Shown here: positions 1-64,000 of the stretch, piece after piece
Numbering within the stretch: position 1 is the stretch's first letter
Layout of the letters: every line of letters starts with the position of its first letter
Position numbers and translations under genes: made by a program
Origin: Bacteroidota bacterium
GTDB taxonomy: Bacteria; Bacteroidota; Ignavibacteria; UBA10030
Reading direction: 5' to 3'
Assembly: GCA_040901865.1 (NCBI GenBank)
Contig: JBBDYD010000137.1
Coordinates: forward strand, 13,089 to 77,088
Length of the DNA stretch: 64,000 nucleotides
The notes under the pieces: generated by a model
Seen by the model: the letters and a program-made list of their open reading frames with translations, nothing else
Told to the model about the DNA's origin: nothing
Database searches by the model: none

Positions 1-77
1 TTTCCTCTCTTGCGGCCCTCTATCCTTCGCGGCGCGCCGGATCTTTGATACCTGTGGAGGCAATACGATGGGAGTAA
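1..77 (+). CDS. 3' end of an FtsX-like ABC permease (LolC/LolE/MacB family), truncated by the window edge
   Basis: Frame starting at nt 3 reads SSLAALYPSRRAAGSLIPVEAIRWE, then TAA at 75-77. This AALYPxxRA...PVEAxR tail is the typical C-terminus of LolC/E-type permeases. It overlaps the downstream ATPase start by 10 nt. Confidence 0.6.
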   Translation, partial: SSLAALYPSRRAGSLIPVEAIRWE

Positions 78-781
78 CACGGCGTCCGACTTTTGTCAAG
101 GGAGAAGGCCTTTGGAAGGAATACTCAACGGGAACGAATTTGGTCGTGGAGGTCCTGAAAGGGGCGGACATCGAGATCAAGCAGGGTGAAATCGTTGTTG
201 TCATCGGACCGTCAGGCTCGGGCAAGAGCACCCTTCTCCACATCCTGGGCGGATTGGATCATCCGACAAAAGGACTGGTCTCGGTGGGCGGACAGAATCT
301 CTTCACCCTCGGAGAGGAACAACGTTCATTGTTCAGAAACACGAAACTCGGGTTCATTTTCCAATTTCACCATCTTCTCCCTGAGTTTACCGCCCTTGAG
401 AACGTGGCGATGCCCGCGCTTGTCAAGGGAGAGCAGATGAAGCAGATCCGACTGCGGGCCGAGAGCCTTTTGCAGGAGGTCGGATTGGGTGACCGAACTA
501 CGCACAAACCCGGGGAGCTTTCTGGTGGTGAACAACAGCGTGTGGCGGTAGCCCGTGCGTTGATGAATGATCCGGTCCTGGTCCTTGCCGATGAGCCATC
601 GGGCAACCTGGATGAAGAGAATGGGGCACGACTACACAAGTTGCTGGTGGATCTTGCGAGACGAAAAGGCCTGACGGTGGTTTTTGCAACACATAATCCC
701 GACCTGACAAAACGTGGGGACAGGATTCTGCGCTTACAGGAAGGGAAACTCACGGCTGTGCGACATATGTCTCACAATTGA
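68..781 (+). CDS. lolD: ABC transporter ATP-binding protein, LolD/MacB-type
   Basis: Walker A GPSGSGKSTLLHILGGLD, signature LSGGEQQRVAVARAL, Walker B LADEPSGNLD. Follows a LolC/E-like permease fragment. Confidence 0.85.
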   Translation: MGVTRRPTFVKGEGLWKEYSTGTNLVVEVLKGADIEIKQGEIVVVIGPSGSGKSTLLHILGGLDHPTKGLVSVGGQNLFTLGEEQRSLFRNTKLGFIFQFHHLLPEFTALENVAMPALVKGEQMKQIRLRAESLLQEVGLGDRTTHKPGELSGGEQQRVAVARALMNDPVLVLADEPSGNLDEENGARLHKLLVDLARRKGLTVVFATHNPDLTKRGDRILRLQEGKLTAVRHMSHN

Positions 782-870
782 AGTGCGCTTGACTTTCTGG
801 CAAAAATGAATAGATTTCTAACCAGGTCGTGTCGACAGTATCTCCCCTGACTGTCGGCAATAAAACGGCC

Positions 871-905
871 AAGCCCGGCGTTTCCCCAACGCTGGGCTTT
901 TTGTT
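871..905 (+). terminator. Rho-independent terminator after lolD
   Basis: Hairpin aagcccggcg / cgctgggctt (one G-T pair) with a tttcccca loop, followed by tttttgtt. Confidence 0.6.
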
Positions 906-925
906 ACGGGAGAGAGGAAAGTCGA

Positions 926-1186
926 ATGTCAAAAGAAACGCAAAAGAAGAAAACCGTCGTGCACTCGCTTCCGCTCACGACACGGAATTATCAAATTCTT
1001 GGACTTGCCCTGCTTTGCATTGTTCTGGGATACATTGCGCTCTCTCAGGAACCTTGGGATGGAACACTACCACTTGTCGTTGCGCCCATCCTTCTGTTTC
1101 TCGGATATTGCGTTCTGGTTCCGGTCGCAATTCTCTACAGGCGGCGAGAGGAACAACAGCCAGCCGAGCCTGGGACCACAAGATGA
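926..1186 (+). CDS. Small two-helix membrane protein (DUF3098-like)
   Basis: 86 aa. Basic N-terminus MSKETQKKK, then two hydrophobic helices (ILGLALLCIVLGYIAL, LVVAPILLFLGYCVLVPVAIL). The pattern resembles small FCB-group membrane proteins; the family call is from memory. Confidence 0.5.
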   Translation: MSKETQKKKTVVHSLPLTTRNYQILGLALLCIVLGYIALSQEPWDGTLPLVVAPILLFLGYCVLVPVAILYRRREEQQPAEPGTTR

Positions 1187-1254
1187 GTGAGGCAGGGGGG
1201 AACGTATTTGACCCGGGGGACTGTTTCATGTACATTGGGTCACGAAACCGATAC

Positions 1255-1329
1255 GAGCGTGTAGCTCAGGGGTAGAGCATCTGCCTTTTAAGCAGAGGGT
1301 CGGTGGTTCGAGCCCACCCACGCTCACCA
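1255..1329 (+). tRNA. tRNA-Lys (anticodon TTT), CCA encoded
   Basis: Acceptor GAGCGTG/CACGCTC, anticodon stem TCTGC/GCAGA with loop CTTTTAA, T arm GGTGG-TTCGAGC-CCACC, discriminator A followed by CCA. Confidence 0.95.
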
Positions 1330-1418
1330 TGGAAAATTGTAAAGGAAAAATGGAAGATTGGGAAGTGACATCATGGATCTCCAATTTTTCTTTGCCAATT
1401 TCCGATTCCCAATGTTTT

Positions 1419-1502
1419 GCCCGGATGGTGGAACTGGCAGACACACCGTCTTGAGGGGGCGGCGCCCGAAAGGGTATGCGAGTTCAAGTCTCGCTCCGGG
1501 CA
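1419..1502 (+). tRNA. tRNA-Leu (anticodon GAG), long variable arm, no encoded CCA
   Basis: Acceptor GCCCGGA/TCCGGGC, anticodon stem CCGTC/GGCGG (one G-U) with loop TTGAGGG, long variable arm cgcccgaaagggtatg, T arm GCGAG-TTCAAGT-CTCGC. Confidence 0.9.
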
Positions 1503-1504
1503 CA

Positions 1505-2302
1505 ATGTCGAACAATAGAAGGAGTCCTCTAAGGATGAGACGAATAGTATCAGCGCTGGTAGGCATTTCAGTAATGTTTGCACTTGCTGTGGGTCAGTCA
1601 CCGCCGGATCCCAACGAGAATGTGGCAAAAAAGCTTTTCAACGAAGGCAATGATCTTTTCAAGGCCGGGAATTACACGGCTGCAATTGAAAAGTGCAAAG
1701 CCGCGCTGGCCCTCGCACAGGACTACCGCTACCAATATTTGTTGGGATTATCCTACAAGAACAGCAAGCAGTATCCTGAGGCAGTCGCTGCGCTGAAGGC
1801 ATCCATTGGACTCAACGGTGGATTCGCCGGGGCGCATAACGCTGTTGGCGGATTGTATTTGACTCGGGGCGAATTTGAGGAGGCGATTGGTTCATTTAAG
1901 ACAGCGCTGAAGGTTGATCCAAGACTTAAGCCGGCGCAAAAGGGGATATCGGAAGCGTACGTCGGTAAAGGGCAAGAGCTGATGGATCAGGGCAACTATG
2001 AAAAGGCGGGAGAACTGATTGACGAAGCCCTTCTGCAACACTCCGAAAATCCCAAGCTCTATCTTCTCGCGGCAAGAATCTACAATCGTTTGGAGCAGCC
2101 CGAAAAAGCGATCGATGTTGCTAATGAGTCCTTGAAGCAGAAAAAAGGAAGGTCAAAAGGAGCAGAGTATTTCGAAATCGGAGTGGCGTACAAGAAAATG
2201 AACGAGATTGCAAAGGCACGCATGGCGTTCGCTGAGGCCAGCAAAGATCCATCGTATAGCCGAAACGCTCAGTACGAACTCGAGGGCCTGAGAGGAAAGT
2301 AA
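1505..2302 (+). CDS. Secreted tetratricopeptide-repeat (TPR) protein
   Basis: The ORF track starts at 1358, but that extension runs through tRNA-Leu. The ATG at 1505 gives MSNNRRSPLRMRRIVSALVGISVMFALAVG, which is signal-like. Repeated A..Y..A...Y..AL TPR-like units follow. Confidence 0.75.
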   Translation: MSNNRRSPLRMRRIVSALVGISVMFALAVGQSPPDPNENVAKKLFNEGNDLFKAGNYTAAIEKCKAALALAQDYRYQYLLGLSYKNSKQYPEAVAALKASIGLNGGFAGAHNAVGGLYLTRGEFEEAIGSFKTALKVDPRLKPAQKGISEAYVGKGQELMDQGNYEKAGELIDEALLQHSENPKLYLLAARIYNRLEQPEKAIDVANESLKQKKGRSKGAEYFEIGVAYKKMNEIAKARMAFAEASKDPSYSRNAQYELEGLRGK

Positions 2303-2329
2303 CAGGTTGCGATGTACCTCAAAAGAGAA

Positions 2330-2358
2330 GGGACGAGACGGTTCGTCCCTTTTTTTTT
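2330..2358 (+). terminator. Rho-independent terminator after the TPR gene
   Basis: gggacga-gacggt-tcgtccc hairpin followed by a run of 9 T. Confidence 0.75.
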
Positions 2359-2372
2359 GATCCTGCGAAACC

Positions 2373-2978
2373 ATGAAACCAAGACAACAAAGAGAGCGGT
2401 TCGTTGTGATCCTGAGCGCCCTATACGCGGTCGGAAAAGGAAGGAATGTGGAATCCTGGCTGCCCTTCACGAGTGACTCCGTCCGCCCGGGACGCCGCTT
2501 TCTTGAGGAACTCTTCATTCACCTCTCATTGATTCTTGGATTTCCGACCATGATTGACGGATTGGAAAAACTATCACGGCTGTACCCGCCCAATTCACAA
2601 TTGCCTAAGAGCACCAATGCGCGCAACGGCCTTGCCATTCTTCGAAGAGTCTATGGTGATCAGACGAAAAAACTTCTGACGAATTTGCGCGCCCTTCATC
2701 CTGAACTGCCGGCATGGGTTGTGAAGGATGTCTATGGAAAAGTGTTCTCAAGGAGAGGAATGAGCCTGCGCGAACGTGAACTGTGCAATGTCGTCGTGCT
2801 TTCGTTTCAGAATCTCGAGAAACAGTTGCGATCGCATATCCGTGGAGCTCAACGAGCTGGCATGTCGTTGCCCGATCTGCGCAAAGCCTTGCTGTTGGCT
2901 CAACGGGTGACGGGTCGAAGGGAACTTCGGGCAATCGAACTTCTCCGTCCGGTTGTGTCTCAAAAGAAGAAGACGTAA
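2373..2978 (+). CDS. AhpD-like / carboxymuconolactone decarboxylase family protein (tentative)
   Basis: 201 aa, all-helical-looking. Segments EELFIHLSLILGFPTMIDGLEKL and LRERELCNVVVLSF resemble the CMD-family repeat. No catalytic CxxC seen. Confidence 0.4.
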   Translation: MKPRQQRERFVVILSALYAVGKGRNVESWLPFTSDSVRPGRRFLEELFIHLSLILGFPTMIDGLEKLSRLYPPNSQLPKSTNARNGLAILRRVYGDQTKKLLTNLRALHPELPAWVVKDVYGKVFSRRGMSLRERELCNVVVLSFQNLEKQLRSHIRGAQRAGMSLPDLRKALLLAQRVTGRRELRAIELLRPVVSQKKKT

Positions 2979-2998
2979 GTTCTCCTGACGCAGACCTC

Positions 2999-3271
2999 AT
3001 GCAAACAAGAGCCGTCATTATTGTCCGTGGTCTTGTTCAGGGAGTGGGGTTTCGCTACTACATTCGAAGGGCCGCTTCGTCCACCGGCCTTTCCGGGTGC
3101 GCGGAAAACCTGGTGAATGGTGATGTCAGGATCATTGCAGAAGGGGAACGAGGACTCATCGAGGATCTTGTTAAATCAGCCCGTATTGGCCCTCGAGGCT
3201 CCCATGTCGCCGGAGTGACCGTTGAGTGGGAACAGCCCAAAAACGATTTTCAGGGATTTGAAATCCGGTAA
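2999..3271 (+). CDS. acyP: Acylphosphatase
   Basis: Internal ATG of ORF 2783..3271. The 90-aa product has V.G.VQGVGFR (VRGLVQGVGFRYY) and NL.NG.V (ENLVNGDVRIIAEG) acylphosphatase signatures. Confidence 0.85.
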   Translation: MQTRAVIIVRGLVQGVGFRYYIRRAASSTGLSGCAENLVNGDVRIIAEGERGLIEDLVKSARIGPRGSHVAGVTVEWEQPKNDFQGFEIR

Positions 3272-3762
3272 TGAACTATAACGCACCGCGGATTGGTATT
3301 GGATATGATGTGCATCGATTTGCCCCCGGACGGAAATTGATCCTCGGAGGTGTTCGCATTCCGTCGGAAGAGGGTCTGCTCGGTCATTCTGATGCGGATG
3401 TTCTCCTTCACGCAGTGTGTGATGCACTGCTCGGTGCGGCCGCCCTTGGAGATATCGGGAAACACTTCCCTGACTCAGCGAGGCGATACAAGAATATTTC
3501 TTCTTTGACGCTGCTGAAGCAGGTCGCGGGAAAAATAAGAAAACGGAAGTACTTGGTTGGGAATATTGATGTCACGGTGGTCCTCGAATCCCCGAGGATC
3601 AGGCCATACGTTTCCCGGATGGAGAAAAACATCGGCCGATGCCTGGGTGTCCCGGCGAATCGAATTTCCGTGAAGGCGACGAGCAACGAAGGTCTTGGGT
3701 TCGCTGGTCGAAAAGAGGGATGCGCCGCTGTTGCCGTAGCCTGCCTTGTCTCGCTGGAGTGA
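3271..3762 (+). CDS. ispF: 2-C-methyl-D-erythritol 2,4-cyclodiphosphate synthase
   Basis: RIGIGYDVHRF and GHSDADVLLHAVCDALLGA motifs; typical size of 163 aa. Confidence 0.95.
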   Translation: MNYNAPRIGIGYDVHRFAPGRKLILGGVRIPSEEGLLGHSDADVLLHAVCDALLGAAALGDIGKHFPDSARRYKNISSLTLLKQVAGKIRKRKYLVGNIDVTVVLESPRIRPYVSRMEKNIGRCLGVPANRISVKATSNEGLGFAGRKEGCAAVAVACLVSLE

Positions 3763-3767
3763 CTTCT

Positions 3768-4406
3768 GTGGATTCCATCATCGAAAGCCTGCTTGCCATG
3801 AACCCTCTGTGGGTGTACTGCGCGGTGGCAGGTATAGCCTATATTGAAAATCTGCTCCCCCCGTTTCCCTCCGATGTGGCTATTGTTGCCGCAGCCTCCT
3901 TGATCGGATTCGGAACGATCGACTTTGTTGTACTCCTCGTCGTTGCCACGGTCGGCAGCACCCTCGGGTTCGTTACAATGTATCGTCTCGGCGACTGGTT
4001 TGGGGACAAGGTCCTCGAAACGGGGAAAATCCCCTTTGTTCCGATTGAGAACGTACATAAAGTCGAAACCTGGTTCCGCAAATACGGGTACTGGGTGATC
4101 GTCGTCAACAGGTTCCTGGCCGGAACAAGGGCCGTTGTTTCGTTCTTTGCAGGGATGTCGGAATTGTCCCTCTGGAAGACGACTATGCTGTCATTCGTAA
4201 GCGCCCTGATGTGGAATACCATACTTATATTCGCGGGAAAAGCGCTGGGGGACAACTGGTCGGAGATTGCTATTTACCTTGAAACATACAGCAAAGCAGC
4301 TACATTGGCCGTTCTCATGATTGCTCTCGTCGTCGTCGCGCGTTATTACTATAAAAATCAACAATCCCAGAAGACTACGGTCGGCACAAACGGCAAGAAT
4401 CCGTGA
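3768..4406 (+). CDS. DedA family membrane protein
   Basis: ENLLPPFPSDV and VNRFLAGTRAVVSFFAG motifs, multiple TM helices. Start placed at GTG 3768 just after the ispF stop; ATG 3798 is an alternative. Confidence 0.8.
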   Translation: MDSIIESLLAMNPLWVYCAVAGIAYIENLLPPFPSDVAIVAAASLIGFGTIDFVVLLVVATVGSTLGFVTMYRLGDWFGDKVLETGKIPFVPIENVHKVETWFRKYGYWVIVVNRFLAGTRAVVSFFAGMSELSLWKTTMLSFVSALMWNTILIFAGKALGDNWSEIAIYLETYSKAATLAVLMIALVVVARYYYKNQQSQKTTVGTNGKNP

Positions 4407-4990
4407 TGGAACTTCTGAACAGCCTAGATCGTGCAATGTTCTATTTTATCAATGGCACGATGCAAAACATCCTGTTTGACATCTCGATGCCGATTCTTAC
4501 CGATCTGAACAAGCAAATAGTCATACTCTTCTCGCTGGCAATTCTCCTTCTCTGGATGCTTGTGAGAGGAGGAGTCACGGGGCGATCGGCTGCGGTCCTT
4601 CTCATTGTGACTATTATCTTCAGCGACCAGCTCAACAGCTCGTGGATCAAGCACTTGTTCGAGCGGATTCGACCCTGTCACGCTTTGGAAGATGTGCATC
4701 TTTTGGTGAGTTGCGGGAGCGGCTATTCTTTTCCGTCTTCTCATGCCGTGAATAATGCCGCAGGCGCAGTCGTTCTTTCCTTCTTTTACCGAAAATGGAC
4801 ATGGGCATTCGCCGTCTTCGCAGGTGTCGTGGGGTTTTCAAGAGTCTATGTTGGGGCTCACTATCCCTTTGATGTACTTGGAGGATTTGTGCTCGGAGCC
4901 GGTTGCGCAGCGCTGGTTCTGATGGCATTCGTTTGGATTCGATCGTGGTGGACGTCCCGGACATCTCCGGAGGGAGAACCTTCGAAATGA
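4403..4990 (+). CDS. PAP2-family lipid phosphatase
   Basis: Acid-phosphatase motifs KxxxxxxRP (KHLFERIRP), SFPSSHAVNNA and SRVYVGAHYPFDVLGG; membrane protein. Confidence 0.8.
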   Translation: MMELLNSLDRAMFYFINGTMQNILFDISMPILTDLNKQIVILFSLAILLLWMLVRGGVTGRSAAVLLIVTIIFSDQLNSSWIKHLFERIRPCHALEDVHLLVSCGSGYSFPSSHAVNNAAGAVVLSFFYRKWTWAFAVFAGVVGFSRVYVGAHYPFDVLGGFVLGAGCAALVLMAFVWIRSWWTSRTSPEGEPSK

Positions 4991-6660
4991 ACACAATCGC
5001 TGAACGCTTGAAACACGCCGAAGTCCGGCGTTCGAACCTCCTGCTGGCAATTTCCTCAGGGGTATTGTTGGGGTTTGCATTCCCTCCATCACCTTTCTAT
5101 TCTTTCGCATATCTCGGACTTGTTCCATTCCTTTTTCTCCTGGTCCGGCTTGAGACCGTTGGGTCCGTCCTCCGCTATAGTTACTTGTCGATGGGAGTGT
5201 TTCACCTCATCACCCTTTATTGGGTCGGCGGTTTTACGCATTTGCGCGATCCGTATCTGATGATCTCCGGCGGTTTACTTCTTGTCATCCATCCAATGTT
5301 CTACTGGCTCCCGATTCTTGGCGGGTTCGTGATCCTCCGTCGATGGGGAGAGAAAGCATTCCTTGCCGCCTTTCCACTTTTATGGGTCGGTTTCGAGTTC
5401 AGTCATTCGCTCGGTGAGTTTTCATACCCCTGGCTCACCCTTGGGAACAGTCAGGCCTACGACACCAACCGGATTCAGATGGTCGAGTTTACGTCGGTGT
5501 ACGGATTGTCGATGCTGATTCTCGTTTTCAACGTTCTTTCGTTTGTCGTCATTCGTAATCTGACGAACAGAACATGGACGCCGCTTGCGCGACGGTCCGT
5601 TACAACGATTTCTCTGCTGGCCGTCTTATATCTCTTGCCGCTCATCTATGGAGTCATGAGAAAGGAATCTTTTGCCGTCAGCAGTGGGAAGACTGTGAAG
5701 GTGGGGATTGTACAGCCGAATATCGATCCCTTCGAGAAATGGGGAGAAGGATTTGAATCGAAATGGGAATCGTATGCAAGGCAGCTGAGCATCCTCTATG
5801 AGGAAACCCGGAGACTTTCTGCAGATTCACTCGACGTTGTTTTCTGGCCCGAAACCGCGATTCCGTTTTATATTCTCCTTCCTCAGAATGCGGAGTTCTA
5901 CAACCAACTCAAACATGAGGTCGATCTTGGTGGAACTCCGGTGTTCACCGGTGTCCCTGACGGCGTCTATCTCGATTCTGCCCATGCCACCCCGACAGCG
6001 AAGTGGATCCCGCAGGCCGGAATGTTTTTTGAAGGATATAACGCTGCCACACTGTTCAAGCCGTATGAGGGGATCGGGCCGGTGTATCACAAGGTCAATC
6101 TCGTGCCGTTTGCAGAGCGCGTCCCGTACGCAGAGACGATGACATTTCTGATTGAGGCGGTTCGATGGAGCGTCGGACTTGGAAGCTGGGGAAAAGGGAC
6201 CGAGCGGGTCGTATTTTCTCTCCCCACGCGTTCGGCAGACACTGTTCTTTTCTCGGGGATGATCTGTTACGAACTGATCTTTCCTGGTTACGTAAGGCAA
6301 CTTGTGGAGGAGGGGGCCGAGTTCCTCGTAGTTGTATCAAATGACAGTTGGTGGGGAAATACATCAGGCGCACGACAACTCTCTGCGACGACAGTACTCC
6401 GGGCTGTCGAAACCCGCCGCTGGATCGTCCGGTGTGCCAATGGAGGCATTTCCGGGATTATTGACCCATCAGGAAGGATGGTACAGGAAACAGAGATGTT
6501 CGAATCTGCAACGGTGAGCGGAATGGTACAGGCGGAACAAGGGAAAACATTCTATGTGCGTCATGGTGATATCCTGGGATGGGGAAGCCTTATCGGAGGA
6601 CTGATTGCCGTCGCGGCTGCATTGGCGGTTCCGGGCAGGAGAAGAGAAGGGATGCAATGA
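4987..6660 (+). CDS. lnt: Apolipoprotein N-acyltransferase
   Basis: N-terminal polytopic region plus a C-terminal nitrilase-like domain with VVFWPETAIPF, ICYELIFP (catalytic Cys) and VVSNDSWWG. Start at ATG 4987 (ATGA overlap with PAP2). Confidence 0.85.
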   Translation: MNTIAERLKHAEVRRSNLLLAISSGVLLGFAFPPSPFYSFAYLGLVPFLFLLVRLETVGSVLRYSYLSMGVFHLITLYWVGGFTHLRDPYLMISGGLLLVIHPMFYWLPILGGFVILRRWGEKAFLAAFPLLWVGFEFSHSLGEFSYPWLTLGNSQAYDTNRIQMVEFTSVYGLSMLILVFNVLSFVVIRNLTNRTWTPLARRSVTTISLLAVLYLLPLIYGVMRKESFAVSSGKTVKVGIVQPNIDPFEKWGEGFESKWESYARQLSILYEETRRLSADSLDVVFWPETAIPFYILLPQNAEFYNQLKHEVDLGGTPVFTGVPDGVYLDSAHATPTAKWIPQAGMFFEGYNAATLFKPYEGIGPVYHKVNLVPFAERVPYAETMTFLIEAVRWSVGLGSWGKGTERVVFSLPTRSADTVLFSGMICYELIFPGYVRQLVEEGAEFLVVVSNDSWWGNTSGARQLSATTVLRAVETRRWIVRCANGGISGIIDPSGRMVQETEMFESATVSGMVQAEQGKTFYVRHGDILGWGSLIGGLIAVAAALAVPGRRREGMQ

Positions 6661-7685
6661 TGATTGACCTGAGGAGTGACACGGTCACCAAGCCGTCGGA
6701 GGGTATGCGGACTGCGATGTCGCGTGCACTGGTGGGGGATGACGTCTTTGGTGAGGACCCGACGGTCAACCGCCTTCAGGAAACGATGGCGGAACTGCTC
6801 GGGAAGGAGGCCGCCCTGTTTACGCCGACTGGAGTCATGGCCAATCAGATTGCCATCCGTTGTCACACGCAACCCGGAGATGAAGTTATTGTCGAGAGGG
6901 ATTCGCATATTCTCAATTACGAAACGGGCGCGCCGGCTCTTGTCTCGGGAGTGCAATTGCTCCCAGTCCCGGGTGTGCGTGGGATTCCCGATGTGGATGG
7001 GATTGAAGAGGCGATCCGGCAGGATGCGTATTACCTTCCGCGAACATCTCTCATTTGCCTCGAGAATACGCACAACCGCGCGGGAGGCACGGTGTTTCCG
7101 TTGGAGACCATGCGGCGCATCAGGGATGTTGCATCGAGGAGACAGATTCGTGTGCATCTTGACGGAGCCAGAATCTGGAACGCCTGGGTTGCGAGCGGTG
7201 TTCACCCCCGTACGTATGCCGGGCTGGCGGATTCGATTTCCGTGTGTTTCTCCAAAGGACTTGGTGCTCCCGTAGGTTCACTCATTGCTGGAACCCGGTC
7301 CTTCATCGAACATGCCCGGAAGGCCAGAAAAATTCTGGGTGGCGGAATGCGTCAGGCAGGGATCCTTGCCGCCGCAGCTTTGTATGCCATCGAACATAAT
7401 GTTGAGCGCCTGAAGGAAGATCACGCAAACGCAAAAGCGTTTTCCTCTGCGGTGAATGAGACACTCAAGGGCAGAATACTTTGCTCAGATTCCGAAACAA
7501 ACATTATTATCATGGATATCGGCAGGAGCGGAAAACGACCCTCGGAAATGCTCTCTCTCCTGACGGATGCCGGAGTAGCACTGACGCAGGCGGGACCTGC
7601 TGCCTTACGCGCAGTCACTCACATGGATGTATCACGCGGTGATGTTCTCAAAGCCGCAGAGTTGATCGGAAAGGCGCTTCGGTGA
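6657..7685 (+). CDS. ltaE: Low-specificity L-threonine aldolase (PLP enzyme)
   Basis: IDLRSDTVTKP N-terminus and FSKGLGAPVGS PLP-lysine motif. Start ATG 6657 overlaps the lnt stop. Confidence 0.85.
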   Translation: MMIDLRSDTVTKPSEGMRTAMSRALVGDDVFGEDPTVNRLQETMAELLGKEAALFTPTGVMANQIAIRCHTQPGDEVIVERDSHILNYETGAPALVSGVQLLPVPGVRGIPDVDGIEEAIRQDAYYLPRTSLICLENTHNRAGGTVFPLETMRRIRDVASRRQIRVHLDGARIWNAWVASGVHPRTYAGLADSISVCFSKGLGAPVGSLIAGTRSFIEHARKARKILGGGMRQAGILAAAALYAIEHNVERLKEDHANAKAFSSAVNETLKGRILCSDSETNIIIMDIGRSGKRPSEMLSLLTDAGVALTQAGPAALRAVTHMDVSRGDVLKAAELIGKALR

Positions 7686-8161
7686 TGGAGCAAGAACGGT
7701 TCCAGAAAGAGTTATTCAGGCATGTGGCAGACCTCCAGGTCCGGAACTATGAGGTTGACTGGCAGGGAATTGTTCATAACGCCGTATACTTGCAGTACTT
7801 TGAGGTGGGTCGCGTGGAGTACCTCAAACAAATCGGTGCGGCGCTTGACCTCAACAGTGTTCGCGGACACAGCAAGGTTGTCCTTGTGAGAAATGAAATT
7901 GATTATCGAAGCTCTTTGACATTTGACGAAAAACTCCAGGTACACTCGAGGATTTCGACAATCCGCAATTCGAGTTTTCTGATGGAGGGGTTGTTGGTCC
8001 GGAAGGAATCCGGGCAACCTGTTTCCACAAATGTCGCCCACCACGTCTGGCTTGATCCCGTCACAAACGCCCCGCTGCGGGTCCCTGACACATTCAGAAA
8101 GCTCGTCCAGGCCTACGAAGGGGCACATTGCTCCATTACCTGGTCTGTGGACGAGGCATGA
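7682..8161 (+). CDS. Acyl-CoA thioesterase, 4HBT/YbgC-like hotdog fold
   Basis: VRNYEVDWQGIVHNAVYLQYFEVGRVEYL matches the D..G.V.N..Y...FE..R pattern of 4HBT thioesterases. Confidence 0.7.
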   Translation: MMEQERFQKELFRHVADLQVRNYEVDWQGIVHNAVYLQYFEVGRVEYLKQIGAALDLNSVRGHSKVVLVRNEIDYRSSLTFDEKLQVHSRISTIRNSSFLMEGLLVRKESGQPVSTNVAHHVWLDPVTNAPLRVPDTFRKLVQAYEGAHCSITWSVDEA

Positions 8162-9648
8162 CGACATTCGAGGAGTTCAAGGTCCTCTGTAACGGAGGCA
8201 ATGTTGTTCCGGTGTACGAGCTGTTGCCGGCAGACATGGAAACTCCTGTTTCGGTGTATCAATCGATCAGGAGTGAAAGCGCGTACTCGTTTCTACTGGA
8301 AAGCGTTGAAGGGGGAGAACACATCGCCCGGTATTCGTTCCTCGGGTTCGATCCATTCATGAAATGCACGGTGAGAGGAGACTCCCTTTCGATCGAGACA
8401 TTTCATGACGATGTCAGAGTCTTGCCGTCGCTCGTCAATCCCTCCGATCCACCCCTGGAATCGCTCAAGGTCCTGTTCAATCATATCCGGACGGTGAACA
8501 TACCGGGACTTCCGCGTCTGACAGGAGGAGCGGTTGGGTACGTAGGCTATGAATGCGTCTGCCTTGTCGAGGATGTGCCTTCTGCGCAGGAAGACGAACT
8601 TTCCATCCCCGACGCGATCTTGCTGTTCTACGACACGATTCTGGTTTTTGATAACCTGAAACGTCAAATCGTTCTGATTTCGAACGCCTATATTTCCGAT
8701 CCTTCAATGAGCGACATCTTGCTGAGGGAGGAATATGATAAAGCTGTTTCGGGGATTGTGCACCTGAAAAAACTCTTGCATGAACGTCCGGAACGGGCGC
8801 GATCCATCAACACGATCGTCGGCCCGTCGCTTCACGGGCTTTCGAGAGAAGAGTTTTGCTCGCTCGTTGACAGGGCGAAACAATATATTGTTGATGGAGA
8901 TGTTTTCCAGGTTGTCCTTTCGCAGCGCATTCGGCAGAAGGCGCACGTCGATTGGTTCGATTTATACAGAAACCTTCGAATGGTGAATCCGTCTCCGTAT
9001 ATGTATTTTCTGCATATGAACGATATGGCCATCATCGGGTCATCTCCCGAAATGCTGGTAAGAGTTGAGGAAAGGGTAGTCCAAACGCGGCCCATCGCCG
9101 GTACTCGCAGGCGTGGGAAAACCAAGGAAGAGGATGCTCAGCTTGAGAAAGAGCTGCTCAATGACGCGAAAGAGCGTGCTGAACATTTGATGCTTGTCGA
9201 CCTCGGCCGCAACGACCTTGGGCGTATTTGCGATTTCGGATCCGTGGAGGTCACGCAGCTCATGGGAGTGGAGCGATACTCCCATGTCATGCATATCGTT
9301 TCCAACATCCGGGGCACCCTCCGGAAGGAAGTGTCGCCCATCGACGCGCTCTTCGCGTGCTTTCCGGCGGGCACTCTCACCGGTGCTCCAAAAATCAGGG
9401 CGATGGAAATCATAGCGGAATGTGAACCCGTGAGACGTGGAATCTATGGCGGTGCTGTGGTGTACATCGATTTCTCGGGGAATCTGGATTCCTGTATTGC
9501 CATCCGCACAATCCTGGCAAAAGCGGATGAACTCTACTTTCAGGCCGGGGCGGGCATCGTGTTCGATTCCACCCCAGAACGCGAGTATGATGAAACCCTC
9601 GAGAAGCTCGGCGCGAACCTTCGCGCCCTGGAGATGCTCAGATCATGA
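8158..9648 (+). CDS. trpE: Anthranilate synthase component I
   Basis: [10 protein letters not shown]...RYSF (Trp-feedback LLES motif), [21 protein letters not shown]. Start ATG 8158 overlaps the upstream stop. Confidence 0.9.
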
Positions 9649-10214
9649 TTCTCGTTATTGACAATTATGATTCCTTCACGTACAACCTTGTTCAGTATCT
9701 CGGTGAACTCGGGGCAGAGCAAACCGTTGTTCGCAATGATGCCATCACTCTTGATGATGTTGAGCAAATGGCCCCGAGTCATATTGTCATTTCTCCTGGT
9801 CCCTGCACACCCAACGAAGCGGGGATTTCCGTGGATCTCATTCGGCGATTTCATCGGGGGATACCCATCCTTGGCGTCTGTCTCGGACACCAGTCTGTCG
9901 GACAGGCCTTTGGCGGAAAGATCGTTAAGGCGCCAACGATTATGCATGGAAAAACCTCGGCTATTTATCATGATCAGAGTCATTTGTTCAAGGGCCTTCC
10001 TCGTCCATTCACTGCCACACGGTATCATTCCCTCATCGTCGAACGGGAGAGCCTTCCCCAAACACTTGTTGTTACCGCGTGGACGGAAGATGGCATAATT
10101 ATGGGATTGCGACATACAGAATCGCCTACGTTTGGCGTTCAATTCCATCCGGAATCAATAGCGACGGAGGGTGGAAAGGCTCTCCTGAAGAATTTCCTTT
10201 CCCAACGTCAATGA
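9645..10214 (+). CDS. trpG: Anthranilate synthase component II (glutamine amidotransferase)
   Basis: ILGVCLGHQ (catalytic Cys) and GVQFHPES (His/Glu); 189 aa. Confidence 0.9.
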
Positions 10215-10387
10215 CCAACCCATCGAGTTGTTTCGATGACGAGATATGACGTTTTTTTCCAACAAGGATGAACCTTCAGAAGCAGCGGAAATCATTGCAC
10301 GTTTCTATGAGAAAAAGGCGGTGACGAATTACTGACAAACCGCTTGCATCTTCCGACCGAAGTTCGTACCTTGAATCACCTTCAGAA

Positions 10388-10417
10388 ATAGCCCGACTGT
10401 AACGGGCTATTTTTTTT
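10388..10417 (+). terminator. Strong intrinsic terminator/attenuator 9 nt upstream of the rimP start
   Basis: Perfect 8-bp stem atagcccg/cgggctat, 7-nt loop actgtaa, then a 7-T tract. Only the + strand has the T tract. Confidence 0.75.
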
Positions 10418-10425
10418 GGATATCC

Positions 10426-10893
10426 ATGAACCTTCAGGAAATACGACCAACCGTCACCGAAACGGTCCTTCCGATTCTCTCTCAGCGTGACGCTTTTCTG
10501 GTTGACCTGCAGTTGCGCATGGAGCGAAAGTCTGTGGTTGTTCAACTTTTCGTCGACACGGATGATGGAATCACAATCCAACGATGCGCGGATCTTAGCC
10601 GGGAGATGATCGCTGTGCTGGAGAAGGAAAGAGTATTGGGAGACCATGGATTCCGGCTCGAAGTCTCCTCTCCGGGAATCGACCGGCCGCTGAAACTGTT
10701 GCGGCAGTATCCAAAGAATATCGGGAGGCGGTTCAAGGTCAGATTCAGGCAAGGGGCTGAAGAGAAAGAGATGTTGGGCGCCCTGATCGCGGTTCAAGGG
10801 AATCAATTGACATTTGAGGGCCCGTCCGCGGGCACAACGATTTCGATTCCGTTCGACGAGATCGTAGAATCAAGGGAAGAACTGCCCTGGTAG
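10426..10893 (+). CDS. rimP: Ribosome maturation factor RimP
   Basis: 155 aa, located directly upstream of nusA. LEVSSPGIDRPL motif is typical of RimP. Confidence 0.85.
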   Translation: MNLQEIRPTVTETVLPILSQRDAFLVDLQLRMERKSVVVQLFVDTDDGITIQRCADLSREMIAVLEKERVLGDHGFRLEVSSPGIDRPLKLLRQYPKNIGRRFKVRFRQGAEEKEMLGALIAVQGNQLTFEGPSAGTTISIPFDEIVESREELPW

Positions 10894-10924
10894 CAGGTTC
10901 CCGTCCACTTTGTTTGGAGGAGTA

Positions 10925-12559
10925 ATGAATCACGAAATTGTCGAATCATTTGCCCAAATGGTTCGGGAAAAAGGAATTGACAAAGACATCCTTGTCGGGA
11001 TTGTCGAGGACATTTTCGGCATGATGGTCCGAAAGAAATATGGACTGACGGCACGGTTTGAGGTTGTCGTCAACATGGAGAAGGGCGATATTGAAATCTA
11101 TCTCGAAAAAGATGTGGTGGAAACTGTCGAGGATCCTGCGGTACAGATCGCCGTCAAGGAAGCCCGGCAGCGGAGTGGCGAGGACCTCGACGCAGGCGAG
11201 GAATACGTTGAGATTATCCCGCTGGAGACCTTCGGAAGACGATTGGTTGTCAGTGCTAAACAGAATCTGAATCAACGCATTAAGGAAATTGAACGCGAAT
11301 CGATTTATAATGAATACTCCAGTTCGATCGGGGAGATTGTCGTCGGGGAGATTTATCAGATTCGCAAGGGAAAGGGGGAGATTCTGGTCATTCACAACAA
11401 GAACGAGTTGATTCTTCCTCGCAGTGAGCAGATCTATAAGGAGCGATACAAGAAAGGCGATACTATTCGCGCTCTTGTCAAAGAGGTGCGCAAAGGCGCC
11501 AGCAATCCGGTCGTGATTATTTCGCGCTCGGATCCCCAGTTTCTTATGCGGCTATTCGAAATCGAAATCCCCGAAATTTATGACGGGATTATTGAAATCA
11601 AGCGTATCGCACGAGAACCGGGCGACCGCGCAAAGGTCGCCGTGCTGTCGCACGACGACCGCATCGATGCCGTAGGGGCTTGTGTCGGAATGAAAGGCGT
11701 CCGGATCCATGCCATCGTTCGAGAATTGAACAACGAGAATATCGACGTGATCAACTACTCGGAAGACTCGACTCAATTCATTACGAAGGCCCTGTCCCCT
11801 GCAAAATTGAAGACTGTTGAAATCGATGTGGAAAACAAGAAGGCATCGGTGCTCGTCGCTGCTGATCAGGTTTCACTGGCAATCGGTAAGAACGGTCAGA
11901 ACGTGCGTCTCGCGTCGAAGCTCACGGGATTTGACATTCAGCTGATCAAGGAGGGCGGGGAAGAGGAAGATGAGTACGACATGGATCTGTCGGAGTTCCG
12001 CGAGGAGCTCGGTGATGTTCTCTTCCACAAATTCTTCGATGACAACTATAAAACGGCGCGCGATGTGCTCGATACCCCCAAGGAAACACTCGTGGAAAAC
12101 CTCGGGATTGAACGTGAAAAGATCGACAGTATTGTTGAGATGTTGAGGAAAGGACTTGAGGAGGCCGAGATTGAAGATGAAGAAGACGGCGCCGAAAGCC
12201 CGGCTGAAGCCGCGGCCGGGGAGGCCCCGGTCTCGGAAGAGAAAAAGGAGATCCCGAAAGAAGGCGACGAAAGCCCGGTTGAAACCACGGCTGATCAGGC
12301 CCCGGTCTCGGAAGAGAAAAAGGAGATCCCGGAAGAGGGTGACGAAAGCCCGGTGGAAACCACGGCCGAGCAGGCCCCGGTCTCGGAAGAGAAAAAGGAG
12401 ATCCCGGAAGAGGGTGACGAAAGCCCGGTGGAAACCACGGCCGAGCAGGCCCCGGTCTCGGAAGAGAAAAAGGAGATCCCGGAAGAACGAGATGAACCCA
12501 CAGGCGTACCTGAAGATCAACCTGAAGATCAGCCTGAAGATCAGAAGGATAAACAGTAG
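10925..12559 (+). CDS. nusA: Transcription termination/antitermination factor NusA with a repetitive acidic C-terminal tail
   Basis: GGAGG precedes ATG 10925. S1 region GEIVVGEIYQIRKG; KH motifs GACVGMKGVRIHAIVREL and AIGKNGQNVRLASKLTG. The C-terminus is a 25-aa repeat array. Confidence 0.95.
   Translation: MNHEIVESFAQMVREKGIDKDILVGIVEDIFGMMVRKKYGLTARFEVVVNMEKGDIEIYLEKDVVETVEDPAVQIAVKEARQRSGEDLDAGEEYVEIIPLETFGRRLVVSAKQNLNQRIKEIERESIYNEYSSSIGEIVVGEIYQIRKGKGEILVIHNKNELILPRSEQIYKERYKKGDTIRALVKEVRKGASNPVVIISRSDPQFLMRLFEIEIPEIYDGIIEIKRIAREPGDRAKVAVLSHDDRIDAVGACVGMKGVRIHAIVRELNNENIDVINYSEDSTQFITKALSPAKLKTVEIDVENKKASVLVAADQVSLAIGKNGQNVRLASKLTGFDIQLIKEGGEEEDEYDMDLSEFREELGDVLFHKFFDDNYKTARDVLDTPKETLVENLGIEREKIDSIVEMLRKGLEEAEIEDEEDGAESPAEAAAGEAPVSEEKKEIPKEGDESPVETTADQAPVSEEKKEIPEEGDESPVETTAEQAPVSEEKKEIPEEGDESPVETTAEQAPVSEEKKEIPEERDEPTGVPEDQPEDQPEDQKDKQ
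12182..12487 (+). repeat. 75-bp tandem repeat array (about 4 copies) inside the nusA 3' end
   Basis: Units start at 12224, 12299, 12374 and 12449 (period 75). Units 2 and 3 are identical at the DNA level. Unit 1 has a few substitutions, a degenerate half unit lies at 12182-12223, and the last unit is truncated. Encodes APVSEEKKEIPEEGDESPVETTAEQ. Confidence 0.95.
12509..12544 (+). repeat. 12-bp x3 microrepeat (PEDQ)3 at the nusA 3' end
   Basis: cctgaagatcaa cctgaagatcag cctgaagatcag. Confidence 0.9.
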
Positions 12560-12594
12560 TCGGCGAGAGGCGTTCGAAACAAAAAGAATGGCGC

Positions 12595-15237
12595 ATGGCT
12601 GAACAAGCAGAAAAAAAAGTCAAGGTTTACAAGCTCGCGACAGAACTCAACCTTTCGAGTGATACCCTCATTGAATTTCTGAACAAGAAAGGATTTGAGG
12701 TTAAGAATCACATGAGTTCTGTTACACCGGATATGCTCTCTGCGATCATGTCGCATTTCAAAAAGGAGAAGGATGTCGCCGAGCGGCACCAACGAAAGCT
12801 GAGGGATTTCCGTACTTCGCGGAAGAAGGAAGGTCCTGAGAAATCCGAAAAGAAATCCCGCGATGTGGTAGAGGCAGAGGAGGAGAAGGGATCGGAGGAA
12901 GCCAAAGTCGTCGAAGTGGCGGCCGAAACGACGGTTGAGGAGCCGAAACAGGTCCTGGAAGCGTCCGAACCGCATGTAGTGCCTAAAAAAGAACTGCTGC
13001 CGAGTCTTCCTTCAGAGATTGCCGTAACACCGGTGGCGGAGAAGCAGCCTGAACCCGAACTTGTGCCGGCATCAAGAAAGGCCAAGGCGAAGGGAAAGTC
13101 GGAATCTCCTTTGGCCGCGGCCGTGGCGCGTGGGTCCCGCGGACTGACGATCAAGGGGCGGATGGATCTCGTGCCAGCCAAACCAGATGCAAAGGAGACT
13201 GAAGAAGACGCAAAGAAGAAGAAAAAGAAGAAGAAGAAAATTCGTGACGAGGCAAAGCGTGGCAAGGATGTCGTTGTTCCCCAGGAGTCCGACGAAGCCA
13301 AATCGCGGAAACGAAAAAAGATGCGGCATGCAGCGGTAAGCGAAGCCGAGGTCGACAAGGCCATTCGGGCGACACTTTCGGAAACGGGAGACGAGCAGGC
13401 TGGCACACGTGCCACGTACCGGAAACGTAAGAAACAAGAGCGAGAGGAAGAGGAAGCGCGGATTCAGGAAGAGCTCGAGAAAGAGAAGACTCGCCTGCGT
13501 GTCACGGAGTTTGTGACGGTTGGAGAGCTTGCCGATCTGATGCGGGTCCCGGTGGCGGAAGTGATCCAAAAGTGCATGGCACTCGGAATGATGGTCTCCA
13601 TCAATCAACGAATGGACAAAGACACCATCACCCTGGTCGCGGATGAATTCGGATTACAGATTGAGTTCGAACAGGAGTTTGCTTCAGAAGAACTCGAAGA
13701 CAGGATTGACGATGTCTCCACTCTTACCGCCAGGCCCCCCGTCGTCACCATCATGGGGCACGTTGACCACGGAAAAACCTCACTCCTGGACCACATACGG
13801 AGCGCGAATGTGGTTGCCGGCGAAGCTGGTGGAATCACACAGCACATCGGGGCGTACGAGGTGACCCTCCCCCGCGGAAATCAGATTACGTTTCTGGACA
13901 CCCCTGGTCACGAAGCATTCACGGCAATGCGTGCCCGTGGCGCCCAGGCGACGGATATTGTCGTCCTGGTCGTTGCCGCAGATGACAGCGTCATGCCCCA
14001 AACCGTGGAAGCCATCAGCCACGCCCAGGCAGCGAATGTCCCGATCATCATCGCCATCAACAAGATCGACAAGGGGGATGCCAACGCAGATCGTATCCGG
14101 CAACAACTCTCGGAGAAGGGCGTCCTGGTGGAGGAGTGGGGCGGAAAATACCAGGCAGTCGAACTGTCCGCGCGGACCGGCAAAAATGTTGATCAACTTC
14201 TCGAAAGGATTCTTCTCGAAGCAGAGGTGCTGGATCTGAAGGCAAACGCTTCACGGCCAGCGCGCGGTATTGTGATCGAGGCGGAACTGGACAAGGGAAA
14301 AGGAATCGTCGCGACCGTTCTCGTCCAAAAAGGCAGTCTGCGTATCGGTGATTCGTTTATCGCGGGGGTCTGGAGCGGTCGTGTACGGGCGATGTTTGAT
14401 GAACGCGGAAACCGTGTGGAGGTCTCAAAGCCGTCACAACCTGCGCAGGTGATCGGTTTCGACGGGATCCCGCAATCTGGCGACCAGTTTGTCGTTCTCG
14501 AGGATGAACGCAAAGCGAGGGATATCAGCCTCAAGCGGCAGCAGCTGAAGAGGGAGCAGGATTTCCGCCAGCGTCGTATGATTACGCTGGACGATATCTC
14601 CCAGCAAATTCGCGAAGGACAGGTGAAAGACCTCCCGGTGATCGTGAAAGGGGACGTGGATGGATCCGTCGAAGCTCTTTCTGATTCACTCATGCGTCTT
14701 TCAACAGGGGAAGTCAAGGTCGTCGTGATTCACAAAGGCGTCGGGGCAATCTCTGAATCCGACGTCCTTCTTGCCGCGGCATCGAACGCCGTCATCGTTG
14801 GGTTCCATGTACGGCCCAACCTGAATGCGCGGAAGCTTGCCGAGCAGGAGAATGTGGATATTCGGCTCTATAGCATCATCTACGATGCCATCAACGAAGT
14901 AAAGAGCGCACTGGAGGGGATGCTAACTCCCTCGGTGTCTGAAGAGGTGCTTGCCACTGTCGATGTTCGGGAGATTTTCAAAGTCTCGAAGGTTGGAACA
15001 ATTGCCGGTTGTCATGTCAGAGACGGAAAGATCATGAGAAACAACCGGGTACGCCTCGTGCGCGATGGCCTTGTTGTCTTCGAAGGCACCATCTCCTCCC
15101 TGAAACGATTCAAAGACGACGTCCGCGAGGTTGAACAGGGATTTGAGTGCGGTATCGGCCTCGAAGGATTTAACGACGTTAAGAAGGGCGACAGCATCGA
15201 AGCCTTCAAAATGGTCGAGACAAAACGAAAGTTATAA
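12595..15237 (+). CDS. infB: Translation initiation factor IF-2
   Basis: G domain [25 protein letters not shown]. 880 aa with a charged low-complexity N-terminal half including a K9 run. Follows nusA. Confidence 0.97.
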
Positions 15238-15239
15238 CC

Positions 15240-15596
15240 ATGTCGGTTCGATCGGAACGAGTGGCCTCTCTGATCAAAGAAGAGGTCAGCATGCTGGTAC
15301 AGCGGAATTTCAGCATGGAAGAATACGGTTTTCTGACGATTACCGATGTCCAGATGAGCGCCGATTTGAAGAATGCGCGGATTTTCGTAAGCGTTTTTGG
15401 CGACGCTGCGAGAAAGGAAAAAAGCCTGGCGCTTTTAGAGGAGCAAAAGGGATTCATCCGCTCCGAACTCGCTCACGCTGTCCGGCTGAAGTTTACTCCG
15501 ACAATCGTTTTCGAGCTGGACGAGACACTGGATCGTGCGATGAATATCGAGCGGATCATCAACAAGATTCATAAAGAAGGGTCGGAGAAGGAATGA
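15240..15596 (+). CDS. rbfA: Ribosome-binding factor A
   Basis: 118 aa; RVASLIKEEVS N-terminus and conserved position between infB and truB. Confidence 0.9.
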   Translation: MSVRSERVASLIKEEVSMLVQRNFSMEEYGFLTITDVQMSADLKNARIFVSVFGDAARKEKSLALLEEQKGFIRSELAHAVRLKFTPTIVFELDETLDRAMNIERIINKIHKEGSEKE

Positions 15597-16339
15597 CCGT
15601 CAGCGTAGTGTCCCGGGGCGCGCACGAGCTTGATTGGAATGGACGAGGAGAGGTCCTCCTCGTTGACAAGTCTCCTGATTGGACTTCGTTTGACGTTGTG
15701 AAAAAAACACGCTCCCTTTTTGGCATTCAAAAGCTTGGTCATGCAGGTACGCTTGACCCCCAGGCGACAGGCTTGCTCATCCTTTGCAGCGGACCGAAAA
15801 CAAAAGAGATCGGAAGCTTCGCGGATTTGGACAAGTGCTATACCGGGACTATGGAGCTTGGAATTGTTTCTGCGAGTTTTGACGGAGAAACAGAGGTCAG
15901 TCGGCTTGCAGACCCCTCCAATATCACAGAGGAGTTGCTCCTGGCCTGCATTGCTGCATTTCGCGGAGAGTTACTCCAGACCCCACCGATGTACTCTGCA
16001 GTGAAATATGGGGGAAGACCACTGTACAAGTATGCCAGGGCCGGAAAAACAGTGGAACGGACCGCGAGAAAAATCACGGTTTCGGAATTTGAAGTAACGC
16101 GGTACAAGAACCCTCTGGTGGAATTCCGTGTCAGGTGTTCAAAAGGTACGTATATTCGCTCTTTGGTCAACGATATCGGTGAAAAGCTTGGCTGTGGTGC
16201 AGTGTTGCGTGTCTTGCGACGAACGGCAATCGGCTCGTACAAGGTGGATGATGCCATGACCATCGACGAATTGACCAACCTGCGGAATCAACTGGGGGAA
16301 TCGCCGAAGACCAATGCGGATAGCGCGGCAACTTCCTGA
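15593..16339 (+). CDS. truB: tRNA pseudouridine-55 synthase
   Basis: KLGHAGTLDPQATGLL catalytic Asp motif; conserved operon position. Confidence 0.93.
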   Translation: MTVSVVSRGAHELDWNGRGEVLLVDKSPDWTSFDVVKKTRSLFGIQKLGHAGTLDPQATGLLILCSGPKTKEIGSFADLDKCYTGTMELGIVSASFDGETEVSRLADPSNITEELLLACIAAFRGELLQTPPMYSAVKYGGRPLYKYARAGKTVERTARKITVSEFEVTRYKNPLVEFRVRCSKGTYIRSLVNDIGEKLGCGAVLRVLRRTAIGSYKVDDAMTIDELTNLRNQLGESPKTNADSAATS

Positions 16340-17291
16340 CGTCACGTTTGACAGGAATTCCATTGTCAGCGTGGGTTTTTTTGACGGTGTACACCGTGCG
16401 CATCAGGAAGTGATCCGGGAGGTCTCCCGAAGGTCGCTCGAGCGTGGCGGGAGAAGCGTCATTGTCACGTTCGATCCACACCCGAAACAAGTTCTCGGGC
16501 CGGCACCCAAGGACGTTCGACTTCTCACGACGCTGGATGAACGGACGGAATTGTGCCGGGGACTTGGCGTTGAGTTGTTGTTTGTCATCCCGTTCACCTT
16601 TGAATTTTCACGACAGACATTTCGGGAGTTCTACCTGAAGTATATCGTGAAAGGTGTTGGCGCGAGCGGAGTGATCGAGGGATACGACCATCACTTCGGC
16701 AGAGACAGAGAAGGCAGCATACAGGAGTTGCTCCAGATGGGCAGAGAATTTGATTTCTCGGTGATTGCGATGAAGCCGGTTACCGTGGGAGATGAGATCG
16801 TGAGCAGTTCTGCCATTAGAAATCACCTCCTTCAAGGTGATGTCGGGAGGGCGGCGGAACTTCTGGGCCGTCCGTACAAACTTACGGGTACCGTTGTCCG
16901 TGGAGATGGGCGGGGTAAAGCCCTCGGCTATCCAACTGCGAACATCGCACCCTCTTCTCCGATCAAAATGGTGCCGATGAACGGTATTTACGTCGCCATG
17001 GTTCACGTGAAGTCTTCCGTTTCGTACGGACTTGTGAGCATCGGTACGCGGCCGACGTTTGTGGAACACGGTGAGCGGAGAGTGGAAGCACATCTCCTGG
17101 GCTTTGATGGAGATGTATACGGAGCATCTCTCGATATCCAGTTCCTGAAGCGCCTGCGGGAAGAACGAAAGTTCGATACTCCGCGGGAACTGATTCGTCA
17201 AATGGACGCCGACAAGGAAGCGGGCACCCGTTTTATCCGCGAATACGAAAAAATACTACGGAAACCGTTGGCTGGAACAAGCCGCACATAA
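16314..17291 (+). CDS. ribF: Bifunctional riboflavin kinase / FMN adenylyltransferase
   Basis: [10 protein letters not shown] nucleotidyltransferase motif and [29 protein letters not shown] kinase motif. Overlaps the truB 3' end by 26 nt. Confidence 0.9.
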
Positions 17292-17319
17292 TCAAGTTCA
17301 AATATATAAAGGAGTTGCA

Positions 17320-17589
17320 ATGCCAGTCCCCAAGGAACAAAAACTTGAAATCGTAAAGAAATATGGAAAGAGCCCGAACGATACCGGTACGCCGGAGGTT
17401 CAGATCGCTATCCTGACAGCACATATCAATGCGCTCAGTCCTCATCTTGAACTTCACCGGAAGGATCACCACAACCGGTTGGGGCTCCTCAAGATGGTTG
17501 GTAAAAGACGACGGTTGCTTGATTATCTTATGAAAACGGACATCGGTCGTTACAGGACCATAATCCATGAACTCGAAATTCGCAAGTAA
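17320..17589 (+). CDS. rpsO: 30S ribosomal protein S15
   Basis: 89 aa; [11 protein letters not shown]-like [15 protein letters not shown] and [25 protein letters not shown]. Confidence 0.97.
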
Positions 17590-17620
17590 CGACACGAACT
17601 ATTAGAAAGAAGAAGAGACG

Positions 17621-19795
17621 ATGATGATTACCAAGCAAATCGAAATAGGCGGAAAAACGTTCACACTCGAAACCGGACGGCTTGCACGACAGGCCCACGG
17701 GGCAGTCATGGCCCGGTACGGAGACACCATGGTTCTCGCAACCGTGGTCAGTATGTATGAACCAAAAGAAGGCCTTGACTATTTTCCCTTGCAGGTCGAA
17801 TACCGCGAGAAGACAGCCGCCGCAGGGAAGATCCCTGGCGGATTCTTCAAACGTGAGGGCAGGCCAACAGAGAAGGAAATCCTCTCGTCGCGCCTGATCG
17901 ACCGCCCTATTCGACCGATGTTCCCCAAGAATTACTTCAACGAAACGCAGATTCTCGTCACCGTGTATTCTTCCGATCAACAGCACGACGGCGACGTCCT
18001 GGGAGCTTGTGCGGCCTCTGCTGCCCTCATGGTCTCGGATGTCCCTTTTGACGGGCCCATCGCTGAAGTCCGGGTCGGACGCGTCAATGGCGCCTTCATC
18101 GTGAATCCGACCTTTGCGGAACTCGCCGGAAGTGACCTCGATCTTATCGTGGCCGGAACCGACGACTCGGTTGTCATGGTCGAAGGCGAATCGCTTCAGG
18201 TATCAGAGGCGGATGTTCTCGCCGCACTTCGCTTTGCGCACGAACACATCAAAGCGCTGTGTGCGATCCAGAAGGACCTTGCCGCGGCAGTCAAAGTCCC
18301 CAAACGACCACTGGTCGAAGACGCGTTTCCGGATGGGATGGAAGCAGCCGTTCAGAAGCTTGCTGCAGACCGATTGAAGAACTTGAGCAGAACGATTCTC
18401 TCGAAGGAACAACGGTCGGCCGAAACGACCAAGGTTTATGAAGACACGAGAAAGGCGTTTGAGGAGCAATTTCCCGATTCGGCGGAATTGGTCAACGAAA
18501 TTCTCCACGACCTGGAAAGCGAATCCATGCGTTCCACGATTCTGTCCGAAGGCAAGCGGCTCGACGGGCGCGGACTCGCCGATATCCGCACCATTACGTC
18601 AGAAGTCGGAGTGCTCCCGAGAACTCATGGTTCAGCTCTCTTTACGAGAGGAGAAACTCAAAGTCTCACGTCTGTGACACTTGGCACGAAAACTGATGAA
18701 CAGATCCTTGACGGTCTGTTGCCGGAGACAACCAAGCGATTCATGCTCCACTACAATTTTCCTTCATTCAGCGTTGGAGAGGTTGGTCGGCTTGGAACGG
18801 GGAGACGCGAAGTGGGACACGGAAACCTGGCTGAACGGGCGCTTAAGAACCTCATGCCGCCGGAAACGGATTTCCCGTACACGATTCGCATTGTTTCCGA
18901 TATCCTCGAGTCCAACGGTTCTTCCTCCATGGCGACAGTCTGCGCCGGGACTTTGGCGCTTTTCGATGCAGGAGTTCCGCTCAAAAAGGCCGTGGCAGGT
19001 ATTGCCATGGGGCTTGTGAAGGAGAAAGACCGGATCGCAATCCTCAGTGACATTCTCGGAAACGAGGATCATCTGGGCGACATGGATTTCAAGGTTGCCG
19101 GAACCGGTGATGGGATCACCGCCTTACAAATGGACATCAAGATCAAAGGCATTTCCTTCGACATCATCGAAAAAGCGCTTGCCCAGGCACGTGATGGCCG
19201 CCTGCATATCCTGCACACAATGAATCAGGTGATGGCAAGTCCTCGGCCAGATCTCTCGCAATATGCTCCGCGACTGCAAACCCTGAAAATTCCTGTGGAT
19301 ATGATCGGTGCGCTCATCGGACCGGGCGGAAAGAACATCCGCCAGATCGTTAAGGATTCTGGTGCCGAGATCAACATCGAGGATGACGGCACGGTCACGG
19401 TTGCAGCAGTCGAGCGTGAGTCGGCGGATAAAGCAATCGCTGCAATTATGCGAATGACGGAAGCCCCGGAAGTGGGAAAAGTCTACCGGGCAACGGTGAA
19501 GAAGATCATGGAGTTCGGCGCATTTGTCGAAATTCTTCCCGGCAGGGAGGGGCTTGTTCATATTTCCCAACTCGATGTCAACCGTGTCAACAAGGTCGAG
19601 GACCTTGTGAAGCTCGGTGACCAGATCGATGTGAAGTTGATGAAGATCGATACTGAAGGCAGGCTGAGCCTGAGTCGCAAAGCGCTTCTGCCGGGCGGGG
19701 AAAATGCCCTGGAAGAGATGAACCGTCCACGAAAACCGAGACCCGACGGGCCTGGCAGGGACAGCAGGCGGCCGCAGGAATCCCGGCACCGCTAA
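17621..19795 (+). CDS. pnp: Polyribonucleotide nucleotidyltransferase (PNPase)
   Basis: Two RNase PH domains (ESNGSSSMATVCAG), KH (IGPGGKNIR) and S1 (GKVYRATVKKIMEFGAFVEI). Confidence 0.97.
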   Translation: MMITKQIEIGGKTFTLETGRLARQAHGAVMARYGDTMVLATVVSMYEPKEGLDYFPLQVEYREKTAAAGKIPGGFFKREGRPTEKEILSSRLIDRPIRPMFPKNYFNETQILVTVYSSDQQHDGDVLGACAASAALMVSDVPFDGPIAEVRVGRVNGAFIVNPTFAELAGSDLDLIVAGTDDSVVMVEGESLQVSEADVLAALRFAHEHIKALCAIQKDLAAAVKVPKRPLVEDAFPDGMEAAVQKLAADRLKNLSRTILSKEQRSAETTKVYEDTRKAFEEQFPDSAELVNEILHDLESESMRSTILSEGKRLDGRGLADIRTITSEVGVLPRTHGSALFTRGETQSLTSVTLGTKTDEQILDGLLPETTKRFMLHYNFPSFSVGEVGRLGTGRREVGHGNLAERALKNLMPPETDFPYTIRIVSDILESNGSSSMATVCAGTLALFDAGVPLKKAVAGIAMGLVKEKDRIAILSDILGNEDHLGDMDFKVAGTGDGITALQMDIKIKGISFDIIEKALAQARDGRLHILHTMNQVMASPRPDLSQYAPRLQTLKIPVDMIGALIGPGGKNIRQIVKDSGAEINIEDDGTVTVAAVERESADKAIAAIMRMTEAPEVGKVYRATVKKIMEFGAFVEILPGREGLVHISQLDVNRVNKVEDLVKLGDQIDVKLMKIDTEGRLSLSRKALLPGGENALEEMNRPRKPRPDGPGRDSRRPQESRHR

Positions 19796-19862
19796 CGGTC
19801 TCTTGGACTCTTGAGTTCCTTGCGGTCAGGTCCTTTCGTTCCGCATATTTTGTTTCACCGTT

Positions 19863-21143
19863 ATGGAAATTACACTCGGGCCCGCGAAATCCATCGTCGG
19901 TACATTTGACGTACCGGGGGATAAGTCGATTTCCCACCGGGCCCTCCTTGTTGCCTCCATCGCAGACGGAGTTTCTTCGTTGCATAATCTGCTCCAGGCA
20001 CAAGATCCCGAGAGCACGATACGCTGTCTCCGTTCATTGGGTGTCAAGATTACGCGAAACGGTGAGACTACGGAAGTGTACGGCCAGGGGCTGAACGGCT
20101 TCCGGCGGCCAACGGCTGATCTCGATGCCGGCAATTCCGGAACCACGATGCGGCTCTTGAGCGGTATCCTGGCCGGACAGCCCTTTGAATCGACCATCAC
20201 AGGCGACGAATCTCTCAGAAACCGACCGATGCAGCGGGTGGTGGATCCCCTGACCCGCATGGGGGCAGTGATCTCCTCCCAAAAGGGTAAACCACCCCTC
20301 ACGATTCAAGGCAAAAACCCTCTCGATGCGATCTCGCACACACTTCAGGTTCCGAGCGCTCAGGTTAAATCCGCCATTCTTCTCGCCGGTCTGTTTGCCG
20401 AGGGCGCGACAACTATCACCGAGAAAGTCATCACCCGCGACCACACGGAGCGATTGTTGAATCTTCCGGTACGCACGAATGAAGAAGGCAGAACCATCAC
20501 CGTAGTCGGTGGGACGAGAATCCCTCCTTTCACCATTGTTGTTCCCGGAGATATTTCTTCAGCCGTTTTTCTTATCTGTGCAGCGGCACTCGTTCCAGGA
20601 TCAGATATTGTCATCCGAAACGTCGGCCTCAACCCGACACGAACAGCCGTTCTTGGGATACTCACTAATGCAGGGCTTCAATTGTCTGTAGAGAGGACTT
20701 CGCATCAAGAACCCGAAGAATACGGTGACATTCGTGTAAAGTTTGGACCGGCCAGCCGGCCCATCGATCTCGACAGTGCGGTTGTTCCGCAAATCATCGA
20801 CGAGATTCCAGCGCTCGCTGTTCTCGCGGCCGCTTCCGGCGTGGAATGTTCTGTGCGGGGTGCAGGAGAATTACGGGTGAAGGAGTCAGACCGCGTTAGC
20901 CTGCTCGTGAGAAACCTGCGATCAATCGGCGTTCCGGCTGAAGAAGCAGGGGATGGCTTTTCGTTTGAGCGGGCCGTGATCACATCGGGTCGCGTTCAAA
21001 GCGGGGGCGACCATCGTATTGCGATGGCGTTCGCGCTTGCAGGACTCAGGGGGGGAGCCGAAATAACCATTGACGAAGCGGAGGCGAGCGAGATTTCATT
21101 TCCACACTATTGGGGTGTTCTAGAATCATTTCAGAAGCGTTAA
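19863..21143 (+). CDS. aroA: 3-phosphoshikimate 1-carboxyvinyltransferase (EPSP synthase)
   Basis: VPGDKSISHRAL, DAGNSGTTMRLLSG, ELRVKESDR motifs. Confidence 0.93.
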   Translation: MEITLGPAKSIVGTFDVPGDKSISHRALLVASIADGVSSLHNLLQAQDPESTIRCLRSLGVKITRNGETTEVYGQGLNGFRRPTADLDAGNSGTTMRLLSGILAGQPFESTITGDESLRNRPMQRVVDPLTRMGAVISSQKGKPPLTIQGKNPLDAISHTLQVPSAQVKSAILLAGLFAEGATTITEKVITRDHTERLLNLPVRTNEEGRTITVVGGTRIPPFTIVVPGDISSAVFLICAAALVPGSDIVIRNVGLNPTRTAVLGILTNAGLQLSVERTSHQEPEEYGDIRVKFGPASRPIDLDSAVVPQIIDEIPALAVLAAASGVECSVRGAGELRVKESDRVSLLVRNLRSIGVPAEEAGDGFSFERAVITSGRVQSGGDHRIAMAFALAGLRGGAEITIDEAEASEISFPHYWGVLESFQKR

Positions 21144-21159
21144 TTCCCGGGAGGCTTTC

Positions 21160-22290
21160 GTGGCTAGTGTGATCCTTCAAAATGTCAAAAAAGTATACGA
21201 AGATGGATTTGTTGCCGTTCATGGGATAAACCTGGAAGTCAAAGACAAGGAATTTGTTGTTCTCGTCGGTCCTTCAGGATGTGGAAAATCCACGACCCTG
21301 AGAATGATCGCGGGACTCGAAGATATCACCGAAGGCACTATAAGGATTGATGAGAGGGTCGTCAACGACGTTGCGCCTAAGGACAGGGATATCGCCATGG
21401 TCTTCCAGAATTATGCGTTATACCCGCATATGACGGTGTATGACAACATGGCGTTTGGCCTTACACTCCGAAAGTTCCCGAAGAAGGAGGTGGACGCGCG
21501 AGTCAGGGAGGCGGCTGCGATTTTGGGACTCGACAACTATCTCGACAAGAAACCGAAAGTCTTGTCGGGAGGACAGAGGCAGCGGGTGGCTGTGGGGAGG
21601 GCGATTGTGCGGAAACCAAAGGTGTTCCTCTTTGACGAGCCTCTTAGCAATTTGGATGCCAAACTGCGAGTGCAAATGCGGATGGAGATCTCAAAATTGC
21701 ACCGTAACCTCGGTGCGACGATGATCTATGTGACACACGACCAAACGGAGGCGATGACGATGGGCGAGAGGATCGTTCTGATGAAGGACGGCGTGGTACA
21801 GCAGATCGACACACCCCTGAAGATCTATGACCGGCCGGTCAACAAATTCACAGCTGGGTTCATTGGTACGCCAGCCATGAATTTTCTTGACGGGAGGATT
21901 ATTGGAAGGAAATCAGTCGGGTTTAAGGAAACCGGTGATGGGTTGTCGTTTACGGTGCCTGCAGCCATGCAGAAACTCCTGAACCCGTTCTCGGGGAAGA
22001 ACATGACCATGGGGGTCAGGCCGGAGAACATCTACCTGAAGTCCCGCTCAGCCGGTATTAAACGCCCGCTGACTCTTCGCGCAAACGTTGAAGCCGTCGA
22101 ACCAATGGGGAATGAGACGTACCTCTATTTTTCGACGAGGAAAGATGGAAGCCAACACGTTGCGAGAGTACGGTCATCGGAAGGATTTGCGGTGGGTAAA
22201 CCGGTAAATCTGTTGTTCGATCTTGAGAAGGCACATTTCTTCGATTCAGTCACTGAAATGGCCGTTTTGCAGACTGGAACGAAACGGTGA
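21160..22290 (+). CDS. Carbohydrate-type ABC transporter ATP-binding protein (MalK/UgpC/MsiK-like), no cognate permease nearby
   Basis: GTG start. GPSGCGKSTTLRMIAGLE, LSGGQRQRVAVGRA, and a C-terminal MalK-like regulatory domain (about 130 aa beyond the ATPase core). Confidence 0.88.
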   Translation: MASVILQNVKKVYEDGFVAVHGINLEVKDKEFVVLVGPSGCGKSTTLRMIAGLEDITEGTIRIDERVVNDVAPKDRDIAMVFQNYALYPHMTVYDNMAFGLTLRKFPKKEVDARVREAAAILGLDNYLDKKPKVLSGGQRQRVAVGRAIVRKPKVFLFDEPLSNLDAKLRVQMRMEISKLHRNLGATMIYVTHDQTEAMTMGERIVLMKDGVVQQIDTPLKIYDRPVNKFTAGFIGTPAMNFLDGRIIGRKSVGFKETGDGLSFTVPAAMQKLLNPFSGKNMTMGVRPENIYLKSRSAGIKRPLTLRANVEAVEPMGNETYLYFSTRKDGSQHVARVRSSEGFAVGKPVNLLFDLEKAHFFDSVTEMAVLQTGTKR

Positions 22291-22307
22291 CCTTTTCAGG
22301 ACTCTCT

Positions 22308-23951
22308 TCAGAGCCTGATAATCTGATGTTTGAACTTGTCGATGACCAATTCGCCGCGTAGCCAGCGGAGAAACTCGAGCCCGTACTTATTGAGGAAATG
22401 CAGGATATTAAGTTCCCGTTCCTGAAAATTCGAGCCGGGAAATACGTGGTTCGCAGCCTTTTCCACCTGTCGAATGGCGACTTCGTTCTGGCGTTTTTGA
22501 GCGGCAACCGTTTTTTGCCTGATCGCTTCGAGTTGAAAATCGATCTTACTCTTAGCCGTATCCAGCGCGCCAGCAAGGGTGGGATCAATCTTGATCAACC
22601 CGGCACGTAATGACTCAAGCGTTTCTGTTATCGACCCCCCAGTCCCCCCGAATAACTCCTCGAGTTTGACCGACGAGGAATGCTCAGCAACCCTCTGCTT
22701 CACCAATTCAACATCGCGGAAAAAATCGGAGAGGGACAACTGATATCTTGTGAAGACTTTCTCCACTTTTTCCTCCACGATTGACGCGCTTGCGCGTGGA
22801 TAGAGAACAGGTGCCGGAATACTGAACTCGGCGTAGACCGGTTTCAACTGGGCAAAATACGATAGTTCTCCCGGCCCGGCGACGTACGCGATGGTGGGGA
22901 GGAGCGAATCTTGACAAATGGGTCTGAGGACGACATTCGGACTGAAGAGTTCAGGTTTTTCATCCGTGAGTTTGATAAGTTCATCTTTCGTAAACTGTTG
23001 CCTGCTATTCTTCAATCCAAATCCTGTTGATTTTGGCTCGATAAGATAGCGTCCTGCGTTATGAAAGAGGAAAAGGTTCACCGGTTTTGGTTTAATCTGT
23101 GCGTGATATTGTTTTTCCACCTCTACGCTTTGGTCAACGACAAGCTGGCAGGTCCGGGGTGTTTGCTCTAATTCTTTCCGGAAAACCGGCGACAACAGTT
23201 TCTTGAGTTGCGGATCGTTCGGATTCAAAAACACGAGGCCGGAATCCTCGAGCAGGTCGTTCATGAGATGAACGAATGCCCGGTTAAAGGTCATTCCTTT
23301 CTGATAGGCGACGCGGAAGAGTTCCATGACCTTGGGGCGGAATTCTGTGGCAGGGAGGCTGTTTTCGAGGGTCTGAAAAAGGTCGCCGATGGATTCTTGA
23401 AATTCAATCTGTCCGACGGCCCCGGGATTGCCCGTCCTGATCTTTTCGCCCGGATCGTATGTGAGGGTGAGCAGATCGTTTGACTGGTTCAACATCTTGA
23501 CGGAACCGACTTCCTCGTAATCGTGATCTTCGCCTTCCAGCCAGAACACGGGGACGAAAACGAACTCAGGGTACTGCTCCTGTAGCTTTTCGGTCAGCTT
23601 AAGGGTTGTGAGGGTCTTGTAAATGGTATAGAGGGGACCGGTAAAGAGCCCAACCTGCTGCCCGGTGACAACGGCCAACGTGTTGTCATTGCTGAGGGCA
23701 TCAATGTTTGCGAGCGTCTTCACGCCGCAATGAAAATCGCGGTTTTGAATCGAGAGGACCCGGGCGACTTCTGAACGTGGAATGGTCCTTTTCGCAACGA
23801 GGTCCAGGGCTGCTTGCCAGTGTGCCGGATCCCGGAAATTCCATGTGTAGAATTTTTTTACTTTTTCGAAATCGTTGACATAGTCGATGAAGAGGGAGGA
23901 GAACGAGGAACCATTGGAAGGGAGATCGCTGTAGTCAATCCAATTCATCAA
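22308..23951 (-). CDS. bshC: Bacillithiol biosynthesis protein BshC (putative cysteine ligase)
   Basis: 547 aa. VVTGQQVGLFTGPLYTIYK and PVFWLEGEDHD closely match the YllA/BshC signature remembered from Bacillus subtilis. Coiled-coil-like C-terminus. Confidence 0.75.
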   Translation of the reverse strand: MMNWIDYSDLPSNGSSFSSLFIDYVNDFEKVKKFYTWNFRDPAHWQAALDLVAKRTIPRSEVARVLSIQNRDFHCGVKTLANIDALSNDNTLAVVTGQQVGLFTGPLYTIYKTLTTLKLTEKLQEQYPEFVFVPVFWLEGEDHDYEEVGSVKMLNQSNDLLTLTYDPGEKIRTGNPGAVGQIEFQESIGDLFQTLENSLPATEFRPKVMELFRVAYQKGMTFNRAFVHLMNDLLEDSGLVFLNPNDPQLKKLLSPVFRKELEQTPRTCQLVVDQSVEVEKQYHAQIKPKPVNLFLFHNAGRYLIEPKSTGFGLKNSRQQFTKDELIKLTDEKPELFSPNVVLRPICQDSLLPTIAYVAGPGELSYFAQLKPVYAEFSIPAPVLYPRASASIVEEKVEKVFTRYQLSLSDFFRDVELVKQRVAEHSSSVKLEELFGGTGGSITETLESLRAGLIKIDPTLAGALDTAKSKIDFQLEAIRQKTVAAQKRQNEVAIRQVEKAANHVFPGSNFQERELNILHFLNKYGLEFLRWLRGELVIDKFKHQIIRL

Positions 23952-24109
23952 GATGCAGGTGGTTGGTGAGTGGCGCTGTTGCTAAAGTGAGAATATACGT
24001 TATAGTGCGACGAGCCGCAAGAATTGACCGGTGGCCAGAAGAGACCGCTTGAGAATGGAATTCCTCAACAGTGAAAGGAAGAGACTCATAATCATTCTCG
24101 GATTTTTTC

Positions 24110-24138
24110 TTGACAAATCAGGGTTGCTTTCCTATATT
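24110..24138 (+). promoter_or_regulatory. Sigma70-like promoter for the respiratory supercluster
   Basis: TTGACA (24110-24115), a 17-nt spacer, then TATATT (24133-24138), about 55 nt upstream of the ferredoxin ATG. Promoter consensus for this lineage is unknown. Confidence 0.45.
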
Positions 24139-24193
24139 GTCTCTGTTATAACCGCATCTCACAATCCGATTCGAGGCTACGAACGCATCGCAC

Positions 24194-24520
24194 ATGAGCG
24201 ACATTCAAGGAACAGCATCTCAAAAGCCTGTGCCCGCCGCAATACCTCCTGTCAAGAAGAAGAAAAAATCAGCTATCATCGCGGTTGTTCATCCGGAAGG
24301 GTGTACCGGGTGTGAAGTCTGTATTGAGTTTTGCCCCGTTGATTGTCTCTACAAGGTTCCCGGACCCGAAAATCCGGAAGAACATGGGTACGTGAGCATG
24401 AATGGAATCGTCATTGTCGATGAAGAGGTCTGCATCGGATGTAAGCTCTGCGCAAAGTACTGTCCGTGGGAAACTATCGACATGGTCAAGAGGGTGGAGG
24501 AGTCTGATGTCGTTGCTTAA
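24194..24520 (+). CDS. 2[4Fe-4S] ferredoxin-type protein with a Lys-rich N-terminus
   Basis: Two CxxCxxCxxxCP motifs, CTGCEVCIEFCP and CIGCKLCAKYCP. No signal peptide. First gene of the Rieske/cytochrome b module. Confidence 0.85.
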   Translation: MSDIQGTASQKPVPAAIPPVKKKKKSAIIAVVHPEGCTGCEVCIEFCPVDCLYKVPGPENPEEHGYVSMNGIVIVDEEVCIGCKLCAKYCPWETIDMVKRVEESDVVA

Positions 24521-24577
24521 CCCTCCCGTGCATTGATTTCCGACTTCTGACAGAATAGACAATCGAAGGAATGCTTC

Positions 24578-25210
24578 ATGTCGGATCAGACAACTGAGAA
24601 TGTCCAAAAGGATACCTCGTCTTCGGGCGGGGCTGGACCAAAGACCACTCCTGTAATTTCTCAAACACCACTTCCCCGAAAACCCAAGCAGGACCGTCCG
24701 GCAGATCAAGACCCCGGGATCTGGCGCACGAATCGGCGCAATGTGCTTGCCGTGACTGGATGGATGGGCTTCTTAGGATTCATTATCATTTCAACTGTTG
24801 GCGCCCTCCGGTACATGTTTCCCCGTGTCCTGTTTGAGCCGCCGACAAAATTCAAGGCCGGTTTTCCACAGGATTTCATGATCGGTGAAGTGAGTGAAAA
24901 GTACAAAGACGAAAAACGGGTCTGGATTGTCCGGGAAAAAGAAGGGTTCTATGCATTGATTTCGATCTGTACTCATCTTGGATGCACTCCGCGTTGGCTC
25001 CCGGGCGATAACAAGTTCAAATGCCCGTGCCATGGGAGCGGGTTCTACAGAACGGGAGTTAATTTTGAGGGTCCGGCTCCCCGTCCCTTGGAACGCGCAT
25101 TTATTGGCATTGCAGACGACGGGCAGTTGCAAATTGACCGTAGCGTGAAATTCCTCTATGAAAAGAATGAGTGGGGAAGAATCGGTTCGTTTCTCCCCTA
25201 CACAGGGTAA
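24578..25210 (+). CDS. Rieske [2Fe-2S] protein of a cytochrome bc/b6f-type complex
   Basis: CTHLGC and CPCHGS boxes. Twin-arginine-like TNRRNVLAV followed by a TM helix. Confidence 0.9.
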   Translation: MSDQTTENVQKDTSSSGGAGPKTTPVISQTPLPRKPKQDRPADQDPGIWRTNRRNVLAVTGWMGFLGFIIISTVGALRYMFPRVLFEPPTKFKAGFPQDFMIGEVSEKYKDEKRVWIVREKEGFYALISICTHLGCTPRWLPGDNKFKCPCHGSGFYRTGVNFEGPAPRPLERAFIGIADDGQLQIDRSVKFLYEKNEWGRIGSFLPYTG

Positions 25211-25225
25211 CTCAGGAGTGCCAGC

Positions 25226-25999
25226 ATGGCATTGATGGAACAATTTAAAAAGTCGGAATTCTATAAATCAATTTTCCGGCATTCGTACCAGGACACACAG
25301 CGAAACCGGGCGCTTCAGATTGTCGATAACGTATTTCTCCATCTCCACCCCGTTCGCGTACCCCGCCATGCGACCAACATTGGTTTCACCTGGGGCATGG
25401 GAGGCATCACCTTCCTCCTGTTCCTTGTCCTGACAATCACCGGCGTGATTCTGATGTTCTATTACCGGCCGACAGCGCAGTATGCGTATGAGGACATGAA
25501 GTACCTCATGAACGACGTTCCGTTCGGTCCGCTGATGCGGAACATGCACCGATGGGCCGCGCACGCAATGGTACTGACGGTGATGCTTCATATGTTCCGG
25601 GTCTTCCTCACCGGCTCATACAAACCACCGCGTCAATTTAACTGGATGGTCGGAGTGATCCTCCTCGTTCTCACATTGCTGCTGAGTTTCTCCGGGTACT
25701 TATTGCCCTGGGATCAGCTTGCGATCTGGGCTGTCACTGTCGGAACGAACATGGCCCGCGCGACCCCGCTGCTTGGCCATGAAGGTCCGTTTGGACCAGA
25801 GCTCGGGATGCGGATTGACAACGATGTTCGATTCGTTCTCCTCGGTGGAACCGAGGTTGGCCCCCCAACCTTGCTACGGTTCTACGTGGGACATTGTATT
25901 TTTCTTCCGTTGATTGCCGTCATTTTCATGGCAGTTCACTTCTGGAGAGTGCGCAAGGATGGCGGCATCTCAGGACCTGAATCCAAAAAGAATTTCTAA
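25226..25999 (+). CDS. Cytochrome b6-like subunit (N-terminal four-helix half of cytochrome b)
   Basis: Heme ligands [15 protein letters not shown] (H-x13-H) and [16 protein letters not shown] (H-x14-H, the b6 spacing). The C-terminal [11 protein letters not shown] resembles the b6 ending. Confidence 0.9.
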
Positions 26000-26031
26000 T
26001 CCGCTGACCAAAAGCCCGGACCGGGAACCTC

Positions 26032-26934
26032 ATGGAACAATTTCTGGAAATCATCTCGAAGCCTGACAATATTCCGATTGTCGCGCTTCTGGTAAGCGTC
26101 ATCTTCTTCTCTTGGCTGGCATGGTCAAAAGCCCGCCGCAACGATGCATTGCCGGTTCCGCTGGAAGCGACAATGGATGACAAGGTGCAGGTGTGGCCCT
26201 ATTTGGTCCGCGTCGAGTTTCTTGCAACCATTGCCGTGATGGCCGTTCTCGTTTTATGGTCGGTGTTTCTTGATGCTCCACTTGAGGAACCTGCAAACCG
26301 AGCCTTGACACCAAACCCTTCGAAGGCTCCATGGTACTTTCTCGGCCTCCAGGAACTCCTGGTTTACTTCGATCCCTGGATTGCGGGCGTCGTGCTTCCA
26401 ACGCTCATTATCGTAGGCCTGATGGCGATCCCGTACATTGATATCAACGAAAAAGGAAACGGGTATTATACGTTTAAGGATCGCAAGTTTTCGATACTGG
26501 TGTTTGCGTTCGGATTTATCGTGTTATGGGTCGCTCTGATCGTCTTGGGAACTTTTATGCGCGGTCCGGGATGGAATTTCTTCCTGCCATGGGAAAAATG
26601 GGATCCCCATTATATCGGCGTTCTCACGAATGTGGATCTTTCGGAACTTCTGGGAATGCCAACGCGATTGCCTGACAACACGCTGAATCCCGCGGCTATG
26701 ATCTTTGGCGCAGTGGTTGTCATCGGATACTATGCCATCGGACCGATTTACTGGATCTTGAAGCGAAAGAACGAGTTGATGCAGAACCTGGGGGTTGTAC
26801 GATACGCGATCGTTTCGTTCCTCCTTCTGAGCATGGGAGGCGTTCTGATCAAAATCCTTCTGCGTCTTGCCCCGACTGCGCTCGGTATGAATCCTGTGAA
26901 ATATGTCTGGGTTACTCCCTGGTTCAACATCTAG
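26032..26934 (+). CDS. Subunit-IV-like C-terminal half of cytochrome b, with extra helices
   Basis: SKAPWYFLGLQELL aligns to the PEWYF...Q.L Qo motif region of subunit IV. 300 aa, so longer than a canonical subunit IV. Confidence 0.8.
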   Translation: MEQFLEIISKPDNIPIVALLVSVIFFSWLAWSKARRNDALPVPLEATMDDKVQVWPYLVRVEFLATIAVMAVLVLWSVFLDAPLEEPANRALTPNPSKAPWYFLGLQELLVYFDPWIAGVVLPTLIIVGLMAIPYIDINEKGNGYYTFKDRKFSILVFAFGFIVLWVALIVLGTFMRGPGWNFFLPWEKWDPHYIGVLTNVDLSELLGMPTRLPDNTLNPAAMIFGAVVVIGYYAIGPIYWILKRKNELMQNLGVVRYAIVSFLLLSMGGVLIKILLRLAPTALGMNPVKYVWVTPWFNI

Positions 26935-27059
26935 TGGTTCTTCAATTAAATAATCTTGTGTTTTCGAGAACGCGAGCACAAGTGGAAGCGGCACTAATGC
27001 CTTTTGAAAAAGCATTGAGTCTGGGCAAATGAAATTGATCGATCGAAGGAGTTCTCGAG

Positions 27060-29693
27060 ATGTTTGAGCAACGCTCTCGCATTCCGGTTGAACAGCGAAG
27101 CTACGGCCGATTTTACATTGCATTCAGCGCGATTCTGTTCCTCGGCACTGTCTGGGCTGTTTGGGATGAAGTGACGGTCCGTCGCCCGTGGAAAGATTAC
27201 CAGGAAGTGTTCTATGCAACGTTATACCAGCGGCTGGATTCACTAAAGCAAGCGGCGGTTTCGGAAATTGATTCCAGTGAAATTGCTGCCTTTGAATCCG
27301 CATTACGCGATGCGCAAGCAGCGTTGAAAACCGATGGATACCTTCAGGCCGCCGAGAAGAAGACGGCATTGCTGGGCGATCTGGAAAATGCAACCCGCGA
27401 ATGGCGATTTGCCAGAAGCAGGTCCGATGCTGCATACTACCAGTATCAAAAGACCGCCTTGTCTGGGGCGGACGCATCATCAGAAAAAGCAGAGGTGGAG
27501 CATCACGACGCACGGATTGCAGAATATGCTGCTGAGATGGCAAACCTGCAGGCACAGATTGCCGTTTATGATACGACAGTCAATATATACGTCGACGCTG
27601 TTCTCAGAGCAACGGCCGATCTTCGCGGACTCTATGTAGCAGCCGACGCCTTCAACTTGAAGCTTGAACTGGCTTCAAGGGCGCCTCGTGATATCAAACA
27701 AGTGATGTTGCCTGATTTCGAATATACTCCGTTCACAGAGATCAAAGCGCGTATCGACCGGTGTCAGACGTGTCACCTGGGCTGGGGGGAAAGCGTCATG
27801 GAGGATGCTCCCCAACCATTTACCAAACATCCGCTGCCAGAGTTGCTCGCAGTCCACAATCCGGAAACCTTCGGATGCACGCCTTGTCATCGCGGTCAGG
27901 GACCGGCCCTGACAGAGGGGTTTGCCCATGGTTTTGAGGACAAACATTGGGAAACACCAATCCTCAAAGGTGTCGAAACCTATGCGACATGCAATACATG
28001 CCATTCTGAAGAAACCGTCCTCAAACACGCGAAACCATTTACGAAGGCCAAACAAATCGTTCTGGAATCCGGTTGCTATGGATGCCATGAGATTAAGGGA
28101 TACACGAATCCTCCCAAAATCGGTCCCGTGTTGAACTCGTTGACCTCGAAAACAACGCCGGAATGGATCTATCGTTGGGTCAAGAATCCAAAAGACTACA
28201 ATCCGCACACGAGAATGCCGAATTTTGAATTTGGAGACAGCGATGCCGAGGCAATCACAGCGTATCTCGTGAAGATCGGACGAGAATCGGACTTCGCTCC
28301 GCAACGGTCCCGCGGCTCATTTGCTGGCGGAAGTGCGTCCCGCGGCAAGGAACTTTTCGAAACAGTTGGATGTCAGGCTTGCCACGTAGCAGGGGGATAC
28401 ACCGCGGTGCGGGATGAACGAGGGACAAGCTATGATGTTGCCCCGGAACTTACGCGCGTTGGCAGCAAGGTGACCGCGGACTGGCTCTTTGATTGGCTCA
28501 AGAATCCCCGCCATTACAATCCGACAACCAGAATGCCAAGCCTCCGCCTCACAGACGACGAAGCACGGAACCTTGTTGCATTCCTCGTGTTGCAAAAGGA
28601 CGAGCGAAGCCTGCCTCGGGTAACGCTTGACCTTGGAAGTCCGGAGAAGATCGCGCGCGGGGATGCTTTGATCCGTGAATTCGGATGCGCTGGGTGCCAT
28701 GAGATCAAGGGAATGGAGCGGGAGGGGAAAGTCAGTGTTGATCTTTCCGACTTCGGCAGAAAGAAAGTCGAGCAAATGGATTTCGGAAACACCCTGCCGC
28801 TCGGTAAGAATACGGATATTGAGTACCAGAAGAATGCGGATGGCACGGTATCGGTCAAGCACACCTGGGCTGGCTGGGTGAAGGGGAAATTGAACAATTC
28901 GAGATTGTACATAACAGAACGAATTGCGCAAAAGATGCCGATCTTTTCGTTTAATGATGAGGAAATAGCGCTGATCCGAACGTTTTTGGTCAGCATGACC
29001 CGAGATGCTCCGCTACCCACGTACCAACATGATTTTACAAAGCGGGTGAAGGACCTTGAAGCCGGGAGGCGACTGTCTGTACAGTATAATTGCATCCAGT
29101 GTCATTCGCTCGAGGATCGGGGAGCATTCATGACAGTGAAATACGAGGATCCCGGGCTCGGACCTCCTCCGCTTCCGGAAAGCCAGGGAGCAAAAGTGCA
29201 GGAACAATGGCTCCATAGCTTCCTCAGGAATCCGACGACCGTTCGCCCGTGGCTGAAACTCCGGATGCCGACGTTTCAGTTGTCCGACCAGGAAATCGGC
29301 ACAATCCAAAAGTACTTCCTTGCAATGTCAAATCAGGATTTTGTAATTCGGGACTATGCCGCCACGACTGTGGAAGCGAAGTACGCGAGCCCGGGGAGAA
29401 AGCTGTTTGAGCTCTATCAGTGCGCCAAGTGTCATCCCTCCGGCACGGCGGACCTGTCGGAACTTTCAGCTTCGGATCTCGCGCCGGACCTTTCGCTGGC
29501 GGCCTCACGTCTCAAGCCGGAGTGGATTGTTGAATGGATTATCGATCCCCAAAAGTTGCAACCGGGAACGCGCATGCCCACGTTCTTTTATGACGGAGAG
29601 GCACCCGATCAGGAAACGCTCGGCGGAGATGTTCGGGAACAGGCGAAGGCTTTGTCAGCTCACATCTGGAATCTCGGGAAACGAAATCGTTAA
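27060..29693 (+). CDS. Membrane-anchored octaheme c-type cytochrome (877 aa)
   Basis: AAGGAG SD. N-terminal TM helix YIAFSAILFLGTVWAVW. Eight CxxCH motifs: CQTCH, CTPCH, CNTCH, CYGCH, CQACH, CAGCH, CIQCH, CAKCH. Confidence 0.85.
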   Translation: MFEQRSRIPVEQRSYGRFYIAFSAILFLGTVWAVWDEVTVRRPWKDYQEVFYATLYQRLDSLKQAAVSEIDSSEIAAFESALRDAQAALKTDGYLQAAEKKTALLGDLENATREWRFARSRSDAAYYQYQKTALSGADASSEKAEVEHHDARIAEYAAEMANLQAQIAVYDTTVNIYVDAVLRATADLRGLYVAADAFNLKLELASRAPRDIKQVMLPDFEYTPFTEIKARIDRCQTCHLGWGESVMEDAPQPFTKHPLPELLAVHNPETFGCTPCHRGQGPALTEGFAHGFEDKHWETPILKGVETYATCNTCHSEETVLKHAKPFTKAKQIVLESGCYGCHEIKGYTNPPKIGPVLNSLTSKTTPEWIYRWVKNPKDYNPHTRMPNFEFGDSDAEAITAYLVKIGRESDFAPQRSRGSFAGGSASRGKELFETVGCQACHVAGGYTAVRDERGTSYDVAPELTRVGSKVTADWLFDWLKNPRHYNPTTRMPSLRLTDDEARNLVAFLVLQKDERSLPRVTLDLGSPEKIARGDALIREFGCAGCHEIKGMEREGKVSVDLSDFGRKKVEQMDFGNTLPLGKNTDIEYQKNADGTVSVKHTWAGWVKGKLNNSRLYITERIAQKMPIFSFNDEEIALIRTFLVSMTRDAPLPTYQHDFTKRVKDLEAGRRLSVQYNCIQCHSLEDRGAFMTVKYEDPGLGPPPLPESQGAKVQEQWLHSFLRNPTTVRPWLKLRMPTFQLSDQEIGTIQKYFLAMSNQDFVIRDYAATTVEAKYASPGRKLFELYQCAKCHPSGTADLSELSASDLAPDLSLAASRLKPEWIVEWIIDPQKLQPGTRMPTFFYDGEAPDQETLGGDVREQAKALSAHIWNLGKRNR

Positions 29694-29733
29694 TGGACCT
29701 TTTTTTTCATTTACATGAAGGAGTGCGAATACG

Positions 29734-30420
29734 ATGAAGGCAATAGGAATCGTTCTGTTGATTGTGGTGGTTGGGATTTCGACGATGTTTGCAGGCGACG
29801 TCACCGGAAAGGTCAAATTCGGTGGAACCGCGCCGAAGGCGGCAAGATTGCGAATGGACGCCGATCGGTTCTGCAAGGCCGCCCATAAAGCTCCCGTAAC
29901 AAGCGAGGAAGTAGTTCTGAACAAGAATGGCACGCTAAAAAACGTCCTCGTGTACGTCAAAGGGCCTGTGAGCGGAAAGTTCACAGCTCCAAAGGACAAG
30001 GCACTGTTTGACCAGCAAGGATGTCTCTATCTTCCGCATGTCCTTGGCGTTCAGACTGGGCAGCAGGTGGAAATACGCAATAGTGACAACACGCTCCACA
30101 ACGTGCACACCCAATCGGACAAAAATCCATCATTTAACGCAGGTCAGCCCATTAAGGGTCATAAGCTTACCAAAACGTTTGAAAAAGCCGAGACCTTTCG
30201 CGTAAAGTGTGATGTCCACTCGTGGATGGGTGCTTACATTGGCGTGTTTGACCATCCGTTCTTCGCGGTAACCGGGGATGACGGAAGTTTCACGTTAAAG
30301 GGAGTGCCTGCGGGAGAGTATACCGTTGAGGCGTGGCATGAAAAGTATGGTTTAAAAACCATGAAGGTCACCGTCCCGGCCTCAGGCAAGCAAACGGTGG
30401 ATTTCAGCTACTCCAACTAG
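29734..30420 (+). CDS. Exported cupredoxin (type-1 copper) protein with a C-terminal CarboxypepD_reg-like beta-sandwich
   Basis: Signal/anchor MKAIGIVLLIVVVGISTMFA. Candidate T1Cu ligands HNVH ... CDVHSWM (C-x2-H-x2-M, amicyanin-like spacing). C-terminal GDDGSFTLKGVPAGEYTVEAWHEKYG. Confidence 0.6.
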   Translation: MKAIGIVLLIVVVGISTMFAGDVTGKVKFGGTAPKAARLRMDADRFCKAAHKAPVTSEEVVLNKNGTLKNVLVYVKGPVSGKFTAPKDKALFDQQGCLYLPHVLGVQTGQQVEIRNSDNTLHNVHTQSDKNPSFNAGQPIKGHKLTKTFEKAETFRVKCDVHSWMGAYIGVFDHPFFAVTGDDGSFTLKGVPAGEYTVEAWHEKYGLKTMKVTVPASGKQTVDFSYSN

Positions 30421-30447
30421 CAGCCCACAGCACATAAGGAGCACACA

Positions 30448-32325
30448 GTGCAGAATGTCGCAACGGCGCCGCACCACGGTGAGGCTGCTCACCACGAAGA
30501 GCGCGCAAGTTTTTGGCGAACATATGTCTTCTCGGTCGATCACAAAGTCATCGGCATCCAGTACATGATGACAGGATTGATTTTTCTGTTTCTCGGCTTC
30601 ACACTGATGATGCTGATGCGATGGCAGATTGCCTATCCCACGAAGTCGATTCCGGGAGAATGGTTCACCCTCCTTCCCGGAGCAATTGCGCTAATCTCCA
30701 TAATTGTCGGATTGATAAGCAAACGGAAGCTCACGATTCTCTTCGGGGTTCTCTTTGGCGGAATCGCCTGGCTTGTTTGGTCCATGGTGTCCGACGAGAC
30801 GCTGTTTCCCCAAGGGATTATGCTTCCGGAGCTCTATAACTCCTTTGGCGCTATGCACGGAACCATCATGGTGTTCCTTGGGGTAGTCCCCATTGCAGTC
30901 GGTGGATTTGGCAACTATGTGGTTCCCTTGCAGGTCGGCGCTCCCGATATGGCTTTTCCGAAACTCAATATGATGAGCTACTGGAGCTATTTTGCCGGTG
31001 GCATCGTCATGTTGTCGAGTTTCTTTATTCCCGGAGGCGCGGCAAATTCCGGATGGACATCGTATCCTCCGTTGTCCGATATCGCAACCACCGGACAGAC
31101 TGTTTGGCTCTTCGGAATGGTATTCCTCATCACGTCGTCTCTCCTGGGATCCGTCAACTTCATTGTGACGATCGTCCAACTCAGAGCGAAGGGCCTGACG
31201 TTCATGCGGCTCCCGTTCTTTGTGTGGGCTCAGCTGGTAACTTCGTTTCTCCTTCTTCTTGCGTTTCCACCTCTTGAAGCCGCTGCGGTTCTTCAGTTAA
31301 TGGATCGCCTTGCCGGTACGAGCTTCTTTTTGCCGAGCGGCCTTGTGATCAGCGGACAGGTTCTCGATGTCTCGGGCGGTGGAAGCCCGCTCCTTTGGCA
31401 GCATCTCTTTTGGTTCCTTGCCCATCCGGAGGTGTACGTGCTGATCCTCCCGGCTATGGGAATCATAGCAGAGGTCATTGCCAACAATACAAGGAAGCCG
31501 CTTTGGGGATATCGCTCGCTCGTCTTCGCAGCTGTGTTTCTGGGATTCATGTCGTTTATCGTCTGGGCCCATCATATGTTCATGACAGGAATGGGAACGG
31601 TGATCAGCACGTTCTTTCAAACCACAACGATGATCATCTCCATCCCGTCAGTCATCATTCTGAGCGCTCTGATCATTTCCCTGTGGGGCGGATCAATTCG
31701 CTTTACGGTTCCAATGTTGTTTGCGGTCGCCTTTCTCCCCATGTTTGGTATTGGCGGACTCACGGGGCTTCCTCTCGGACTTGCGCCTACGGACATCCAT
31801 CTTCATGACACCTATTATGTCATCGGCCATTTTCACTATGTCGTGGCTCCTGGTACGATTTTCGCCCTGTTCGCCGGAATCTATTATTGGTACCCAAAAG
31901 CAACGGGAAGGCTGATGAATACCACGTTGGGAAAGATCCATTTCTGGGGTTCTCTTGCGTGTATGAATGGAGTCTTCTTTCCCATGTTAATCCAGGGGCT
32001 GGCTGGGGTTTCCCGGAGGTTATATGACGGCGGCGCCCAATATGCCCATGCACAGAATGTTCTCCAATGGAATGAAGTAATGTCGGTTTCCGCATGGCTT
32101 CTCGCAATTTTTCAATTGCCATTCATCTTCAACTTCTTCTGGAGCCTGAAAAAGGGGAAAGCGGTGGAATCCGACAATCCCTGGGGAGCTACGACACTCG
32201 AATGGCAAACACCAACGCCACCACCGCATGGGAATTTTTTAAAGGTTCCCGAAGTCTTTAGGGGCCCCTATGAATACAGCGTCCCAAATGCTCCGAAAGA
32301 CTTTCTCGCTCAGAACACTCCATAA
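30448..32325 (+). CDS. ctaD: Heme-copper oxidase subunit I (A-type cytochrome c oxidase)
   Basis: GTG start after AAGGAG. GNYVVPLQVGAPDMAFPKLN, AHPEVYVLILPAMG (helix VI Glu), HHMFMTG, HFHYV motifs. Confidence 0.95.
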   Translation: MQNVATAPHHGEAAHHEERASFWRTYVFSVDHKVIGIQYMMTGLIFLFLGFTLMMLMRWQIAYPTKSIPGEWFTLLPGAIALISIIVGLISKRKLTILFGVLFGGIAWLVWSMVSDETLFPQGIMLPELYNSFGAMHGTIMVFLGVVPIAVGGFGNYVVPLQVGAPDMAFPKLNMMSYWSYFAGGIVMLSSFFIPGGAANSGWTSYPPLSDIATTGQTVWLFGMVFLITSSLLGSVNFIVTIVQLRAKGLTFMRLPFFVWAQLVTSFLLLLAFPPLEAAAVLQLMDRLAGTSFFLPSGLVISGQVLDVSGGGSPLLWQHLFWFLAHPEVYVLILPAMGIIAEVIANNTRKPLWGYRSLVFAAVFLGFMSFIVWAHHMFMTGMGTVISTFFQTTTMIISIPSVIILSALIISLWGGSIRFTVPMLFAVAFLPMFGIGGLTGLPLGLAPTDIHLHDTYYVIGHFHYVVAPGTIFALFAGIYYWYPKATGRLMNTTLGKIHFWGSLACMNGVFFPMLIQGLAGVSRRLYDGGAQYAHAQNVLQWNEVMSVSAWLLAIFQLPFIFNFFWSLKKGKAVESDNPWGATTLEWQTPTPPPHGNFLKVPEVFRGPYEYSVPNAPKDFLAQNTP

Positions 32326-32339
32326 TTCCGGATACTTGC

Positions 32340-32930
32340 ATGCAAATTCCTTATACAGTTGCTGCCCGTCCTGACACGGGACTTCACAACTCCAAGCTGG
32401 GTATTTGGCTGTTTCTGGCTTCCGAAGTGATGCTGTTCGGGGCCCTCTTTTCGTCGTACATCCTCTTGCGCGTGGCCGCCCCCGAATGGCCGCATGGATC
32501 ACTGCTTCTGAATGTTCCTCTCGCATTCCTCAACACCGTTATTCTCATCGGATCGAGCGTGACGATGGTTATGTCCTGGGCATCGTTGATGATGAAGGAC
32601 TTTCAGAAGTACCGACGTTACATGGGACTGACAATCCTCTGCGGGTTCGGCTTTTTGATTGTCAAAGGCTTCGAATACACCGCAAAATTCTCTCATGGGA
32701 TCTTCCCGAGTGAGGACCTCTTTTACGCAACCTACTTCACGCTCACAGGGCTGCATGGTCTTCACGTCATCGGTGGGATTATCGTCAATACGTACTTCTG
32801 GGGACCCGGCAGCCGCATGTGGAAAACAGAACCCGAAAGATTCACAAACAGGGTGGAGGTGGCCGGGCTTTATTGGCACTTTGTCGATCTTGTATGGATT
32901 TTCTTGTTTCCCACTCTCTACCTTTTGTAG
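32340..32930 (+). CDS. ctaE: Cytochrome c oxidase subunit III
   Basis: 196 aa, five helices. LASEVMLFGALF, YFTLTGLHGLHVIGG and YWHFVDLVW motifs. Confidence 0.9.
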   Translation: MQIPYTVAARPDTGLHNSKLGIWLFLASEVMLFGALFSSYILLRVAAPEWPHGSLLLNVPLAFLNTVILIGSSVTMVMSWASLMMKDFQKYRRYMGLTILCGFGFLIVKGFEYTAKFSHGIFPSEDLFYATYFTLTGLHGLHVIGGIIVNTYFWGPGSRMWKTEPERFTNRVEVAGLYWHFVDLVWIFLFPTLYLL

Positions 32931-32938
32931 GAGAATCT

Positions 32939-33238
32939 ATGGAACACACCACCACCGAAGATATCAAGAAGCACGTTCGGAGCTACATTCTTGTTTTTGT
33001 TGCGCTTCTTGCTCTCACCGTGATTACAGTCGGAGTATCCTACCTGCACCTCAGCGTTGTGCCGGCGGTCATTCTGGCTCTTATGATTGCATCCATCAAG
33101 GGAGCACTTGTTGCTTCATATTTCATGCACCTGATTTCCGAAAAGAAGCTGGTATACTTCACACTGGTTCTCACCGCCGTATTTCTCATCACGCTCGTGG
33201 CTCTCCCTCTCCTCGGGTACCACGACAACATTGAATAG
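32939..33238 (+). CDS. Cytochrome oxidase small subunit IV (CoxD/CyoD-like)
   Basis: Internal ATG 32939 after GTAGGAG. 99 aa, three helices. HVRSYILVFVALLALTVITV and ALVASYFMHL are typical of the prokaryotic COX4 family. Confidence 0.7.
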   Translation: MEHTTTEDIKKHVRSYILVFVALLALTVITVGVSYLHLSVVPAVILALMIASIKGALVASYFMHLISEKKLVYFTLVLTAVFLITLVALPLLGYHDNIE

Positions 33239-33240
33239 CC

Positions 33241-33447
33241 ATGTCACTGAAATCATTTCATGTTTTCTTTATTTGCGCGTCGATTCTCTTTCTGATCGGA
33301 TTTGGCGCGTGGTTCCTTGTCACTGAGCCTGTATCTGCGAGGGCTATCAACGTTCTGGGAGGCTTGATGTGTTTCAGCCTTGCGGGCGGCATGGGGGTGT
33401 ACGCCGTACGGTTTCTGCAGAAGTTCAAATCTTTGACAAACCAATGA
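33241..33447 (+). CDS. Small two-helix membrane protein, unknown function
   Basis: 68 aa. Starts 3 nt after the subunit IV stop and overlaps the next ORF (ATGA). Hydrophobic segments FFICASILFLIGFGAWFLV and LGGLMCFSLAGGMGVYAV. Confidence 0.4.
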   Translation: MSLKSFHVFFICASILFLIGFGAWFLVTEPVSARAINVLGGLMCFSLAGGMGVYAVRFLQKFKSLTNQ

Positions 33448-33713
33448 ACAAACAACGTCTTCGGCGGATGGCAGCGAGGGCATTTTCGGATGCACTTCTC
33501 CTGATAGTGTTCGTTGAATCCCAGCTTCTGGCCTGCCCTGTATGCTATGGTGACAAAAATTCAGCGGAGGTGGAAGGAGCCCGTTGGGCCATTCTCTTCC
33601 TCTTAGGAGTGACCGGAACTGTCCTCAGCGGCGTTGTGGCCTTTGTGCTGCACGTCCGGCGCCGATCACGAAAGGCCCAGGATGGGACTGTCGATGTAAG
33701 AAGTTCAAACTAG
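33444..33713 (+). CDS. Small membrane protein with a periplasm-facing CxxC
   Basis: 89 aa from internal ATG 33444. N-terminal signal/anchor, ACPVCYGD motif, second helix WAILFLLGVTGTVLSGVVAFVL, basic tail. Confidence 0.4.
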   Translation: MNKQRLRRMAARAFSDALLLIVFVESQLLACPVCYGDKNSAEVEGARWAILFLLGVTGTVLSGVVAFVLHVRRRSRKAQDGTVDVRSSN

Positions 33714-33727
33714 GAGAGTCTTGATCT

Positions 33728-34669
33728 ATGAATGATTTTCTCGGTCTTCCCCTTGACGCTTCGGCTCACGGACCCGAAATCGATGCCATGATGGGAGTCA
33801 TCCATTGGCTGATGTTCGCCCTGTTCATTGGCTGGGGAATATTCTTTACGTATGTGCTCATTCGGTTCCGACGTTCCCGTCAAGCGTCAGCTGATTATGC
33901 AGGCGTGAAAAGCCACACGTCAACGTATCTTGAAATTGGTGTTGCACTCATCGAGGTTGTACTCATCATTGGTTTTGCCATCCCCTTGTGGGCAAAGCGC
34001 GTCAACGAGTTTCCACCCGACAGCGATGCCGTTGTTGTGAGGGTTGTTGCCGAGCAATTTGCCTGGAATGTCCACTACCCCGGCCCCGATGGGTTATTCG
34101 GACCAACAGACATTTCTCTCGTGAGTGCCGATAACCCGGTTGGACTCGACCGCTCCGACCTGGACGCGAAAGACGACATTGTGACAATTAACCAGCTCGT
34201 ACTGCCTGTTGGAAAACCGGTGATTGTACGGCTTAGCTCAAAGGATGTTATCCATTCCTTTGGTGTTCCCTTGCTGCGAGTGAAGCAAGATGTCATTCCG
34301 GGACAAGTCATTCCTGTATGGTTTGAGCCGGTTGAAACCACAGAACAGATTCAGTTGAAACTGGCGAGGCAGTATTCCCTTTACAATTCCATAGTCAATT
34401 TTTCCACCATGGTTGTTATGGAAGAATACGCCGGGAAGGATAGTACGGTGATTGCCCCGAAGGGCACCGTTTTGTTCCCCGATGTTGTCGATCAACTGCT
34501 TCAGGCAGGGTTCACCGAAGTGCTTGCCTCTCCCGAAACGCCAATGGAGATTGCCTGCGCGCAGTTGTGCGGGCTGGGACACTACCGGATGCGGGCATCG
34601 GTGAGTATAAAATCGATGGAGGAGTACCAGGCCTGGCTGGCAGAAGAGGCTTCTTACCTGCAACCGTGA
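33728..34669 (+). CDS. ctaC: Cytochrome c oxidase subunit II (CuA, no fused cytochrome c domain)
   Basis: Two N-terminal helices. CuA ligands DVIHSF ... CAQLCGLGHYRM. AGGAG SD. Confidence 0.85.
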   Translation: MNDFLGLPLDASAHGPEIDAMMGVIHWLMFALFIGWGIFFTYVLIRFRRSRQASADYAGVKSHTSTYLEIGVALIEVVLIIGFAIPLWAKRVNEFPPDSDAVVVRVVAEQFAWNVHYPGPDGLFGPTDISLVSADNPVGLDRSDLDAKDDIVTINQLVLPVGKPVIVRLSSKDVIHSFGVPLLRVKQDVIPGQVIPVWFEPVETTEQIQLKLARQYSLYNSIVNFSTMVVMEEYAGKDSTVIAPKGTVLFPDVVDQLLQAGFTEVLASPETPMEIACAQLCGLGHYRMRASVSIKSMEEYQAWLAEEASYLQP

Positions 34670-34689
34670 ACGATCGTGAGAGGTAGAGG

Positions 34690-34727
34690 AACTGCCTGCC
34701 TTTCCGGAGGGCAGTTTCTTTTTTTTT
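34690..34727 (+). terminator. Intrinsic terminator or attenuator between coxB and ctaA
   Basis: aactgcc ... ggcagtt stem followed by tcttttttttt, located 10 nt before the ctaA ATG. Confidence 0.6.
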
Positions 34728-34736
34728 GAGGATGCG

Positions 34737-35756
34737 ATGAACAAAGCTTTACATCGGTTTGCCGTCGTTACTGCGTGCTGTACCTTCCTGCTCATAGTAG
34801 CAGGCGGAATGGTGACAAGCACGGGATCTGGACTTGCGGTGCCCGATTGGCCCCTGTCGTACGGTCAGATCATGCCACCGATGGTGGGCGGCATCTTCTA
34901 TGAACATGGCCACCGTATGATTGCCTCATTTGTCGGGTTTCTTACGGTGATCCTTGCGTTCTGGCTGTGGAGGAGAGATCCCAGACGGTGGATGCGTGTC
35001 CTTGGGCTCATCGCCCTTACTGCTGTTATCATCCAGGGGATTCTTGGCGGTCTCACCGTACTCTATCTTTTGCCGGTGGCAATTTCCGTAAGCCATGCGG
35101 CCCTGGCGCAATCGTTCTTTTGTCTTACCGCCCTCATTGCACTCTTTACTTCACAATGGTGGTATAAGGCAACTCCTGTTCTTGAGGAATTGACTGCCCG
35201 CCGGGTTTTCCAAGCGAGTGTCCTTCTCGTGATTTCCGTGTTTCTGCAGTTGATTCTCGGGGCCGTGATGCGTCATACAGGCTCCGGGTTGGCAATCCCG
35301 GATGTGCCTTTTGCGTATGGCCAAATTCTGCCATCACTTGCCCCTGAGTCCCTGCAGCAGTATAATGACATCCAGATTAAGACTGATATGCGACTGGTGG
35401 CTGATGGTCCACTTACTGCTTTTCAGGTCGGAGTTCACTTTTTTCACCGCCTCTGGGCCTTGGCTGTTTTCGGGATTGCGATCTTTGCTTTTGTCCGGTT
35501 TCGCTCTGAATCGGGAATACCGGGCAGACTTCGTTTTCTTTCTGGAAGCATCCTATTCCTTGTGTTTGTCCAGATCGCTCTTGGCGTGCTCACCGTGCTG
35601 ACGCGCAAAAATGAAATTATGACGACAGTGCATGTTGCAACAGGGGCCGTCACACTCGTTGTGAGCGTCCTTCTTGTTCTGCATGTTGCGAAACTCGGGG
35701 GTGCGACGCTTTCCCGGTTTCCGTTGATTCGCTTCCGAAAGGAGGCTCTCGTATGA
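34737..35756 (+). CDS. ctaA: Heme A synthase (COX15/CtaA)
   Basis: VAGGMVTSTGSGLAVPDWPLSYG, YEHGHRM and further His-containing helices (FHRLWA, HVATG). Eight predicted helices. Confidence 0.85.
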   Translation: MNKALHRFAVVTACCTFLLIVAGGMVTSTGSGLAVPDWPLSYGQIMPPMVGGIFYEHGHRMIASFVGFLTVILAFWLWRRDPRRWMRVLGLIALTAVIIQGILGGLTVLYLLPVAISVSHAALAQSFFCLTALIALFTSQWWYKATPVLEELTARRVFQASVLLVISVFLQLILGAVMRHTGSGLAIPDVPFAYGQILPSLAPESLQQYNDIQIKTDMRLVADGPLTAFQVGVHFFHRLWALAVFGIAIFAFVRFRSESGIPGRLRFLSGSILFLVFVQIALGVLTVLTRKNEIMTTVHVATGAVTLVVSVLLVLHVAKLGGATLSRFPLIRFRKEALV

Positions 35757-36679
35757 ACGATCAAATCGCTTCGCGCATAAAAGAGCAACCAGCGATGGGG
35801 CGATCTGCAATATTGGATTTTATCGAGTTGATGAAGCCGGAACTCACAGGATTGTCCGTTCTCACTGCCCTCTGCGGGTATTATCTTGGCGCTGTGACGG
35901 TTAACGGCGTGGACTTTTTCCTGACCGGCCTTGGAACCCTTTTGCTTGGAGGGGGAGCGGGAGCATTAAACCAGTATGCCGAGCGCTCGTTTGATCTGCT
36001 GATGAAGCGTACCGAGCGGAGACCTCTGCCCGCAGGACGATTGAACCCTGACCAGGTGCTGTTCTTTGGGATACTCACCAGCACCGTGGGATTGCTCATC
36101 TTGTTCCTTGGCTTGAACGTCCTGACGGGGGTCCTCGGCGTTGCAACATTTGTTCTCTACTTGTTTGTCTACACTCCTCTGAAACGAAAGACCTGGACCG
36201 CCACGCTCGTAGGTGCGATTCCTGGTGCTCTCCCACCCGTGATAGGATGGACAGCAGCCGGTGGATCTTTGGACCTGTCAGCGGGTATCCTTTTTCTTAT
36301 CCTCTTCCTCTGGCAGATTCCTCACTTTCTTTCTCTCGCGTGGATGTATCGCAAAGATTATGCTCGTGCGGGATACAAAATGCTCACGGTCGTCGATGAG
36401 TCCGGTACAAGGGCGGCAATGCAGAGCCTTCTCTATTGTTCTGCCCTGATTCCCGCGGCGCTCGCTATGACTTTCGTTGGCACAACGGGAACGATGTATG
36501 GAATTGGATCCGTCCTCCTTGGTACTGCGTTCCTTCTGTTTGCTGTTCAGTTCCGAAAGTACACGCGCAAGTCATTGGGCGAACAGGTCCTCGTGAATCA
36601 GCATGCGCGTTTACTCTTCTTCGCTTCCCTGATGTACCTGCCAGCGCTCTTTTTTCTCATGACGGTCGATAAGGTGTGA
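35753..36679 (+). CDS. ctaB: Protoheme IX farnesyltransferase (heme O synthase)
   Basis: UbiA-family motifs NQYAERSFDLLMKRTERRPLPAGRL and YRKDYARAGYKML. Confidence 0.93.
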   Translation: MNDQIASRIKEQPAMGRSAILDFIELMKPELTGLSVLTALCGYYLGAVTVNGVDFFLTGLGTLLLGGGAGALNQYAERSFDLLMKRTERRPLPAGRLNPDQVLFFGILTSTVGLLILFLGLNVLTGVLGVATFVLYLFVYTPLKRKTWTATLVGAIPGALPPVIGWTAAGGSLDLSAGILFLILFLWQIPHFLSLAWMYRKDYARAGYKMLTVVDESGTRAAMQSLLYCSALIPAALAMTFVGTTGTMYGIGSVLLGTAFLLFAVQFRKYTRKSLGEQVLVNQHARLLFFASLMYLPALFFLMTVDKV

Positions 36680-37686
36680 AGAAACAACGCCGCCATGTTC
36701 CACAACCTGCATCGAAGCATCGCACCGCGGTCCCGGATCGTCCTGTTGTCAACATCACAAATCTTTCATATTCCTACCCCGGGCAATCAGCCCTCACAGA
36801 TGTCTCTATCTCCGTTTCCACGGGCGAACGTCTCGGTGTCCTCGGACCCAACGGGAGTGGCAAAAGTACGTTGTTCCGGATTCTTTCCACGCTCCTGCTG
36901 CCATCGGAGGGCGGCGTCGAGATCGATGGTATTGACATCTTACAATCTCCGGATGAGGGAAGACGACGCACGGGCATAGTGTTTCAATCCTCCGGCCTGG
37001 ATCCCAAATTGACAGTTGCCGAAAACCTTTCCTTCCATGGCCACTTTTATGGACTTAGCGGAGTCACTTTGGCCAACCGCGTTCATCACCTCCTCCAATC
37101 TTTTGGACTTCTGGAACGGAAGGATCATAGGGTCGAAATTCTCTCGGGGGGGTTACAAAGGCGAGTCGAGCTTGCGCGTGGTTTACTCCATAAGCCTGCC
37201 GTCCTTGTACTCGACGAGCCGTCGACCGGGTTGGATCCGGCGGCTCGGCTGGACTTCTGGCAGTTCCTTTCCCAATCCATGAAAGAAGGAGGGATGACGG
37301 TTCTTCTTACGACTCATCTGCTCGACGAAGCCGAACGCTGCGACCGCGTTGCTATATTGGATCGCGGAAGGATTGTCGTTTCCGGAACACCCGCAGAACT
37401 CAAAGCATCGCTCGGAGGCGACATTGTAGTCATCACCGCGTCAGACCCGCACCGCCTGGCAAAAAGAATCCGCAGGGAGCTACTCATAGACGGAACAGTG
37501 GTTGATCGGGAACTGCATCTCGAGACCAAAGATGGAGCCCGCCTCATTCCGAGACTCGTGAAGACTTTTTCAGCGTCAATGGAAGCCGTTACAATCAGAA
37601 AACCAGGCCTCCAGGATGTCTTTCTTCGCAAGACCGGACACCAACTCGGTGGAACCGAAAACGATGGAGAAGGGGGCCGGGGATGA
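36676..37686 (+). CDS. ABC transporter ATP-binding protein (ABC-2/DrrA/NosF-like)
   Basis: GTGA overlap with ctaB. GPNGSGKSTLFRIL, LSGGLQRRVELARGL, VLVLDEPSTGLD. Confidence 0.88.
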   Translation: MKKQRRHVPQPASKHRTAVPDRPVVNITNLSYSYPGQSALTDVSISVSTGERLGVLGPNGSGKSTLFRILSTLLLPSEGGVEIDGIDILQSPDEGRRRTGIVFQSSGLDPKLTVAENLSFHGHFYGLSGVTLANRVHHLLQSFGLLERKDHRVEILSGGLQRRVELARGLLHKPAVLVLDEPSTGLDPAARLDFWQFLSQSMKEGGMTVLLTTHLLDEAERCDRVAILDRGRIVVSGTPAELKASLGGDIVVITASDPHRLAKRIRRELLIDGTVVDRELHLETKDGARLIPRLVKTFSASMEAVTIRKPGLQDVFLRKTGHQLGGTENDGEGGRG

Positions 37687-38480
37687 ATGCTGCCTTGACG
37701 CTCGTGCGGCGTGAGGTGCTCCGATTTGGCCGACAGCGGAGCAGGATGATCGGGGTGATCGCATCACCCGTCCTGTTTTGGATTGTGATTGGCTCCGGCC
37801 TCAATAATTCGTTCCAGTATCCCGGTGGTCCACAGGACATGAGCTACCTCGAATATTTTTATCCCGGCACCCTGGTGCTTGTGGTTCTCTTCGCGGCGAT
37901 TTTCTCGTCGATATCGATCATCGAGGACCGGAATCAGGGATTTCTTCAGGCGGTTCTTGTCGCTCCCATACCGCGTGTAAGCATTGTCCTCGGAAAAGTC
38001 CTCGGAATCACAGCATTGGCGGTCTTGCAGGCTGGTATATTTCTTCTTGCCGCACCTCTTATCGTTTCGGGAGCAACGGCCGGGTCTCTTCTCCTTACGT
38101 TCCTGGTTCTTATCCTCGTCGCTCTTGGGCTCTCAGCTCTTGGCTTCTTGATCGCATGGTCCATGGATTCCACTCAAGGCTTTCATGCCATCATGAACCT
38201 CCTGCTTGTTCCCATGTGGTTGCTTTCCGGCGCCCTCTTCCCAGTGAGCGGCTCAGCACCTTGGGTCGCCGCGGTTATGAACTGGAATCCATTGATGTAT
38301 GGTGTCTCCGCTACGCGAAAAGCTTTGTACGGCGTCATCCCTGGTGTTAGCACGGAGCTCCCTTCATTTGGTACGTCGATCAGTGTCTTGGTTCTGTTTT
38401 GGATCCTCGTGGTTACATTGGCCGTCTTCAGAGTGCAGAAACGACAACGAAGCTCCAACCCCCGAAAGGCCGTATCATGA
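37683..38480 (+). CDS. ABC-2 type transporter permease
   Basis: ATGA overlap with the ATPase. Six hydrophobic helices, with the usual YLEYFYPG loop after helix 1. Confidence 0.75.
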   Translation: MNAALTLVRREVLRFGRQRSRMIGVIASPVLFWIVIGSGLNNSFQYPGGPQDMSYLEYFYPGTLVLVVLFAAIFSSISIIEDRNQGFLQAVLVAPIPRVSIVLGKVLGITALAVLQAGIFLLAAPLIVSGATAGSLLLTFLVLILVALGLSALGFLIAWSMDSTQGFHAIMNLLLVPMWLLSGALFPVSGSAPWVAAVMNWNPLMYGVSATRKALYGVIPGVSTELPSFGTSISVLVLFWILVVTLAVFRVQKRQRSSNPRKAVS

Positions 38481-38917
38481 CACCGATGATATTTCCGGAT
38501 GTGAACGCGTTGCTGAACTGCACGGCGTTTGTTCTCCTGTTATTCGGGCGTCGAATGATTGCAACCGGCCGCATTCAGGCTCATCGACGATTCATGATCA
38601 GCACATTTGGCGTTTCATGCCTCTTTCTCATATCCTACCTCACGTACCACGCCCTGTATGGCTCACAATCTTTTTGGGGAACGGGGTGGATTCGGACGGC
38701 CTACCTTGTGATTCTCGGTACCCATTCGGTGTGTGCGGTGGTAATTGTGCCCATGGCGCTCATCACACTGCGTCGAGGATTAAAACGCCAGGATGTGATG
38801 CATAAGCGAATTGCCAGATGGACGTACCCGGTGTGGCTTTACGTGTCGGTGACGGGGGTTGTGATCTACTTGATGCTGTATCAGCTCAGACCGGGGGGGG
38901 TTGACTCATTGACATGA
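38477..38917 (+). CDS. DUF420 (CtaM-like) membrane protein associated with aa3-type oxidases
   Basis: Internal ATG 38477 overlaps the permease stop. Four helices. FPDVNALLNCTAFVLLLFG, HRRFM and HKRIARWTYPVWLYVSVTGV patterns recall DUF420. Confidence 0.65.
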   Translation: MTPMIFPDVNALLNCTAFVLLLFGRRMIATGRIQAHRRFMISTFGVSCLFLISYLTYHALYGSQSFWGTGWIRTAYLVILGTHSVCAVVIVPMALITLRRGLKRQDVMHKRIARWTYPVWLYVSVTGVVIYLMLYQLRPGGVDSLT

Positions 38918-39722
38918 TTGTCGAGCGCAGTAACCTGGAGAGACGCCCCCTCACCTTTGAAGCCGTCTCTGTGACTTCCTGATGAGAGAGTTTTGCCGCG
39001 CCTATTCCTGTTCCCATATTTGATATGAGTGACAAGCCTGCCGTCCGAATTCCGGATTGAGTCGCAATGGTTAGTTCGGGCACCGTGGACATTCCCACCG
39101 CATCCACCCCAGTTCGCGCAAGCATTTCGATCTCCGCCGCTGTTTCGTAGCTCGGACCCTTCAGCCAGCAGTAGGTACCTTCCCTGAGGGATATGCCTTG
39201 TGAACGGGCGTTTTGCTGAAAATATTCCCTGATCTTCGGGTCGAGGATTCCAAGGTGCGAGGGTTTCCCGCTCGGGTTGGATGGAAGGGGGAGGAATGTC
39301 AGGTTGAGGACACCAGTGATGAGCATCAGATCCCCCGGATGAAAATTCCTGTTAACTCCTCCTGCAGCGTTGGTGACTATCAGCGAAGTTATTCCGAGTT
39401 GTATTGCCAGCCTGACGGGGAAGAGGACCGGATCGAGGTCACCTGTTTCGTAGAAGTGGACTCGCCCTTGAAAGACCACCAGCGGAATGGAATCGAAGCC
39501 GTTTTCGCTGATCGTGCCGAAAACAACCCGTCCGGAGTGACCCTCGACGGTTGATTGAGGATAGAACGGAATCTCTGATGCAGGGATTGGAATGGGGTTG
39601 CTCAACTCACCGGCAAATTCCCCCAAGCCAGAACCCAGAATGAGCCCAAGTGCTGGTTTGACAGGAAGGCGCTTCAGGACAGCTTGAGCAGCTCCTTGAA
39701 GACGGGTAGTCAGGTCAGGAAT
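38886..39722 (-). CDS. punA: Purine nucleoside phosphorylase (PunA/trimeric type); start codon apparently non-canonical
   Basis: STVEGHSGRVVFG, VTNAAGG, GPSYETAAE and GMSTVPE motifs. The conserved GLILGSGLG loop lies upstream of the only canonical start (TTG 39626). The frame is open to 39734, and ATT at 39722 sits 5 nt after GGAGG. Confidence 0.8.
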   Translation of the reverse strand: MPDLTTRLQGAAQAVLKRLPVKPALGLILGSGLGEFAGELSNPIPIPASEIPFYPQSTVEGHSGRVVFGTISENGFDSIPLVVFQGRVHFYETGDLDPVLFPVRLAIQLGITSLIVTNAAGGVNRNFHPGDLMLITGVLNLTFLPLPSNPSGKPSHLGILDPKIREYFQQNARSQGISLREGTYCWLKGPSYETAAEIEMLARTGVDAVGMSTVPELTIATQSGIRTAGLSLISNMGTGIGAAKLSHQEVTETASKVRGRLSRLLRSTIMSMSQPPPV

Positions 39723-39723
39723 A

Positions 39724-41082
39724 TCAGCCTCCGATCAGTATCCCCGCGATGGTCGCTGTAAGGAGCGTGGAGAGTGTTCCACCCAGGACCGCCCTTAGAC
39801 CCAGGGCTGCCAGATCCTTGCGCCTATGGGGTGCCATGGGGCTCAAACCGCCTATCTGAATCGCAATCGAGGAGAAATTGGCGAATCCGCAAAGAGCAAA
39901 TGTAGACATTGCAATTGCCTTCTCAGATACAAGCTTCCCCTCGGTAATCATCGTAGACATGTCCAGATAGGCAACAAATTCGTTTAGAACTACCTTTGTG
40001 CCAATGAGTGCTCCGAAGTTCAGTGCTTCAGCTGAAGGGACTCCAATAGCAAGAGCGAGGTATTGCAAAATAAGCCCCATGACGAGTTGCAGGTTCAACG
40101 GCTTTCCGTAGTGAGTCATCAAGACATCATTAAGCCCCAAGAACCCGCCAACCCATTCAAGAAGAAAATTGAACAATGCAATTAATGCTATGAATGCCAA
40201 TAACATGGCGCCAACGTTTAAGGCCAATTGGAGGCCATCCGCCGCACCACTGGCAGCGGCCTCGATGACATTTGATGCGTTCTTTTCAACCTTAACTTTG
40301 ACCGTCCCTTTCGTCTCAGGCTCCTCAGTCTCCGGATAAATGATCTTAGATATGAGAAGGGCGGCGGGAGCAGCCATAATGCTGGCTCCGAGAAGCTGTG
40401 CCGCGAAACGAACCTGTGCCTCGTTGATCCCGATGTTGTGCGCCTGAGAAAAGGCATATCCGAGCATTTGTACGTATGCTGCAAGGACTCCGCCTGCAAT
40501 CGTCGCCATTCCACCAGTCATAATCGTCAGGAGTTCGGATTTGGTCATGCCGGCTATGTATGGCCGGATCATGAGGGGCGCTTCTGTTTGGCCGACAAAG
40601 ATGTTCGCAGTATTCGACAATGACTCCGCTCCGCTGGTTCCCATCACCCTTGCCATAACCCAGGCCATCCCCTGAACGATCTTCTGCATAACTCCGAGAT
40701 AGTACATCACAGACATTAAACAAGAAAAGAAGATAATCGTTGGAAGTACTTGAAATGCAAAGAAAAATCCGATTGAGCTTGGGTTACCCGGACTAATGGC
40801 AAGAGTCCCGAAAATGAACTTCGCTCCTTCAGTCGTGAATCCAAGGATCACTACGAAGGCCTCCGCAATAGTTCCGAATGCTGCCTTCGGCCATCCAAGT
40901 GGGCCAAACACCTCTCCAAGTTCCGTTCCCTTGATGACGAGGATACCAAAAACTGCCTGTAAGGCCAGCCCTGTTCCTACAAGGCGCCAGTTCACTCTTC
41001 TGCGGTTGTTTGAAAACGACCAGGCAATCCCAAGGAGCACGGCGATTCCGAGAAGACCTTGAAGGAAGGAAAGGAGGGTCAT
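39724..41082 (-). CDS. nupC: Concentrative nucleoside transporter (NupC/CNT family)
   Basis: 452 aa, polytopic. FVGQTEAPLMIRPY and GGMATIAGGVLAAY are CNT-family signatures. Confidence 0.88.
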   Translation of the reverse strand: MTLLSFLQGLLGIAVLLGIAWSFSNNRRRVNWRLVGTGLALQAVFGILVIKGTELGEVFGPLGWPKAAFGTIAEAFVVILGFTTEGAKFIFGTLAISPGNPSSIGFFFAFQVLPTIIFFSCLMSVMYYLGVMQKIVQGMAWVMARVMGTSGAESLSNTANIFVGQTEAPLMIRPYIAGMTKSELLTIMTGGMATIAGGVLAAYVQMLGYAFSQAHNIGINEAQVRFAAQLLGASIMAAPAALLISKIIYPETEEPETKGTVKVKVEKNASNVIEAAASGAADGLQLALNVGAMLLAFIALIALFNFLLEWVGGFLGLNDVLMTHYGKPLNLQLVMGLILQYLALAIGVPSAEALNFGALIGTKVVLNEFVAYLDMSTMITEGKLVSEKAIAMSTFALCGFANFSSIAIQIGGLSPMAPHRRKDLAALGLRAVLGGTLSTLLTATIAGILIGG

Positions 41083-41102
41083 GGGCAGTCCTTTGGAAGT
41101 GC

Positions 41103-41678
41103 TTAATCGAGGGGTGGTTCAAAGCAATTGCGACACCGGGCTTCGTAGATATCCTTGGCGCCGATGAGAACACGGTCTTGCTGCTGTGTCTTCCGCTGCG
41201 TCCGATCCGCTGGATTTCCACACACAACGCAAATTGCGAGGGTCTTGGTTATATATTCTGCTACAGCAAGTAGTTGTGGAATCGGTTCGAAGGGTTTTCC
41301 ACGATAGTCCTGATCGAGCCCCGCAACTATGACCCGTCTGCCTTCGTTAGCGAGTTTCTCGCAAACTTCGACCAGATTGGCTTTGAAGAACTGTGCTTCG
41401 TCGACCCCGATTACCTGAGCATCACGTACCAAGGGGGGGATCTCATCCGCGCTATCTACAGGGTGTGAGGTGATCGATTGTTCGCTATGAGAAACTATAT
41501 GCTCCGCGCTGAATCTCGTATCAATCCGCGGCTTGAAGATTGCAACGTGCTGTTTGGCGATCTGGGCTCTCCGGAGTCTCCGAATGAGCTCTTCGGTCTT
41601 TCCGCTGAACATGCAGCCGCAAATGACTTCGATCCATCCGGTGTTTCTTGGGACAATATGTTGAGCCGATGTATCCAT
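41103..41678 (-). CDS. tdk: Thymidine kinase
   Basis: P-loop [21 protein letters not shown], zinc ribbon CVVCG...ARCRNC. Confidence 0.93.
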
Positions 41679-42088
41679 TATTTTCTTTTTACTGATCGGG
41701 CTAACATCTTGGAATCAAAGGCGATTGGCAGGAGGGACTTGAGTTTTAGCACCTTGGTTCTGGAGGATGACGAAAGCACGACATCGATATTGCCCGCAAG
41801 GTCCCACAGCACTTGTCTGCAGGCCCCGCAGGGCGGAGTCATTTCATTTCCGCTGGAGACAATTGCGATAGCCCGGAATTCGTTGTCCCCTTCGGAGATG
41901 GCTTTGAAGAGCGCCGTCCGTTCAGCGCAGATCGTTAGACTGTAGCTGCTGCTCTCCACGTTACAGCCCCGGTAGATTTTTCCAGAAGTCGTTAGAAGTG
42001 CTGCTCCAACCTTGAATCGGGAGTAGGGAGCATGGGCGTTCAATTGTGCTGCTTTTGCCGAACGGACGAGTGGATGGTAATTTGGCAT
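41678..42088 (-). CDS. cdd: Cytidine deaminase
   Basis: CAERTALF and PCGACRQVL zinc motifs; 136 aa. Confidence 0.9.
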
Positions 42089-42160
42089 GGGGCTCCCGGG
42101 GGTGCTTCAATGGCGGAAAAATATAGGGAACAATGGAGCGAAATGCAACGAAACGAGTTT

Positions 42161-43192
42161 CTAAAACGCGTCCAGCAATGCATTGAAAGGGTGGATCTTC
42201 AGCGTGCAAACACACTGATGGCACTCCTTCAGCCGATACGCCCGTACATCGGTTCTTGTTTCCCTGATCTCCGGTGTGTTAAGCAGATCCGGGAGCGGCC
42301 GCGATCTTACGTTCCCGAACGAGGGAAGGAAATAGCAAGGCAAAACATCTCCCGTTGAACTGATTACCAACGAAACAGACGGTGCGTTGCACTCGTTGCG
42401 TGGAAACGGAGAAATTCCCTGATGGGCTTCGAAATACTCAACCAGATGGATCATTTTTCCGGGAGTCTCAGCAATGAAATGGGTGAGAAATTCGGATTTC
42501 CGCTTTTGGAGCAAATCCTTCACCGATTCCCTGAATACCGCGCACTCTTCAGGATCCAAAAGGATGTCCACCGAAGGTGCAACAGGCCCGACTCGATCTC
42601 TGTGAAATGCATCTGATTGGACGTCCGCTGCGAGGAAGGAAAGCCTGTCGATTCCAAGCCCCTTCGCGAAAACGACCATCTCGTCCAGCTTTCTGAAATT
42701 CCGTCGTTGAACGACAAACCGGACGGAAAGAGATGGTTTGTTGGTGTTTCCGACCATCGCCTCAATACCCCTTACAATCTGATCAAAGCATTCTAATCCG
42801 CGTATCGAATTATGAGTCATGGCATCCGGCCCGTCAAGGGAGATGATGACCTCTTCGAAAAAGGGGAGGATTTCCTTCGCTCGTTTTTCAAGCAATAGCC
42901 CGTTGGTCAGAAGTGTTTGCCGGACACCGGTTCGCTCAGCAATTCTGCAGATTTCCAGAAAGTCTTTTCGCATGAGAGGTTCCCCACCGGAATAAACAAC
43001 GCGACGCAGGCCCATTTGCTGGAGATGCTTGAAAAGCTCCTTGTATTCATCAACAGTCATCTCGCTCGGAAGGGGATCGCGATATGAACAGGTCATGCAG
43101 CGAAGGTTGCAGCCGGCGGTCACGTAGAGAATGACGATCGGAAGAGAATGCGCCCGGGTGCCAACAGTATTCAGAAAGGCCCGATAGTTCAT
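42161..43192 (-). CDS. Radical SAM enzyme with a C-terminal SPASM/twitch-like Cys-rich domain
   Basis: CNLRCMTC (C28/C32/C35, CX3CX2C), SGGEPLM glycine-rich motif. The C-terminus has CNAPSVSLVISSTGDVLPC (CX12GX4C) and CHQCVC. Confidence 0.8.
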   Translation of the reverse strand: MNYRAFLNTVGTRAHSLPIVILYVTAGCNLRCMTCSYRDPLPSEMTVDEYKELFKHLQQMGLRRVVYSGGEPLMRKDFLEICRIAERTGVRQTLLTNGLLLEKRAKEILPFFEEVIISLDGPDAMTHNSIRGLECFDQIVRGIEAMVGNTNKPSLSVRFVVQRRNFRKLDEMVVFAKGLGIDRLSFLAADVQSDAFHRDRVGPVAPSVDILLDPEECAVFRESVKDLLQKRKSEFLTHFIAETPGKMIHLVEYFEAHQGISPFPRNECNAPSVSLVISSTGDVLPCYFLPSFGNVRSRPLPDLLNTPEIRETRTDVRAYRLKECHQCVCTLKIHPFNALLDAF

Positions 43193-43257
43193 TAAAGGCT
43201 TGTTTGTTTGTCCTTTGAGTCGAGGATGTCAGTCATTGAGCGGACAGGGCGCTGTTT

Positions 43258-44655
43258 CTAATAGAGTGATGAGATCTTGAAGGACCTGTAAATGAACTGA
43301 ACGGGCTCAGCAACAGAAGCTTCCCATCGTTTTCGCCCGAAAGGGTCGACCTCCACCAATCGCGGAACTCTGCCGTACGTAATAAACGTATGGCCACCTG
43401 GTAATCTCTGAGCGAACCCCAGTGCAGAAGAGTACAAAGGGGGTGTAGCACGGTATTCCCATACGAGAGTTGCCCGCTTCAGCTGCTCATCGAGGTGATA
43501 TTCCACGGCCCTGCTTTCCTGTGGGGATCGTCTGTTGCCGTTGTCAAAAAGGATAATATTCCTGTTCTCCAGGCGACGGATCCCATGCTGGTGCGAAAAG
43601 CCGTTGAAGGGATCGCCAACGAATTCAAACTCATTATTCTCCCCGCCAAGTCGCCAAACAATATTCCCCGAATTCGCATCGATTTGTGTTACCTCTTCGG
43701 TGTGTCGGAACGAAGCGAGGAGATTTCCGTCAACATCGATCTCGAGGGCATTGCCGTGCCAGGGATTGACATTCTGACCAAGGAGTGAAATGTTGTCTGC
43801 GGCATCGGTCACACTGAAGTGATCGAACGTGTTCCAATACAGAGGGACTGATTCCGGCCTGTAGTATTCTACCACAATCCCTTTTACAATCGCATTTGCG
43901 AGCCCCCCAAACTCCGACAGATCCATTTCGCGATATTCGATTCCGAACAAAACATGGGCATCTCCGTCGATCCGCAATTCATGAACATCGGTTTCCCGGT
44001 TTTCCCTTGCTTGATATGAGCGAACAATGGTCCCCAAAATATCCGCCTCATAAAATTGCGTTGCGTAACCGGGACGGGCAACACAGGCGGTGTAGTTTCC
44101 ATTCGGCTGTTTTTGAAAATCAATCACGGATCCTTCGAATCTTCGATACCAGAGTACATCGCCCACACTGTTAAAAATGACCCCATACGCATGAGCACCG
44201 GCACCTGTAAATCCGGCCATGACGTATCCCGGCGCCGGATTGTCGGATTCATGGATCACAAGTCGTGGCATATCGCTCGGAAGAGATCCCGTCGTAAAGG
44301 TGACGGAATCGCCGCTTCTTTCATGACCGTGTTGCGAGATTGCCACGGGCTTTGCCCAGTACGTTTTTTCCGGCTCCAATCCAAGGAGCGGAATTCGTAC
44401 CGCCTTGTTACCCACGGTCCTCAAGGGCGTGCGGAAATTCATGGACGTATCCGTCCCGTATTCAATTCTGACTGAGACCGCGTTATTGGTTCTGATCCTG
44501 CCAACTGCGCTGAGAATGTTCTCCGGGTTTCCCGATATGTTGAATTCCGTGATTTCCGGCGCGTCGATGGGATTTGAAATCTGAATACCGGTATCGCAAC
44601 CGAGCAGAATGAAAACGGAAACACCGGGGATAATAAACGCTCGAACGGTTGCCAC
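43258..44655 (-). CDS. Lipoprotein with arylsulfotransferase (ASST)-like beta-propeller
   Basis: Lipobox VFILLGC near the N-terminus. An FN3/Ig-like segment is followed by NPWHGNALEIDVDGNLLASFRHTEEVTQIDANSGNIVWRLGG and FSHQHGIRRLENRNIILFDNGN, which are typical of the ASST family. Confidence 0.65.
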   Translation of the reverse strand: MATVRAFIIPGVSVFILLGCDTGIQISNPIDAPEITEFNISGNPENILSAVGRIRTNNAVSVRIEYGTDTSMNFRTPLRTVGNKAVRIPLLGLEPEKTYWAKPVAISQHGHERSGDSVTFTTGSLPSDMPRLVIHESDNPAPGYVMAGFTGAGAHAYGVIFNSVGDVLWYRRFEGSVIDFQKQPNGNYTACVARPGYATQFYEADILGTIVRSYQARENRETDVHELRIDGDAHVLFGIEYREMDLSEFGGLANAIVKGIVVEYYRPESVPLYWNTFDHFSVTDAADNISLLGQNVNPWHGNALEIDVDGNLLASFRHTEEVTQIDANSGNIVWRLGGENNEFEFVGDPFNGFSHQHGIRRLENRNIILFDNGNRRSPQESRAVEYHLDEQLKRATLVWEYRATPPLYSSALGFAQRLPGGHTFITYGRVPRLVEVDPFGRKRWEASVAEPVQFIYRSFKISSLY

Positions 44656-44661
44656 GGTCGT

Positions 44662-46275
44662 TTACCTCGTTTCCTCGCTATTTCGGTTTCGGATACGGAT
44701 CAATGCAAACCTGGCTGGCGGTCGTCGGCCTCGAAGACGGGCAAGGAACGGTCGCAAATTCCAAACGAGGCCGTACGATGGGAAAAACATATCAACGGCA
44801 TACAACGCGCGGAGTTGATCAAGCCCGGTGAATGTCAGGTAACTGCCGGCAAATTCGCTTGTCAATGTCTCCCTTTCGTCGTGCGAAAAAGATTCGATTC
44901 TCTCTTTCATCATCGCTTCACCACTTTCCCCACTGCGATAAATAGGAGAATCAACAATATAGATGCATCCTTTCTGCTTCAACAGTGACATCATCTTCTT
45001 GATTGTTTCATAGGGATCATTCGCATAGTGAAGCGAAGCGTTAAAAATAATGACTTCAAAGGAGTGTTCCGCAAAAGGAAGGAAATCGAATTCCGCTCTC
45101 ACTAAGTTGAACCCGGGCTCCCCAATATCCCGTAACCGCTGAACAACGCCAAGCCCGTCCTCAGGATCCGTATTGGCATCAACGCCGGTAACGCTGTACC
45201 CCAAACGGGCCAGGCGAAGCGAGAGCCAGCAATTTCCGGCCCCAAGGTCGAGAATCTTTTGCGGATCAGTGTGGGTATCCTGAACCAAATGATCAATAAG
45301 GCAATCATAGGATTTGGCACGGATGGCCCACATATCCGAATGTTCGTTGCTCAGATCACGATAGGGAAGCTCATGGTAATAGCGCGGGTCTTTGTCTCCC
45401 CAACGCTCTTTTCGTCTTACCGATTGGTACGTGTTGAGAAACCGGCCGAGAATTGACTGACGGCTTGGGAGGATAAAATCCGGAATGCCATCAACGGTCT
45501 CAAAGAAGAATGATTCGTTTCTGCATTCCCATCCTCCCCGTGATTCCACCAGGGCTCCCCGACATGAAGGACAGTGGAGAATGTCATCCATACTTACGGA
45601 AGGTGTGAATTTGTAGACAAAGAAATCCTCAAAAAGCGTTTGGTGCTGATGAACACGCTGTGCCGTGAACTTGCACTCCGAGAACATTCTCAGAATGCGT
45701 TCGATATCAGCATCAGATGAGAGGATCAGCAGCAGATATCCCCCCGGTTTGAGGAATGCGGCGGCTTGTCGTGAGAATTCCTTGATGACGGACAAATTGC
45801 GTCCACCATAGAGGGCGGGATCGTCGGACGTGTTTTGCCGCTCGTCAAAATACGGGGGATTGAAGATAATCATGTCGAATACTTCGTGGGGGAGCGGATC
45901 AAAGAGAGAACCCTCCAGAACCCTTGTCGCGGAAGCGTATCCGTTCCGGCGAATATTCTCTGAAGCGCACTGGACCGCCTGCGGATTGATATCCGTTGCA
46001 GTCACACGGGCACCCTGACCGGCGGCCAAAAGGGCAAGAATCCCGGAACCGGTCCCCAAGTCGAGGACATGCTTTCCCCGAAGATCCAGAGAGGACAAAT
46101 ATCGAGCGAGGATCCTCCCACTCTTGAAAATACGCGGATGCATGACCGAAGGCTGGATCACAAACTCAAATCCGTTGTGGGATGTTGACACGGGCCGTTT
46201 CAGGCGGGCCCGGTAGAGGAGATTGAACGCAAGAAAATGATACGCAGGACGAAGAATTGCCGACAGGGATTTCAT
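44662..46275 (-). CDS. Fused double methyltransferase: NPPY-type MTase, Trm112-like linker, second class-I SAM MTase
   Basis: N domain VLDLGTGSGILALLAA plus IIFNPPYF. Linker LHCPSCRGAL...ETVDGIPDFILP. C domain ILDLGAGNCWLSLRLA ... IIFNASLHY. ATG 46275 is preferred over TTG 46284. Confidence 0.75.
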   Translation of the reverse strand: MKSLSAILRPAYHFLAFNLLYRARLKRPVSTSHNGFEFVIQPSVMHPRIFKSGRILARYLSSLDLRGKHVLDLGTGSGILALLAAGQGARVTATDINPQAVQCASENIRRNGYASATRVLEGSLFDPLPHEVFDMIIFNPPYFDERQNTSDDPALYGGRNLSVIKEFSRQAAAFLKPGGYLLLILSSDADIERILRMFSECKFTAQRVHQHQTLFEDFFVYKFTPSVSMDDILHCPSCRGALVESRGGWECRNESFFFETVDGIPDFILPSRQSILGRFLNTYQSVRRKERWGDKDPRYYHELPYRDLSNEHSDMWAIRAKSYDCLIDHLVQDTHTDPQKILDLGAGNCWLSLRLARLGYSVTGVDANTDPEDGLGVVQRLRDIGEPGFNLVRAEFDFLPFAEHSFEVIIFNASLHYANDPYETIKKMMSLLKQKGCIYIVDSPIYRSGESGEAMMKERIESFSHDERETLTSEFAGSYLTFTGLDQLRALYAVDMFFPSYGLVWNLRPFLARLRGRRPPARFALIRIRNRNSEETR

Positions 46276-46314
46276 GCAGTTCAATGGAACGGAATTATCG
46301 TAGGAGGAATGCGT

Positions 46315-47793
46315 TCAAAGCCCTTCGATCTCCGGCTGGCGGTACCGAAAGAGACGAAAGAGCAATCGTAGTTCCAGGGGATATGAATACATCTCGGCAT
46401 TGTACCTCCATCGCGTGACAAGGCGCAGCAACTCCCGCCTCTTCTCCGTAAGCCGAATATCTGTCACGGTCGGAAAGAACCCATTGAGGACACGCTCGAA
46501 ATTCTTGAACGTTGCGTAATGCCGGGGCTTCAGCCAGGGAATAACGGGAGTTTTCCTCAGATCAAAATCGTGCCATTTCGGATCGAGCCACTCGTCCAGT
46601 GTTTGCGGGAAACGGAATCCATATTGGCCGGCGAGCCGGAAAAGTTCGGATTCATCAAAAACCACCGGAGCGTACATATACATGATAATCTCCGCCCGCG
46701 GATTTATTTCTTTGATCTTCCGTATGAATCGGATATTCCGGTCAAAGTCCCTGTCAACGTCGTCGCTTGGGCTTCCAAAAACAAAGGAGAATTCCGGGAT
46801 AATGTTGAAACGCTTCAGCCTCTCGGCAAGCAAGAGGACTGTGTCAGGTGTCTGCGTTCCCCCCTTGTTCATTTGCTTCAGTGTATCTTCGGAAGCAGAC
46901 TCGGCGCCAAAGAAGATCATTTTCGATCCGCCCCGAGCCATCAAGTCAAGTGTCTCGTCCGAATAATCTAAAACCGTGTCCGGACGCCCTTCGCCCCACC
47001 AGGCGAGATTGCGGCCGATCAGCTTCGTGGCAACCTCATGTGTCCGCTTTTCGGATGTGAAGAAATTCTCGTCGAAAAACTCCACCGCATTGATCTGATA
47101 CCGACGCTTAAGTTCATCCAGGTCATTCACAATCGATTCTGCAGATTTTGGCAGCCAGCGTGCCTGATACACACTGGCGATTGCACAGAAACCGCAGAGG
47201 AACGGACACCCAAAACTCGAATAGTATGCCGCTGTCCTGGTGCCTAGTGAGGATTTCCCAATATAGCGTTCTCCCTCCACCTTGTCGTAGGGAAGCGGGG
47301 GGAGGAGATTCGGATCGCTTGGACTCCTCAAAGGATTCTGGATTACCTGTCCGTTTCTGCGGAACGAGAGCCCGGGAATTTCGCCGAGGCCCACTCGGCT
47401 ATTGTTCTCGAGCGTATCGATGAGTTCTACAAACGTCTTGTCGCCCTGTCCTCTGACAACATAGTCCACATATCCCGAGGTAAGGACAGTGCCGGCATGG
47501 AGAGTGGAAAAATATCCGCCCCAAATGATGGTAAGGTCGGGGAACCGCTGTTTGAGCCCACGGGAAATCGGAATGGCCTGCATCAATTGAGGCCCTGGCA
47601 TCACCGTAAGACCGAGATACTTGATCTCCCCGCGAGCAACGAGGGCCTCAAGATCTTTCAGGATATGCGGAACTAGGTTCTGGTCAAGGATCCTATAGGG
47701 ATACCTGCCCTCGAGAGCGGTCGCCACGAACATGAGCGAAAGCGGAAAGCGATGTTTCCAGCGGGCGCTTGTGGGATTGAGAAGAGCAATCAT
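46315..47793 (-). CDS. Class-B (B12-binding domain) radical SAM protein, copy 2
   Basis: N-terminal Rossmann-like region (FPLSLMFVATAL, VDYVVRGQGDKTFVELI) followed by FGCPFLCGFCAIAS (CX3CX2C). Confidence 0.8.
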   Translation of the reverse strand: MIALLNPTSARWKHRFPLSLMFVATALEGRYPYRILDQNLVPHILKDLEALVARGEIKYLGLTVMPGPQLMQAIPISRGLKQRFPDLTIIWGGYFSTLHAGTVLTSGYVDYVVRGQGDKTFVELIDTLENNSRVGLGEIPGLSFRRNGQVIQNPLRSPSDPNLLPPLPYDKVEGERYIGKSSLGTRTAAYYSSFGCPFLCGFCAIASVYQARWLPKSAESIVNDLDELKRRYQINAVEFFDENFFTSEKRTHEVATKLIGRNLAWWGEGRPDTVLDYSDETLDLMARGGSKMIFFGAESASEDTLKQMNKGGTQTPDTVLLLAERLKRFNIIPEFSFVFGSPSDDVDRDFDRNIRFIRKIKEINPRAEIIMYMYAPVVFDESELFRLAGQYGFRFPQTLDEWLDPKWHDFDLRKTPVIPWLKPRHYATFKNFERVLNGFFPTVTDIRLTEKRRELLRLVTRWRYNAEMYSYPLELRLLFRLFRYRQPEIEGL

Positions 47794-48656
47794 GTGGATT
47801 TGTTTTCTGCGGGACCAATTAAAGACCGAAGAGCCTCATCAACACCGATGAGGGCTTCATTGGAAGCAACAAGCCGCCGCAGGATGTCAAGTTCCAGAAC
47901 TGAATCATGGCCGAGACCGCCCGGGGAGATGCTCGATGTTCCGTCGCGGTTCCCCAAGGGGTGAAGTTCCGGACCGTTGGTTGAGAGATGGCCGCCGCCG
48001 TGGTAAAACGTCATACCGGTAACATTAACGTGTTCTGGCATGAATCCGAGGACATCGACCAGAGCAATGAACCCGGTCCTTCCCCAATTGCCATTCAGCC
48101 ATTTGATCAAGAGGGTGCTTGCGGTCGTGACAACGCGGAACCGTGTCTCTGGCACTTCGGCGGCAAGGAACCCGGCGAAGTTCTTGAGAACATCTCTGTC
48201 TTTCACTTCGCAGCGCGTTGCGGGATCTCCGTTCGGAGCATAGCTCAAACTGTTATTCGTGCAAACGACGCACTTCAATTTCGCTTTTCGGACAAAGTCG
48301 GTAAAACGGCGTCTGGCGAATCCACCCTCGAGGATGTTCTTACGAATGATGACCTGATTGCAGTACAGGACATCCGTCCGCGAGCCGATGTCAGCGGAAA
48401 GCGGCTTGGAATCTCTGAAATACTCAAACGCGTCATTGAAGCGGACAACGAGATCGTGCGAATCGATCCATTTCCCACGGCTCGCTCCGATTAGTGTTCG
48501 AGCAGGTCCGACGACCGCCACGCGTTTCTTCGCAAGGAGGCCTGTAAACGCCGGATCACGGTCCCAGGCCAACCGCCCGTCACGGATCATCTGCAATTCC
48601 AGGTCGGGAATAGCAGAGGGCCTGTGAGCATTCTGAGATACCGCCGAATGATTCAT
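47790..48656 (-). CDS. GT29 (eukaryote-type sialyltransferase)-like protein
   Basis: RVAVVGPARTLIGASRGKWIDSHDLVVRFNDA...DIGSRTDVLYCN resembles sialyl motif L. RTGFIALVDVLGFMPEHVNVTGMTFY resembles motif S. HDSVLE fits motif VS (H-x4-E). Recognised from memory of the consensus only. Confidence 0.5.
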   Translation of the reverse strand: MNHSAVSQNAHRPSAIPDLELQMIRDGRLAWDRDPAFTGLLAKKRVAVVGPARTLIGASRGKWIDSHDLVVRFNDAFEYFRDSKPLSADIGSRTDVLYCNQVIIRKNILEGGFARRRFTDFVRKAKLKCVVCTNNSLSYAPNGDPATRCEVKDRDVLKNFAGFLAAEVPETRFRVVTTASTLLIKWLNGNWGRTGFIALVDVLGFMPEHVNVTGMTFYHGGGHLSTNGPELHPLGNRDGTSSISPGGLGHDSVLELDILRRLVASNEALIGVDEALRSLIGPAENKST

Positions 48657-49510
48657 TGATGATCCCGGATTGTGACGGCCGTGTGGTTCCTTTGAAGAAG
48701 GACAAGATAATGATCTCCCATCCCGCGCAATAAGGGGAGTTTGCCAACACGAACATCCAGGCCGTCGAGCATTTTGCTTATCCTCGGTAATCGATTCCTG
48801 AAGGCTTGAGCATGCGGGGGAGGGCTGAAGAGGGAAAGTCCCCGAATCATGACCGGATCAAACCAGGGCGAGGCGATTGAGAGCAGTCGTCGGAGGGGAT
48901 GATAATGCACTTCAAATGAGTGTTGGTGGAATCCTGTTGCGCGCACGCCGGATTGAAATCGGCGGAATGCAGACCGGGGGCGCAAACGAGCAAGGCCTGC
49001 GCTGATCTCCCAAAAGCAGGCTCTGGGCATGACGACCCCGAGAAAGTATCCCTTCGGATGTATTGCTCTTGCAACACGAGCGAAAACTGGATCAAGCGAA
49101 TTGGAACAATTCAATCCTCCGAAATTCGAAAGGACAAGGTCAAACGTCCTGCTTCCCAATGAGGACAGGTCTTCAAAAGAGGAGACGAAGAACTCCGTTT
49201 TCAACCCCGGATTCCTGGACGATCGTTTTGCCGCCTGGTCTATCATGCCCGGTGAGACATCGACGCCGGTAATGGAATACCCATCGGCGGCAAGTGCGAG
49301 CGCATCGATGCCGACTCCGCAGTTGATGTCGAGGATTGACGAACCGTGGGGAAGTACGTCACGGATTGATTCATAAACGGTTGTTCGGATTTTCGCCGTG
49401 ACTTCGTTCTCGAACGTCGATTCAAAGATCGGTGCAATTGCACTGAACGCATCGGCAACATCGGTATGCTGGAAATCGGACTCAGGCATGGGTGGGGGAG
49501 GTGCGTTCAA
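48653..49510 (-). CDS. Class-I SAM-dependent methyltransferase
   Basis: Motif I ILDINCGVGIDALALAADG, motif II-like DLVLSNFGGLN; 285 aa. Confidence 0.8.
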   Translation of the reverse strand: MNAPPPPMPESDFQHTDVADAFSAIAPIFESTFENEVTAKIRTTVYESIRDVLPHGSSILDINCGVGIDALALAADGYSITGVDVSPGMIDQAAKRSSRNPGLKTEFFVSSFEDLSSLGSRTFDLVLSNFGGLNCSNSLDPVFARVARAIHPKGYFLGVVMPRACFWEISAGLARLRPRSAFRRFQSGVRATGFHQHSFEVHYHPLRRLLSIASPWFDPVMIRGLSLFSPPPHAQAFRNRLPRISKMLDGLDVRVGKLPLLRGMGDHYLVLLQRNHTAVTIRDHQ

Positions 49511-50969
49511 GCTCCTTCAAGGCCCGTAGGTGATGGGGGAGCGTGATGCCGTGAACCATCATGGAAGCCAGTATTTCGAGAGAACGCCGGTTGACGGAGG
49601 CAGGGCGGACCGAGAGGTCCCGGAGCGTTCTCATGCCCCTCCAAATCCTGAACCGCTTGTGAACCACGGTGTGGAGCACGTGGTAATACTGCCGGCTGAA
49701 CGCGGCCTGAACCATTGGGTCAAAGTCATCACTCGTTTCCCAATTTTGCTTTGCTCCTAATTGGGCTTTGACGCGATCGTAGAATTTCGTTCCAGGAAGC
49801 GGGTACGAGACAGAAATGCCAATTTCATCGGGTTCGAGCCGCCTGACCATGCAAACGGTTTTTTCGATGTCTTCACTGGTTTCACCCGGGTACCCGAACT
49901 GGAGAAAGAAACCAACCCGAATACCGGCATCGCGAAGCATCTCGGTCGCCTGCCCGATTTCCTCGACTGTTGTCCCTTTTTCCATCGCGTCAAGTATCTT
50001 CTGGGATCCGGATTCCGCTCCAACCCAAACCGTCTTGCACCCTGCAGTCTTCAGATGACGGATCGTGTCGTCCCGTAGCAGGAGATCCACGCGTGAGAGA
50101 CACTTGAAGGGTATCGCCGCTCCCTCTCTTTGCACAAGTTCAGCAAATTGTCCAATCCAGCCAGGCTTTAATCCAAATATATCGTCGGTGATCCAGAGGT
50201 GATCGGGATGGATATGGGTTTTAAGGAACTTCATCTCTGCAACGACGTTCTCCGAACTCCGGCTGTTATACACCTGGCCATACAATGGCTTTGAACACCA
50301 ATTACAATGGAAGGGACATCCGCGTGTTGTGGAAATATTGAGGGAAAAATACCCATGCCGCTCTTTCCATATGGCCCGATATCGCTCGATGTCCACCAGA
50401 TCCCAGGCAGGGAAGGGGATCTCGTCAAGGTTCTTTATCGGAGGGCGTCGTGTGGTCAGTACTACCTCGCCTGTTGAATCACGAAACGCCAGGCCTTTGA
50501 TTCCAGATGCATCTGTTCCGGATTTCCGGAGCAACAGCGTGCAGAGTTCTGCCAGAGTCTCCTCTCCTTCACCACAAAGCACATAATCCACGTTACGGGA
50601 AAGATATTTCTCTGCATGATCCGCCGAGTCTGAGCTAAACACAACGACCGTACAGTGTTTCTCCTTTGCATAGAAAGCGAGCTGAAGGGCCGCCTGCCGC
50701 ATTCTGCTCAAACACATCTTTGTCAAATAATTAAAGCAATCATCATAAATCACCACGATGCGTGGTGCCTGCAAGTTCAGGGCCGGAATGATTTCCGATT
50801 CCTGTTCTGAAAGCATCACATCATGGAGACCGACCGAGAATCCCTTGTTCCGGAGGTATGCCGCCGCGGTGATGGTGCCAAGCGGCGGATACGGCATGTG
50901 GGCCCGGAGCTCTTTGGGATCAAAATGGAGGAAGTAGGAATGCGTGAAAAGAATGTCGGTCATGACCAC
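49482..50969 (-). CDS. Class-B (B12-binding domain) radical SAM protein, copy 1
   Basis: YPPLGTITAAAYLRNKGFSV and DYVLCGEGEETLAEL in the N-terminal domain, then TTRGCPFHCNWCSKP (CX3CX2C) and GAESGSQKILD. Confidence 0.85.
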   Translation of the reverse strand: MVMTDILFTHSYFLHFDPKELRAHMPYPPLGTITAAAYLRNKGFSVGLHDVMLSEQESEIIPALNLQAPRIVVIYDDCFNYLTKMCLSRMRQAALQLAFYAKEKHCTVVVFSSDSADHAEKYLSRNVDYVLCGEGEETLAELCTLLLRKSGTDASGIKGLAFRDSTGEVVLTTRRPPIKNLDEIPFPAWDLVDIERYRAIWKERHGYFSLNISTTRGCPFHCNWCSKPLYGQVYNSRSSENVVAEMKFLKTHIHPDHLWITDDIFGLKPGWIGQFAELVQREGAAIPFKCLSRVDLLLRDDTIRHLKTAGCKTVWVGAESGSQKILDAMEKGTTVEEIGQATEMLRDAGIRVGFFLQFGYPGETSEDIEKTVCMVRRLEPDEIGISVSYPLPGTKFYDRVKAQLGAKQNWETSDDFDPMVQAAFSRQYYHVLHTVVHKRFRIWRGMRTLRDLSVRPASVNRRSLEILASMMVHGITLPHHLRALKELERTSPTHA

Positions 50970-51988
50970 TTCTCCGGCGCATCATCAAGTCCGAAGGCAG
51001 CGAGCCGTTTGGAATACTCCTGGAGGATCCGGGAAAGGAAATCACCGGCATAAGCGGTTGAGATCGACTCTTCTGTCCGGAACAGCTTGAGGAGTTTGTC
51101 CTCCGGCAAATGGAGGTAACGCTTTCGCCAGACGGCCCCCCACCATTGCATGAGTCGTTGGTCAAGACGATCTCCGAATGCACCCTTCAGAGGCAGTTCG
51201 AGAAACTTCTGAAAGAGACCTTGCGGTGGCGCCGCGACTCCTTCAGTGGAAACCGAGTGAATGTTGGGATAATATTCGCGGATCCAGGGATTAGAAACAG
51301 CGAGGCGGGAAAAGAAAGGAGCGTTGAACAAGGGTGTAAGCGTTGCAATCTCGAGGGCGATGTATCTGTTCTTTTCGGACACGGAGTAGTAGTCCTCTGC
51401 AATAAAGTGGTTCACGCAGAAAAATTTCTTTTGGTTCAACAAAAAAACTTTTTTGAAAAGGATGAGGATCGTTCGGGTAATCCAAACGCGTTTCGGCGCT
51501 GTCACGACCACAAGGTCGATATCTCCATCTTGAGAGACGACCCCCTTGGAAAGTTCTCCCGAAACCCCAAGTCCTCGGACAAAGGGACATCGTCTGATAA
51601 CCCACGCCATCGCTTTGGCGATTTTCATGAACCATCGCGCGCGCTGTTCGTTTAAACGCCGATCGACGACAGGATTCGTCTCGCTCTGCGAAAGATAATA
51701 CAGTCCCTGGTCCTCTCGCAGGAGTGCGGAAAGGGGTGGGTTCACGCACGCGTGATGAACTTCCGCGAGTGAGGTTGAATTGGAAGGAAGGTAAGTATAG
51801 ATTTCGTTGGAGCTCAGCGGGTAACGAAAAATATCGAAGTAGAGGATGGTCCTCAGCACGTCTCGTTGAAGTGGAGATGGTTCAGACAGCAAGAATGATC
51901 CTGACTCGTTGGCGGTCATTGGCCTATGATGGGAATTCCGGCGTGTGGAGAACCGATGAAAAAATGATACGAAAGAAACGATACGCAC
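50960..51988 (-). CDS. Hypothetical protein with a nucleotidyltransferase-fold (Pol-beta-like) motif
   Basis: GVSGELSKGVVSQDGDIDLVVV fits the G[SG]...DxD minimal NTase pattern. GTG start at 51988, or ATG at 51919 (MTANESG). First gene of the cluster. Confidence 0.4.
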   Translation of the reverse strand: MRIVSFVSFFHRFSTRRNSHHRPMTANESGSFLLSEPSPLQRDVLRTILYFDIFRYPLSSNEIYTYLPSNSTSLAEVHHACVNPPLSALLREDQGLYYLSQSETNPVVDRRLNEQRARWFMKIAKAMAWVIRRCPFVRGLGVSGELSKGVVSQDGDIDLVVVTAPKRVWITRTILILFKKVFLLNQKKFFCVNHFIAEDYYSVSEKNRYIALEIATLTPLFNAPFFSRLAVSNPWIREYYPNIHSVSTEGVAAPPQGLFQKFLELPLKGAFGDRLDQRLMQWWGAVWRKRYLHLPEDKLLKLFRTEESISTAYAGDFLSRILQEYSKRLAAFGLDDAPEKWS

Positions 51989-52029
51989 GCAATGTCAGAG
52001 GCCACCATCGAATGTGCCTGCACTGTTTC

Positions 52030-52058
52030 TTGTAACTCAATGGAGATTTCTCTATATT
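52030..52058 (+). promoter_or_regulatory. Candidate sigma70-like promoter ending 8 nt before the PASTA gene ATG
   Basis: TTGTAA (52030-52035), a 17-nt spacer, then TATATT (52053-52058). ATG is at 52067. Confidence 0.35.
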
Positions 52059-52066
52059 CGTGATGC

Positions 52067-52828
52067 ATGTTGACAATCCCACCAAAAATCCTTTCGTTTG
52101 GCAAACGCGGTCTTATTCTCTTTGGAATTCTATTGATTCTGTTCTTCCTGGTGGACAATATTGTGATGCCGCGGTATGTACAACAAGGGGAAACGACACA
52201 CGTTCCCGAGGTTGTAGGCATGGAGACGGAGGAGGCGTTGAGAATTCTTGCAGAGGCCGGCCTCGAAGGCAAGGAAGCCGAAATGCGGCCTGACAAGAAC
52301 TATCCCGAGGGTACGGTTGCTGCCCAAACGCCGCTTTCCGGGGCTGAAGTCAAGTTTGGTCGTGGAGTGTACCTGACGATCAGCGGGGGTGAGACTCTTG
52401 TGACCGTCCCATCCTTGCGCGGGCGGTCTTTGAGAGACGCCGTTCTCTCACTTGAGCGATTTGGCCTTAAGACAGGCGAGACAAAGTATCAGGTATCTAC
52501 TCAGTTCCCTGAGAATACCGTTATTGACCAATTCCCGGGGCAAGGTGCAAACGTCAAAAGTGGAACGCGGGTCTCGATCACCGTCAGCCAGGGCGCAATC
52601 GCTGATCGCGTTCCTGTTCCGAACGTCACCCGGAGAAGTCTTGGAGAGGCTGAGCGCCTGTTGCTCCAGGCAGGGCTCACGGTGGGTATTATCACCATGC
52701 AAGTGAATAATGATTTTCTCCCGAACACCGTGATCGATCAGTATCCCCGGCAGGGAACGTTTGCCGTTCGGGGAGAAGCGATTCAGTTGTTTGTCACCCA
52801 GCGGGGGGAACAACCCCTGGAGAACTGA
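52067..52828 (+). CDS. Stand-alone PASTA-domain membrane protein (three PASTA repeats, no kinase or PBP domain)
   Basis: N-terminal TM LILFGILLILFFLV. Three repeats begin VPEVVGMETEEALRIL, VPSLRGRSLRDAVLSL and VPNVTRRSLGEAERLL. Confidence 0.8.
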   Translation: MLTIPPKILSFGKRGLILFGILLILFFLVDNIVMPRYVQQGETTHVPEVVGMETEEALRILAEAGLEGKEAEMRPDKNYPEGTVAAQTPLSGAEVKFGRGVYLTISGGETLVTVPSLRGRSLRDAVLSLERFGLKTGETKYQVSTQFPENTVIDQFPGQGANVKSGTRVSITVSQGAIADRVPVPNVTRRSLGEAERLLLQAGLTVGIITMQVNNDFLPNTVIDQYPRQGTFAVRGEAIQLFVTQRGEQPLEN

Positions 52829-52830
52829 GC

Positions 52831-53505
52831 ATGCAGCGTGCAACCATTGCCCCTTCGATTCTCTCGGCCGATTTTGAGCGGCTGGGTGAGCAAATCCGGA
52901 TCATCGAACAGGCCGGGATTCAATCGCTCCATCTCGATGTGATGGACGGCCACTTTGTCCCCAACATCAGTTTTGGTCCGCCGGTGATTAAGTCCATCCG
53001 TAAGAAGACCTCGCTTGTCCTCGACACGCACCTCATGATTACAGACCCGGACCGCTACTTGGAGGCATTTCGGGAGGCTGGCAGTGACATCATCACCGTG
53101 CACCAGGAAGCCTGTACACACCTGCACCGCACCGTTGCACGCATTCACGAACTTGGAGCGAAAGCAGGCGTTGCGGTCAATCCGGCAACTCCGCTGAGTA
53201 CGATCCTGGAAATCCTCCCGGACATTGAGTTACTCCTCGTTATGTCCGTTAATCCAGGATTTGGAGGACAGCAATACATCAAGGGTTCGACGGAAAAGAT
53301 CCGACGCGCTCACGACTTGATTGTGGAATCAGGGAAACAGATCATCCTGGAGGTCGATGGCGGCATTGATCTGCGGACGGCTCCGCAGGCAGTCGAGGCC
53401 GGAGCGGGTGTGCTCGTTGCTGGAACGTCTCTCTTCGGAGCAACAGATCTCAGAAGCGCCATTCATGCCCTCACTCAGAGTTTTTCTTCCAACATTCCCG
53501 CTTGA
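52831..53505 (+). CDS. rpe: Ribulose-phosphate 3-epimerase
   Basis: PSILSADF, HLDVMDGHFVPN, MSVNPGFGGQ motifs. Confidence 0.93.
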   Translation: MQRATIAPSILSADFERLGEQIRIIEQAGIQSLHLDVMDGHFVPNISFGPPVIKSIRKKTSLVLDTHLMITDPDRYLEAFREAGSDIITVHQEACTHLHRTVARIHELGAKAGVAVNPATPLSTILEILPDIELLLVMSVNPGFGGQQYIKGSTEKIRRAHDLIVESGKQIILEVDGGIDLRTAPQAVEAGAGVLVAGTSLFGATDLRSAIHALTQSFSSNIPA

Positions 53506-54674
53506 ATGTGAACCTTGCCTTTGTCAACGCACGCCTTGTAACTCCTTTTCGCATCATCGAGCGCGGCACCCTCGTGACCGACGGTCCGACAATCGCGGAA
53601 GTTGGTTCGTCGGACGAGGTCACAATCCCTCCAGGCACATCGAGGATCGATGTCGGGGGAAACTGGCTCACCCCCGGTTTTGTAGACGTCCTTGTCCATG
53701 GAGGGGGCGGGTACGGATTTGCCGATATGAGCAAGGAGGCGCTCGATACCATATCAGAGTTCTTCTTTCGTCACGGAACCACCGGAATGCTTGCTGCACT
53801 GCACAGTAAGCCCGAGAAGGAAATGATTGCTGATGTTCGGAGAATTTCGGACTTCATTCAGAAGGGTCCAAAGAGTAATATTTGGGGAATTCATCTGGAA
53901 GGACCCTTCATAAACAGTGAGTACCATGGGGCAATGAAAACCGAGTACCTTTGGAAACCCGATCTGCCTGCATGGGATCGATTGTTCGGGGCAAGTAATG
54001 GAACAATTCGCCTTATGACCATTGCGCCCGAACTGCCGGGTGTCGAGGCCATCATGAGGGCAGCGGCACGTCACGGTGTTGTTCTCTCGATCGGCCATTC
54101 CAAGGCCTCGTATCAGGAAGTGCTGAATGCCATCGATAACGGCGCGGCACATGTGACGCACTTGTTCAATGCAATGCCTGTTTTTCACCACAGGAATCCC
54201 GGGGTCGTCGTCGCAGCCCTCCTCCATAACGAGCTGAAAATAGAACTGATAGCCGACGGCATCCATGTGCATCCCGCCGTGATGAAACTCCTTTACAATA
54301 TTAAAGGGGATGGCGGAATTGTCCTCATTACAGATGCAATCCGTGCAAGCGGAATGAAAGATGGTGAATATACCTTTATGGATCAGTCAATAGCCGTCAA
54401 GGATAAACGGGCCTATCTTGCTGACGGGACATTGGCGGGCAGTACCCTGACCATGGAGGAAGCTGTCAGGAACATGGTTCGGCTGGTTGATGTCCCCGTG
54501 ACAAATGCCGTCCGTATGGCTTCGTTTAACGGAGCGAAGGTCCTTGGTCTCTCGCATCGGAAGGGCATTCTGGCGGTGGGGAAGGATGCTGATTTGGTCG
54601 TCATGGATAAGGATTTCAAGGTTCGGATGACCGTCTTCGAAGGAATGGTTCGTTTTTCGTCTCCCGCTGAGTAA
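53502..54674 (+). CDS. nagA: N-acetylglucosamine-6-phosphate deacetylase
   Basis: GFVDVLVHGGGGYGF, HLEGPFIN, THLFNAM motifs. Confidence 0.88.
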   Translation: MNVNLAFVNARLVTPFRIIERGTLVTDGPTIAEVGSSDEVTIPPGTSRIDVGGNWLTPGFVDVLVHGGGGYGFADMSKEALDTISEFFFRHGTTGMLAALHSKPEKEMIADVRRISDFIQKGPKSNIWGIHLEGPFINSEYHGAMKTEYLWKPDLPAWDRLFGASNGTIRLMTIAPELPGVEAIMRAAARHGVVLSIGHSKASYQEVLNAIDNGAAHVTHLFNAMPVFHHRNPGVVVAALLHNELKIELIADGIHVHPAVMKLLYNIKGDGGIVLITDAIRASGMKDGEYTFMDQSIAVKDKRAYLADGTLAGSTLTMEEAVRNMVRLVDVPVTNAVRMASFNGAKVLGLSHRKGILAVGKDADLVVMDKDFKVRMTVFEGMVRFSSPAE

Positions 54675-54812
54675 CTCCCCGACATCCTCATATTTTTTCC
54701 AAAAAACCTCTTGACAGGGCGATCTTTATACCTTACCTTTATAAGGTCAAAAGGATATTCCGCCTTACTTATTTCGTCCCTCGCTGTTTATTTCCTTATT
54801 TAGTGCGCCTTC

Positions 54813-55268
54813 ATGGATGACATTGACGTTAAGATCCTCGATATCCTTCAAAAACAGGGAAGAACGCGTCGCAACGACCTGGCGGAACGAGTCAGCCTGT
54901 CCCTTCCGTCGGTCAGCGAGCGACTGAGGAAGCTTGAAGAGTCGCAAGTCATTATCGGATACTTTGCCAAGCTGGACCATAAGAGACTCGGAAAGGATAT
55001 CACGGCCTTTATCGTTGTCACCGTTGATTCCTCGAGGCATTTTTCGTCGTTTGTCGAGCACGCCCACACCGTCGATGAAATCCTGGAATGTCACGCAATC
55101 ACCGGAGATGGGACGCATCTCTTGAAAATCCGAACCGAGAATACCGGCAGCCTCGAGAAACTCCTCGCGAAAATTCAATCCTGGCAGGGAGTGGTCAAAA
55201 CCACAACAAGTATGGTCCTCTCCACAGCAAAAGAGACATTCAGAATAAAAGTCAGCAACCACAAATGA
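54813..55268 (+). CDS. Lrp/AsnC family transcriptional regulator
   Basis: HTH DDIDVKILDILQKQGRTRRNDLAERVSLSLPSVSERLRKLEE plus a C-terminal RAM/ACT-like domain; 151 aa. Confidence 0.88.
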   Translation: MDDIDVKILDILQKQGRTRRNDLAERVSLSLPSVSERLRKLEESQVIIGYFAKLDHKRLGKDITAFIVVTVDSSRHFSSFVEHAHTVDEILECHAITGDGTHLLKIRTENTGSLEKLLAKIQSWQGVVKTTTSMVLSTAKETFRIKVSNHK

Positions 55269-55295
55269 TCCACTCACACTAATCCGGGAGCACGT

Positions 55296-56738
55296 ATGGC
55301 ATCAGTGACAAAGACCAAATCGTCCACGGCTGTGGACAAAGTCTTTCAACTCATGAAAGACCGGGAGATAAAAATCGTTGATTTGAAATTCTGCGACATG
55401 CTGGGACAGTGGCAGCATTTTTCTGTGACCACGACGGAGTTTTCGGCCGAGACCTTTGAAGAGGGGATCGGATTCGATGGTTCAAGTATCCGCGGATTTC
55501 AGAAGATCCATGAAAGTGACATGCTGTTGTTTCCCGATCCGGAGTCGGCGTTTGTCGATCCGTTCACTGCTGTGCCGACGATGAGCCTCACTTGCGACAT
55601 TACGGATCCCCTCACACGCGAGAGCTATTCGAGGGATCCCCGGTATATCGCCCGCAAGGGTGAGGCCTATCTCAAGTCAACAGGGATTGCTGATACTGCA
55701 TTCTTCGGCCCTGAGCCCGAGTTCTTCATTCTCGACAACATCAGGTTTGATCAGAGCCATAATTACGGGTATTACTACATCGATTCCGTTGAAGGATTCT
55801 GGAACAGCGGCGCCAACGGCTCCCCAAACCTCGGCCACAAACCCCGCTACAAGGAGGGATATTTCCCCACAGCGCCGATCGACACTCTGCAGGACATCCG
55901 GACAGACATGGTTCTGACGCTCCAGGCTGCTGGTATTGCCGTCGAAGTGCACCACCATGAGGTCGCCACAGCTGGGCAAACTGAAATCGATATGCGTCGC
56001 GATACGCTCACCCGCATGGCGGATAATTACCTCGTGTACAAATATATCACGAAGAATGTCGCCAAAAAGCATGGGAAAACCGTAACGTTCATGCCGAAGC
56101 CGATCTTTGGAGACAACGGATCCGGAATGCACGTCCACCAAAGTCTGTGGAAAGACGGCAAAGCCCTCTTCGCGGGCAGCGGCTATGCAGGATTAAGCGA
56201 AATGGCGATGTACTATATTGGCGGGCTCCTCAAACATGCACCTGCGTTGTGTGCTTTGACCAACCCGACGACCAATTCCTACAAACGCCTCGTGCCCGGA
56301 TTCGAGGCCCCGGTGAATCTCGCCTATTCGCAGCGAAACCGGTCTGCGTCGGTGAGGATCCCAATGTATTCCTCGAACCCGAAAGCGAAGCGGATTGAAT
56401 TCCGTTGCCCCGACCCCACATGCAACCCCTATCTTGCCTTCACGGCACTCTTGATGGCGGGTCTTGACGGCATCATCAACAAGATCGATCCGGGAAAGCC
56501 GCTCGACAAGGATATCTATGACATGACTCCCGAGCAGTTGAGTGGTGTCCCCTCGACCCCAGGCTCGCTCGAGGAAGCACTCACCGCTCTGGAAAACGAC
56601 CATGAATTCCTCCTGCGCGGCGATGTGTTCACCGAAGATGTCATCAACAACTGGATTGAGTACAAGAGAACCAAGGAAGTGAAACCGATGGCCCTCCGGC
56701 CGCATCCGTTTGAGTTCATGATGTATTACGATGCGTAA
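55296..56738 (+). CDS. glnA: Glutamine synthetase, type I
   Basis: [13 protein letters not shown] beta-grasp, [24 protein letters not shown] and SVRIP motifs. Candidate adenylylation-loop Tyr in KDIYDM. Confidence 0.95.
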
Positions 56739-56762
56739 TTCTTCCTGATCGTTGGGATGGAC

Positions 56763-56792
56763 ATCCCGGCCTCGCACGGCCGGGATTTTTTT
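56763..56792 (+). terminator. Rho-independent terminator after glnA
   Basis: Perfect 9-bp stem atcccggcc/ggccgggat, 6-nt loop, then a 7-T tract. Confidence 0.85.
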
Positions 56793-56847
56793 GACCCTCT
56801 GCTTTATTGCTTTTCGAACCCCTTCTTGGTACTTTGAGGCACCCAGT

Positions 56848-57639
56848 ATGACCGCTCGCGATTACACCCGAATCAAGGTTTCTGTCGATCAGCGAATATG
56901 TTCCATCGTGCTTTCCAGGCCTGAAAAGCATAACGCCCTGGACGACGCAATGATTGACGAACTGTCGGATGCCTTCCTCGGAGCCCAGAAAAACCAAAAC
57001 GTCCGTGCAGTCATCCTATCAGGAGAAGGGGAGTCCTTTTGCTCAGGGGCCGACCTTGCCTATCTTCAGCAAATCTCACGATTCGATTTTCAACAGAACC
57101 AGGAAGATTCAGGCCGTCTCATGAATCTCTTCCTCCAAATCTATACGCTTCGGAAACCCGTCATTGCCCAAGTGCATGGGAACGCCCTGGCGGGGGGATG
57201 CGGCCTTGCGACGGTATGCGATATTGTGATTGCTTCAAGGGAAACGGCCCGCTTCGGGTACACGGAAGTTCGCATCGGTTTTATTCCGGCCATCGTGATG
57301 GTTTTCCTCGTTCGCAAAATTGGGGAATCGCGGGCGCGTGAGATGACGCTTCGGGGAACGGTCCTTTCGGCGGAGGAAGCGTTTCAGGTTGGACTCGTGA
57401 ATCATGTCGTGCCTGAAACCGAACTCGACGGTTTTGCCCAAAACCTTGCGCGCGAAATGGCCCGGAATTGCAGTCCGTCCTCCCTTGGGCTCATCAAGGA
57501 ACTTCTTGCACGCCTTCACGGAATGTCCACGTCCGATGCCCTCGACTATGCATCCAACCTCAACGCGCTGACTCGAATGACGGATGACTGCAAGAAGGGG
57601 ATTGACGCCTTCCTTAAGAAAGAACCCATCCGCTGGTGA
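56848..57639 (+). CDS. Enoyl-CoA hydratase/isomerase (crotonase) family protein
   Basis: The internal ATG 56848 avoids overlapping the terminator. RPEKHNAL and GEGESFCSGADL oxyanion-hole motifs. Confidence 0.85.
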   Translation: MTARDYTRIKVSVDQRICSIVLSRPEKHNALDDAMIDELSDAFLGAQKNQNVRAVILSGEGESFCSGADLAYLQQISRFDFQQNQEDSGRLMNLFLQIYTLRKPVIAQVHGNALAGGCGLATVCDIVIASRETARFGYTEVRIGFIPAIVMVFLVRKIGESRAREMTLRGTVLSAEEAFQVGLVNHVVPETELDGFAQNLAREMARNCSPSSLGLIKELLARLHGMSTSDALDYASNLNALTRMTDDCKKGIDAFLKKEPIRW

Positions 57640-58160
57640 GCGACCTCTCAAGCCATATTCGCTCTGTCCCGGATTTTCCGAAGAAGGGGATCATCTTCAA
57701 AGATATTACGACCTTACTCAAAGATCCCATCGCGTTTCAGACGGCAGTTTCCCTTCTGAAGGACCATTATGCTTCCACGCCCGTCGACAAGGTCATCGGC
57801 ATAGAATCCCGCGGGTTCATCTTTGGAGGAGCCCTTGCACACCTGCTCGGTGCCGGGTTTGTTCCGGCGAGAAAGCCTGGAAAGCTCCCCGCTCCAACGA
57901 TTCGACAGGAATACAAACTTGAGTATGGAGTTGACTGCGTTGAAATTCATGAAGATGCGATCCGGCCGGGCGATCGAGTCCTGATCCATGACGACCTTCT
58001 GGCAACCGGCGGAACCGCCGAAGCAACCTGCAGTCTCGTGAATCGAATGCAGGGATCTATTGTCGGCCTGTCGTTTCTTGTTGAATTGTCTTTCTTAAAA
58101 GGGAGGGATCGGTTGAAACCGCACAATGTCTTTTCTCTCATTCAGTACGATGCAGAATAG
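57636..58160 (+). CDS. apt: Adenine phosphoribosyltransferase
   Basis: PDFPKKGIIFKDIT and PRPP-binding VLIHDDLLATGGTAEA. Confidence 0.93.
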   Translation: MSDLSSHIRSVPDFPKKGIIFKDITTLLKDPIAFQTAVSLLKDHYASTPVDKVIGIESRGFIFGGALAHLLGAGFVPARKPGKLPAPTIRQEYKLEYGVDCVEIHEDAIRPGDRVLIHDDLLATGGTAEATCSLVNRMQGSIVGLSFLVELSFLKGRDRLKPHNVFSLIQYDAE

Positions 58161-58183
58161 AATTCACATTTATTTCAATTCGC

Positions 58184-58648
58184 ATGCTCAGTGCCGGTTC
58201 GGCAGCTCCCGACGTTCTCCTGCATCTCCATAACGGCACCTCGCATCGCCTCTCCGATCTCCACCGCGTGCAAAATGTCGTTCTGTATTTTTATCCGAAA
58301 GATTTTACGTGGGGATGTACGCGTCAGGCTTGTTCGTTTGCCGATCATTATCAGGACATCGTGTCACGCCAATCAATGCTGATCGGCATCAGTGCCGATT
58401 CAGTTGAGAGTCACCGGCGATTCGCAGAGCGGCATCAACTGCCCTTCCTGCTCGCCTGCGACGCTGACCTCGGTATTGCCCGGGCATACAACGCTTTGTC
58501 CTTCGGCTTCAGGCGTCTCAGAGTCACGTATGTCATCAATCGGCAGGGGATCATTCGAGGGGTTGTGCACCATGAAGTCATCGTTGAGAATCACTGGAAG
58601 TCTGTTTTGAAAATCCTTCAAGAAATTGAGCCACAGGGAAAAGAATGA
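58184..58648 (+). CDS. bcp: Thiol peroxidase of the Bcp/PrxQ peroxiredoxin family
   Basis: FYPKDFTWGCTRQAC peroxidatic Cys motif; 154 aa. Confidence 0.85.
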   Translation: MLSAGSAAPDVLLHLHNGTSHRLSDLHRVQNVVLYFYPKDFTWGCTRQACSFADHYQDIVSRQSMLIGISADSVESHRRFAERHQLPFLLACDADLGIARAYNALSFGFRRLRVTYVINRQGIIRGVVHHEVIVENHWKSVLKILQEIEPQGKE

Positions 58649-60021
58649 AAACGATCATAGAACCATTCAAAATCAAGAGTGTCGAGCCGATTGGGTTTAC
58701 GACGGTGTCGGAACGCGAATCCATTTTGAGAAAGGCATTCTACAATCCCTTTCTCATCAAGGCAAACGATGTGCTGATCGATTTGCTGACGGATAGTGGA
58801 ACATCTGCCATGAGTGCACGCCAATGGGCTGGAGTGATGGATGGGGATGAATCCTACGCCGGATCCAGAAGCTTCTTTCGGTTCGAAGAGACAATTCGCG
58901 CCCTTACAGGGTTCCGGTATATTATTCCCACGCATCAAGGCCGGGCAGCTGAAAAGATTCTATTTACGGTTACCGGTGGTCCCGGTAAAGTCATTCCCAA
59001 CAATACCCATTTTGATACGACGAGGGCGAATGTTGAGTACTCGGGAGCCGAGGCAGTCGATTTTCAGACGGCCGAGGGGAAACAGCCTGCACTGGTGGCA
59101 GACTTCAAGGGAAACATGGACACGAAGGCGTTGGAGCGTTTTATCGAAGAGCGCGGTGCACGAAATATTCCTCTCTGTATGCTGACGATCACGAACAATT
59201 CGGGCGGTGGCCAACCTGTTTCGATGGCAAACATCAGGGAGACTTCCCGAATTCTCCGTAAACATCGGATCCCACTCTTCCTCGATGCGTGCCGGTTTGC
59301 AGAGAACGCCTTCTTCATCAAAAAGCGCGAAAGGGGCTATGCCAAGAAGAGCGTTCGTCAGATAGCAAGGAAAATGTTTTCATACGCCGACGGATGTACG
59401 ATGAGCGCCAAAAAGGACGGGCTGGTGAATATGGGCGGATTTCTGGCCATGAATGACAAATCGATGGCTTGGAAGGCGCGGAACATTCTGATTGTCACAG
59501 AGGGGTTTCCGACGTATGGAGGCCTTGCCGGAAGGGACCTTGAGGCTGTTGCCCAGGGCCTGGAAGAGATTCTTGACGAACACTATCTCACATACCGGAT
59601 CCGGTCTGTCGAATACCTGGGAGAGAAGCTTGTTCAAAGTGGGGTTCCGATTGTCCTTCCGCCCGGCGGTCACGCCATCTATCTTGACGCAGCCCGTTTT
59701 GCATCCCATATCCCGGCACATCAATACCCGGGCCAATCGATTGTGTGTGAGCTATTCAGAAAAGGGGGGATCCGGTCAGTGGAGATCGGCAGTGTCATGT
59801 TCGGAAGGAAAGATGCCAAGACCGGAAAATTTATTCCGCCTCCCATGGAACTTGTTCGTCTGGCAATCCCCCGGCGCGTCTATACCCAAAGTCACATTGA
59901 CTACGTGATTGAGGTCATTCTGGATGTATTCGCCGGGCGCAAGAAGCTGAGGGGCTATATCATTACGGAAGAGCCGCCGGTACTCCGCCATTTCACGGCA
60001 AAATTCAAGCCAATGCGCTAA
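58645..60021 (+). CDS. Beta-eliminating lyase: tryptophanase / tyrosine phenol-lyase family (specificity unresolved)
   Basis: EPFKIKSVEPI, IDLLTDSGTSAMS, GDESYAGS, PLP-lysine region MSAKKDGLVNMGGF, LRHFTAKF tail. Parts resemble TPL more than TnaA, but I cannot assign specificity. Confidence 0.88.
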   Translation: MKTIIEPFKIKSVEPIGFTTVSERESILRKAFYNPFLIKANDVLIDLLTDSGTSAMSARQWAGVMDGDESYAGSRSFFRFEETIRALTGFRYIIPTHQGRAAEKILFTVTGGPGKVIPNNTHFDTTRANVEYSGAEAVDFQTAEGKQPALVADFKGNMDTKALERFIEERGARNIPLCMLTITNNSGGGQPVSMANIRETSRILRKHRIPLFLDACRFAENAFFIKKRERGYAKKSVRQIARKMFSYADGCTMSAKKDGLVNMGGFLAMNDKSMAWKARNILIVTEGFPTYGGLAGRDLEAVAQGLEEILDEHYLTYRIRSVEYLGEKLVQSGVPIVLPPGGHAIYLDAARFASHIPAHQYPGQSIVCELFRKGGIRSVEIGSVMFGRKDAKTGKFIPPPMELVRLAIPRRVYTQSHIDYVIEVILDVFAGRKKLRGYIITEEPPVLRHFTAKFKPMR

Positions 60022-60099
60022 GAAGAATTCTTAAGAAAAATCGTTGCATCCCAGACTCTAACTTCATACATTTTTTCAAGTCGAACTTTGGGATGTTCA

Positions 60100-60819
60100 A
60101 TGATCCGATGCCCCGCCTGCTCGTTTGAAAACGATGAATTTGCAACAATTTGCAGTAAATGCAGGGCATTTCTTCAGAACAGGATCCCAAACCTGAATTT
60201 TTTTGACACATCTTGGGGGATTCTCGAATCTCCTTTCAAAACGTTTAAGACCATCGGAATCGCTGAGCACAAGAACTACGCTCTATTTCTGTTTTGCTGT
60301 TTCGGCATTGCTATTTCCTTTACAGCGGCCTGGTTCTTGAAACTCGGTGTGTTCTTTGAAACCCTGCTGGATCTTATCCCGTTCACATTCGGCCTCGGAG
60401 TCATTCTTGGAGGCGTCTTTGCCATCGTATTGCCGGTTGTTCACCAAAAAGTTACAAAAGTCATGGGCGCGACTTCGCATGTTCGTCAATCATACGGAGT
60501 CCTTGCGTATTCGTTTGTCCCGATCCTGCTTTCCCTCATCCTCGTGCTCCCCATTGAACTGCTGACGTTCGGAATGTATATGTTCACATCGAATCCGCAT
60601 CCCGCCGTCATTAAGCCGGTGTCATACTATGTATTGCTCGGGTTTGATATCTTACTTGGAACGTGGGCTGTGGTCTTGGCCGTTACGGGAACCCGTGTTG
60701 TGCAGCGCGTTTCAGTCATCCGATCAGTTTTCGCAATCACGGTTCTCTTGGGAATTCTCGTTGCAGCACTTGCAGCCGGGGCGCCGGGTTTGATCGCGCT
60801 TCTTCCGAAATGGTACTAA
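60100..60819 (+). CDS. Membrane protein with an N-terminal zinc ribbon and a Yip1-like five-helix domain
   Basis: MIRCPACSFENDEFATICSKCRAF (CxxC...CxxC), then five hydrophobic helices. ATG 60100 is preferred over TTG 60088. Confidence 0.5.
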   Translation: MIRCPACSFENDEFATICSKCRAFLQNRIPNLNFFDTSWGILESPFKTFKTIGIAEHKNYALFLFCCFGIAISFTAAWFLKLGVFFETLLDLIPFTFGLGVILGGVFAIVLPVVHQKVTKVMGATSHVRQSYGVLAYSFVPILLSLILVLPIELLTFGMYMFTSNPHPAVIKPVSYYVLLGFDILLGTWAVVLAVTGTRVVQRVSVIRSVFAITVLLGILVAALAAGAPGLIALLPKWY

Positions 60820-60820
60820 C

Positions 60821-61201
60821 GTGGAATGGTCACGGACGGAATTTGAAGATGTTGTTCGTCAGGCTTTTGAAGCATTGCCAGACGTCTTTCGTACCAAAGT
60901 CGATAATGTCCAGATCGTTGTAGAAGAATATCCCTCGGAAGAGATCCAGAAGGACATGAAGGTGGGAAAACACAACTTGTTGGGACTTTACACCGGGGTG
61001 CCGCTCCCTCACCGGAACACGTGGTACGGCACAACCGCAACGGTTCCGGATGTGATCTACCTATTTCGGAAAAACATCGAGGCGAACTGTACTTCGAAAT
61101 CCGAACTGACGGAACGGATCACCGAAGTGCTACTTCACGAATTGGGTCATTACTTCGGCATGGACGAAAAACAGGTCCGCCGCGCATTACGAACCTCCTG
61201 A
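60821..61201 (+). CDS. Small zinc metallopeptidase-like protein (zincin, DUF1025-like)
   Basis: GTG start. HELGHYFG HExxH motif near the C-terminus, and LLGLYTG in the middle; 126 aa. Confidence 0.65.
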   Translation: MEWSRTEFEDVVRQAFEALPDVFRTKVDNVQIVVEEYPSEEIQKDMKVGKHNLLGLYTGVPLPHRNTWYGTTATVPDVIYLFRKNIEANCTSKSELTERITEVLLHELGHYFGMDEKQVRRALRTS

Positions 61202-61226
61202 AGAGGGGTCATACAGAAAGGCAATT

Positions 61227-61535
61227 ATGGCAAAAGTGATTCTGCAGATCTCGTATGAAATTGATGAGCAGCAACGAACGGAGTACCTTGATCTCGCCGC
61301 GAAAATGCGGAACCATTTCAAGGAAACGCTGAAGAAGGATTATTCGCTGTACGAGGTAAAGGGAAAGAAGAATTCTTTCGTGGAGCAGTACGTCTGCAAC
61401 TCGATGGAGGAATACGAGGCCCTGGAAGACGATCAGGACGAGAAAAGCGGGGAACTCGTCAACGAGCTTGAGGCCCTCCTCAAGAACGGAAAAGCCCGCT
61501 ATATCACGCTTGTTGAATCAGATTCTGGATCCTAA
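61227..61535 (+). CDS. Hypothetical small acidic protein
   Basis: 102-aa ORF with a plausible start and coding-like composition. No motif recognised. Confidence 0.4.
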   Translation: MAKVILQISYEIDEQQRTEYLDLAAKMRNHFKETLKKDYSLYEVKGKKNSFVEQYVCNSMEEYEALEDDQDEKSGELVNELEALLKNGKARYITLVESDSGS

Positions 61536-61541
61536 GCGGAC

Positions 61542-63341
61542 TTAATTGCGTCGCCCAATGGCAAGGTGAAAGGTCTTCGTTTCGTTTCCCCGCTTCACGA
61601 CGACATCTACTTCATCTCCCGGTTTATACTCGCCGAGTGCAAACGTATAGTCGTAGAGGTTTTTGATTTCAATCGTCCCGAACTTGACGATAATATCCCC
61701 CGCCTGTAACCCCGCCTTTGCTGCCGGGCTGCCGTCTGTCACGCCTGACAGTTTCATCCCATCGACCTGTTCGCCGAAATCCGGAATCGTTCCGGTGTAC
61801 GATCGTGCACGACCCTGACCACTCGCTGCCGGTTGGCGCGGTGCTTCCACGCGAACATACGCCGGTCGGTCAACGCCTCGATCGACATCCAGAGCAATCG
61901 ACGCTATGAAGTTCAGGATCGTTGTCATTCCTTCATAGTTGATTTTTTCCCAATCATCTGACGGCTTGTGGTAGTCGGAATGGAGGTCGGTGAAGAAATG
62001 GAAGACTGGCATACCGCTTCCGTAGAATGAGGAATGATCGCTCGGGCCAAATCCGTCTTTCACGAGTCTGAGATCGAGCGTGCTGTCGGCGTTGTGGCTT
62101 GTGACAAGTTGCTCGAATCCCGGTGAAGTCCCGATTCCATACACGATGAGTTTTCTGTTGTTCATTCGGCCAATCATATCCATGTTGATCATCGCCACTG
62201 ATTGATCCAGCGGGAGGAGGGGGTTTTTGACATACGCGGCAGAGCCGAGAAGCCCGCGCTCTTCGCCGGAAAACGCAATGAACAGTACACTTCGTCGAAG
62301 CTCTGACCGCCGGCTCGCCAACAACTCTGCAAGCTCAAGCAGGCCAGCGGTCCCTGAGGCATTATCGTCGGCACCATTATGAACGGCCAGCGTATCCGGC
62401 GAAAGTGAACCTGATCCCGATCCGCCCATTCCTAAATGATCGTAGTGCGCACCCACAATAATGGCCTCTTTTCGCAACTCCTTATCAGAACCTTCGAGAA
62501 ATCCGAGAACATTGGTACCGGTTTTCTGGACCTTCAAGACCTCGGTCGAAAGGGAAATGTGCTTTCCGGAAAGGAGGAAGGAGCGCGGTTTTTTGTTTGT
62601 ATTGATTTCCTGTTGAAGAGAAGCAATAGTGGCGGGACCTGTAAGACTCTCCGCTGCCTGCCTCGTCATCGTAACGGCCAAAATACCGGCGTCGCCCATC
62701 GATTGGTCATACGACAGTTCTGCGAGAATATCATTTTCAGCGTCAGCAGGTCCTGCGACAATAATGACCGCCTTCGCTCCTTTCTCTTTCGCTTTCGCCG
62801 TTTTGTACCGCAACGCCGCTCCCGGACCAAATTCGCTGTGTGGGTTGTCTCCGTCCGGATGATTCCGGAAGATCACGACGGCTTTCCCTGACACATCAAT
62901 TCCAGCATAGTCATCGTACTGCTTCTCGGGAAGCGAAATGCCGTATCCCGCAAACACCACCTCTCCTTCAAACGAACCTGTCGACGAAAAGCCCATCGGG
63001 CGGAATTCGCTATTCAGGACCAGCTGTTTTCGTAACTCCCCAACAGACAGGATCGCCATGTTGTTTTCGCCCAACGATACGCCGGCCGTAAAATCGAACT
63101 TCTGAAAATATCCTCCGCTTCCAAGACCCTTCAAACCAATTTCTTCGAAATGCTTTGCAATATAATCTGAGGCGAGCCGCTCACCCGCACTTCCTGTACT
63201 CCTTCCTGCGAGTTGATCCGAAGCAAGATAACGGATGTGACTCCGAAGCTCATCGACAGTGATCCCCGGTTTTCTCTGGGCGGTGGAGAGAGAGAGGCAG
63301 GTTACCGCCAAAAGAAGGACTCGTACGATTCTTGTGTCCAT
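61542..63341 (-). CDS. Secreted M28-family aminopeptidase with a PA domain and a C-terminal PDZ domain
   Basis: Signal peptide. AHYDHLG, GADDNASGTAGLLELA, FSGEERGLLGS and PSDHSSF zinc-ligand motifs. PDZ GSPAAKAGLQAGDIIVKFG. Confidence 0.8.
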   Translation of the reverse strand: MDTRIVRVLLLAVTCLSLSTAQRKPGITVDELRSHIRYLASDQLAGRSTGSAGERLASDYIAKHFEEIGLKGLGSGGYFQKFDFTAGVSLGENNMAILSVGELRKQLVLNSEFRPMGFSSTGSFEGEVVFAGYGISLPEKQYDDYAGIDVSGKAVVIFRNHPDGDNPHSEFGPGAALRYKTAKAKEKGAKAVIIVAGPADAENDILAELSYDQSMGDAGILAVTMTRQAAESLTGPATIASLQQEINTNKKPRSFLLSGKHISLSTEVLKVQKTGTNVLGFLEGSDKELRKEAIIVGAHYDHLGMGGSGSGSLSPDTLAVHNGADDNASGTAGLLELAELLASRRSELRRSVLFIAFSGEERGLLGSAAYVKNPLLPLDQSVAMINMDMIGRMNNRKLIVYGIGTSPGFEQLVTSHNADSTLDLRLVKDGFGPSDHSSFYGSGMPVFHFFTDLHSDYHKPSDDWEKINYEGMTTILNFIASIALDVDRGVDRPAYVRVEAPRQPAASGQGRARSYTGTIPDFGEQVDGMKLSGVTDGSPAAKAGLQAGDIIVKFGTIEIKNLYDYTFALGEYKPGDEVDVVVKRGNETKTFHLAIGRRN

Positions 63342-63342
63342 A

Positions 63343-64000
63343 TTATTCTATCCAATCAGCAATGAAAATGTTGAATTCATACCGGCCTTTTGCATTTCTA
63401 TCGGAGACAAAGACCAGTTGTTTGCCGTCCCGTGTGAACATCGGGAACGCGTTGAAACTTCCGCCGACGGTAATCTGTCGGACATTGGAACCGTCATCGT
63501 TGGAAACATACAGGTGAAACGTCCGGCCTTTCGGATCGTTCCGGTTTGAAGCATAGACTATGCGTTTGTTGTCCGGATGAAAGAACGGGGCAAAATTCGC
63601 ACTCTTCGTATCCGTCAACTGCCGACGGTTGCTTCCGTCGGCGTCGCAAATGAAGATCTCCATTTTGGTCGGGCGGACAAGCTGTTCCAAAAGGAGGGAC
63701 TTGTATTCGGACGCCTCGGCGCTGTCTATGTGATGATAGGCCCGATAGACAATTCGTTTTCCGTCCCAAGAAAAAAAGGCTCCGCCGTCGTACCCAAGTT
63801 GGTGCGTAATACGCCGGACGTTGGAACCGTCGATGGACATTGTATAGAGTTCGAGATCTCCATCCCTGGCGGATGTGAAAACGATCTTGTCGCCGACCGG
63901 AGAGATCGTGGCCTCGGCATCGTATCGGTCCGACGACGATAACACTTTCAGGTCGGATCCGTCAGCGTTGGCAGAGTACAGATCGTATGCATTCCAAACG
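63343..64000 (-). CDS. PD40/TolB-like beta-propeller repeat protein, 5' end beyond the window
   Basis: Repeats such as GDKIVFTSARDGDLELYTMSIDGSNVRRIT and NKRIVYASNRND. The frame stays open upstream of GTG 63945 to the window edge (..LYSANADGSDLKV..). Confidence 0.7.
   Translation of the reverse strand, partial: VWNAYDLYSANADGSDLKVLSSSDRYDAEATISPVGDKIVFTSARDGDLELYTMSIDGSNVRRITHQLGYDGGAFFSWDGKRIVYRAYHHIDSAEASEYKSLLLEQLVRPTKMEIFICDADGSNRRQLTDTKSANFAPFFHPDNKRIVYASNRNDPKGRTFHLYVSNDDGSNVRQITVGGSFNAFPMFTRDGKQLVFVSDRNAKGRYEFNIFIADWIE

Follow-up and report, generated by a model that had tools for sequence, protein, structure and literature searches.

In Actinobacteria, the diheme QcrC serves as the wire from the bcc complex to the aa3 oxidase. 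The corresponding bcc-aa3 supercomplex (QcrCAB and CtaCDEF; PDB 7q21, 6adq) has been demonstrated in that phylum. A further bc clade, known as APWY or 'subfamily G', has been named in the literature but is uncharacterised, and reverse operation has been proposed for it (PMC4122944). Other organisms encode different electron carriers next to an oxidase. In Ignavibacterium album, Melioribacter roseus, Rhodothermus and Flavobacterium, the genes for the multiheme-c quinol oxidoreductase ACIII immediately precede those for an A-type oxidase and its assembly (PMC3362086, PMC3534657), and the rus operon of Acidithiobacillus ferrooxidans (cyc2-cyc1-cup-coxBACD-rus) brings together a c-type cytochrome, a cupredoxin and an aa3 oxidase (PMC8239418). 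Here we describe a gene cluster of an uncultivated Ignavibacteria-lineage bacterium, located at positions 24110-38917 of the window (the whole 64,000-nucleotide stretch of DNA analysed), of which we found no description in the literature. Judged from its sequence, this operon probably specifies the whole of an aerobic branch in which electrons pass from quinol, presumably menaquinol, to O2, a reading to which we assign a probability of about 0.65.

The cluster comprises 17 genes, all on the + strand, separated by gaps of at most 125 nt or joined by 4-nt overlaps (orf68/orf89, ctaA/ctaB, ctaB/abcA, abcA/abcP and abcP/DUF420, five in all). Each gene listed in the sequence-only reading is present, on the strand and in the order given there, and its short gaps, 4-nt overlaps and placement of coxB downstream of coxA, coxC and coxD were all found again. 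A sigma-70-like promoter, TTGACA-17-TATATT (24110-24138, + strand), matches the consensus at 11 of 12 positions; all 13 relatives aligned have CTTGACA-N17-TATATT, preceded by a T-rich element, ahead of their ferredoxin gene. A 125-nt gap precedes the octaheme cytochrome gene. In a scan of the internal gaps, nothing promoter-like scored. Furthermore, the terminator-like hairpin placed by the sequence-only reading at 34690-34727, between coxB and ctaA, was borne out at 34696-34727 (+ strand): an 8-bp stem at 34696-34714 is followed by TTTCTTTTTT, and the folding energy of the entire coxB-ctaA gap is -29.4 kcal/mol. Comparable hairpins, each with a run of Ts, are restricted to the window and its close relatives L002, L007 and L008, and in the other relatives the coxB-ctaA spacing is 25 nt or less. 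This hairpin is probably a partial terminator or attenuator. Housekeeping genes flank the cluster.

The first gene encodes a 108-aa 2[4Fe-4S] ferredoxin (24194-24520; Pfam Fer4, Fer4_21), in which the CxxCxxCxxxCP motif occurs twice, at residues 37 and 80, and a KKKKK stretch lies ahead of the core. Its sequence contains neither a signal peptide nor a Tat motif, indicating that the protein is cytoplasmic. Among relatives it is 75-91% identical, and its conservation equals that of cytochrome b (85% vs 86% identity in L017). In L082 and L085, more distant homologues (55-67% identity) likewise precede Rieske genes; altogether, 27 of 58 loci include a ferredoxin gene and 31 lack it.

The Rieske 2Fe-2S protein (24578-25210; Pfam Rieske) has a cytoplasmic N-terminal tail, an RR motif, one TM segment and the CTHLGC and CPCHGS boxes, both invariant among relatives; its PetC-like and bc1-Rieske-like NCBIfam matches fall below cut-off. 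It is followed by a short b6-type cytochrome b (25226-25999; Pfam Cytochrome_B, E = 3e-44; NCBIfam ExtP, 281.6 bits against a cut-off of 290), whose His108/His122 and His223/His238 pairs, with b6-type spacing, are invariant in 66 sequences. This protein reads WGMGG and therefore lacks the heme-ci cysteine. The extended subunit-IV-like protein (300 aa, 26032-26934; Pfam Cytochrom_B_C, petD-like) has about six hydrophobic segments in a hydrophobicity scan, and its residues 55-168 match b6f subunit IV in the PDB. It carries the Qo motif APWY, and the stretch NPSKAPWYFLGLQE is invariant among relatives. By these sequence features, the bc module belongs to the APWY clade.

Downstream lies the gene for a membrane-anchored octaheme cytochrome c of 877 aa (27060-29693; Pfam Cytochrom_C, CBB3, C7). 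Exactly eight CxxCH motifs were found, all invariant in 13 homologues, together with five (R/K)MP motifs at residues 385, 491, 625, 735 and 838. From its N terminus, the protein consists of an anchor, a helical bundle of about 170 aa, three close c7-like hemes and five class-I (His/Met) heme domains. NCBIfam matches are partial, QcrC-like and ExtS-like, and residues 336-517 are similar to actinobacterial diheme QcrC. A search of the PDB for relatives found no solved structure, and confident AF2 prediction was limited to the helical N-terminus and some of the class-I domains. The next gene (29734-30420; Pfam Copper-bind, CarboxypepD_reg) encodes a periplasmic protein of two domains, a type-1-copper cupredoxin and a CarboxypepD_reg-like, prealbumin-like beta-sandwich, for which the NCBI name is only 'carboxypeptidase regulatory-like domain-containing protein'. 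Its Copper-bind match is weak (20.9 bits, cut-off 21.2). The AF2 model (mean pLDDT 84) is matched best in Foldseek by amicyanin, plastocyanin and pseudoazurin, with probability 1.00 and a target-normalised TM-score (TMt) of about 0.68, and the ligands H122, C159, H162 and M165 are invariant across 52 homologues. It bears only a signal peptide that looks cleavable.

CoxA (30448-32325; Pfam COX1, E = 5e-131) is an A1-type heme-copper oxidase subunit I whose top PDB matches are aa3 oxidases. It retains the canonical ligands of heme and CuB, the Tyr of the cross-link and the Asp/Glu of the D-channel, conserves HPEVY, AHHMF, HFHYV and APDMAFP, and carries a 2-TM insertion after TM1. The K-channel lysine is essential in canonical A-type oxidases. 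In this CoxA, IPSVIILSAL stands in place of PTGVKFFNW, so that the canonical lysine is absent and catalytic competence must be assumed. CoxC, a short form of subunit III (32340-32930; Pfam COX3, NCBIfam CtaE-like), and CoxD, a caa3-type subunit IV (likely start 32942, end 33238; Pfam COX4_pro; TIGR02229, 48.3 bits, above the cut-off of 37.25), are followed by two small genes that gave no match in Pfam or NCBIfam. The first (orf68, 33241-33447) encodes a 68-aa two-TM protein with a conserved N-terminus, MSLKxFH, is kept at the same position in 28 loci and represents a candidate extra oxidase subunit. The second (orf89, 33444-33713) encodes an 89-aa protein with a signal or lipobox-like peptide, a CP(V/S)CYG motif (here CPVC), one TM segment and a basic tail; its C-x-x-C-Y-G motif and TM are conserved in 30 loci, making it a candidate oxidase subunit or copper-handling factor. 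CoxB (33728-34669; Pfam COX2; TIGR02866, 124.5 bits, below cut-off) matches Paracoccus denitrificans subunit II in two pieces and has 66 extra residues inserted after the first His ligand and ahead of the Cys loop (101 residues from His to Cys vs the canonical 35). The CuA ligands H176 and C277-A-Q-L-C-G-L-G-H-Y-R-M are present and CxxCH is absent from its sequence, as had been read from the DNA. Therefore, this enzyme must receive single electrons from an external donor and does not act as a quinol oxidase.

The remaining genes are linked to oxidase assembly or are accessory. Heme A is indicated by the presence of both ctaA (heme A synthase, 34737-35756; Pfam COX15-CtaA, E = 2e-36) and ctaB (heme O synthase, 35753-36679; Pfam UbiA/CtaB; TIGR01473, 281.7 bits, above the cut-off of 210.3). 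An accessory ABC-2 exporter is formed by a DrrA-like ATPase (36676-37686; Pfam ABC_tran; TIGR01188 below cut-off) and a DrrB-like permease (37683-38480; Pfam ABC2_membrane; TIGR01247 below cut-off), the latter found again in only nine loci. The last gene (likely start 38477, end 38917) encodes a DUF420 protein (Pfam DUF420, E = 4e-42) equivalent to CtaM, which in Staphylococcus aureus is needed for aa3 function (PMC4958251).

The synteny comparison proposed by the sequence-only reading revealed that many Ignavibacteria MAGs keep the full order, from fdx to ctaM, even where octaheme identity falls to about 50%. Kept in dozens of species-level genomes, this arrangement is far beyond chance. The Rieske/b/IV/octaheme/cupredoxin core extends across phyla, often beside an A-type oxidase: in 55 of 58 loci the Rieske gene precedes the octaheme gene, in 45 of 66 the cupredoxin gene comes immediately after it, and in 32 of 50, other phyla among them, an A-type coxA follows no more than 5 kb downstream. 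In Binatia and other non-Ignavibacteria loci (L072, L073, L081), the module precedes an A-type oxidase of another lineage, arranged in the canonical coxB-coxA order, which points to functional coupling and not to shared ancestry of one arrangement. Conversely, 18 of 50 loci contain the module, with or without cupredoxin, and no adjacent oxidase. The module is thus separable and may have further acceptors besides the oxidase.

What we observed directly comprises the genes present, their cofactor-ligand motifs, the fold of the cupredoxin, and the conserved gene order and promoter; from these we infer the order of carriers and the direction of electron flow. Quinol would be oxidised at the Qo site formed by the Rieske protein, the b6-type cytochrome b and the extended APWY subunit IV. 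The high-potential electron would pass from the Rieske cluster to the octaheme cytochrome, acting in place of cytochrome c1 or f, then from its His/Met hemes to the cupredoxin, and finally to CuA of the A1-type aa3 oxidase (CoxA, CoxC, CoxD, the two small candidate subunits and CoxB), which would reduce O2. CtaB and CtaA would supply heme O and heme A, and CtaM would act in oxidase maturation. The same path had been drawn from the DNA alone; it fits all testable cofactor signatures, and synteny and the single promoter back it. Points against such a linear branch are the reverse operation proposed for the APWY clade, the oxidase-free and ferredoxin-free loci, the CoxA K-channel and the coxB/ctaA hairpin.

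The sequence-only reading went further and proposed a bc-aa3 supercomplex with an extra cytoplasmic Fe-S subunit. We regard as doubtful an obligate supercomplex in which octaheme cytochrome and cupredoxin act as fixed wires inside the complex, with the ferredoxin as a stoichiometric cytoplasmic subunit. It would agree with one conserved promoter ahead of all parts and predicted co-transcription, with a CoxB devoid of fused heme c in a cluster that encodes no soluble monoheme c, with the similarity to QcrC of the obligate actinobacterial supercomplex, and with a ferredoxin conserved like cytochrome b that repeatedly adjoins Rieske genes; the lineage-specific CoxA and CoxB insertions and the two small membrane proteins could be interfaces. 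However, these insertions range from none to several copies among genomes with the same cluster, the signal peptide of the cupredoxin is in the style of diffusible carriers, and the oxidase-free loci weaken the proposal. The Fe-S protein does appear cytoplasmic, but its absence from about half of the loci speaks against subunit status. We infer instead a lineage-specific accessory, probably docking on the N-side of the bc module.

A branch point or reverse operation comparable to that of A. ferrooxidans seems improbable. A periplasmic or extracellular donor would then feed the octaheme cytochrome or cupredoxin, most electrons going to aa3 and some uphill through the APWY bc module to quinone and perhaps ferredoxin. 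Besides the reverse operation proposed for the clade, it is favored by the resemblance of cytochrome b, subunit IV and part of the cytochrome to Geobacter ExtP, ExtQ and ExtS, which are tied to extracellular redox chemistry (PMC5877670), by the cupredoxin-plus-COX operons typical of iron oxidisers (PMC8239418), and by three close c7-like hemes and a long helical stalk that are superfluous for a simple c1 role. Nevertheless, no outer-membrane cytochrome, porin or Cyc2-like gene lies within or beside the cluster, a linear chain better fits a bc module and an oxidase predicted to be co-transcribed, and cultivated Ignavibacteria are organoheterotrophs whose caa3 needs a complex III equivalent (PMC3362086, PMC3534657). 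That the bc module, oxidase and assembly genes are functionally unrelated neighbours in separate transcription units is very unlikely. The hairpin and the 125-nt gap could be taken as boundaries, and the block kept in Ignavibacteria, which includes a divergent bshC, could reflect vertical inheritance alone; yet the bc/octaheme/cupredoxin set recurs with A-type oxidases in other phyla, in other gene orders and with other oxidase lineages, the close coxB-ctaA spacing prevails in most relatives, and the internal gaps lack any scoring promoter-like site.

The aerobic branch proposed here, from quinol to O2, shares features with each of the described systems. It resembles the rus operon in combining a cupredoxin and an aa3 oxidase with cytochrome c, but that operon has no bc complex, includes the outer-membrane Cyc2 and serves acidophilic iron oxidation. 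The ACIII clusters come from the same phylogenetic neighbourhood; however, ACIII is unrelated to Rieske/cytochrome b, its partner oxidases are caa3 enzymes with heme c fused to subunit II and coxB upstream of coxA, and no cupredoxin is present. APWY complexes (Geobacter ExtOPQS, the p-cresol cluster, anammox bc) share the b/IV clade and multiheme c partners (PMC4122944, PMC5600118), and extra cytoplasmic redox subunits have been proposed for the anammox complexes, as here. In contrast, these clusters are associated with anaerobic or extracellular chemistry and with proposed reverse operation or bifurcation, none is described beside an aa3 oxidase with a cupredoxin, and the ext cluster as described lists no ferredoxin gene (PMC5877670).

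As in the actinobacterial system, bc and aa3 genes are clustered, a membrane-anchored multi-heme c replaces c1 and a soluble c, part of the octaheme protein matches the QcrC model, and CoxA is closest to actinobacterial and proteobacterial aa3 enzymes. Actinobacteria differ by their unsplit long cytochrome b, PDWY, diheme c and lack of cupredoxin and ferredoxin, and it is there that the supercomplex has been demonstrated, whereas here it is a proposal. Compared with b6f and plastocyanin (PetC/PetB/PetD/PetA and PetE), an 877-aa octaheme c stands in place of cytochrome f, WGMGG lacks the heme-ci cysteine, APWY replaces PEWY, subunit IV is twice as long, the cupredoxin has an extra beta-sandwich domain, and the acceptor is an oxidase and not a photosystem. 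Both systems nonetheless share a Rieske protein, a split cytochrome b with b6-type His spacing, a subunit IV bearing the Qo motif, and a blue copper protein to which electrons are likely to be passed on.

We observed every gene named in the sequence-only reading, all on the forward strand and in the order it had given, using a mechanical ORF listing together with Pfam and NCBIfam scans of the window. A 2[4Fe-4S] ferredoxin (24194-24520), a Rieske protein (24578-25210), a short b6-type cytochrome b (25226-25999) and a 300-aa subunit-IV-like protein (26032-26934) are followed by an 877-aa c-type cytochrome (27060-29693), a cupredoxin-containing protein (29734-30420), CoxA (30448-32325), CoxC (32340-32930), CoxD (32942-33238), two small membrane ORFs taken from the ORF listing (33241-33447, 68 aa, orf68; 33444-33713, 89 aa, orf89), CoxB (33728-34669), CtaA (34737-35756), CtaB (35753-36679), an ABC-2 ATPase (36676-37686), an ABC-2 permease (37683-38480) and the DUF420 protein CtaM (38477-38917). 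Intergenic gaps do not exceed 125 nt, and 4-nt overlaps occur five times. A near-consensus promoter, TTGACA-17-TATATT, is located 5' of the ferredoxin gene (24110-24138), and CTTGACA-N17-TATATT was found at the same position in 13 of 13 aligned relatives, a phylogenetic footprint of a real operon start. The terminator-like hairpin proposed between coxB and ctaA is also there, with a T-run, at 34696-34727. Only close relatives of the window have a counterpart of this hairpin, which probably keeps the assembly genes at a lower expression level than the structural genes. An Rfam search returned no match inside the cluster.

The bacillithiol biosynthesis gene bshC (22308-23951, reverse strand) is divergent from the operon promoter region and keeps this position in 36 related loci, a link that may be only a conserved neighbourhood. 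Flat GC content and the co-conserved flanking bshC rule out a horizontally acquired island. Further downstream, a co-directional block on the reverse strand (42161-51988) encodes a radical SAM/SPASM protein, an arylsulfotransferase-like protein, a double methyltransferase, two B12-binding radical SAM enzymes, a GT29-like glycosyltransferase, another methyltransferase and a 342-aa protein without a Pfam match; the gene content suggests a modification or natural-product cluster separate from the respiratory one. Near the start of the window, tRNA-Lys(TTT) and tRNA-Leu(GAG) lie at 1255-1503, and because the latter overlaps the 5' end of the ORF at 1358-2302 (a TPR protein), the true start of this ORF must be further downstream.

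The Rieske protein matches the Pfam Rieske family and bears the CxH...CxxH boxes with the disulfide cysteines, as CTHLGC at residue 131 and CPCHGS at residue 149, all invariant in relatives. In a ferredoxin-less Ignavibacteria subclade (loci L018, L019, L026, L040 and L044, at ~7240-8280 in each), this protein reaches ~270-320 aa through a Pro/Ala-rich, low-complexity N-terminal extension of ~100 aa. The four heme bL/bH ligands of cytochrome b, H108/H122 and H223/H238, show no variation across 66 sequences, and the spacing of these histidines (14 and 15 positions) is of the b6 type. In b6f and Firmicutes b6c enzymes, a cysteine binds heme ci. At the site of this heme-ci (cn) cysteine, within the CxGG motif, cytochrome b reads WGMGG, both in the window and in every relative of the Ignavibacteria, Kryptonia or Kapabacteria type; a b6f-like heme ci is ruled out, as the cysteine is absent. 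Two loci outside the Ignavibacteria, L073 and L076, are the only ones that read WCMGG, with a putative heme-ci cysteine.

The subunit-IV-like protein contains about six hydrophobic segments and is twice as long as b6f subunit IV. Its Qo motif (PxWY type) is APWY, invariant in all relatives, which makes the complex a member of what Kao and Hunte termed the APWY clade; they reported no characterised member and suggested that the clade operates in reverse (PMC4122944). The complex also belongs to subfamily G of Dibrova et al., a taxonomically mixed group that takes in Kryptonia (PMC5600118). Furthermore, cytochrome b scored just under the NCBIfam cut-off for Geobacter ExtP (ext proteins: PMC5877670), with weaker ExtQ/ExtS similarity for subunit IV and part of the c-type cytochrome.

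No monoheme cytochrome f or c1-like gene was found; the gene that follows subunit IV instead encodes the proposed octaheme cytochrome c, with exactly eight CxxCH motifs in its 877 aa. Its N-terminus is basic and leads through a hydrophobic anchor into a region (residues 16-207) that AF2 predicted with confidence to be helical. Three closely spaced c7-like hemes come next, and then five class-I domains, in every one of which an (R/K)MP methionine motif is invariant. Residues 336-517 resemble the actinobacterial diheme QcrC (NCBIfam). The AF2 model of the whole protein, built on a 13-sequence alignment, has a mean pLDDT of 58, and a PDB sequence search found no solved relative of the octaheme protein, returning a single marginal monoheme match.

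The cupredoxin falls just below the Pfam Copper-bind cut-off (20.9 vs 21.2). Its AF2 model is confident (mean pLDDT 84), and the central domain resembles amicyanin, plastocyanin and pseudoazurin (Foldseek probability 1.00; target-normalised TM-score ~0.68). The ligands H122 and C159-x2-H162-x2-M165, on an amicyanin-type loop, are invariant in 52 homologues from several phyla. We thus predict, from the motif and the model, a type-1 copper protein of the plastocyanin/amicyanin family. The family comprises 6,151 database proteins at E = 1e-3 or better, named only 'carboxypeptidase regulatory-like domain-containing protein' at NCBI and plastocyanin at JGI.

CoxA is a typical A1-type subunit I with aa3 enzymes as its best PDB matches. 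It keeps the six histidine ligands of heme a, heme a3 and CuB, the cross-link tyrosine, the HPEVY glutamate and the D-channel aspartate (motifs MHGT, HPEVY, AHHMF, HFHYV and APDMAFP). The K-channel lysine is essential in A-family oxidases. CoxA lacks this residue of the TM8 PTGxK motif, as IPSVIILSAL aligns without gaps to VPTGVKFFNW of 7q21_D (residues ~396-414), and all its other catalytic residues are canonical. The position is occupied by Ile in the window, by Ile or Val in all ~38 Ignavibacteria-type CoxA proteins of syntenic loci, and retains Lys in L072 and L073. Upstream of the missing lysine, TM8 is hydroxyl-rich (FFQTTTMIISIPS), which by analogy recalls the Lys-less channels of B-type oxidases. 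Variants and losses of the K-channel have been reported within family A (PMC8239418). A two-helix insertion between TM1 and TM2 (residues ~65-124, window 30640-30820) occurs only in the subclade of the window (window and loci L002, L007 and L013) and is missing from other carriers of the same cluster.

CoxB has the CuA site and the lack of a fused cytochrome c domain that had been attributed to it: the ligands H176 and C277-A-Q-L-C281-G-L-G-H285-Y-R-M288 are present, with Gln in place of the Glu of CxExCxxxHxxM, and there is no CxxCH. Between the first CuA histidine and the cysteine loop (residues 176-277), we found a 66-aa insertion. Across relatives, the His-to-Cys distance is 35 (canonical), ~101-104, 150 or 211 residues, corresponding to 0 to 3 tandem copies of a ~50-66-aa module with the motif G..[LF]..D.V..L..AG[IV]..V. 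This insertion may form a docking surface for the electron donor. A quinol oxidase is ruled out by CuA, an NO reductase by the CuB histidines and the cross-link tyrosine of CoxA, and a caa3 oxidase by the lack of heme c in CoxB. The DUF420 protein CtaM takes part in aa3 oxidase maturation (PMC4958251), and ctaA, ctaB and the CtaM gene fit an aa3 enzyme.

A 'Bacteroidota bacterium' MAG encodes a protein with 100% identity to the octaheme cytochrome, whose nearest relatives come from MAGs annotated as Ignavibacterium or Ignavibacteriales. Scanning one genome per species, we detected a relative in at least 570 of ~186,000 species-representative genomes. All 17 proteins of the cluster were then placed on 80 loci by tblastn. 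Many Ignavibacteria-type MAGs keep the entire series fdx-Rieske-b-IV-octaheme-cupredoxin-coxA-C-D-orf68-orf89-coxB-ctaA-ctaB-(ABC-2)-DUF420, and the module of Rieske, cytochrome b, subunit IV and octaheme recurs in other phyla. The entire order persists to ~50% octaheme identity, usually with a divergent bshC upstream. The DrrAB-like ABC-2 pair between ctaB and the DUF420 gene (36676-38480) occurs in a minority of syntenic loci (permease in 9).

Among the loci with enough flanking sequence for each position to be counted, Rieske lies upstream of the octaheme gene in 55/58, ferredoxin upstream in 27/58 (missing in 31), the cupredoxin directly downstream in 45/66 and coxA within 5 kb downstream in 32/50. 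The remaining 18 of these 50 loci carry the module without an adjacent oxidase, and the operon ends at the octaheme gene in L045 and at the cupredoxin gene in L076 and L079. The conserved core is therefore Rieske/b/IV/octaheme, usually with the cupredoxin. The latter belongs genetically to the bc module and stays with it where the oxidase is absent. In three loci outside the Ignavibacteria (L072, L073 from a Binatia MAG and L081 from a Methylomirabilota MAG), coxB-coxA comes after the module; this is the canonical order, and the genes belong to another oxidase lineage (CoxA identity 45%, K-channel Lys present). This recurrence of the module with A-type oxidases in differing arrangements argues for functional coupling beyond an inherited neighbourhood. 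A Kryptonia-like contig (L085, 1-12811) bears a larger bioenergetic block in another order, with all genes co-directional: COX1, CtaA, CtaB, COX3, COX3, COX4, SCO1, DUF420, ATP synthase beta and epsilon, ferredoxin, an Rrf2 regulator, Rieske, cytochrome b, subunit IV and octaheme.

The best-supported reading of the cluster is a linear aerobic branch from menaquinol to O2. The cofactor-binding motifs, the cupredoxin fold, the conserved gene order and the conserved promoter are observed; from these we infer direction, carrier order and stoichiometry. Menaquinol, the quinone type expected from the lineage, would be oxidised at Qo, and the Rieske cluster would pass one electron to the octaheme cytochrome, acting as the c1/f equivalent. 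The electron would then travel along the His/Met hemes to the cupredoxin and CuA, and on through heme a to a3-CuB and O2. The other Qo electron would take the usual Q-cycle route over the b hemes. A CoxB with CuA and no heme c requires an external one-electron donor, and nearby genes offer just two candidates, the octaheme and the cupredoxin.

If the genes were merely adjacent, the recurrence of module and oxidase across phyla would not be expected. A physical bc-aa3 supercomplex is a hypothesis predicted from gene adjacency and co-conservation, and a stoichiometric ferredoxin subunit is likewise hypothetical. Against them stand the loci in which the oxidase is dispensable for the module (18/50) or the ferredoxin is missing (31/58), as well as the insertions of CoxA and of CoxB: these might serve as interfaces, but carriers of the same cluster have anything between none and several copies. 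A rival reading is a branch point like that of A. ferrooxidans, with the bc complex running uphill; it is consistent with the reverse operation proposed for the APWY clade and with the Ext similarity, but no outer-membrane component was found near the cluster, which is flanked by housekeeping genes.

The ferredoxin deserves separate consideration. It carries two CxxCxxCxxxCP motifs (residues 37-48 and 80-91; Pfam Fer4 families) and a conserved KKKKK stretch, and no export signal was found in it. Few proteins of the cluster are better conserved (in the related locus L017, its identity is 85%, that of cytochrome b 86% and that of the octaheme 52%). Homologues with 55-67% identity lie upstream of the Rieske/b/IV/octaheme genes in two other lineages. 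A third homologue, P0360, has an unrelated gene context, showing that membership in this family does not by itself imply association with a bc complex. PDB searches gave only generic polyferredoxin, NuoI and PsaC matches, and we found no clean rule linking ferredoxin presence to the heme-ci cysteine or to the length of the Rieske N-terminus. We consider it improbable that the ferredoxin is a true cytoplasmic N-side subunit of a heme-ci-less APWY bc complex exchanging electrons in either direction. Were it so, the low-potential electron of Qo bifurcation could exit via the b hemes to the ferredoxin, and the high-potential branch linked to O2 would pay for this quinol-driven reduction; in the opposite direction, reduced ferredoxin could feed the Q cycle directly. 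In both cases the complex would be an energy-coupling Rieske/cytochrome b enzyme of a new kind, wired directly to an aa3 oxidase.

Parts of this picture are already known: the cytochrome b clade has been named, and for the complexes of Geobacter and anammox bacteria the literature notes or proposes multiheme partners as well as additional redox subunits in the cytoplasm. Full-text literature searches found no published description of ferredoxin, APWY-type bc complex, octaheme, cupredoxin and aa3 oxidase (in the order coxA-C-D-x-x-coxB) together; Dibrova et al. 2013, outside these searches, may show operon maps of subfamily G. The cluster occurs widely in public MAGs, where it is not annotated as a system, and it is uncharacterised. 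APWY/subfamily G complexes are themselves widespread, none is characterised, and their direction of operation is disputed. Here, such a complex lies directly upstream of an aa3 oxidase; one conserved operon holds both, together with a multiheme cytochrome and a blue copper carrier of the complex's own, which provides a concrete, testable model of forward (quinol-oxidising) operation. Specific targets for structural work are the ferredoxin, which is optional, the oxidase that lacks the K-channel lysine and the modular insertions in the CuA domain.

The cultivated Ignavibacteria I. album and M. roseus were reported to use alternative complex III (ACIII), encoded beside a caa3 oxidase, and to have no Rieske/cytochrome b complex of this kind (PMC3362086; PMC3534657). 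In uncultivated relatives, the cluster is the Rieske/b equivalent of this ACIII-caa3 arrangement, and it indicates a replacement for ACIII in many of them. It shares with actinobacterial bcc-aa3 the logic of a multi-heme c wire and clustered genes, and with b6f/plastocyanin that of a split b and a copper carrier, a pairing also resembled by the way the cupredoxin stays with the bc module. However, it departs from each of them in defining features: cytochrome b reads WGMGG where b6f and b6c have the heme-ci cysteine, an octaheme stands in place of the monoheme f or c1 of b6f and bc1, and, unlike in caa3 oxidases, no cytochrome c domain is fused to subunit II.

Follow-up and report, generated by a model that had tools for sequence, protein, structure and literature searches.

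A conserved ferredoxin gene at the head of an APWY-clade Rieske/cytochrome b operon in the Bacteroidota/Ignavibacteria group

How low-potential carriers of the cytoplasm talk to b6-type complexes is an open question, both in photosynthetic cyclic electron flow and in the complexes of anammox bacteria, and a ferredoxin-to-quinone route at the cytoplasmic (N) side of cytochrome b6f has long been proposed. The question is raised by a locus from a Bacteroidota bacterium, studied here within a stretch of 64,000 nucleotides (the window), in which a ferredoxin gene precedes the genes of a Rieske protein, a split cytochrome b and a long subunit IV-like protein, and may connect a quinol-oxidising complex to the cell interior. 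An initial annotation had singled out four points, i.e., a dedicated N-side ferredoxin, a split b6-type cytochrome b without the haem-cn cysteine, the Qo motif APWY and the length of subunit IV. All of the sequence features that it listed are present and its four open reading frames are on the plus strand (Table 1). Three of these points are usual in a lineage that has already been described; what is truly new is the ferredoxin.

Table 1. Features of the operon region, in window positions
Feature	Position	Strand	Evidence or remark
Predicted sigma-70-type promoter, TTGACA-17-TATATT	24110-24138	+	11/12 consensus positions; 55 nt 5' of ferredoxin start codon
Putative cytoplasmic 2[4Fe-4S] ferredoxin, 108 aa	24194-24520	+	ORF, Pfam Fer4, motif scan
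Rieske [2Fe-2S] protein with cytoplasmic N-terminal extension, TAT-like RR motif and membrane anchor	24578-25210	+	Pfam, motifs
Four-helix b6-type cytochrome b, 257 aa	25226-25999	+	Pfam, NCBIfam, alignments, motifs
Long subunit IV-like protein, 300 aa, six predicted helices	26032-26934	+	Pfam, hydrophobicity, alignment
Membrane-anchored octahaem cytochrome c (8 CxxCH)	27060-29693	+	Pfam/NCBIfam, motif count, homologues
Membrane-anchored cupredoxin-like protein (C159-x2-H-x2-M) with CarboxypepD_reg domain	29734-30420	+	Pfam, motifs
Haem-copper oxidase genes (region also with two small ORFs)	30448-34669	+	ORFs, Pfam, NCBIfam
CoxI	30448-32325	+	
CoxIII	32340-32930	+	
CoxIV	32951-33238	+	
CoxII with CuA motif	33728-34669	+	
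Haem A synthase CtaA	34737-35756	+	
Haem O synthase CtaB	35753-36679	+	

The Rieske protein scores 39 bits against Pfam Rieske (cutoff 20.3) and carries the CxHxGC and CxCH boxes as CTHLGC (residue 131) and CPCHGSGF (residue 149); its TAT-like anchor reads RRNVLAV, and its gene ends 15 nt before that of cytochrome b. The second box is of the Ser/Phe type, which Kao & Hunte 2014 (PMC4122944) classed as "Mid+"; for the Rieske proteins of the APWY clade they predicted Mid+ to high potentials. The same Ser/Phe pair is found in the anammox protein Kustd1480, with a measured potential of +335 mV (PMC12954380).

Cytochrome b (PF00033, 151 bits) has the b6-type spacing, with 13 residues between H108 and H122 and 14 between H223 and H238, and both bis-His pairs (helices B and D) are unchanged throughout a set of 18 homologues. 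When phmmer aligns the protein with b6 (1VF5), Cys35 of b6 stands opposite Gly57 of the window protein, within FTWGMGG, and the haem-cn cysteine is therefore absent; the single cysteine of the protein is C224, and the CxGG motif for covalent haem cn is lacking. The histidine spacings and the Gly57 alignment thus bear out the earlier description of this subunit, but the trait is not peculiar to it: the loci of the clade have Cys (63) or Gly (83) at this position, so that loss of the cysteine is, as judged from alignments, a polymorphism within the clade, and the variation was already treated for subfamily G of Dibrova et al. (PMC5600118). Every ferredoxin-positive operon is without this cysteine, the presumed entry point of ferredoxin in b6f, an observation that speaks against a redox-partner role for the ferredoxin. 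An AlphaFold2 model of cytochrome b from the 18-sequence alignment had a pLDDT of 41 and was unusable.

Subunit IV matches Pfam Cytochrom_B_C with 26.3 bits (cutoff 20.7) and carries APWY at residue 99, as do all 134 related loci where the motif is readable. APWY is a named pattern, one of six major Qo motifs and the mark of an "APWY clade" of which no complex had been characterised at the time; in the same survey PPWF is confined to Archaea, and the motif of Deinococcus-Thermus is PDWY, so the proposed analogy of APWY with a PPWF variant in Thermus/Deinococcus fails (Kao & Hunte 2014, PMC4122944). The length of subunit IV was correctly noted, yet is typical of the clade, since the protein aligns across residues 2-300 in many phyla.

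In 80 genomes of many phyla the genes stand in this order. With it, the split b6-like cytochrome b, the octahaem cytochrome c and the long subunit IV recur in Acidobacteriota, Nitrospinota, Poribacteria, Binatia, Deltaproteobacteria and anammox Planctomycetota. The window cytochrome b is 61-72% identical to homologues from Deltaproteobacteria, Planctomycetota, Nitrospinota and Acidobacteriota, and groups with these phyla in a neighbour-joining tree built on our own sequence set rather than that of Kao & Hunte. The predicted complex is thus named an APWY-clade Rieske/cytochrome b complex, inside subfamily G of Dibrova et al., and by its sequences the operon core is of a known and widespread respiratory quinol-oxidising type. 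The octahaem cytochrome c, an architecture described in Nitrospina, Kuenenia and M. oxyfera (Lucker et al. 2013, PMC3578206), probably takes up the electrons from the Rieske protein, and the cupredoxin-like gene is conserved 3' of the cytochrome c gene in many phyla.

The first gene encodes a protein with the cluster motifs CTGCEVCIEFCP and CIGCKLCAKYCP. Two CxxCxxCxxxCP motifs and Fer4 hits over the cutoff (46 bits against 21) mark it as a bacterial-type 2[4Fe-4S] ferredoxin, in which an insert of about 20 aa separates the two cluster motifs. A Pro/Ala-rich N-terminus is followed by a KKKKK tether (residues 21-25) and an acidic core. The eight cluster cysteines are unchanged across 48 homologues, and the Lys-rich tether is kept across the family; because of the invariant cysteines, and of APWY in 134/134 readable loci, the window features are not due to chance. 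The nearest ferredoxins that are not Rieske-linked (54-56% identity), whose genes adjoin that of a TrxR-like flavoprotein or an aminotransferase, likewise have a Lys-rich stretch, so the tether is not specific to the operon-linked form. A scan of the ferredoxin for a hydrophobic segment, a signal peptide and a twin-arginine motif found none of them. In Kapabacteria-type operons a PPWL[RK] motif recurs in two proteins, at the N-terminus of the ferredoxin and in the C-terminal tail of cytochrome b, which is cytoplasmic. The lack of a signal peptide or transmembrane segment, the Lys-rich tether and the shared PPWL[RK] motif together suggest that the ferredoxin lies on the N side. Its AlphaFold2 model is weak (pLDDT 58, disordered tails). 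A specific kinship with reaction-centre PscB or PsaC, considered since a Pro/Ala/Lys-rich N-terminus occurs in both, was rejected; in a phmmer search of the PDB the ferredoxin gave generic dicluster matches only (FwdF, NuoI, and PsaC at about 1e-5), and PscB was not among the best 60 matches listed.

The promoter motif, TTCTTGACAA...TATATT, is kept in 15/15 aligned ferredoxin-positive loci while its flanks are not conserved, and in a ferredoxin-less relative (L001) the identical motif stands immediately 5' of the Rieske gene. The 57-nt interval from ferredoxin to Rieske holds nothing that resembles a terminator or a second promoter. The ferredoxin gene, co-oriented and behind the predicted operon promoter, thus belongs to the Rieske/cytochrome b operon, and its place between this promoter and the Rieske gene means that the ferredoxin would be made together with the complex.

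Linkage of the two genes extends well beyond this genome. Most operons of the Bacteroidota/Ignavibacteria/Kapabacteria type have a ferredoxin gene 5' of Rieske. The sequence that precedes the pair is of at least seven unrelated kinds, and chance adjacency is rejected because the linkage holds over all of them. Seven of the nine ferredoxin homologues that were looked up (55-79% identity) are directly 5' of Rieske-cytochrome b-subunit IV genes or one Rrf2 gene away, and the genes on their own 5' side vary (BshC, PQQ propeller, FlgD_ig, DAHP synthase, ATP synthase epsilon). The ferredoxin gene is also present in all of the approximately 28 metagenomic loci that have a Rieske identity of at least 67% and available upstream sequence, and in two more lineages sampled from the cytochrome b side. 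In locus L171, the only sampled lineage with Rrf2, a gene of this regulator family stands between ferredoxin and Rieske, and the oxidase genes are located 5', separated from the ferredoxin gene by ATP synthase genes. In locus L174 the ferredoxin gene is still beside Rieske, and the roughly 3 kb sequenced after subunit IV hold no cytochrome c or oxidase gene.

About 100 orthologous operons of other phyla nevertheless lack the gene. Loci L001-L080 have no ferredoxin gene directly 5' of the operon, and the weak ferredoxin hits elsewhere in them are generic Fe-S genes or anammox flavoproteins. In a close sister subclade (cytochrome b 86-89% identical) the ferredoxin gene is absent and the promoter is kept. 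We screened for residues conserved in both ferredoxin-positive groups and altered in this ferredoxin-less sister group; T83 of cytochrome b and A174 of the Rieske protein alone qualified, both on the P side, and on the N side of cytochrome b, subunit IV and Rieske no residue changes in step with the ferredoxin gene. This sister subclade and the missing co-variation count against a redox-partner role. Of the dedicated N-side ferredoxin first suggested, what stands is a gene conserved beside Rieske/cytochrome b in one branch of the clade, co-oriented and behind the operon promoter; it is absent from the orthologous operons and the sister subclade, and for a place as a subunit neither a fusion protein nor co-varying N-side residues were found. 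The ferredoxin gene at the operon head, confined to one bacterial group, is the one unreported feature of the complex.

A candidate site for an extra N-side haem comes from the anammox complexes, for which AF3 models placed an extra interfacial haem b on His43/His62 and Arg247 or Arg266/Lys267, in contact with a ferredoxin-like domain on the N side (PMC12954380). Through the Scalindua and Brocadia orthologues, with the numbering of that paper, these residues map exactly to H39, R243 and K244 of the window protein; its cytochrome b thus keeps the His/Arg/Lys set assigned to the predicted extra haem. The two N-side segments concerned, HLHP (39-42) and RVRK (241-244), are invariant across the clade and equally conserved in the approximately 100 operons without an N-side partner gene, so these residues do not predict a ferredoxin. 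The extra haem is an AF3 prediction for another organism, which also weighs against the redox-partner view.

What the genes encode, their motifs, how the operon is built and where the ferredoxin gene is found and conserved are matters of observation, on which the following proposal is built. As a whole we hold it tentatively, at somewhat less than an even chance: the region would be the front of one long operon for a complete menaquinol-to-oxygen branch, with a Rieske protein of the high-potential type and an A-type haem-copper oxidase, and the ferredoxin inserted in this APWY-clade respiratory operon would most likely act as a redox partner at the N face of cytochrome b. There it may exchange electrons with the N-side haems, possibly via an extra dimer-interface haem held by the HLHP histidine, in a role equal to that modelled for the C-terminal dicluster domain of the anammox NAD(P) oxidoreductase. 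We infer both the physical association with the complex and the extra haem. The direction that we mildly prefer is input, in which electrons would pass in an aerobic heterotroph from reduced ferredoxin through the b haems to the menaquinone pool, resembling the ferredoxin:quinone route proposed for b6f, over the reverse, a bifurcation-driven reduction of ferredoxin. A stronger form of the proposal, with the tethered ferredoxin as a true N-side subunit that injects or withdraws low-potential electrons via the HLHP-bound extra interfacial haem, we consider unlikely.

Other roles can be conceived. The ferredoxin could be an ordinary soluble carrier for another enzyme, e.g., CtaA or general ferredoxin-dependent metabolism, co-expressed with the bc complex and not docking to it, and we rate this as somewhat unlikely. 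CtaA and CtaB are encoded in the same operon, and eukaryotic Cox15 needs a ferredoxin. The absence of any N-side change in the related subclade that lacks the gene agrees with a soluble carrier, as do the Rieske-unlinked relatives with the same Lys-rich stretch beside TrxR-like flavoprotein or aminotransferase genes; no ferredoxin-Rieske fusion was present among the best 120 matches to a concatenated query. The gene, however, always stays at Rieske and not at ctaA or the oxidase genes. It keeps this place in L171, where ATP synthase genes part it from the oxidase genes and one Rrf2 gene comes before Rieske, and in L174, whose roughly 3 kb of sequence after subunit IV include neither a cytochrome c nor an oxidase gene; the PPWL tails of the Kapabacteria-type proteins likewise point to a common site of action for ferredoxin and cytochrome b.

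Electrons might also run the other way, with the ferredoxin as acceptor of the low-potential electron in a quinol-based bifurcation; a high-potential Rieske protein together with menaquinol would leave the second electron reducing enough to reach ferredoxin via the b haems. Such bifurcation was proposed for NAD(P)H formation in the anammox complexes (PMC12954380), which are members of this clade, and the Ser/Phe Rieske box shared with Kustd1480 and the potentials predicted for the clade would suit it. We find it improbable here, in an aerobic oxidase operon whose host probably lives as a heterotroph and would obtain reduced ferredoxin in other ways, and in a clade most of whose members have the same Rieske type and no N-side acceptor gene. 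Very improbable, in our view, is a regulatory or assembly role, either redox sensing with an Rrf2-type regulator or Fe-S insertion into Rieske before TAT export. The Rrf2-family gene of L171 and the position as first cistron before Rieske are compatible with sensing and maturation, respectively, but Rrf2 occurs in one sampled lineage only, the protein has no domain beyond those of a simple dicluster ferredoxin, and Rieske matures without a ferredoxin in about 100 related operons.

If the ferredoxin does dock on this complex, the locus would offer the simplest test system for N-side electron entry or exit, with the gene-less sister lineages as natural controls. Were it a true subunit, green sulfur bacteria would have non-photosynthetic relatives with a natural, genetically compact b6-type complex coupled to ferredoxin and quinone, and the complex would be a simple bacterial model for both the long-sought ferredoxin-quinone reductase route of b6f and the NAD(P)-linked anammox complexes. 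If it does not dock, what is left is a respiratory operon that is well conserved and belongs to a known clade, here in the Bacteroidota/Ignavibacteria group, which is mostly described as using alternative complex III.

Among solved structures, the best match of the window complex is cytochrome b6f (1VF5, E 1e-47), with which it shares the split cytochrome b, the H-x13-H/H-x14-H spacing and a separate subunit IV. It differs in the absence of haem cn, in APWY instead of PEWY, in a six-helix instead of a three-helix subunit IV, in an octahaem cytochrome c where b6f has cytochrome f, and in a respiratory context beside an oxidase; of the features of b6f in the strict sense the split cytochrome b is present, and the CxGG haem-cn motif, cytochrome f and PEWY are not. 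The best NCBIfam match of cytochrome b, at 281.6 bits, is to the ExtOPQS module of Geobacter sulfurreducens (NF040969, NF040970, NF040971; PMC5877670); a weak similarity to this module extends to subunit IV and to a section of the cytochrome c. All three scores fall below the equivalog cutoffs for ExtP, ExtQ and ExtS (281.6 against 290, 62.8 against 150 and 74.9 against 100), and, unlike the window, Geobacter has an ExtQ of 134 aa and an ext cluster without a ferredoxin (PMC5877670). ExtM, considered as a possible ferredoxin precedent, is a 12-haem cytochrome (PMC5877670), so the ext cluster provides none.

Closer relatives are found inside the clade. The APWY clade of Kao & Hunte 2014 (PMC4122944) resembles the window in APWY, the split cytochrome b with separate subunit IV and the Ser/Phe Rieske protein; hosts of the Bacteroidota/Ignavibacteria type are not listed in that paper, and an upstream ferredoxin gene is not mentioned. 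The operon of Nitrospina gracilis, Kuenenia stuttgartiensis and Methylomirabilis oxyfera (PMC3578206) has the shared order Rieske, split cytochrome b, subunit IV and octahaem cytochrome c, and Nitrospinaceae loci (L004-L007) align with the window over all four proteins. In Nitrospina the haem-cn cysteine is retained (FTWCMGG) and a ferredoxin gene is missing, the reverse of the window, and its subunit IV would be without the first N-terminal helix, since alignments begin at about residue 40-50.

The comparison with anammox bacteria made in the initial annotation is apt. Kuste4569-4574 and Kustd1480-1485, which include an N-side NAD(P) oxidoreductase (PMC12954380), belong to the same cytochrome b clade and likewise combine a long subunit IV (five helices reported), a multihaem cytochrome c and a cytoplasmic Fe-S module within the operon, although anammox cytochrome b keeps the haem-cn cysteine that the window protein is without. 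Two anammox loci in our set (L029, L072) carry the gene of a GltD-like flavoprotein, and no GltD-like FAD/NAD(P) oxidoreductase gene was found within positions 24194-36679 of the window. The anammox Fe-S module is the C-terminal domain of this FAD/NAD(P) flavoprotein of approximately 570-615 aa, whereas that of the window is a free-standing ferredoxin of 108 aa; the two dicluster units are 36-37% identical, long insert included.

The Rieske/cytochrome b genes lie in a single string of co-oriented genes on the + strand (24110-36679), upstream of which the bacillithiol gene bshC is found in divergent orientation. The two small ORFs between CoxIV and CoxII gave no match in a Pfam search. Elsewhere in the window, a - strand cluster (42161-50969), possibly devoted to peptide or lipid modification, encodes a radical SAM/SPASM protein, an arylsulfotransferase-like protein, a double methyltransferase and two B12-binding radical SAM proteins.

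Features of the gene string (window numbering) and of the tail motifs in two homologous loci
Feature	Position	Strand	Remarks
Promoter-like site	24110-24138	+	TTGACA-17-TATATT
2[4Fe-4S] ferredoxin	24194-24520	+	108 aa
Rieske protein	24578-25210	+	
b6-like cytochrome b	25226-25999	+	four helices
Subunit IV-like protein (suIV)	26032-26934	+	300 aa
c-type cytochrome	27060-29693	+	877 aa, eight CxxCH
Cupredoxin-like protein	29734-30420	+	membrane-anchored
CoxI, CoxIII, CoxIV	30448-33238	+	
Two small overlapping ORFs	33241-33713	+	68 and 114 aa, hydrophobic
CoxII	33728-34669	+	CuA motif
CtaA	34737-35756	+	
CtaB	35753-36679	+	
PPWL+basic pairs	L086 1305-1751 and 2534-3574; L087 6001-6438 and 7236-8267		proteins P0164, P0168, P0172-P0174

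A cytochrome b profile scan with one genome per species yielded 80 loci. By tblastn with the window proteins, the order Rieske, cytochrome b, long suIV, large multihaem cytochrome c and often a cupredoxin-like protein recurs in Bacteroidota, candidate division KSB1, Nitrospinota, Poribacteria, Acidobacteriota, Binatia, Deltaproteobacteria, Planctomycetota (anammox genera included) and other phyla, with cytochrome b 61-89% identical to that of the window and suIV usually aligning over residues 2-300. In the 150 loci gathered, the Qo motif is APWY wherever readable (134/134), HxHP precedes helix A in 148, and the haem-cn cysteine position is occupied by Cys 63 times and by Gly 83 times. APWY is one of six major Qo patterns in Kao & Hunte, who defined an "APWY clade" drawn from different phyla, with a Rieske protein predicted to be of Mid+ to high potential and with no complex characterised (PMC4122944). 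Subfamily G of Dibrova et al. is taxonomically mixed, with mostly short cytochromes b and variable CxGG retention (PMC5600118); this very operon with an octahaem cytochrome was described in Nitrospina, Kuenenia and M. oxyfera by Lucker et al. (PMC3578206), and five-helix suIV proteins in anammox complexes by a 2025 study (PMC12954380). The best named matches to the window complex are NCBIfam 'Ext' models, every score being below its cutoff. We propose that the locus encodes a respiratory menaquinol:cytochrome c/cupredoxin oxidoreductase of the APWY clade, joined in one predicted operon with an A-type oxidase.

All motifs quoted in the initial annotation were recovered, i.e., two CxxCxxCxxxCP boxes and KKKKK in the ferredoxin, FTWGMGG in cytochrome b and SKAPWYFLGLQELL in suIV, as were the H-x13-H and H-x14-H spacings of cytochrome b. 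It had singled out the missing haem-cn Cys (Gly57 stands opposite Cys35 in the alignment to cytochrome b6, 1VF5), the APWY motif (an already-listed pattern, PMC4122944) and the long suIV; these are correct, yet typical of the clade, since the APWY clade, subfamily G, the octahaem operon and the five-helix suIV had been described already. Its analogy to a Thermus/Deinococcus PPWF motif was mistaken: PPWF is restricted to Archaea, and Deinococcus-Thermus have PDWY (PMC4122944).

The ferredoxin gene is lineage-specific and genuinely linked to the Rieske/cytochrome b operon. Its homologues come from MAGs of Bacteroidota, Ignavibacteriota and Kapabacteria; seven of the nine looked up (55-79% identity) lie immediately 5' of Rieske-cytb-suIV or are separated from it by a single Rrf2 gene, with mutually unrelated upstream neighbours, and the other two, more distant (54-56% identity, another inter-cluster segment), are not Rieske-linked. 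The nearest such relative (P0120, 54% identity; L089 6001-7802) adjoins a 319 aa thioredoxin-reductase-like flavoprotein, a possible ferredoxin-NADP reductase that would pair with ferredoxins of this family. When metagenomes were scanned with the Rieske protein and the hits followed up by tblastn, the ferredoxin turned up without exception in loci with upstream sequence and a Rieske identity of at least 67% (about 28), and two further lineages chosen via cytochrome b were likewise positive. The dedicated ferredoxin of the initial annotation is thus kept beside orthologous Rieske/cytochrome b genes in the Bacteroidota/Ignavibacteria/Kapabacteria branch; tblastn found none directly upstream of the Rieske gene among loci L001-L080, and it is missing from the sister group L120-L126 (cytochrome b 86-87% identical, bshC upstream). 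In the two sister loci examined, the Rieske protein instead carries a Pro/Ala/Lys-rich N-terminal extension of ~130 residues (L120 2677-3567, L122 2674-3528), cytoplasmic and preceding the TAT/anchor segment, where the window protein has about 50 aa. In a crude neighbour-joining tree of cytochrome b, the positive loci all fall within one monophyletic Bacteroidota-group clade, with Kapabacteria-type sequences branching first and the ferredoxin-less group nested inside, which favours a single gain followed by loss over repeated gain. L171 (5001-5791), from a more distant lineage, has an Rrf2-family regulator gene between ferredoxin and Rieske, and ATP synthase beta/epsilon and cox/SCO1 immediately upstream; L174 (2898-7630) has an MFS transporter in place of the multihaem cytochrome c after ferredoxin-Rieske-cytb-suIV, its first ferredoxin motif reading CxxCxxCxxxCE; and L173 (4964-5368) has an extra 134 aa ORF without Pfam match between cytochrome b and suIV.

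Over the 230 nt before the ferredoxin start, 15 loci can be aligned only at TTCTTGACAA-N-TATATT, which is kept in 15/15 (24110-24138 in the window). Neither a terminator-like site in 23800-25300 nor a promoter-like site between the ferredoxin and Rieske genes was found, and the gap between them is 57 nt in the window and 15-17 nt in L084 and L087. In the closest genome (L001, cytochrome b 89% identical), bshC is followed by the Rieske gene with no ferredoxin between, and the same promoter motif stands directly 5' of the Rieske gene, so that the ferredoxin gene was inserted, or deleted, between the two. The ferredoxin is therefore predicted to belong to the operon's transcription unit.

The ferredoxin has no hydrophobic segment or export signal and should thus be cytoplasmic. 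Its core is acidic (15 D/E vs 5 K/R). Ahead of the core, the homologues have an oligo-lysine stretch that hardly varies and an N-terminus that is rich in Pro/Ala but variable; in Kapabacteria-type proteins this N-terminus is longer and opens with PPWLR(Q/S)GA(D/E)R. Kapabacteria-type cytochrome b has a cytoplasmic Pro/Ala-rich C-terminal tail of about 90 residues terminating in PPWLKK. A PPWL+basic motif (PPWLRQGADR and PPWLKK) is thus common to the ferredoxin N-terminus and the extreme C-terminus of cytochrome b, with Pro/Ala-rich linkers in both; such a Trp-Leu-basic motif in two proteins of one operon on the same membrane side points to a shared site of docking or of contact with the membrane interface. 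A tethered, putatively co-transcribed cytoplasmic ferredoxin confined to this branch appears to be an unreported feature; a literature search of incomplete coverage found no paper describing it.

Tentatively, the most likely single explanation is that the ferredoxin is an N-side redox partner of the complex, whether as electron donor or as acceptor. The main rival, which we regard as rather unlikely, is a soluble ferredoxin merely co-expressed with the operon. Against a subunit, operons that encode no N-side partner conserve HLHP and RVRK of cytochrome b equally well, relatives without Rieske linkage have the lysine stretch too, and the haem-cn cysteine is missing from all ferredoxin-positive operons. 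Likewise, no N-side residue in the three membrane subunits (cytochrome b, suIV, Rieske) tracks ferredoxin presence, and no fusion protein was found among the 120 best matches to a concatenated ferredoxin-Rieske query. Predicted structures of cytochrome b and ferredoxin were low-confidence models, too weak to address docking.

An N-side redox partner has a parallel in the anammox complexes of the same clade. In AlphaFold3 models of these, an extra haem b is predicted on the N side, where the two cytochrome b protomers of the dimer meet, with His43 (Kuste4571) or His62 (Kustd1481) as ligand and Arg247 or Arg266/Lys267 near its propionates (PMC12954380). In the orthologues from Scalindua and Brocadia, the numbering of these residues coincides exactly with the leading His of HLHP and the RK of RVRKDGG, i.e., H39, R243 and K244 in the window protein, which are invariant in the clade. 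Box II of the window Rieske protein (Ser/Phe) is of the type found in anammox Kustd1480, whose measured potential is +335 mV. In the Candidatus Brocadia sapporoensis operon (L029 9738-11711), a GmrSD-type restriction endonuclease gene lies between the NAD(P) oxidoreductase and suIV. The anammox complexes encode a GltD-like flavoprotein with a C-terminal dicluster domain, and this domain can be aligned with the window ferredoxin over the full length of the latter, long insert included.

Follow-up and report, generated by a model that had tools for sequence, protein, structure and literature searches.

The B12-radical SAM C-methylase Fom3 of fosfomycin biosynthesis acts only once a CMP handle has been attached by the cytidylyltransferase domain of Fom1. 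In the gentamicin pathway, C-methylation by the B12-radical SAM enzymes GenK and GenD1 and class I N-methylation by GenN take place on the same sugar, while proteusin (polytheonamide) clusters bring several B12-radical SAM C-methylases (PoyB/C) together with an amide N-methyltransferase (PoyE). O-antigen, capsule and exopolysaccharide loci of the Wzx/Wzy type hold variable content in a fixed slot with conserved housekeeping genes on either side. No characterised envelope-glycan locus is known to us in which two to four B12-radical SAM enzymes occur together with a dedicated Pol-beta-type nucleotidyltransferase. Bacterial GT29 sequences have no transmembrane domain and no L/S disulfide cysteines, and the published set is proteobacterial, with Alphaproteobacteria making up most of it (19 of 23) (Petit et al. 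2018, PMC5811610).

Here we analyse a gene cluster in a 64,000-nt stretch (the window) of an Ignavibacteria genome. With moderate confidence, we interpret the region as a single species' form of a locus for cell-envelope glycan tailoring that is widespread in Bacteroidota but uncharacterised. Literature searches returned no description of the locus, and searches of NCBIfam, PDB sequences and folds, and the literature yielded no characterised counterpart, in line with the first-pass annotation, which had been unable to match the cluster to a known pathway.

Results

The cluster consists of eight minus-strand ORFs (g1 to g8 in transcription order). Their coordinates, overlaps and gaps were confirmed as first annotated, and domain, motif and structure searches upheld the domain calls. 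The ORFs of g1-g2, g2-g3, g3-g4 and g4-g5 overlap by 4 to 29 nt, and the remaining intergenic gaps are too small for a precursor gene. The co-directional run was correctly described for the eight genes; however, it does not end at 42161 but continues past g8 through cdd and tdk (41103 to 42088, minus strand), nupC and a PNP/UDP phosphorylase gene to 38886. On the other side lies a plus-strand PASTA-domain gene (52067 to 52828), which is outside the pathway. The reported absence of PKS/NRPS, terpene or lipid synthase and CMP-sugar synthetase genes from the cluster was upheld, as was that of a precursor peptide: no conserved ORF of 25 to 89 aa was found near 80 loci.

The ORF of g1 is open to 51988, but its homologs begin at 51919, and the start is most likely M24, which gives a protein of 319 aa (50960 to 51919, minus strand). 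It is predicted to begin with a winged helix, followed by a Pol-beta-type nucleotidyltransferase core and, at the C terminus, a helical domain. Window g1 itself gave no match to Pfam; assignment of the nucleotidyltransferase fold is based on weak PF01909 matches in 21 of 32 family members and on the AlphaFold model (pLDDT 90.7), the core of which resembles MNT/ANT-type nucleotidyltransferases. The fold match is weak (best Foldseek E value, 0.02), which counts against glycan tailoring, and the CDP-DAG synthase Tam41 is also among the weak matches. The core carries SGELSKG...GDIDL with invariant D133, D135 and E190. The protein represents a novel family.

The next gene, g2 (49482 to 50969, minus strand), encodes a B12-binding-domain (class B) radical SAM enzyme with the motif CPFHCNWC. 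Radical_SAM was matched, and the B12-binding domain scored 30.9 bits, slightly below the Pfam cutoff of 32.1. The best NCBIfam match was HpnJ (147 bits; cutoff, 577), the lipid-biosynthesis B12-radical SAM model TIGR04072 also scored, and a PhpK/Fom3-type model reached only 105 bits (cutoff, 600). Among solved proteins, the closest to g2 is QCMT/MgmA, a protein glutamine C-methylase (PDB 9CCB; E value, 1e-20), which again counts against glycan tailoring. Since all matches to characterised B12-radical SAM enzymes fall far below the family cutoffs, methylation, as opposed to other radical chemistry, is an assumption.

g1 invariably opens the locus with g2 as its constant partner, and g2 orthologs are 58 to 68% identical. 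Among the species-level GTDB genomes in which this could be checked, g1 was followed directly and co-directionally by g2 in 68 of 70 loci, with the two spaced by a median of about 32 nt. In two loci (L028 and L031), both are fused into one protein of 814 to 816 aa. Elsewhere, the g1 domain is fused to a methyltransferase, to GT4 (P0299) or to the polyprenyl-phosphate sugar-1-phosphate transferase domain PF02397 (Bac_transf; P0315), and the latter two fusions both sit inside Wzy_C/GT4/RgpF/carbamoyltransferase loci. A g2-type radical SAM fused to GT4 was found as well (L004).

g3 (48653 to 49510, minus strand) encodes a class I SAM methyltransferase (Methyltransf_25/11), a type that 45 of 78 loci carry and that is fused to a GT29-like domain in L012, L014 and L023. 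g4 (47790 to 48656, minus strand) encodes a soluble GT29-like glycosyltransferase of the sialyltransferase fold. It matched PF00777 with 32 bits (cutoff, 23) over the motif-L region only, and the top 30 PDB matches of its model were exclusively GT29 sialyltransferases (best E value, 7e-10). The protein carries L/S/III/VS-like sialyl motifs and, like the published bacterial homologs (PMC5811610), lacks both a transmembrane domain and the L/S disulfide cysteines; it differs from them in its placement in a radical SAM/methyltransferase operon and in the occasional methyltransferase fusion of its type. Found in 8 of 80 GTDB loci and in 4 contigs from the g4 search itself, g4 is an accessory gene of the locus.

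g5 (46315 to 47793, minus strand) encodes the second B12-binding radical SAM enzyme (CPFLCGFC; B12-binding, 37 bits, plus Radical_SAM), a distinct subfamily whose next gene downstream is usually a HemK-like methyltransferase. In the window, this neighbor is g6 (44662 to 46284, minus strand, the longest ORF beginning at 46284), which fuses an MTS/HemK-type N-methyltransferase domain with NPPY, a Cys-rich linker (CPSC...C) and a Methyltransf_11 domain; in L010, the two halves are separate genes. The N-domain scored best with HemK/MTQ2-type models and matched the GenN structure 5u18 with an E value of 3e-9. g7 (43258 to 44655, minus strand) encodes an exported ASST-like beta-propeller lipoprotein (PF05935 and PF14269; lipobox LLGC). 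It occurs in only three loci (the window, L002 and L013) and is a lineage-specific accessory. g8 (42161 to 43192, minus strand) encodes a radical SAM/SPASM enzyme with CNLRCMTC, CX12GX4C and CHQCVC that recurs in 15 related loci at 51 to 71% identity. Its closest solved relative is the cytosylglucuronate decarboxylase BlsE, and its best model score was obtained with the sactipeptide maturase StsB (121 bits; cutoff, 625).

The cluster had been regarded as an orphan, but its core belongs to a very large locus family: g1 has relatives in over 531 GTDB species, which form 6,499 clusters at 50% identity, and nearly all of the best 80 loci are labelled Bacteroidota. The genes do form a coherent syntenic set, as their order recurs in other genomes at 40 to 70% protein identity, and the arrangement is far beyond chance. 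The conserved unit, however, is not the set of eight but the g1-g2 pair, which a g3-type methyltransferase and another B12-radical SAM usually accompany; g5 with a HemK-like methyltransferase constitutes a second recurrent module. Around the core, the content varies by species and includes class I methyltransferases, further B12-radical SAMs, the SPASM radical SAM, glycosyltransferases (GT9, GT4, GT2, GT87 or GT29-like) and Wzx- and Wzy-type proteins. Recurring neighbors are GT9 (20 loci), GT4 (16 + 5), GT87 (16) and GT2 (4), in addition to Polysacc_synt/Wzx, Wzy_C, an MsbA-like ABC transporter and an AlgX-like SGNH protein. In Ignavibacteria, the locus lies in a fixed slot bounded upstream by the PASTA gene and downstream by cdd-tdk, with species-specific glycosyltransferase content; in other lineages, cdd-tdk does not adjoin the cluster. 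Among 48 loci whose downstream sequence reached 8 kb or more, 19 had no recognised member of the recurrent glycosyltransferase/Wzx/Wzy families, and minimal four-gene modules such as L092 likewise lack a glycosyltransferase, Wzx and Wzy. The window version encodes just one glycosyltransferase and lacks a flippase, a polymerase, an initiating transferase and any nucleotide-sugar gene.

Discussion

The first-pass annotation had seen no recognisable scaffold enzyme. Sister loci and fusions, however, carry ordinary glycan-assembly genes (GT9, GT4, GT2, GT87, Wzx, Wzy_C and Bac_transf), so the most likely scaffold is a glycan whose genes lie elsewhere than in the trimmed window version. Of the products suggested earlier, a surface molecule is the one favored by the evidence. 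The fixed slot with variable content also resembles Wzx/Wzy loci, from which the window version differs by its missing assembly genes. Glycan tailoring is further supported by the g1-g2 adjacency and fusion, by the fusions of g1 to GT4 and PF02397, of GT4 to a B12-radical SAM and of a methyltransferase to a GT29-like domain, by the GT29-only PDB matches of g4 and by the lack of a conserved small ORF. In addition, the nearest solved or curated relatives of several proteins work on sugars (AprD4 and HpnJ for g2, GenN for the g6 N-domain, BlsE for g8 and ANT/KNTase-type enzymes for g1). The lone glycosyltransferase and missing assembly genes of the window version and the loci and L092-type modules without glycan genes argue against it.

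We infer the substrate, the product and every chemical step of the following scheme from gene content, synteny, domain fusions and predicted folds. Most likely, a cytoplasmic pathway puts unusual methyl groups (C-, N- and O-methylation) on a cell-surface sugar polymer, which could be an LPS-core, O-antigen or exopolysaccharide-type glycoconjugate. g1 would activate a sugar or lipid-linked sugar, by adding a nucleotide or phospho-handle or in some other way, and g2 would then modify one of its unactivated carbons, C-methylation being the most likely reaction. Mechanistically, this obligate pair is best compared with Fom1/Fom3, where a nucleotidyltransferase is likewise paired with a B12-radical SAM; the Fom1 domain is of another family than the Pol-beta/MNT-type fold with winged helix predicted for g1, and the g1-g2 locus has a glycan-assembly context and no PEP mutase/phosphonate gene. 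g5 and the HemK/GenN-like domain of g6 may together introduce one more C-methyl group as well as an N-methyl group, a pattern seen in gentamicin's garosamine unit; their adjacency recalls GenD1 with GenN. g3 and the second g6 domain would supply O- or N-methyl groups, g8 could catalyze radical oxidation, decarboxylation or epimerisation of a sugar, and g4 might transfer a CMP-activated acidic sugar. After export, the g7 lipoprotein could modify the product further.

The relatives among aminoglycoside and nucleoside antibiotic enzymes (AprD4, GenN and an apramycin N-methyltransferase, BlsE and aminoglycoside nucleotidyltransferases), together with the same-strand cdd, tdk, nupC and nucleoside phosphorylase genes downstream, could instead indicate a diffusible sugar- or nucleoside-based small molecule. 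We regard this as unlikely: similarity to aminoglycoside enzymes is at the superfamily level only, scaffold genes (e.g., 2-deoxy-scyllo-inosose synthase and aminotransferases) are lacking, the cdd-tdk linkage is lost outside Ignavibacteria and the locus associates with Wzy_C, Wzx, Bac_transf and GT9. Moreover, this conserved chromosomal feature of the phylum, unlike an actinomycete antibiotic cluster, keeps its slot in hundreds of species, while antibiotic clusters are usually patchy. Modification of a hopanoid- or PIM-like lipid or glycolipid head group would fit the HpnJ and TIGR04072 scores of g2, the Tam41 match of g1 and the recurrent GT87 (PimE-like) and GT4 genes. It appears very unlikely, given scores well short of the family cutoffs, Bac_transf fusions and Wzy_C/RgpF co-location that point to polyprenyl-linked glycan assembly, and the absence of squalene-hopene cyclase, hpnH/G/I and lipid synthase genes from every examined locus.

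Peptide or protein modification, as in proteusin-like RiPPs or methyl-coenzyme M reductase, would mean that a ribosomal product is the target of the B12-radical SAM C-methylases and of a HemK-type glutamine/asparagine N-methyltransferase and is crosslinked by the SPASM enzyme. The QCMT, HemK/MTQ2 and StsB similarities and weak matches to the RiPP C-methylase models ApyD and rSAM_ocin_1 speak for this. All of these matches are far under their family cutoffs, though, and the locus has no NHLP/Nif11 precursor, leader-type gene, RiPP recognition element (RRE/PqqD), epimerase or protease and neither conserved small ORFs nor gaps that could hold them; the neighborhood and fusions involve glycosyltransferases, Wzy and Bac_transf instead, so that we give it a similarly very low probability. 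Still more improbable is the chance packing of two or more unrelated operons. The rarity of g7 and g4 and the separate or reordered g1-g2(-g3) and g5-HemK modules of other genomes would agree with it, and a consensus promoter and terminator scan did not delimit transcription units; yet reading frames overlap throughout g1 to g5, the modules share one slot in many species and fusions cross module borders, including that of g1 to a B12-radical SAM.

g4 widens the bacterial GT29-like family to Ignavibacteria/Bacteroidota.

The locus and its setting

Eight minus-strand open reading frames (ORFs), here called g1 to g8 in transcription order, were found between positions 42161 and 51988 exactly where the first-pass annotation had placed them, with the claimed overlaps of 4 to 29 nt and gaps of 6 to 65 nt. 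Its domain calls for g2 to g8 were upheld by Pfam and NCBIfam. The g1 product is a predicted nucleotidyltransferase (NTase); g2 and g5 combine a B12-binding domain with a radical SAM domain (motif CPFHCNWC in g2, CPFLCGFC in g5); g3 encodes a class I methyltransferase and g4 a GT29-like protein; g6 joins a HemK/MTS-type domain with NPPY to a Methyltransf_11 domain; g7 matches ASST families and has an LLGC lipobox; and g8 is a radical SAM protein with a SPASM domain. Some boundaries had to be revised. The annotated ORFs are real, but homologs place the start of g1 at M24 of its 342-aa ORF (window 51919, 319 aa), and the longest g6 ORF begins at 46284. Likewise, the co-directional run is present but goes on past 42161 via cdd, tdk, nupC, and a nucleoside phosphorylase gene to 38886.

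The flanks consist of housekeeping genes and mobility genes were not found in the window, in agreement with the earlier description; GC content is flat over the whole window, and its nearest relatives are labeled Ignavibacterium or Ignavibacteriales. An Rfam search of the window returned only two tRNAs, both far from the locus, and a sigma-70 promoter/terminator scan, which does not cover Bacteroidota promoters, gave the same counts as shuffled sequence. Elsewhere in the window, two long ORFs overlap on opposite strands at 54765-55277; the plus-strand ORF (54813-55268) encodes an AsnC/Lrp regulator, and the longer minus-strand ORF, which has no family match, is probably spurious. At 27060-32325, a COX1-type oxidase subunit gene has a gene for a large, 877-aa multi-haem cytochrome c upstream of it, and a BshC (bacillithiol synthesis) homolog is encoded at 22308-23951.

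A conserved g1-g2 pair within a modular locus

At least 531 GTDB species-representative genomes contained relatives detected by a g1 profile, and the best 80 loci were examined. Nearly all of these carried Bacteroidota, Ignavibacteria, or Bacteroidia labels, and they include a locus of the cultured Acidiluteibacter ferrifornacis S-15. Of the 70 loci in which the downstream DNA was long enough, 68 had a g2-type radical SAM gene next after g1 on the same strand (median gap, about 32 nt). The g3-type methyltransferase was present in 45 of 78 loci, the g8-type SPASM enzyme in 15, and ASST in 3 only. A second, paralogous B12-radical SAM (about 463 aa) was common, the g5-type enzyme was typically followed by a HemK-like methyltransferase, and the minimal form comprised four genes, namely, g1, a B12-radical SAM, a methyltransferase, and the second B12-radical SAM. 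The eight-gene synteny that the first-pass annotation had in mind therefore held only for its core: judged by the near-constant adjacency of g1 and g2 against the patchy occurrence of g3, g4, g7, and g8, the conserved unit is the g1-g2 pair, whereas the eight-gene set is not one and the remainder is modular. This modularity was apparent among individual relatives. One with 60 to 88% identical proteins had all eight genes and, in addition, a GT87 gene between the same flanks; a more distant one had split methyltransferases and a GT87 gene, without the ASST gene; and a third carried g1 to g6 only, within wholly different flanks.

Within Ignavibacteria, the slot between a PASTA gene (52067..52828, plus strand) and cdd-tdk (41103..42088, minus strand) is fixed (window 41103-52828; related loci L002 and L010-L048), and its contents vary by species, mixing GT9, GT4, GT2, GT87, GT29-like, SPASM, and ASST genes. 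A fixed position with variable glycosyltransferases is a pattern typical of variable surface-glycan loci and recalls a hypervariable surface-antigen locus. A pathway role of cdd, tdk, nupC, and the nucleoside phosphorylase gene was rejected because their linkage is kept only within Ignavibacteria; L006, L092, L093, L094, and the Bacteroidia loci lack it, and these genes were taken as the slot boundary. The cultured flavobacterium A. ferrifornacis S-15 (L079; NZ_WWNE01000006.1, about 408-419 kb) has the g1-g2 core. Alongside it is a convergent set that encodes a HemK-like protein, two B12-radical SAMs, a methyltransferase, a SPASM enzyme, a GDSL/SGNH protein, and a multi-pass membrane protein (394 aa) that has no annotation. 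This strain constitutes an experimental entry point.

An unnamed, predicted nucleotidyltransferase family

The window g1 protein matched no Pfam or NCBIfam family, and PDB sequence searches with the single protein and with the family profile alike gave no match. In its AlphaFold model (pLDDT 90.7), a winged helix at the N terminus and a helical domain at the C terminus flank a minimal Pol-beta-type NTase core. Foldseek searches of the PDB with this model returned no match at E<=1e-3; the best match of the core was the MNT antitoxin MntA (probability 0.99, E 0.02), followed by weaker matches to ANT(4'), AadA, DrrA, and Tam41. The signature SGELSKG-x6-D133-I-D135 plus E190 (G121..S124-K125, D133-x-D135, E190) was invariant in 32 homologs, of which 21 weakly matched PF01909. 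Together with the alpha/beta NTase core, it supplies the Pol-beta motif hG[GS]x9-13Dh[DE]h and the third carboxylate, with the second NTase-motif residue of the family being E, D, S, or T, not G or S. Identity among g1 orthologs was 35 to 50%. A search of 1.84 billion representative proteins with the g1 profile yielded 6,499 relatives (clusters at 50% identity), 1,778 of them at E<=1e-30. On the basis of the modeled core, the invariant catalytic signature, and the number of relatives, we predict that g1 represents a large NTase family that has no name and is probably active. The public annotation of g1 is a 261-aa protein (P0087), compared to 319 aa from the homolog alignment; the deposited gene model is probably truncated, and the 319-aa form includes the winged-helix domain.

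Radical SAM enzymes and other putative tailoring enzymes

In both g2 and g5, a B12-binding domain at the N terminus precedes a radical SAM domain that contains CX3CX2C (PF02310 plus PF04055), the arrangement of class B enzymes; PF02310 scored 30.9 bits in g2, slightly below the cutoff of 32.1, and 37 bits in g5. Neither protein belonged to a characterized class B subfamily among the NCBIfam models tried (HpnJ, BchE, PhpK/Fom3, QCMT, ApyD, HpnR, and others). The best curated models for g2 were HpnJ (147 bits; cutoff, 577) and BchE (140 bits; cutoff, 481), and that for g5 was BchE (115 bits), all far under their cutoffs. Hopanoid, BchE, and ladderane assignments were rejected since NCBIfam scores were 4 to 10 times under the cutoffs. 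HpnR reached 81 bits against 650, and no hpn or shc gene was found in the window flanks or related loci, so that scores and neighboring genes both bear out the earlier observation that the hpnP/hpnR context is absent. The best solved relatives of g2 were the MCR glutamine C-methyltransferase (9CCB, E 1e-20) and AprD4. Its orthologs are unusually well conserved (58 to 68% identity), and the orthogroup comprises at least 8,000 clusters (90% identity) at E<=1e-60. In the metagenome-assembled genomes (MAGs) of L015, L025, L071, and L078, B12-radical SAM genes are split into 2 to 4 ORF fragments, which represent either pseudogenes or assembly frameshift errors.

The N-terminal domain of g6 resembles PrmA, HemK, and N6AMT1, as well as the gentamicin N-methyltransferase GenN. 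The g8 protein was assigned to the radical SAM/SPASM enzymes by PF04055 (73.6 bits), PF13186 (44.5 bits; cutoff, 21.5), and a CX3CX2C core, and it carries CX12GX4C and CHQCVC, the last Cys motif being shorter than the canonical CX2CX5CX3C; the solved protein most similar to it is the cytosylglucuronate decarboxylase BlsE. The g7 protein resembles the solved sulfotransferase 9kf6 (E 4e-20).

Glycan-assembly neighbors and domain fusions

All ORFs around the 80 loci were clustered, and representatives were scanned against Pfam. Glycosyltransferases recurred beside the core, namely, GT9 (20 loci), GT4 (16 + 5), GT87 (16), and GT2 (4), as did membrane metallophosphoesterases, Polysacc_synt/Wzx, Wzy_C with TPR repeats, an MsbA-like ABC exporter, an AlgX-like SGNH protein, and amidohydrolases. 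Of the Wzx/Wzy-type components (initiating polyprenyl-P transferase, flippase, polymerase or ligase, and several glycosyltransferases), the window holds g4 only. Such components do occur in relatives with the g1-g2 core: Bac_transf, Wzy_C, GT4, and RgpF were found in L094 and L093; Wzx was found in L030, L040, and L074; and GT9, GT4, and GT87 were found in L091.

Fusions were detected as well. In L028, L031, and P0218, g1 and g2 form a single protein of 814 to 816 aa. The g1 domain is also fused to GT4 (P0299), to a methyltransferase (P0327), and to Bac_transf, a polyprenyl-phosphate sugar-1-phosphate transferase (P0315). A 931-aa protein (L004:1-1192) joins a GT4 to a g2-type B12-radical SAM that is 53% identical to g2, and a g3-type methyltransferase is fused to a GT29-like domain in single ORFs of 562 to 567 aa in L012 (12433-14121), L014, and L023. 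The loci holding the GT4::g1 and Bac_transf::g1 fusions encode Wzy_C, GT4/DUF1972, RgpF, a carbamoyltransferase, and a sugar epimerase. A g2 ortholog (51% identity) comes directly after the fusion in L094. These domain fusions tie g1-, g2-, and g3-type enzymes to glycan assembly.

On its 847-kb contig, the L004 fusion belongs to a less compact cluster that also has Wzx, a GT29-like gene, an amidohydrolase gene, and two genes with a metallo-beta-lactamase fold. In L094, the polysaccharide locus with the GT4::g1 fusion directly adjoins an IS21-type transposase and IstB pair (19346-21636); thus, some versions of the module may be mobile.

A GT29-like protein outside Proteobacteria

The g4 protein matched PF00777 (GT29) with 32.2 bits (cutoff, 23) over residues 44-122 only, the motif L region, and 63 of the 86 g4 family members found had a precomputed PF00777 call. 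Within a family of 31 sequences, VVGPA..G..IDSHDLVVRFN, GRTGF, MTFYHGGGH, and GH250-DS-x-L-E255 were invariant or nearly so. L-, S-, III-, and VS-like sialyl motifs, including motif VS H250-x4-E255, are thus present by the definitions in general use and those in PMC5811610. All of the top 30 PDB matches of the g4 AlphaFold model (pLDDT 85.4) were eukaryotic GT29 sialyltransferases, and the best, ST8SiaIII (E 7e-10, probability 1.0, TM about 0.5), identifies a GT-A variant 2 fold. Eukaryotic GT29 members feature motif L/S disulfide cysteines and a type II membrane anchor. In g4, we found no cysteine at the motif L/S disulfide positions and no N-terminal hydrophobic segment that could form such an anchor. 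It is similar in both respects to the bacterial GT29 homologs reported from Proteobacteria in 2018, which have neither a transmembrane anchor nor the disulfide cysteines (PMC5811610).

No CMP-sugar synthetase was found in the locus. A GT29-like gene was present in 8 of the 80 GTDB loci (L011, L012, L014, L023, L024, and others) and in 4 contigs from the g4 search itself (L002, L003, L006, L007, L010, and similar). Since stand-alone genes 47 to 49% identical to g4 occur outside any radical SAM cluster (L008:10001-10693 and L009:10001-10807), g4 is no marker for the cluster. Each lone gene is adjacent to a gene encoding a large Ribonuc_L-PSP (RidA)-domain protein, and the one in L008 also neighbors a sulfotransferase gene. 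Finding such a rare bacterial GT29-type transferase within a defined operon of a non-proteobacterial lineage is relevant to the debate on where eukaryotic sialyltransferases came from.

A proposed role in envelope-glycan tailoring

As an obligate and in some cases fused pair, g1 and g2 are linked, at times by fusion, in a modular way with methyltransferases, further radical SAMs, and glycan-assembly enzymes and sit in a variable chromosomal slot. We slightly favor the reading that the locus tailors an envelope glycan. It most resembles the tailoring module of a Wzx/Wzy-type polysaccharide locus with aminoglycoside-style radical SAM sugar chemistry. Any single mechanistic step carries much less weight than this reading as a whole. 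All soluble enzymes would be cytoplasmic and would act on a sugar that is either nucleotide-activated or linked to polyprenyl. The g1 protein may attach a nucleotide or phospho-handle, by analogy to the cytidylyltransferase Fom1, which readies the substrate of the B12-radical SAM Fom3, and g2 would then perform radical C-methylation. Further C-methyl and N-methyl groups could come from g5 and the HemK/GenN-like domain, analogous to GenD1 and GenN in garosamine formation, with g3 and the second domain of g6 as possible sources of O- or N-methyl groups. The g8 protein might catalyze a radical redox or decarboxylation step on a sugar, and g4 might transfer a CMP-activated acidic sugar. The exported g7 would act after export, if it is part of the pathway at all, and the initiating transferase, flippase, and other glycosyltransferases of the MAG would be encoded elsewhere.

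Other products were weighed against a glycan. A diffusible sugar- or nucleoside-derived metabolite appears improbable; the cdd-tdk linkage is lost outside Ignavibacteria, and the relatives of the locus recur beside glycan-assembly genes. Modification of a peptide or protein is somewhat less probable again. The locus does contain a SPASM enzyme, but the intergenic gaps of the window leave no room for a precursor gene. No conserved family of 25- to 89-aa ORFs was found near the 80 loci, where the only small-ORF "family" consisted of frameshifted g2 pieces, and NHLP/Nif11 precursors were absent. A RiPP/proteusin pathway was therefore rejected as the main explanation, and the earlier report of no precursor-peptide gene now extends to conserved ORFs down to 25 aa. 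We give an equally low standing to modification of a lipid head group; the Bac_transf fusion and the Wzy_C and RgpF neighbors favor polyprenyl-linked glycan assembly. Lowest of all ranks a composite of unrelated operons: although genes other than g1 and g2 come and go among relatives, fusions join several of the enzyme types.

Returning to envelope-glycan tailoring, a more specific version is tentative and rather doubtful as a whole: the g1 NTase would tag a sugar within an envelope glycan that is lipid-linked or nascent, and g2 would then alkylate an unactivated carbon of that sugar. The pair would be an unrecognized two-enzyme system and the first case of a bacterial cell-surface polysaccharide modified by radical SAM/B12-dependent chemistry, occurring in hundreds of Bacteroidota species and tying envelope structure to cobalamin availability.

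The locus lies outside every characterized cluster. As the first-pass annotation had proposed, it matches no characterized pathway: every equivalog-level test failed, and no description of the cluster was found in the literature on GT29/B12-radical SAM clusters, Bacteroidota/Ignavibacteria, and polysaccharide. The accompanying view of a singular orphan cluster is not supported, given how widespread g1 relatives are and their glycan context. The locus is thus less singular than was held and, as an unstudied, phylum-wide, B12-dependent system, arguably more important; its unusual part is the NTase and B12-radical SAM core. If the reading is true, functions would be defined for an unannotated NTase family and for the B12-radical SAM orthogroup of g2, and new C-methylated sugars would be predicted in LPS or exopolysaccharides. 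Many environmental Bacteroidota (Ignavibacteria and lineages such as Flavobacteriales and Saprospiraceae) would use 2 to 4 cobalamin-dependent radical SAMs to decorate an envelope glycan, a type of chemistry that, to our knowledge, has been described only for antibiotic and cofactor pathways, and their surface structure would depend on the supply of vitamin B12.
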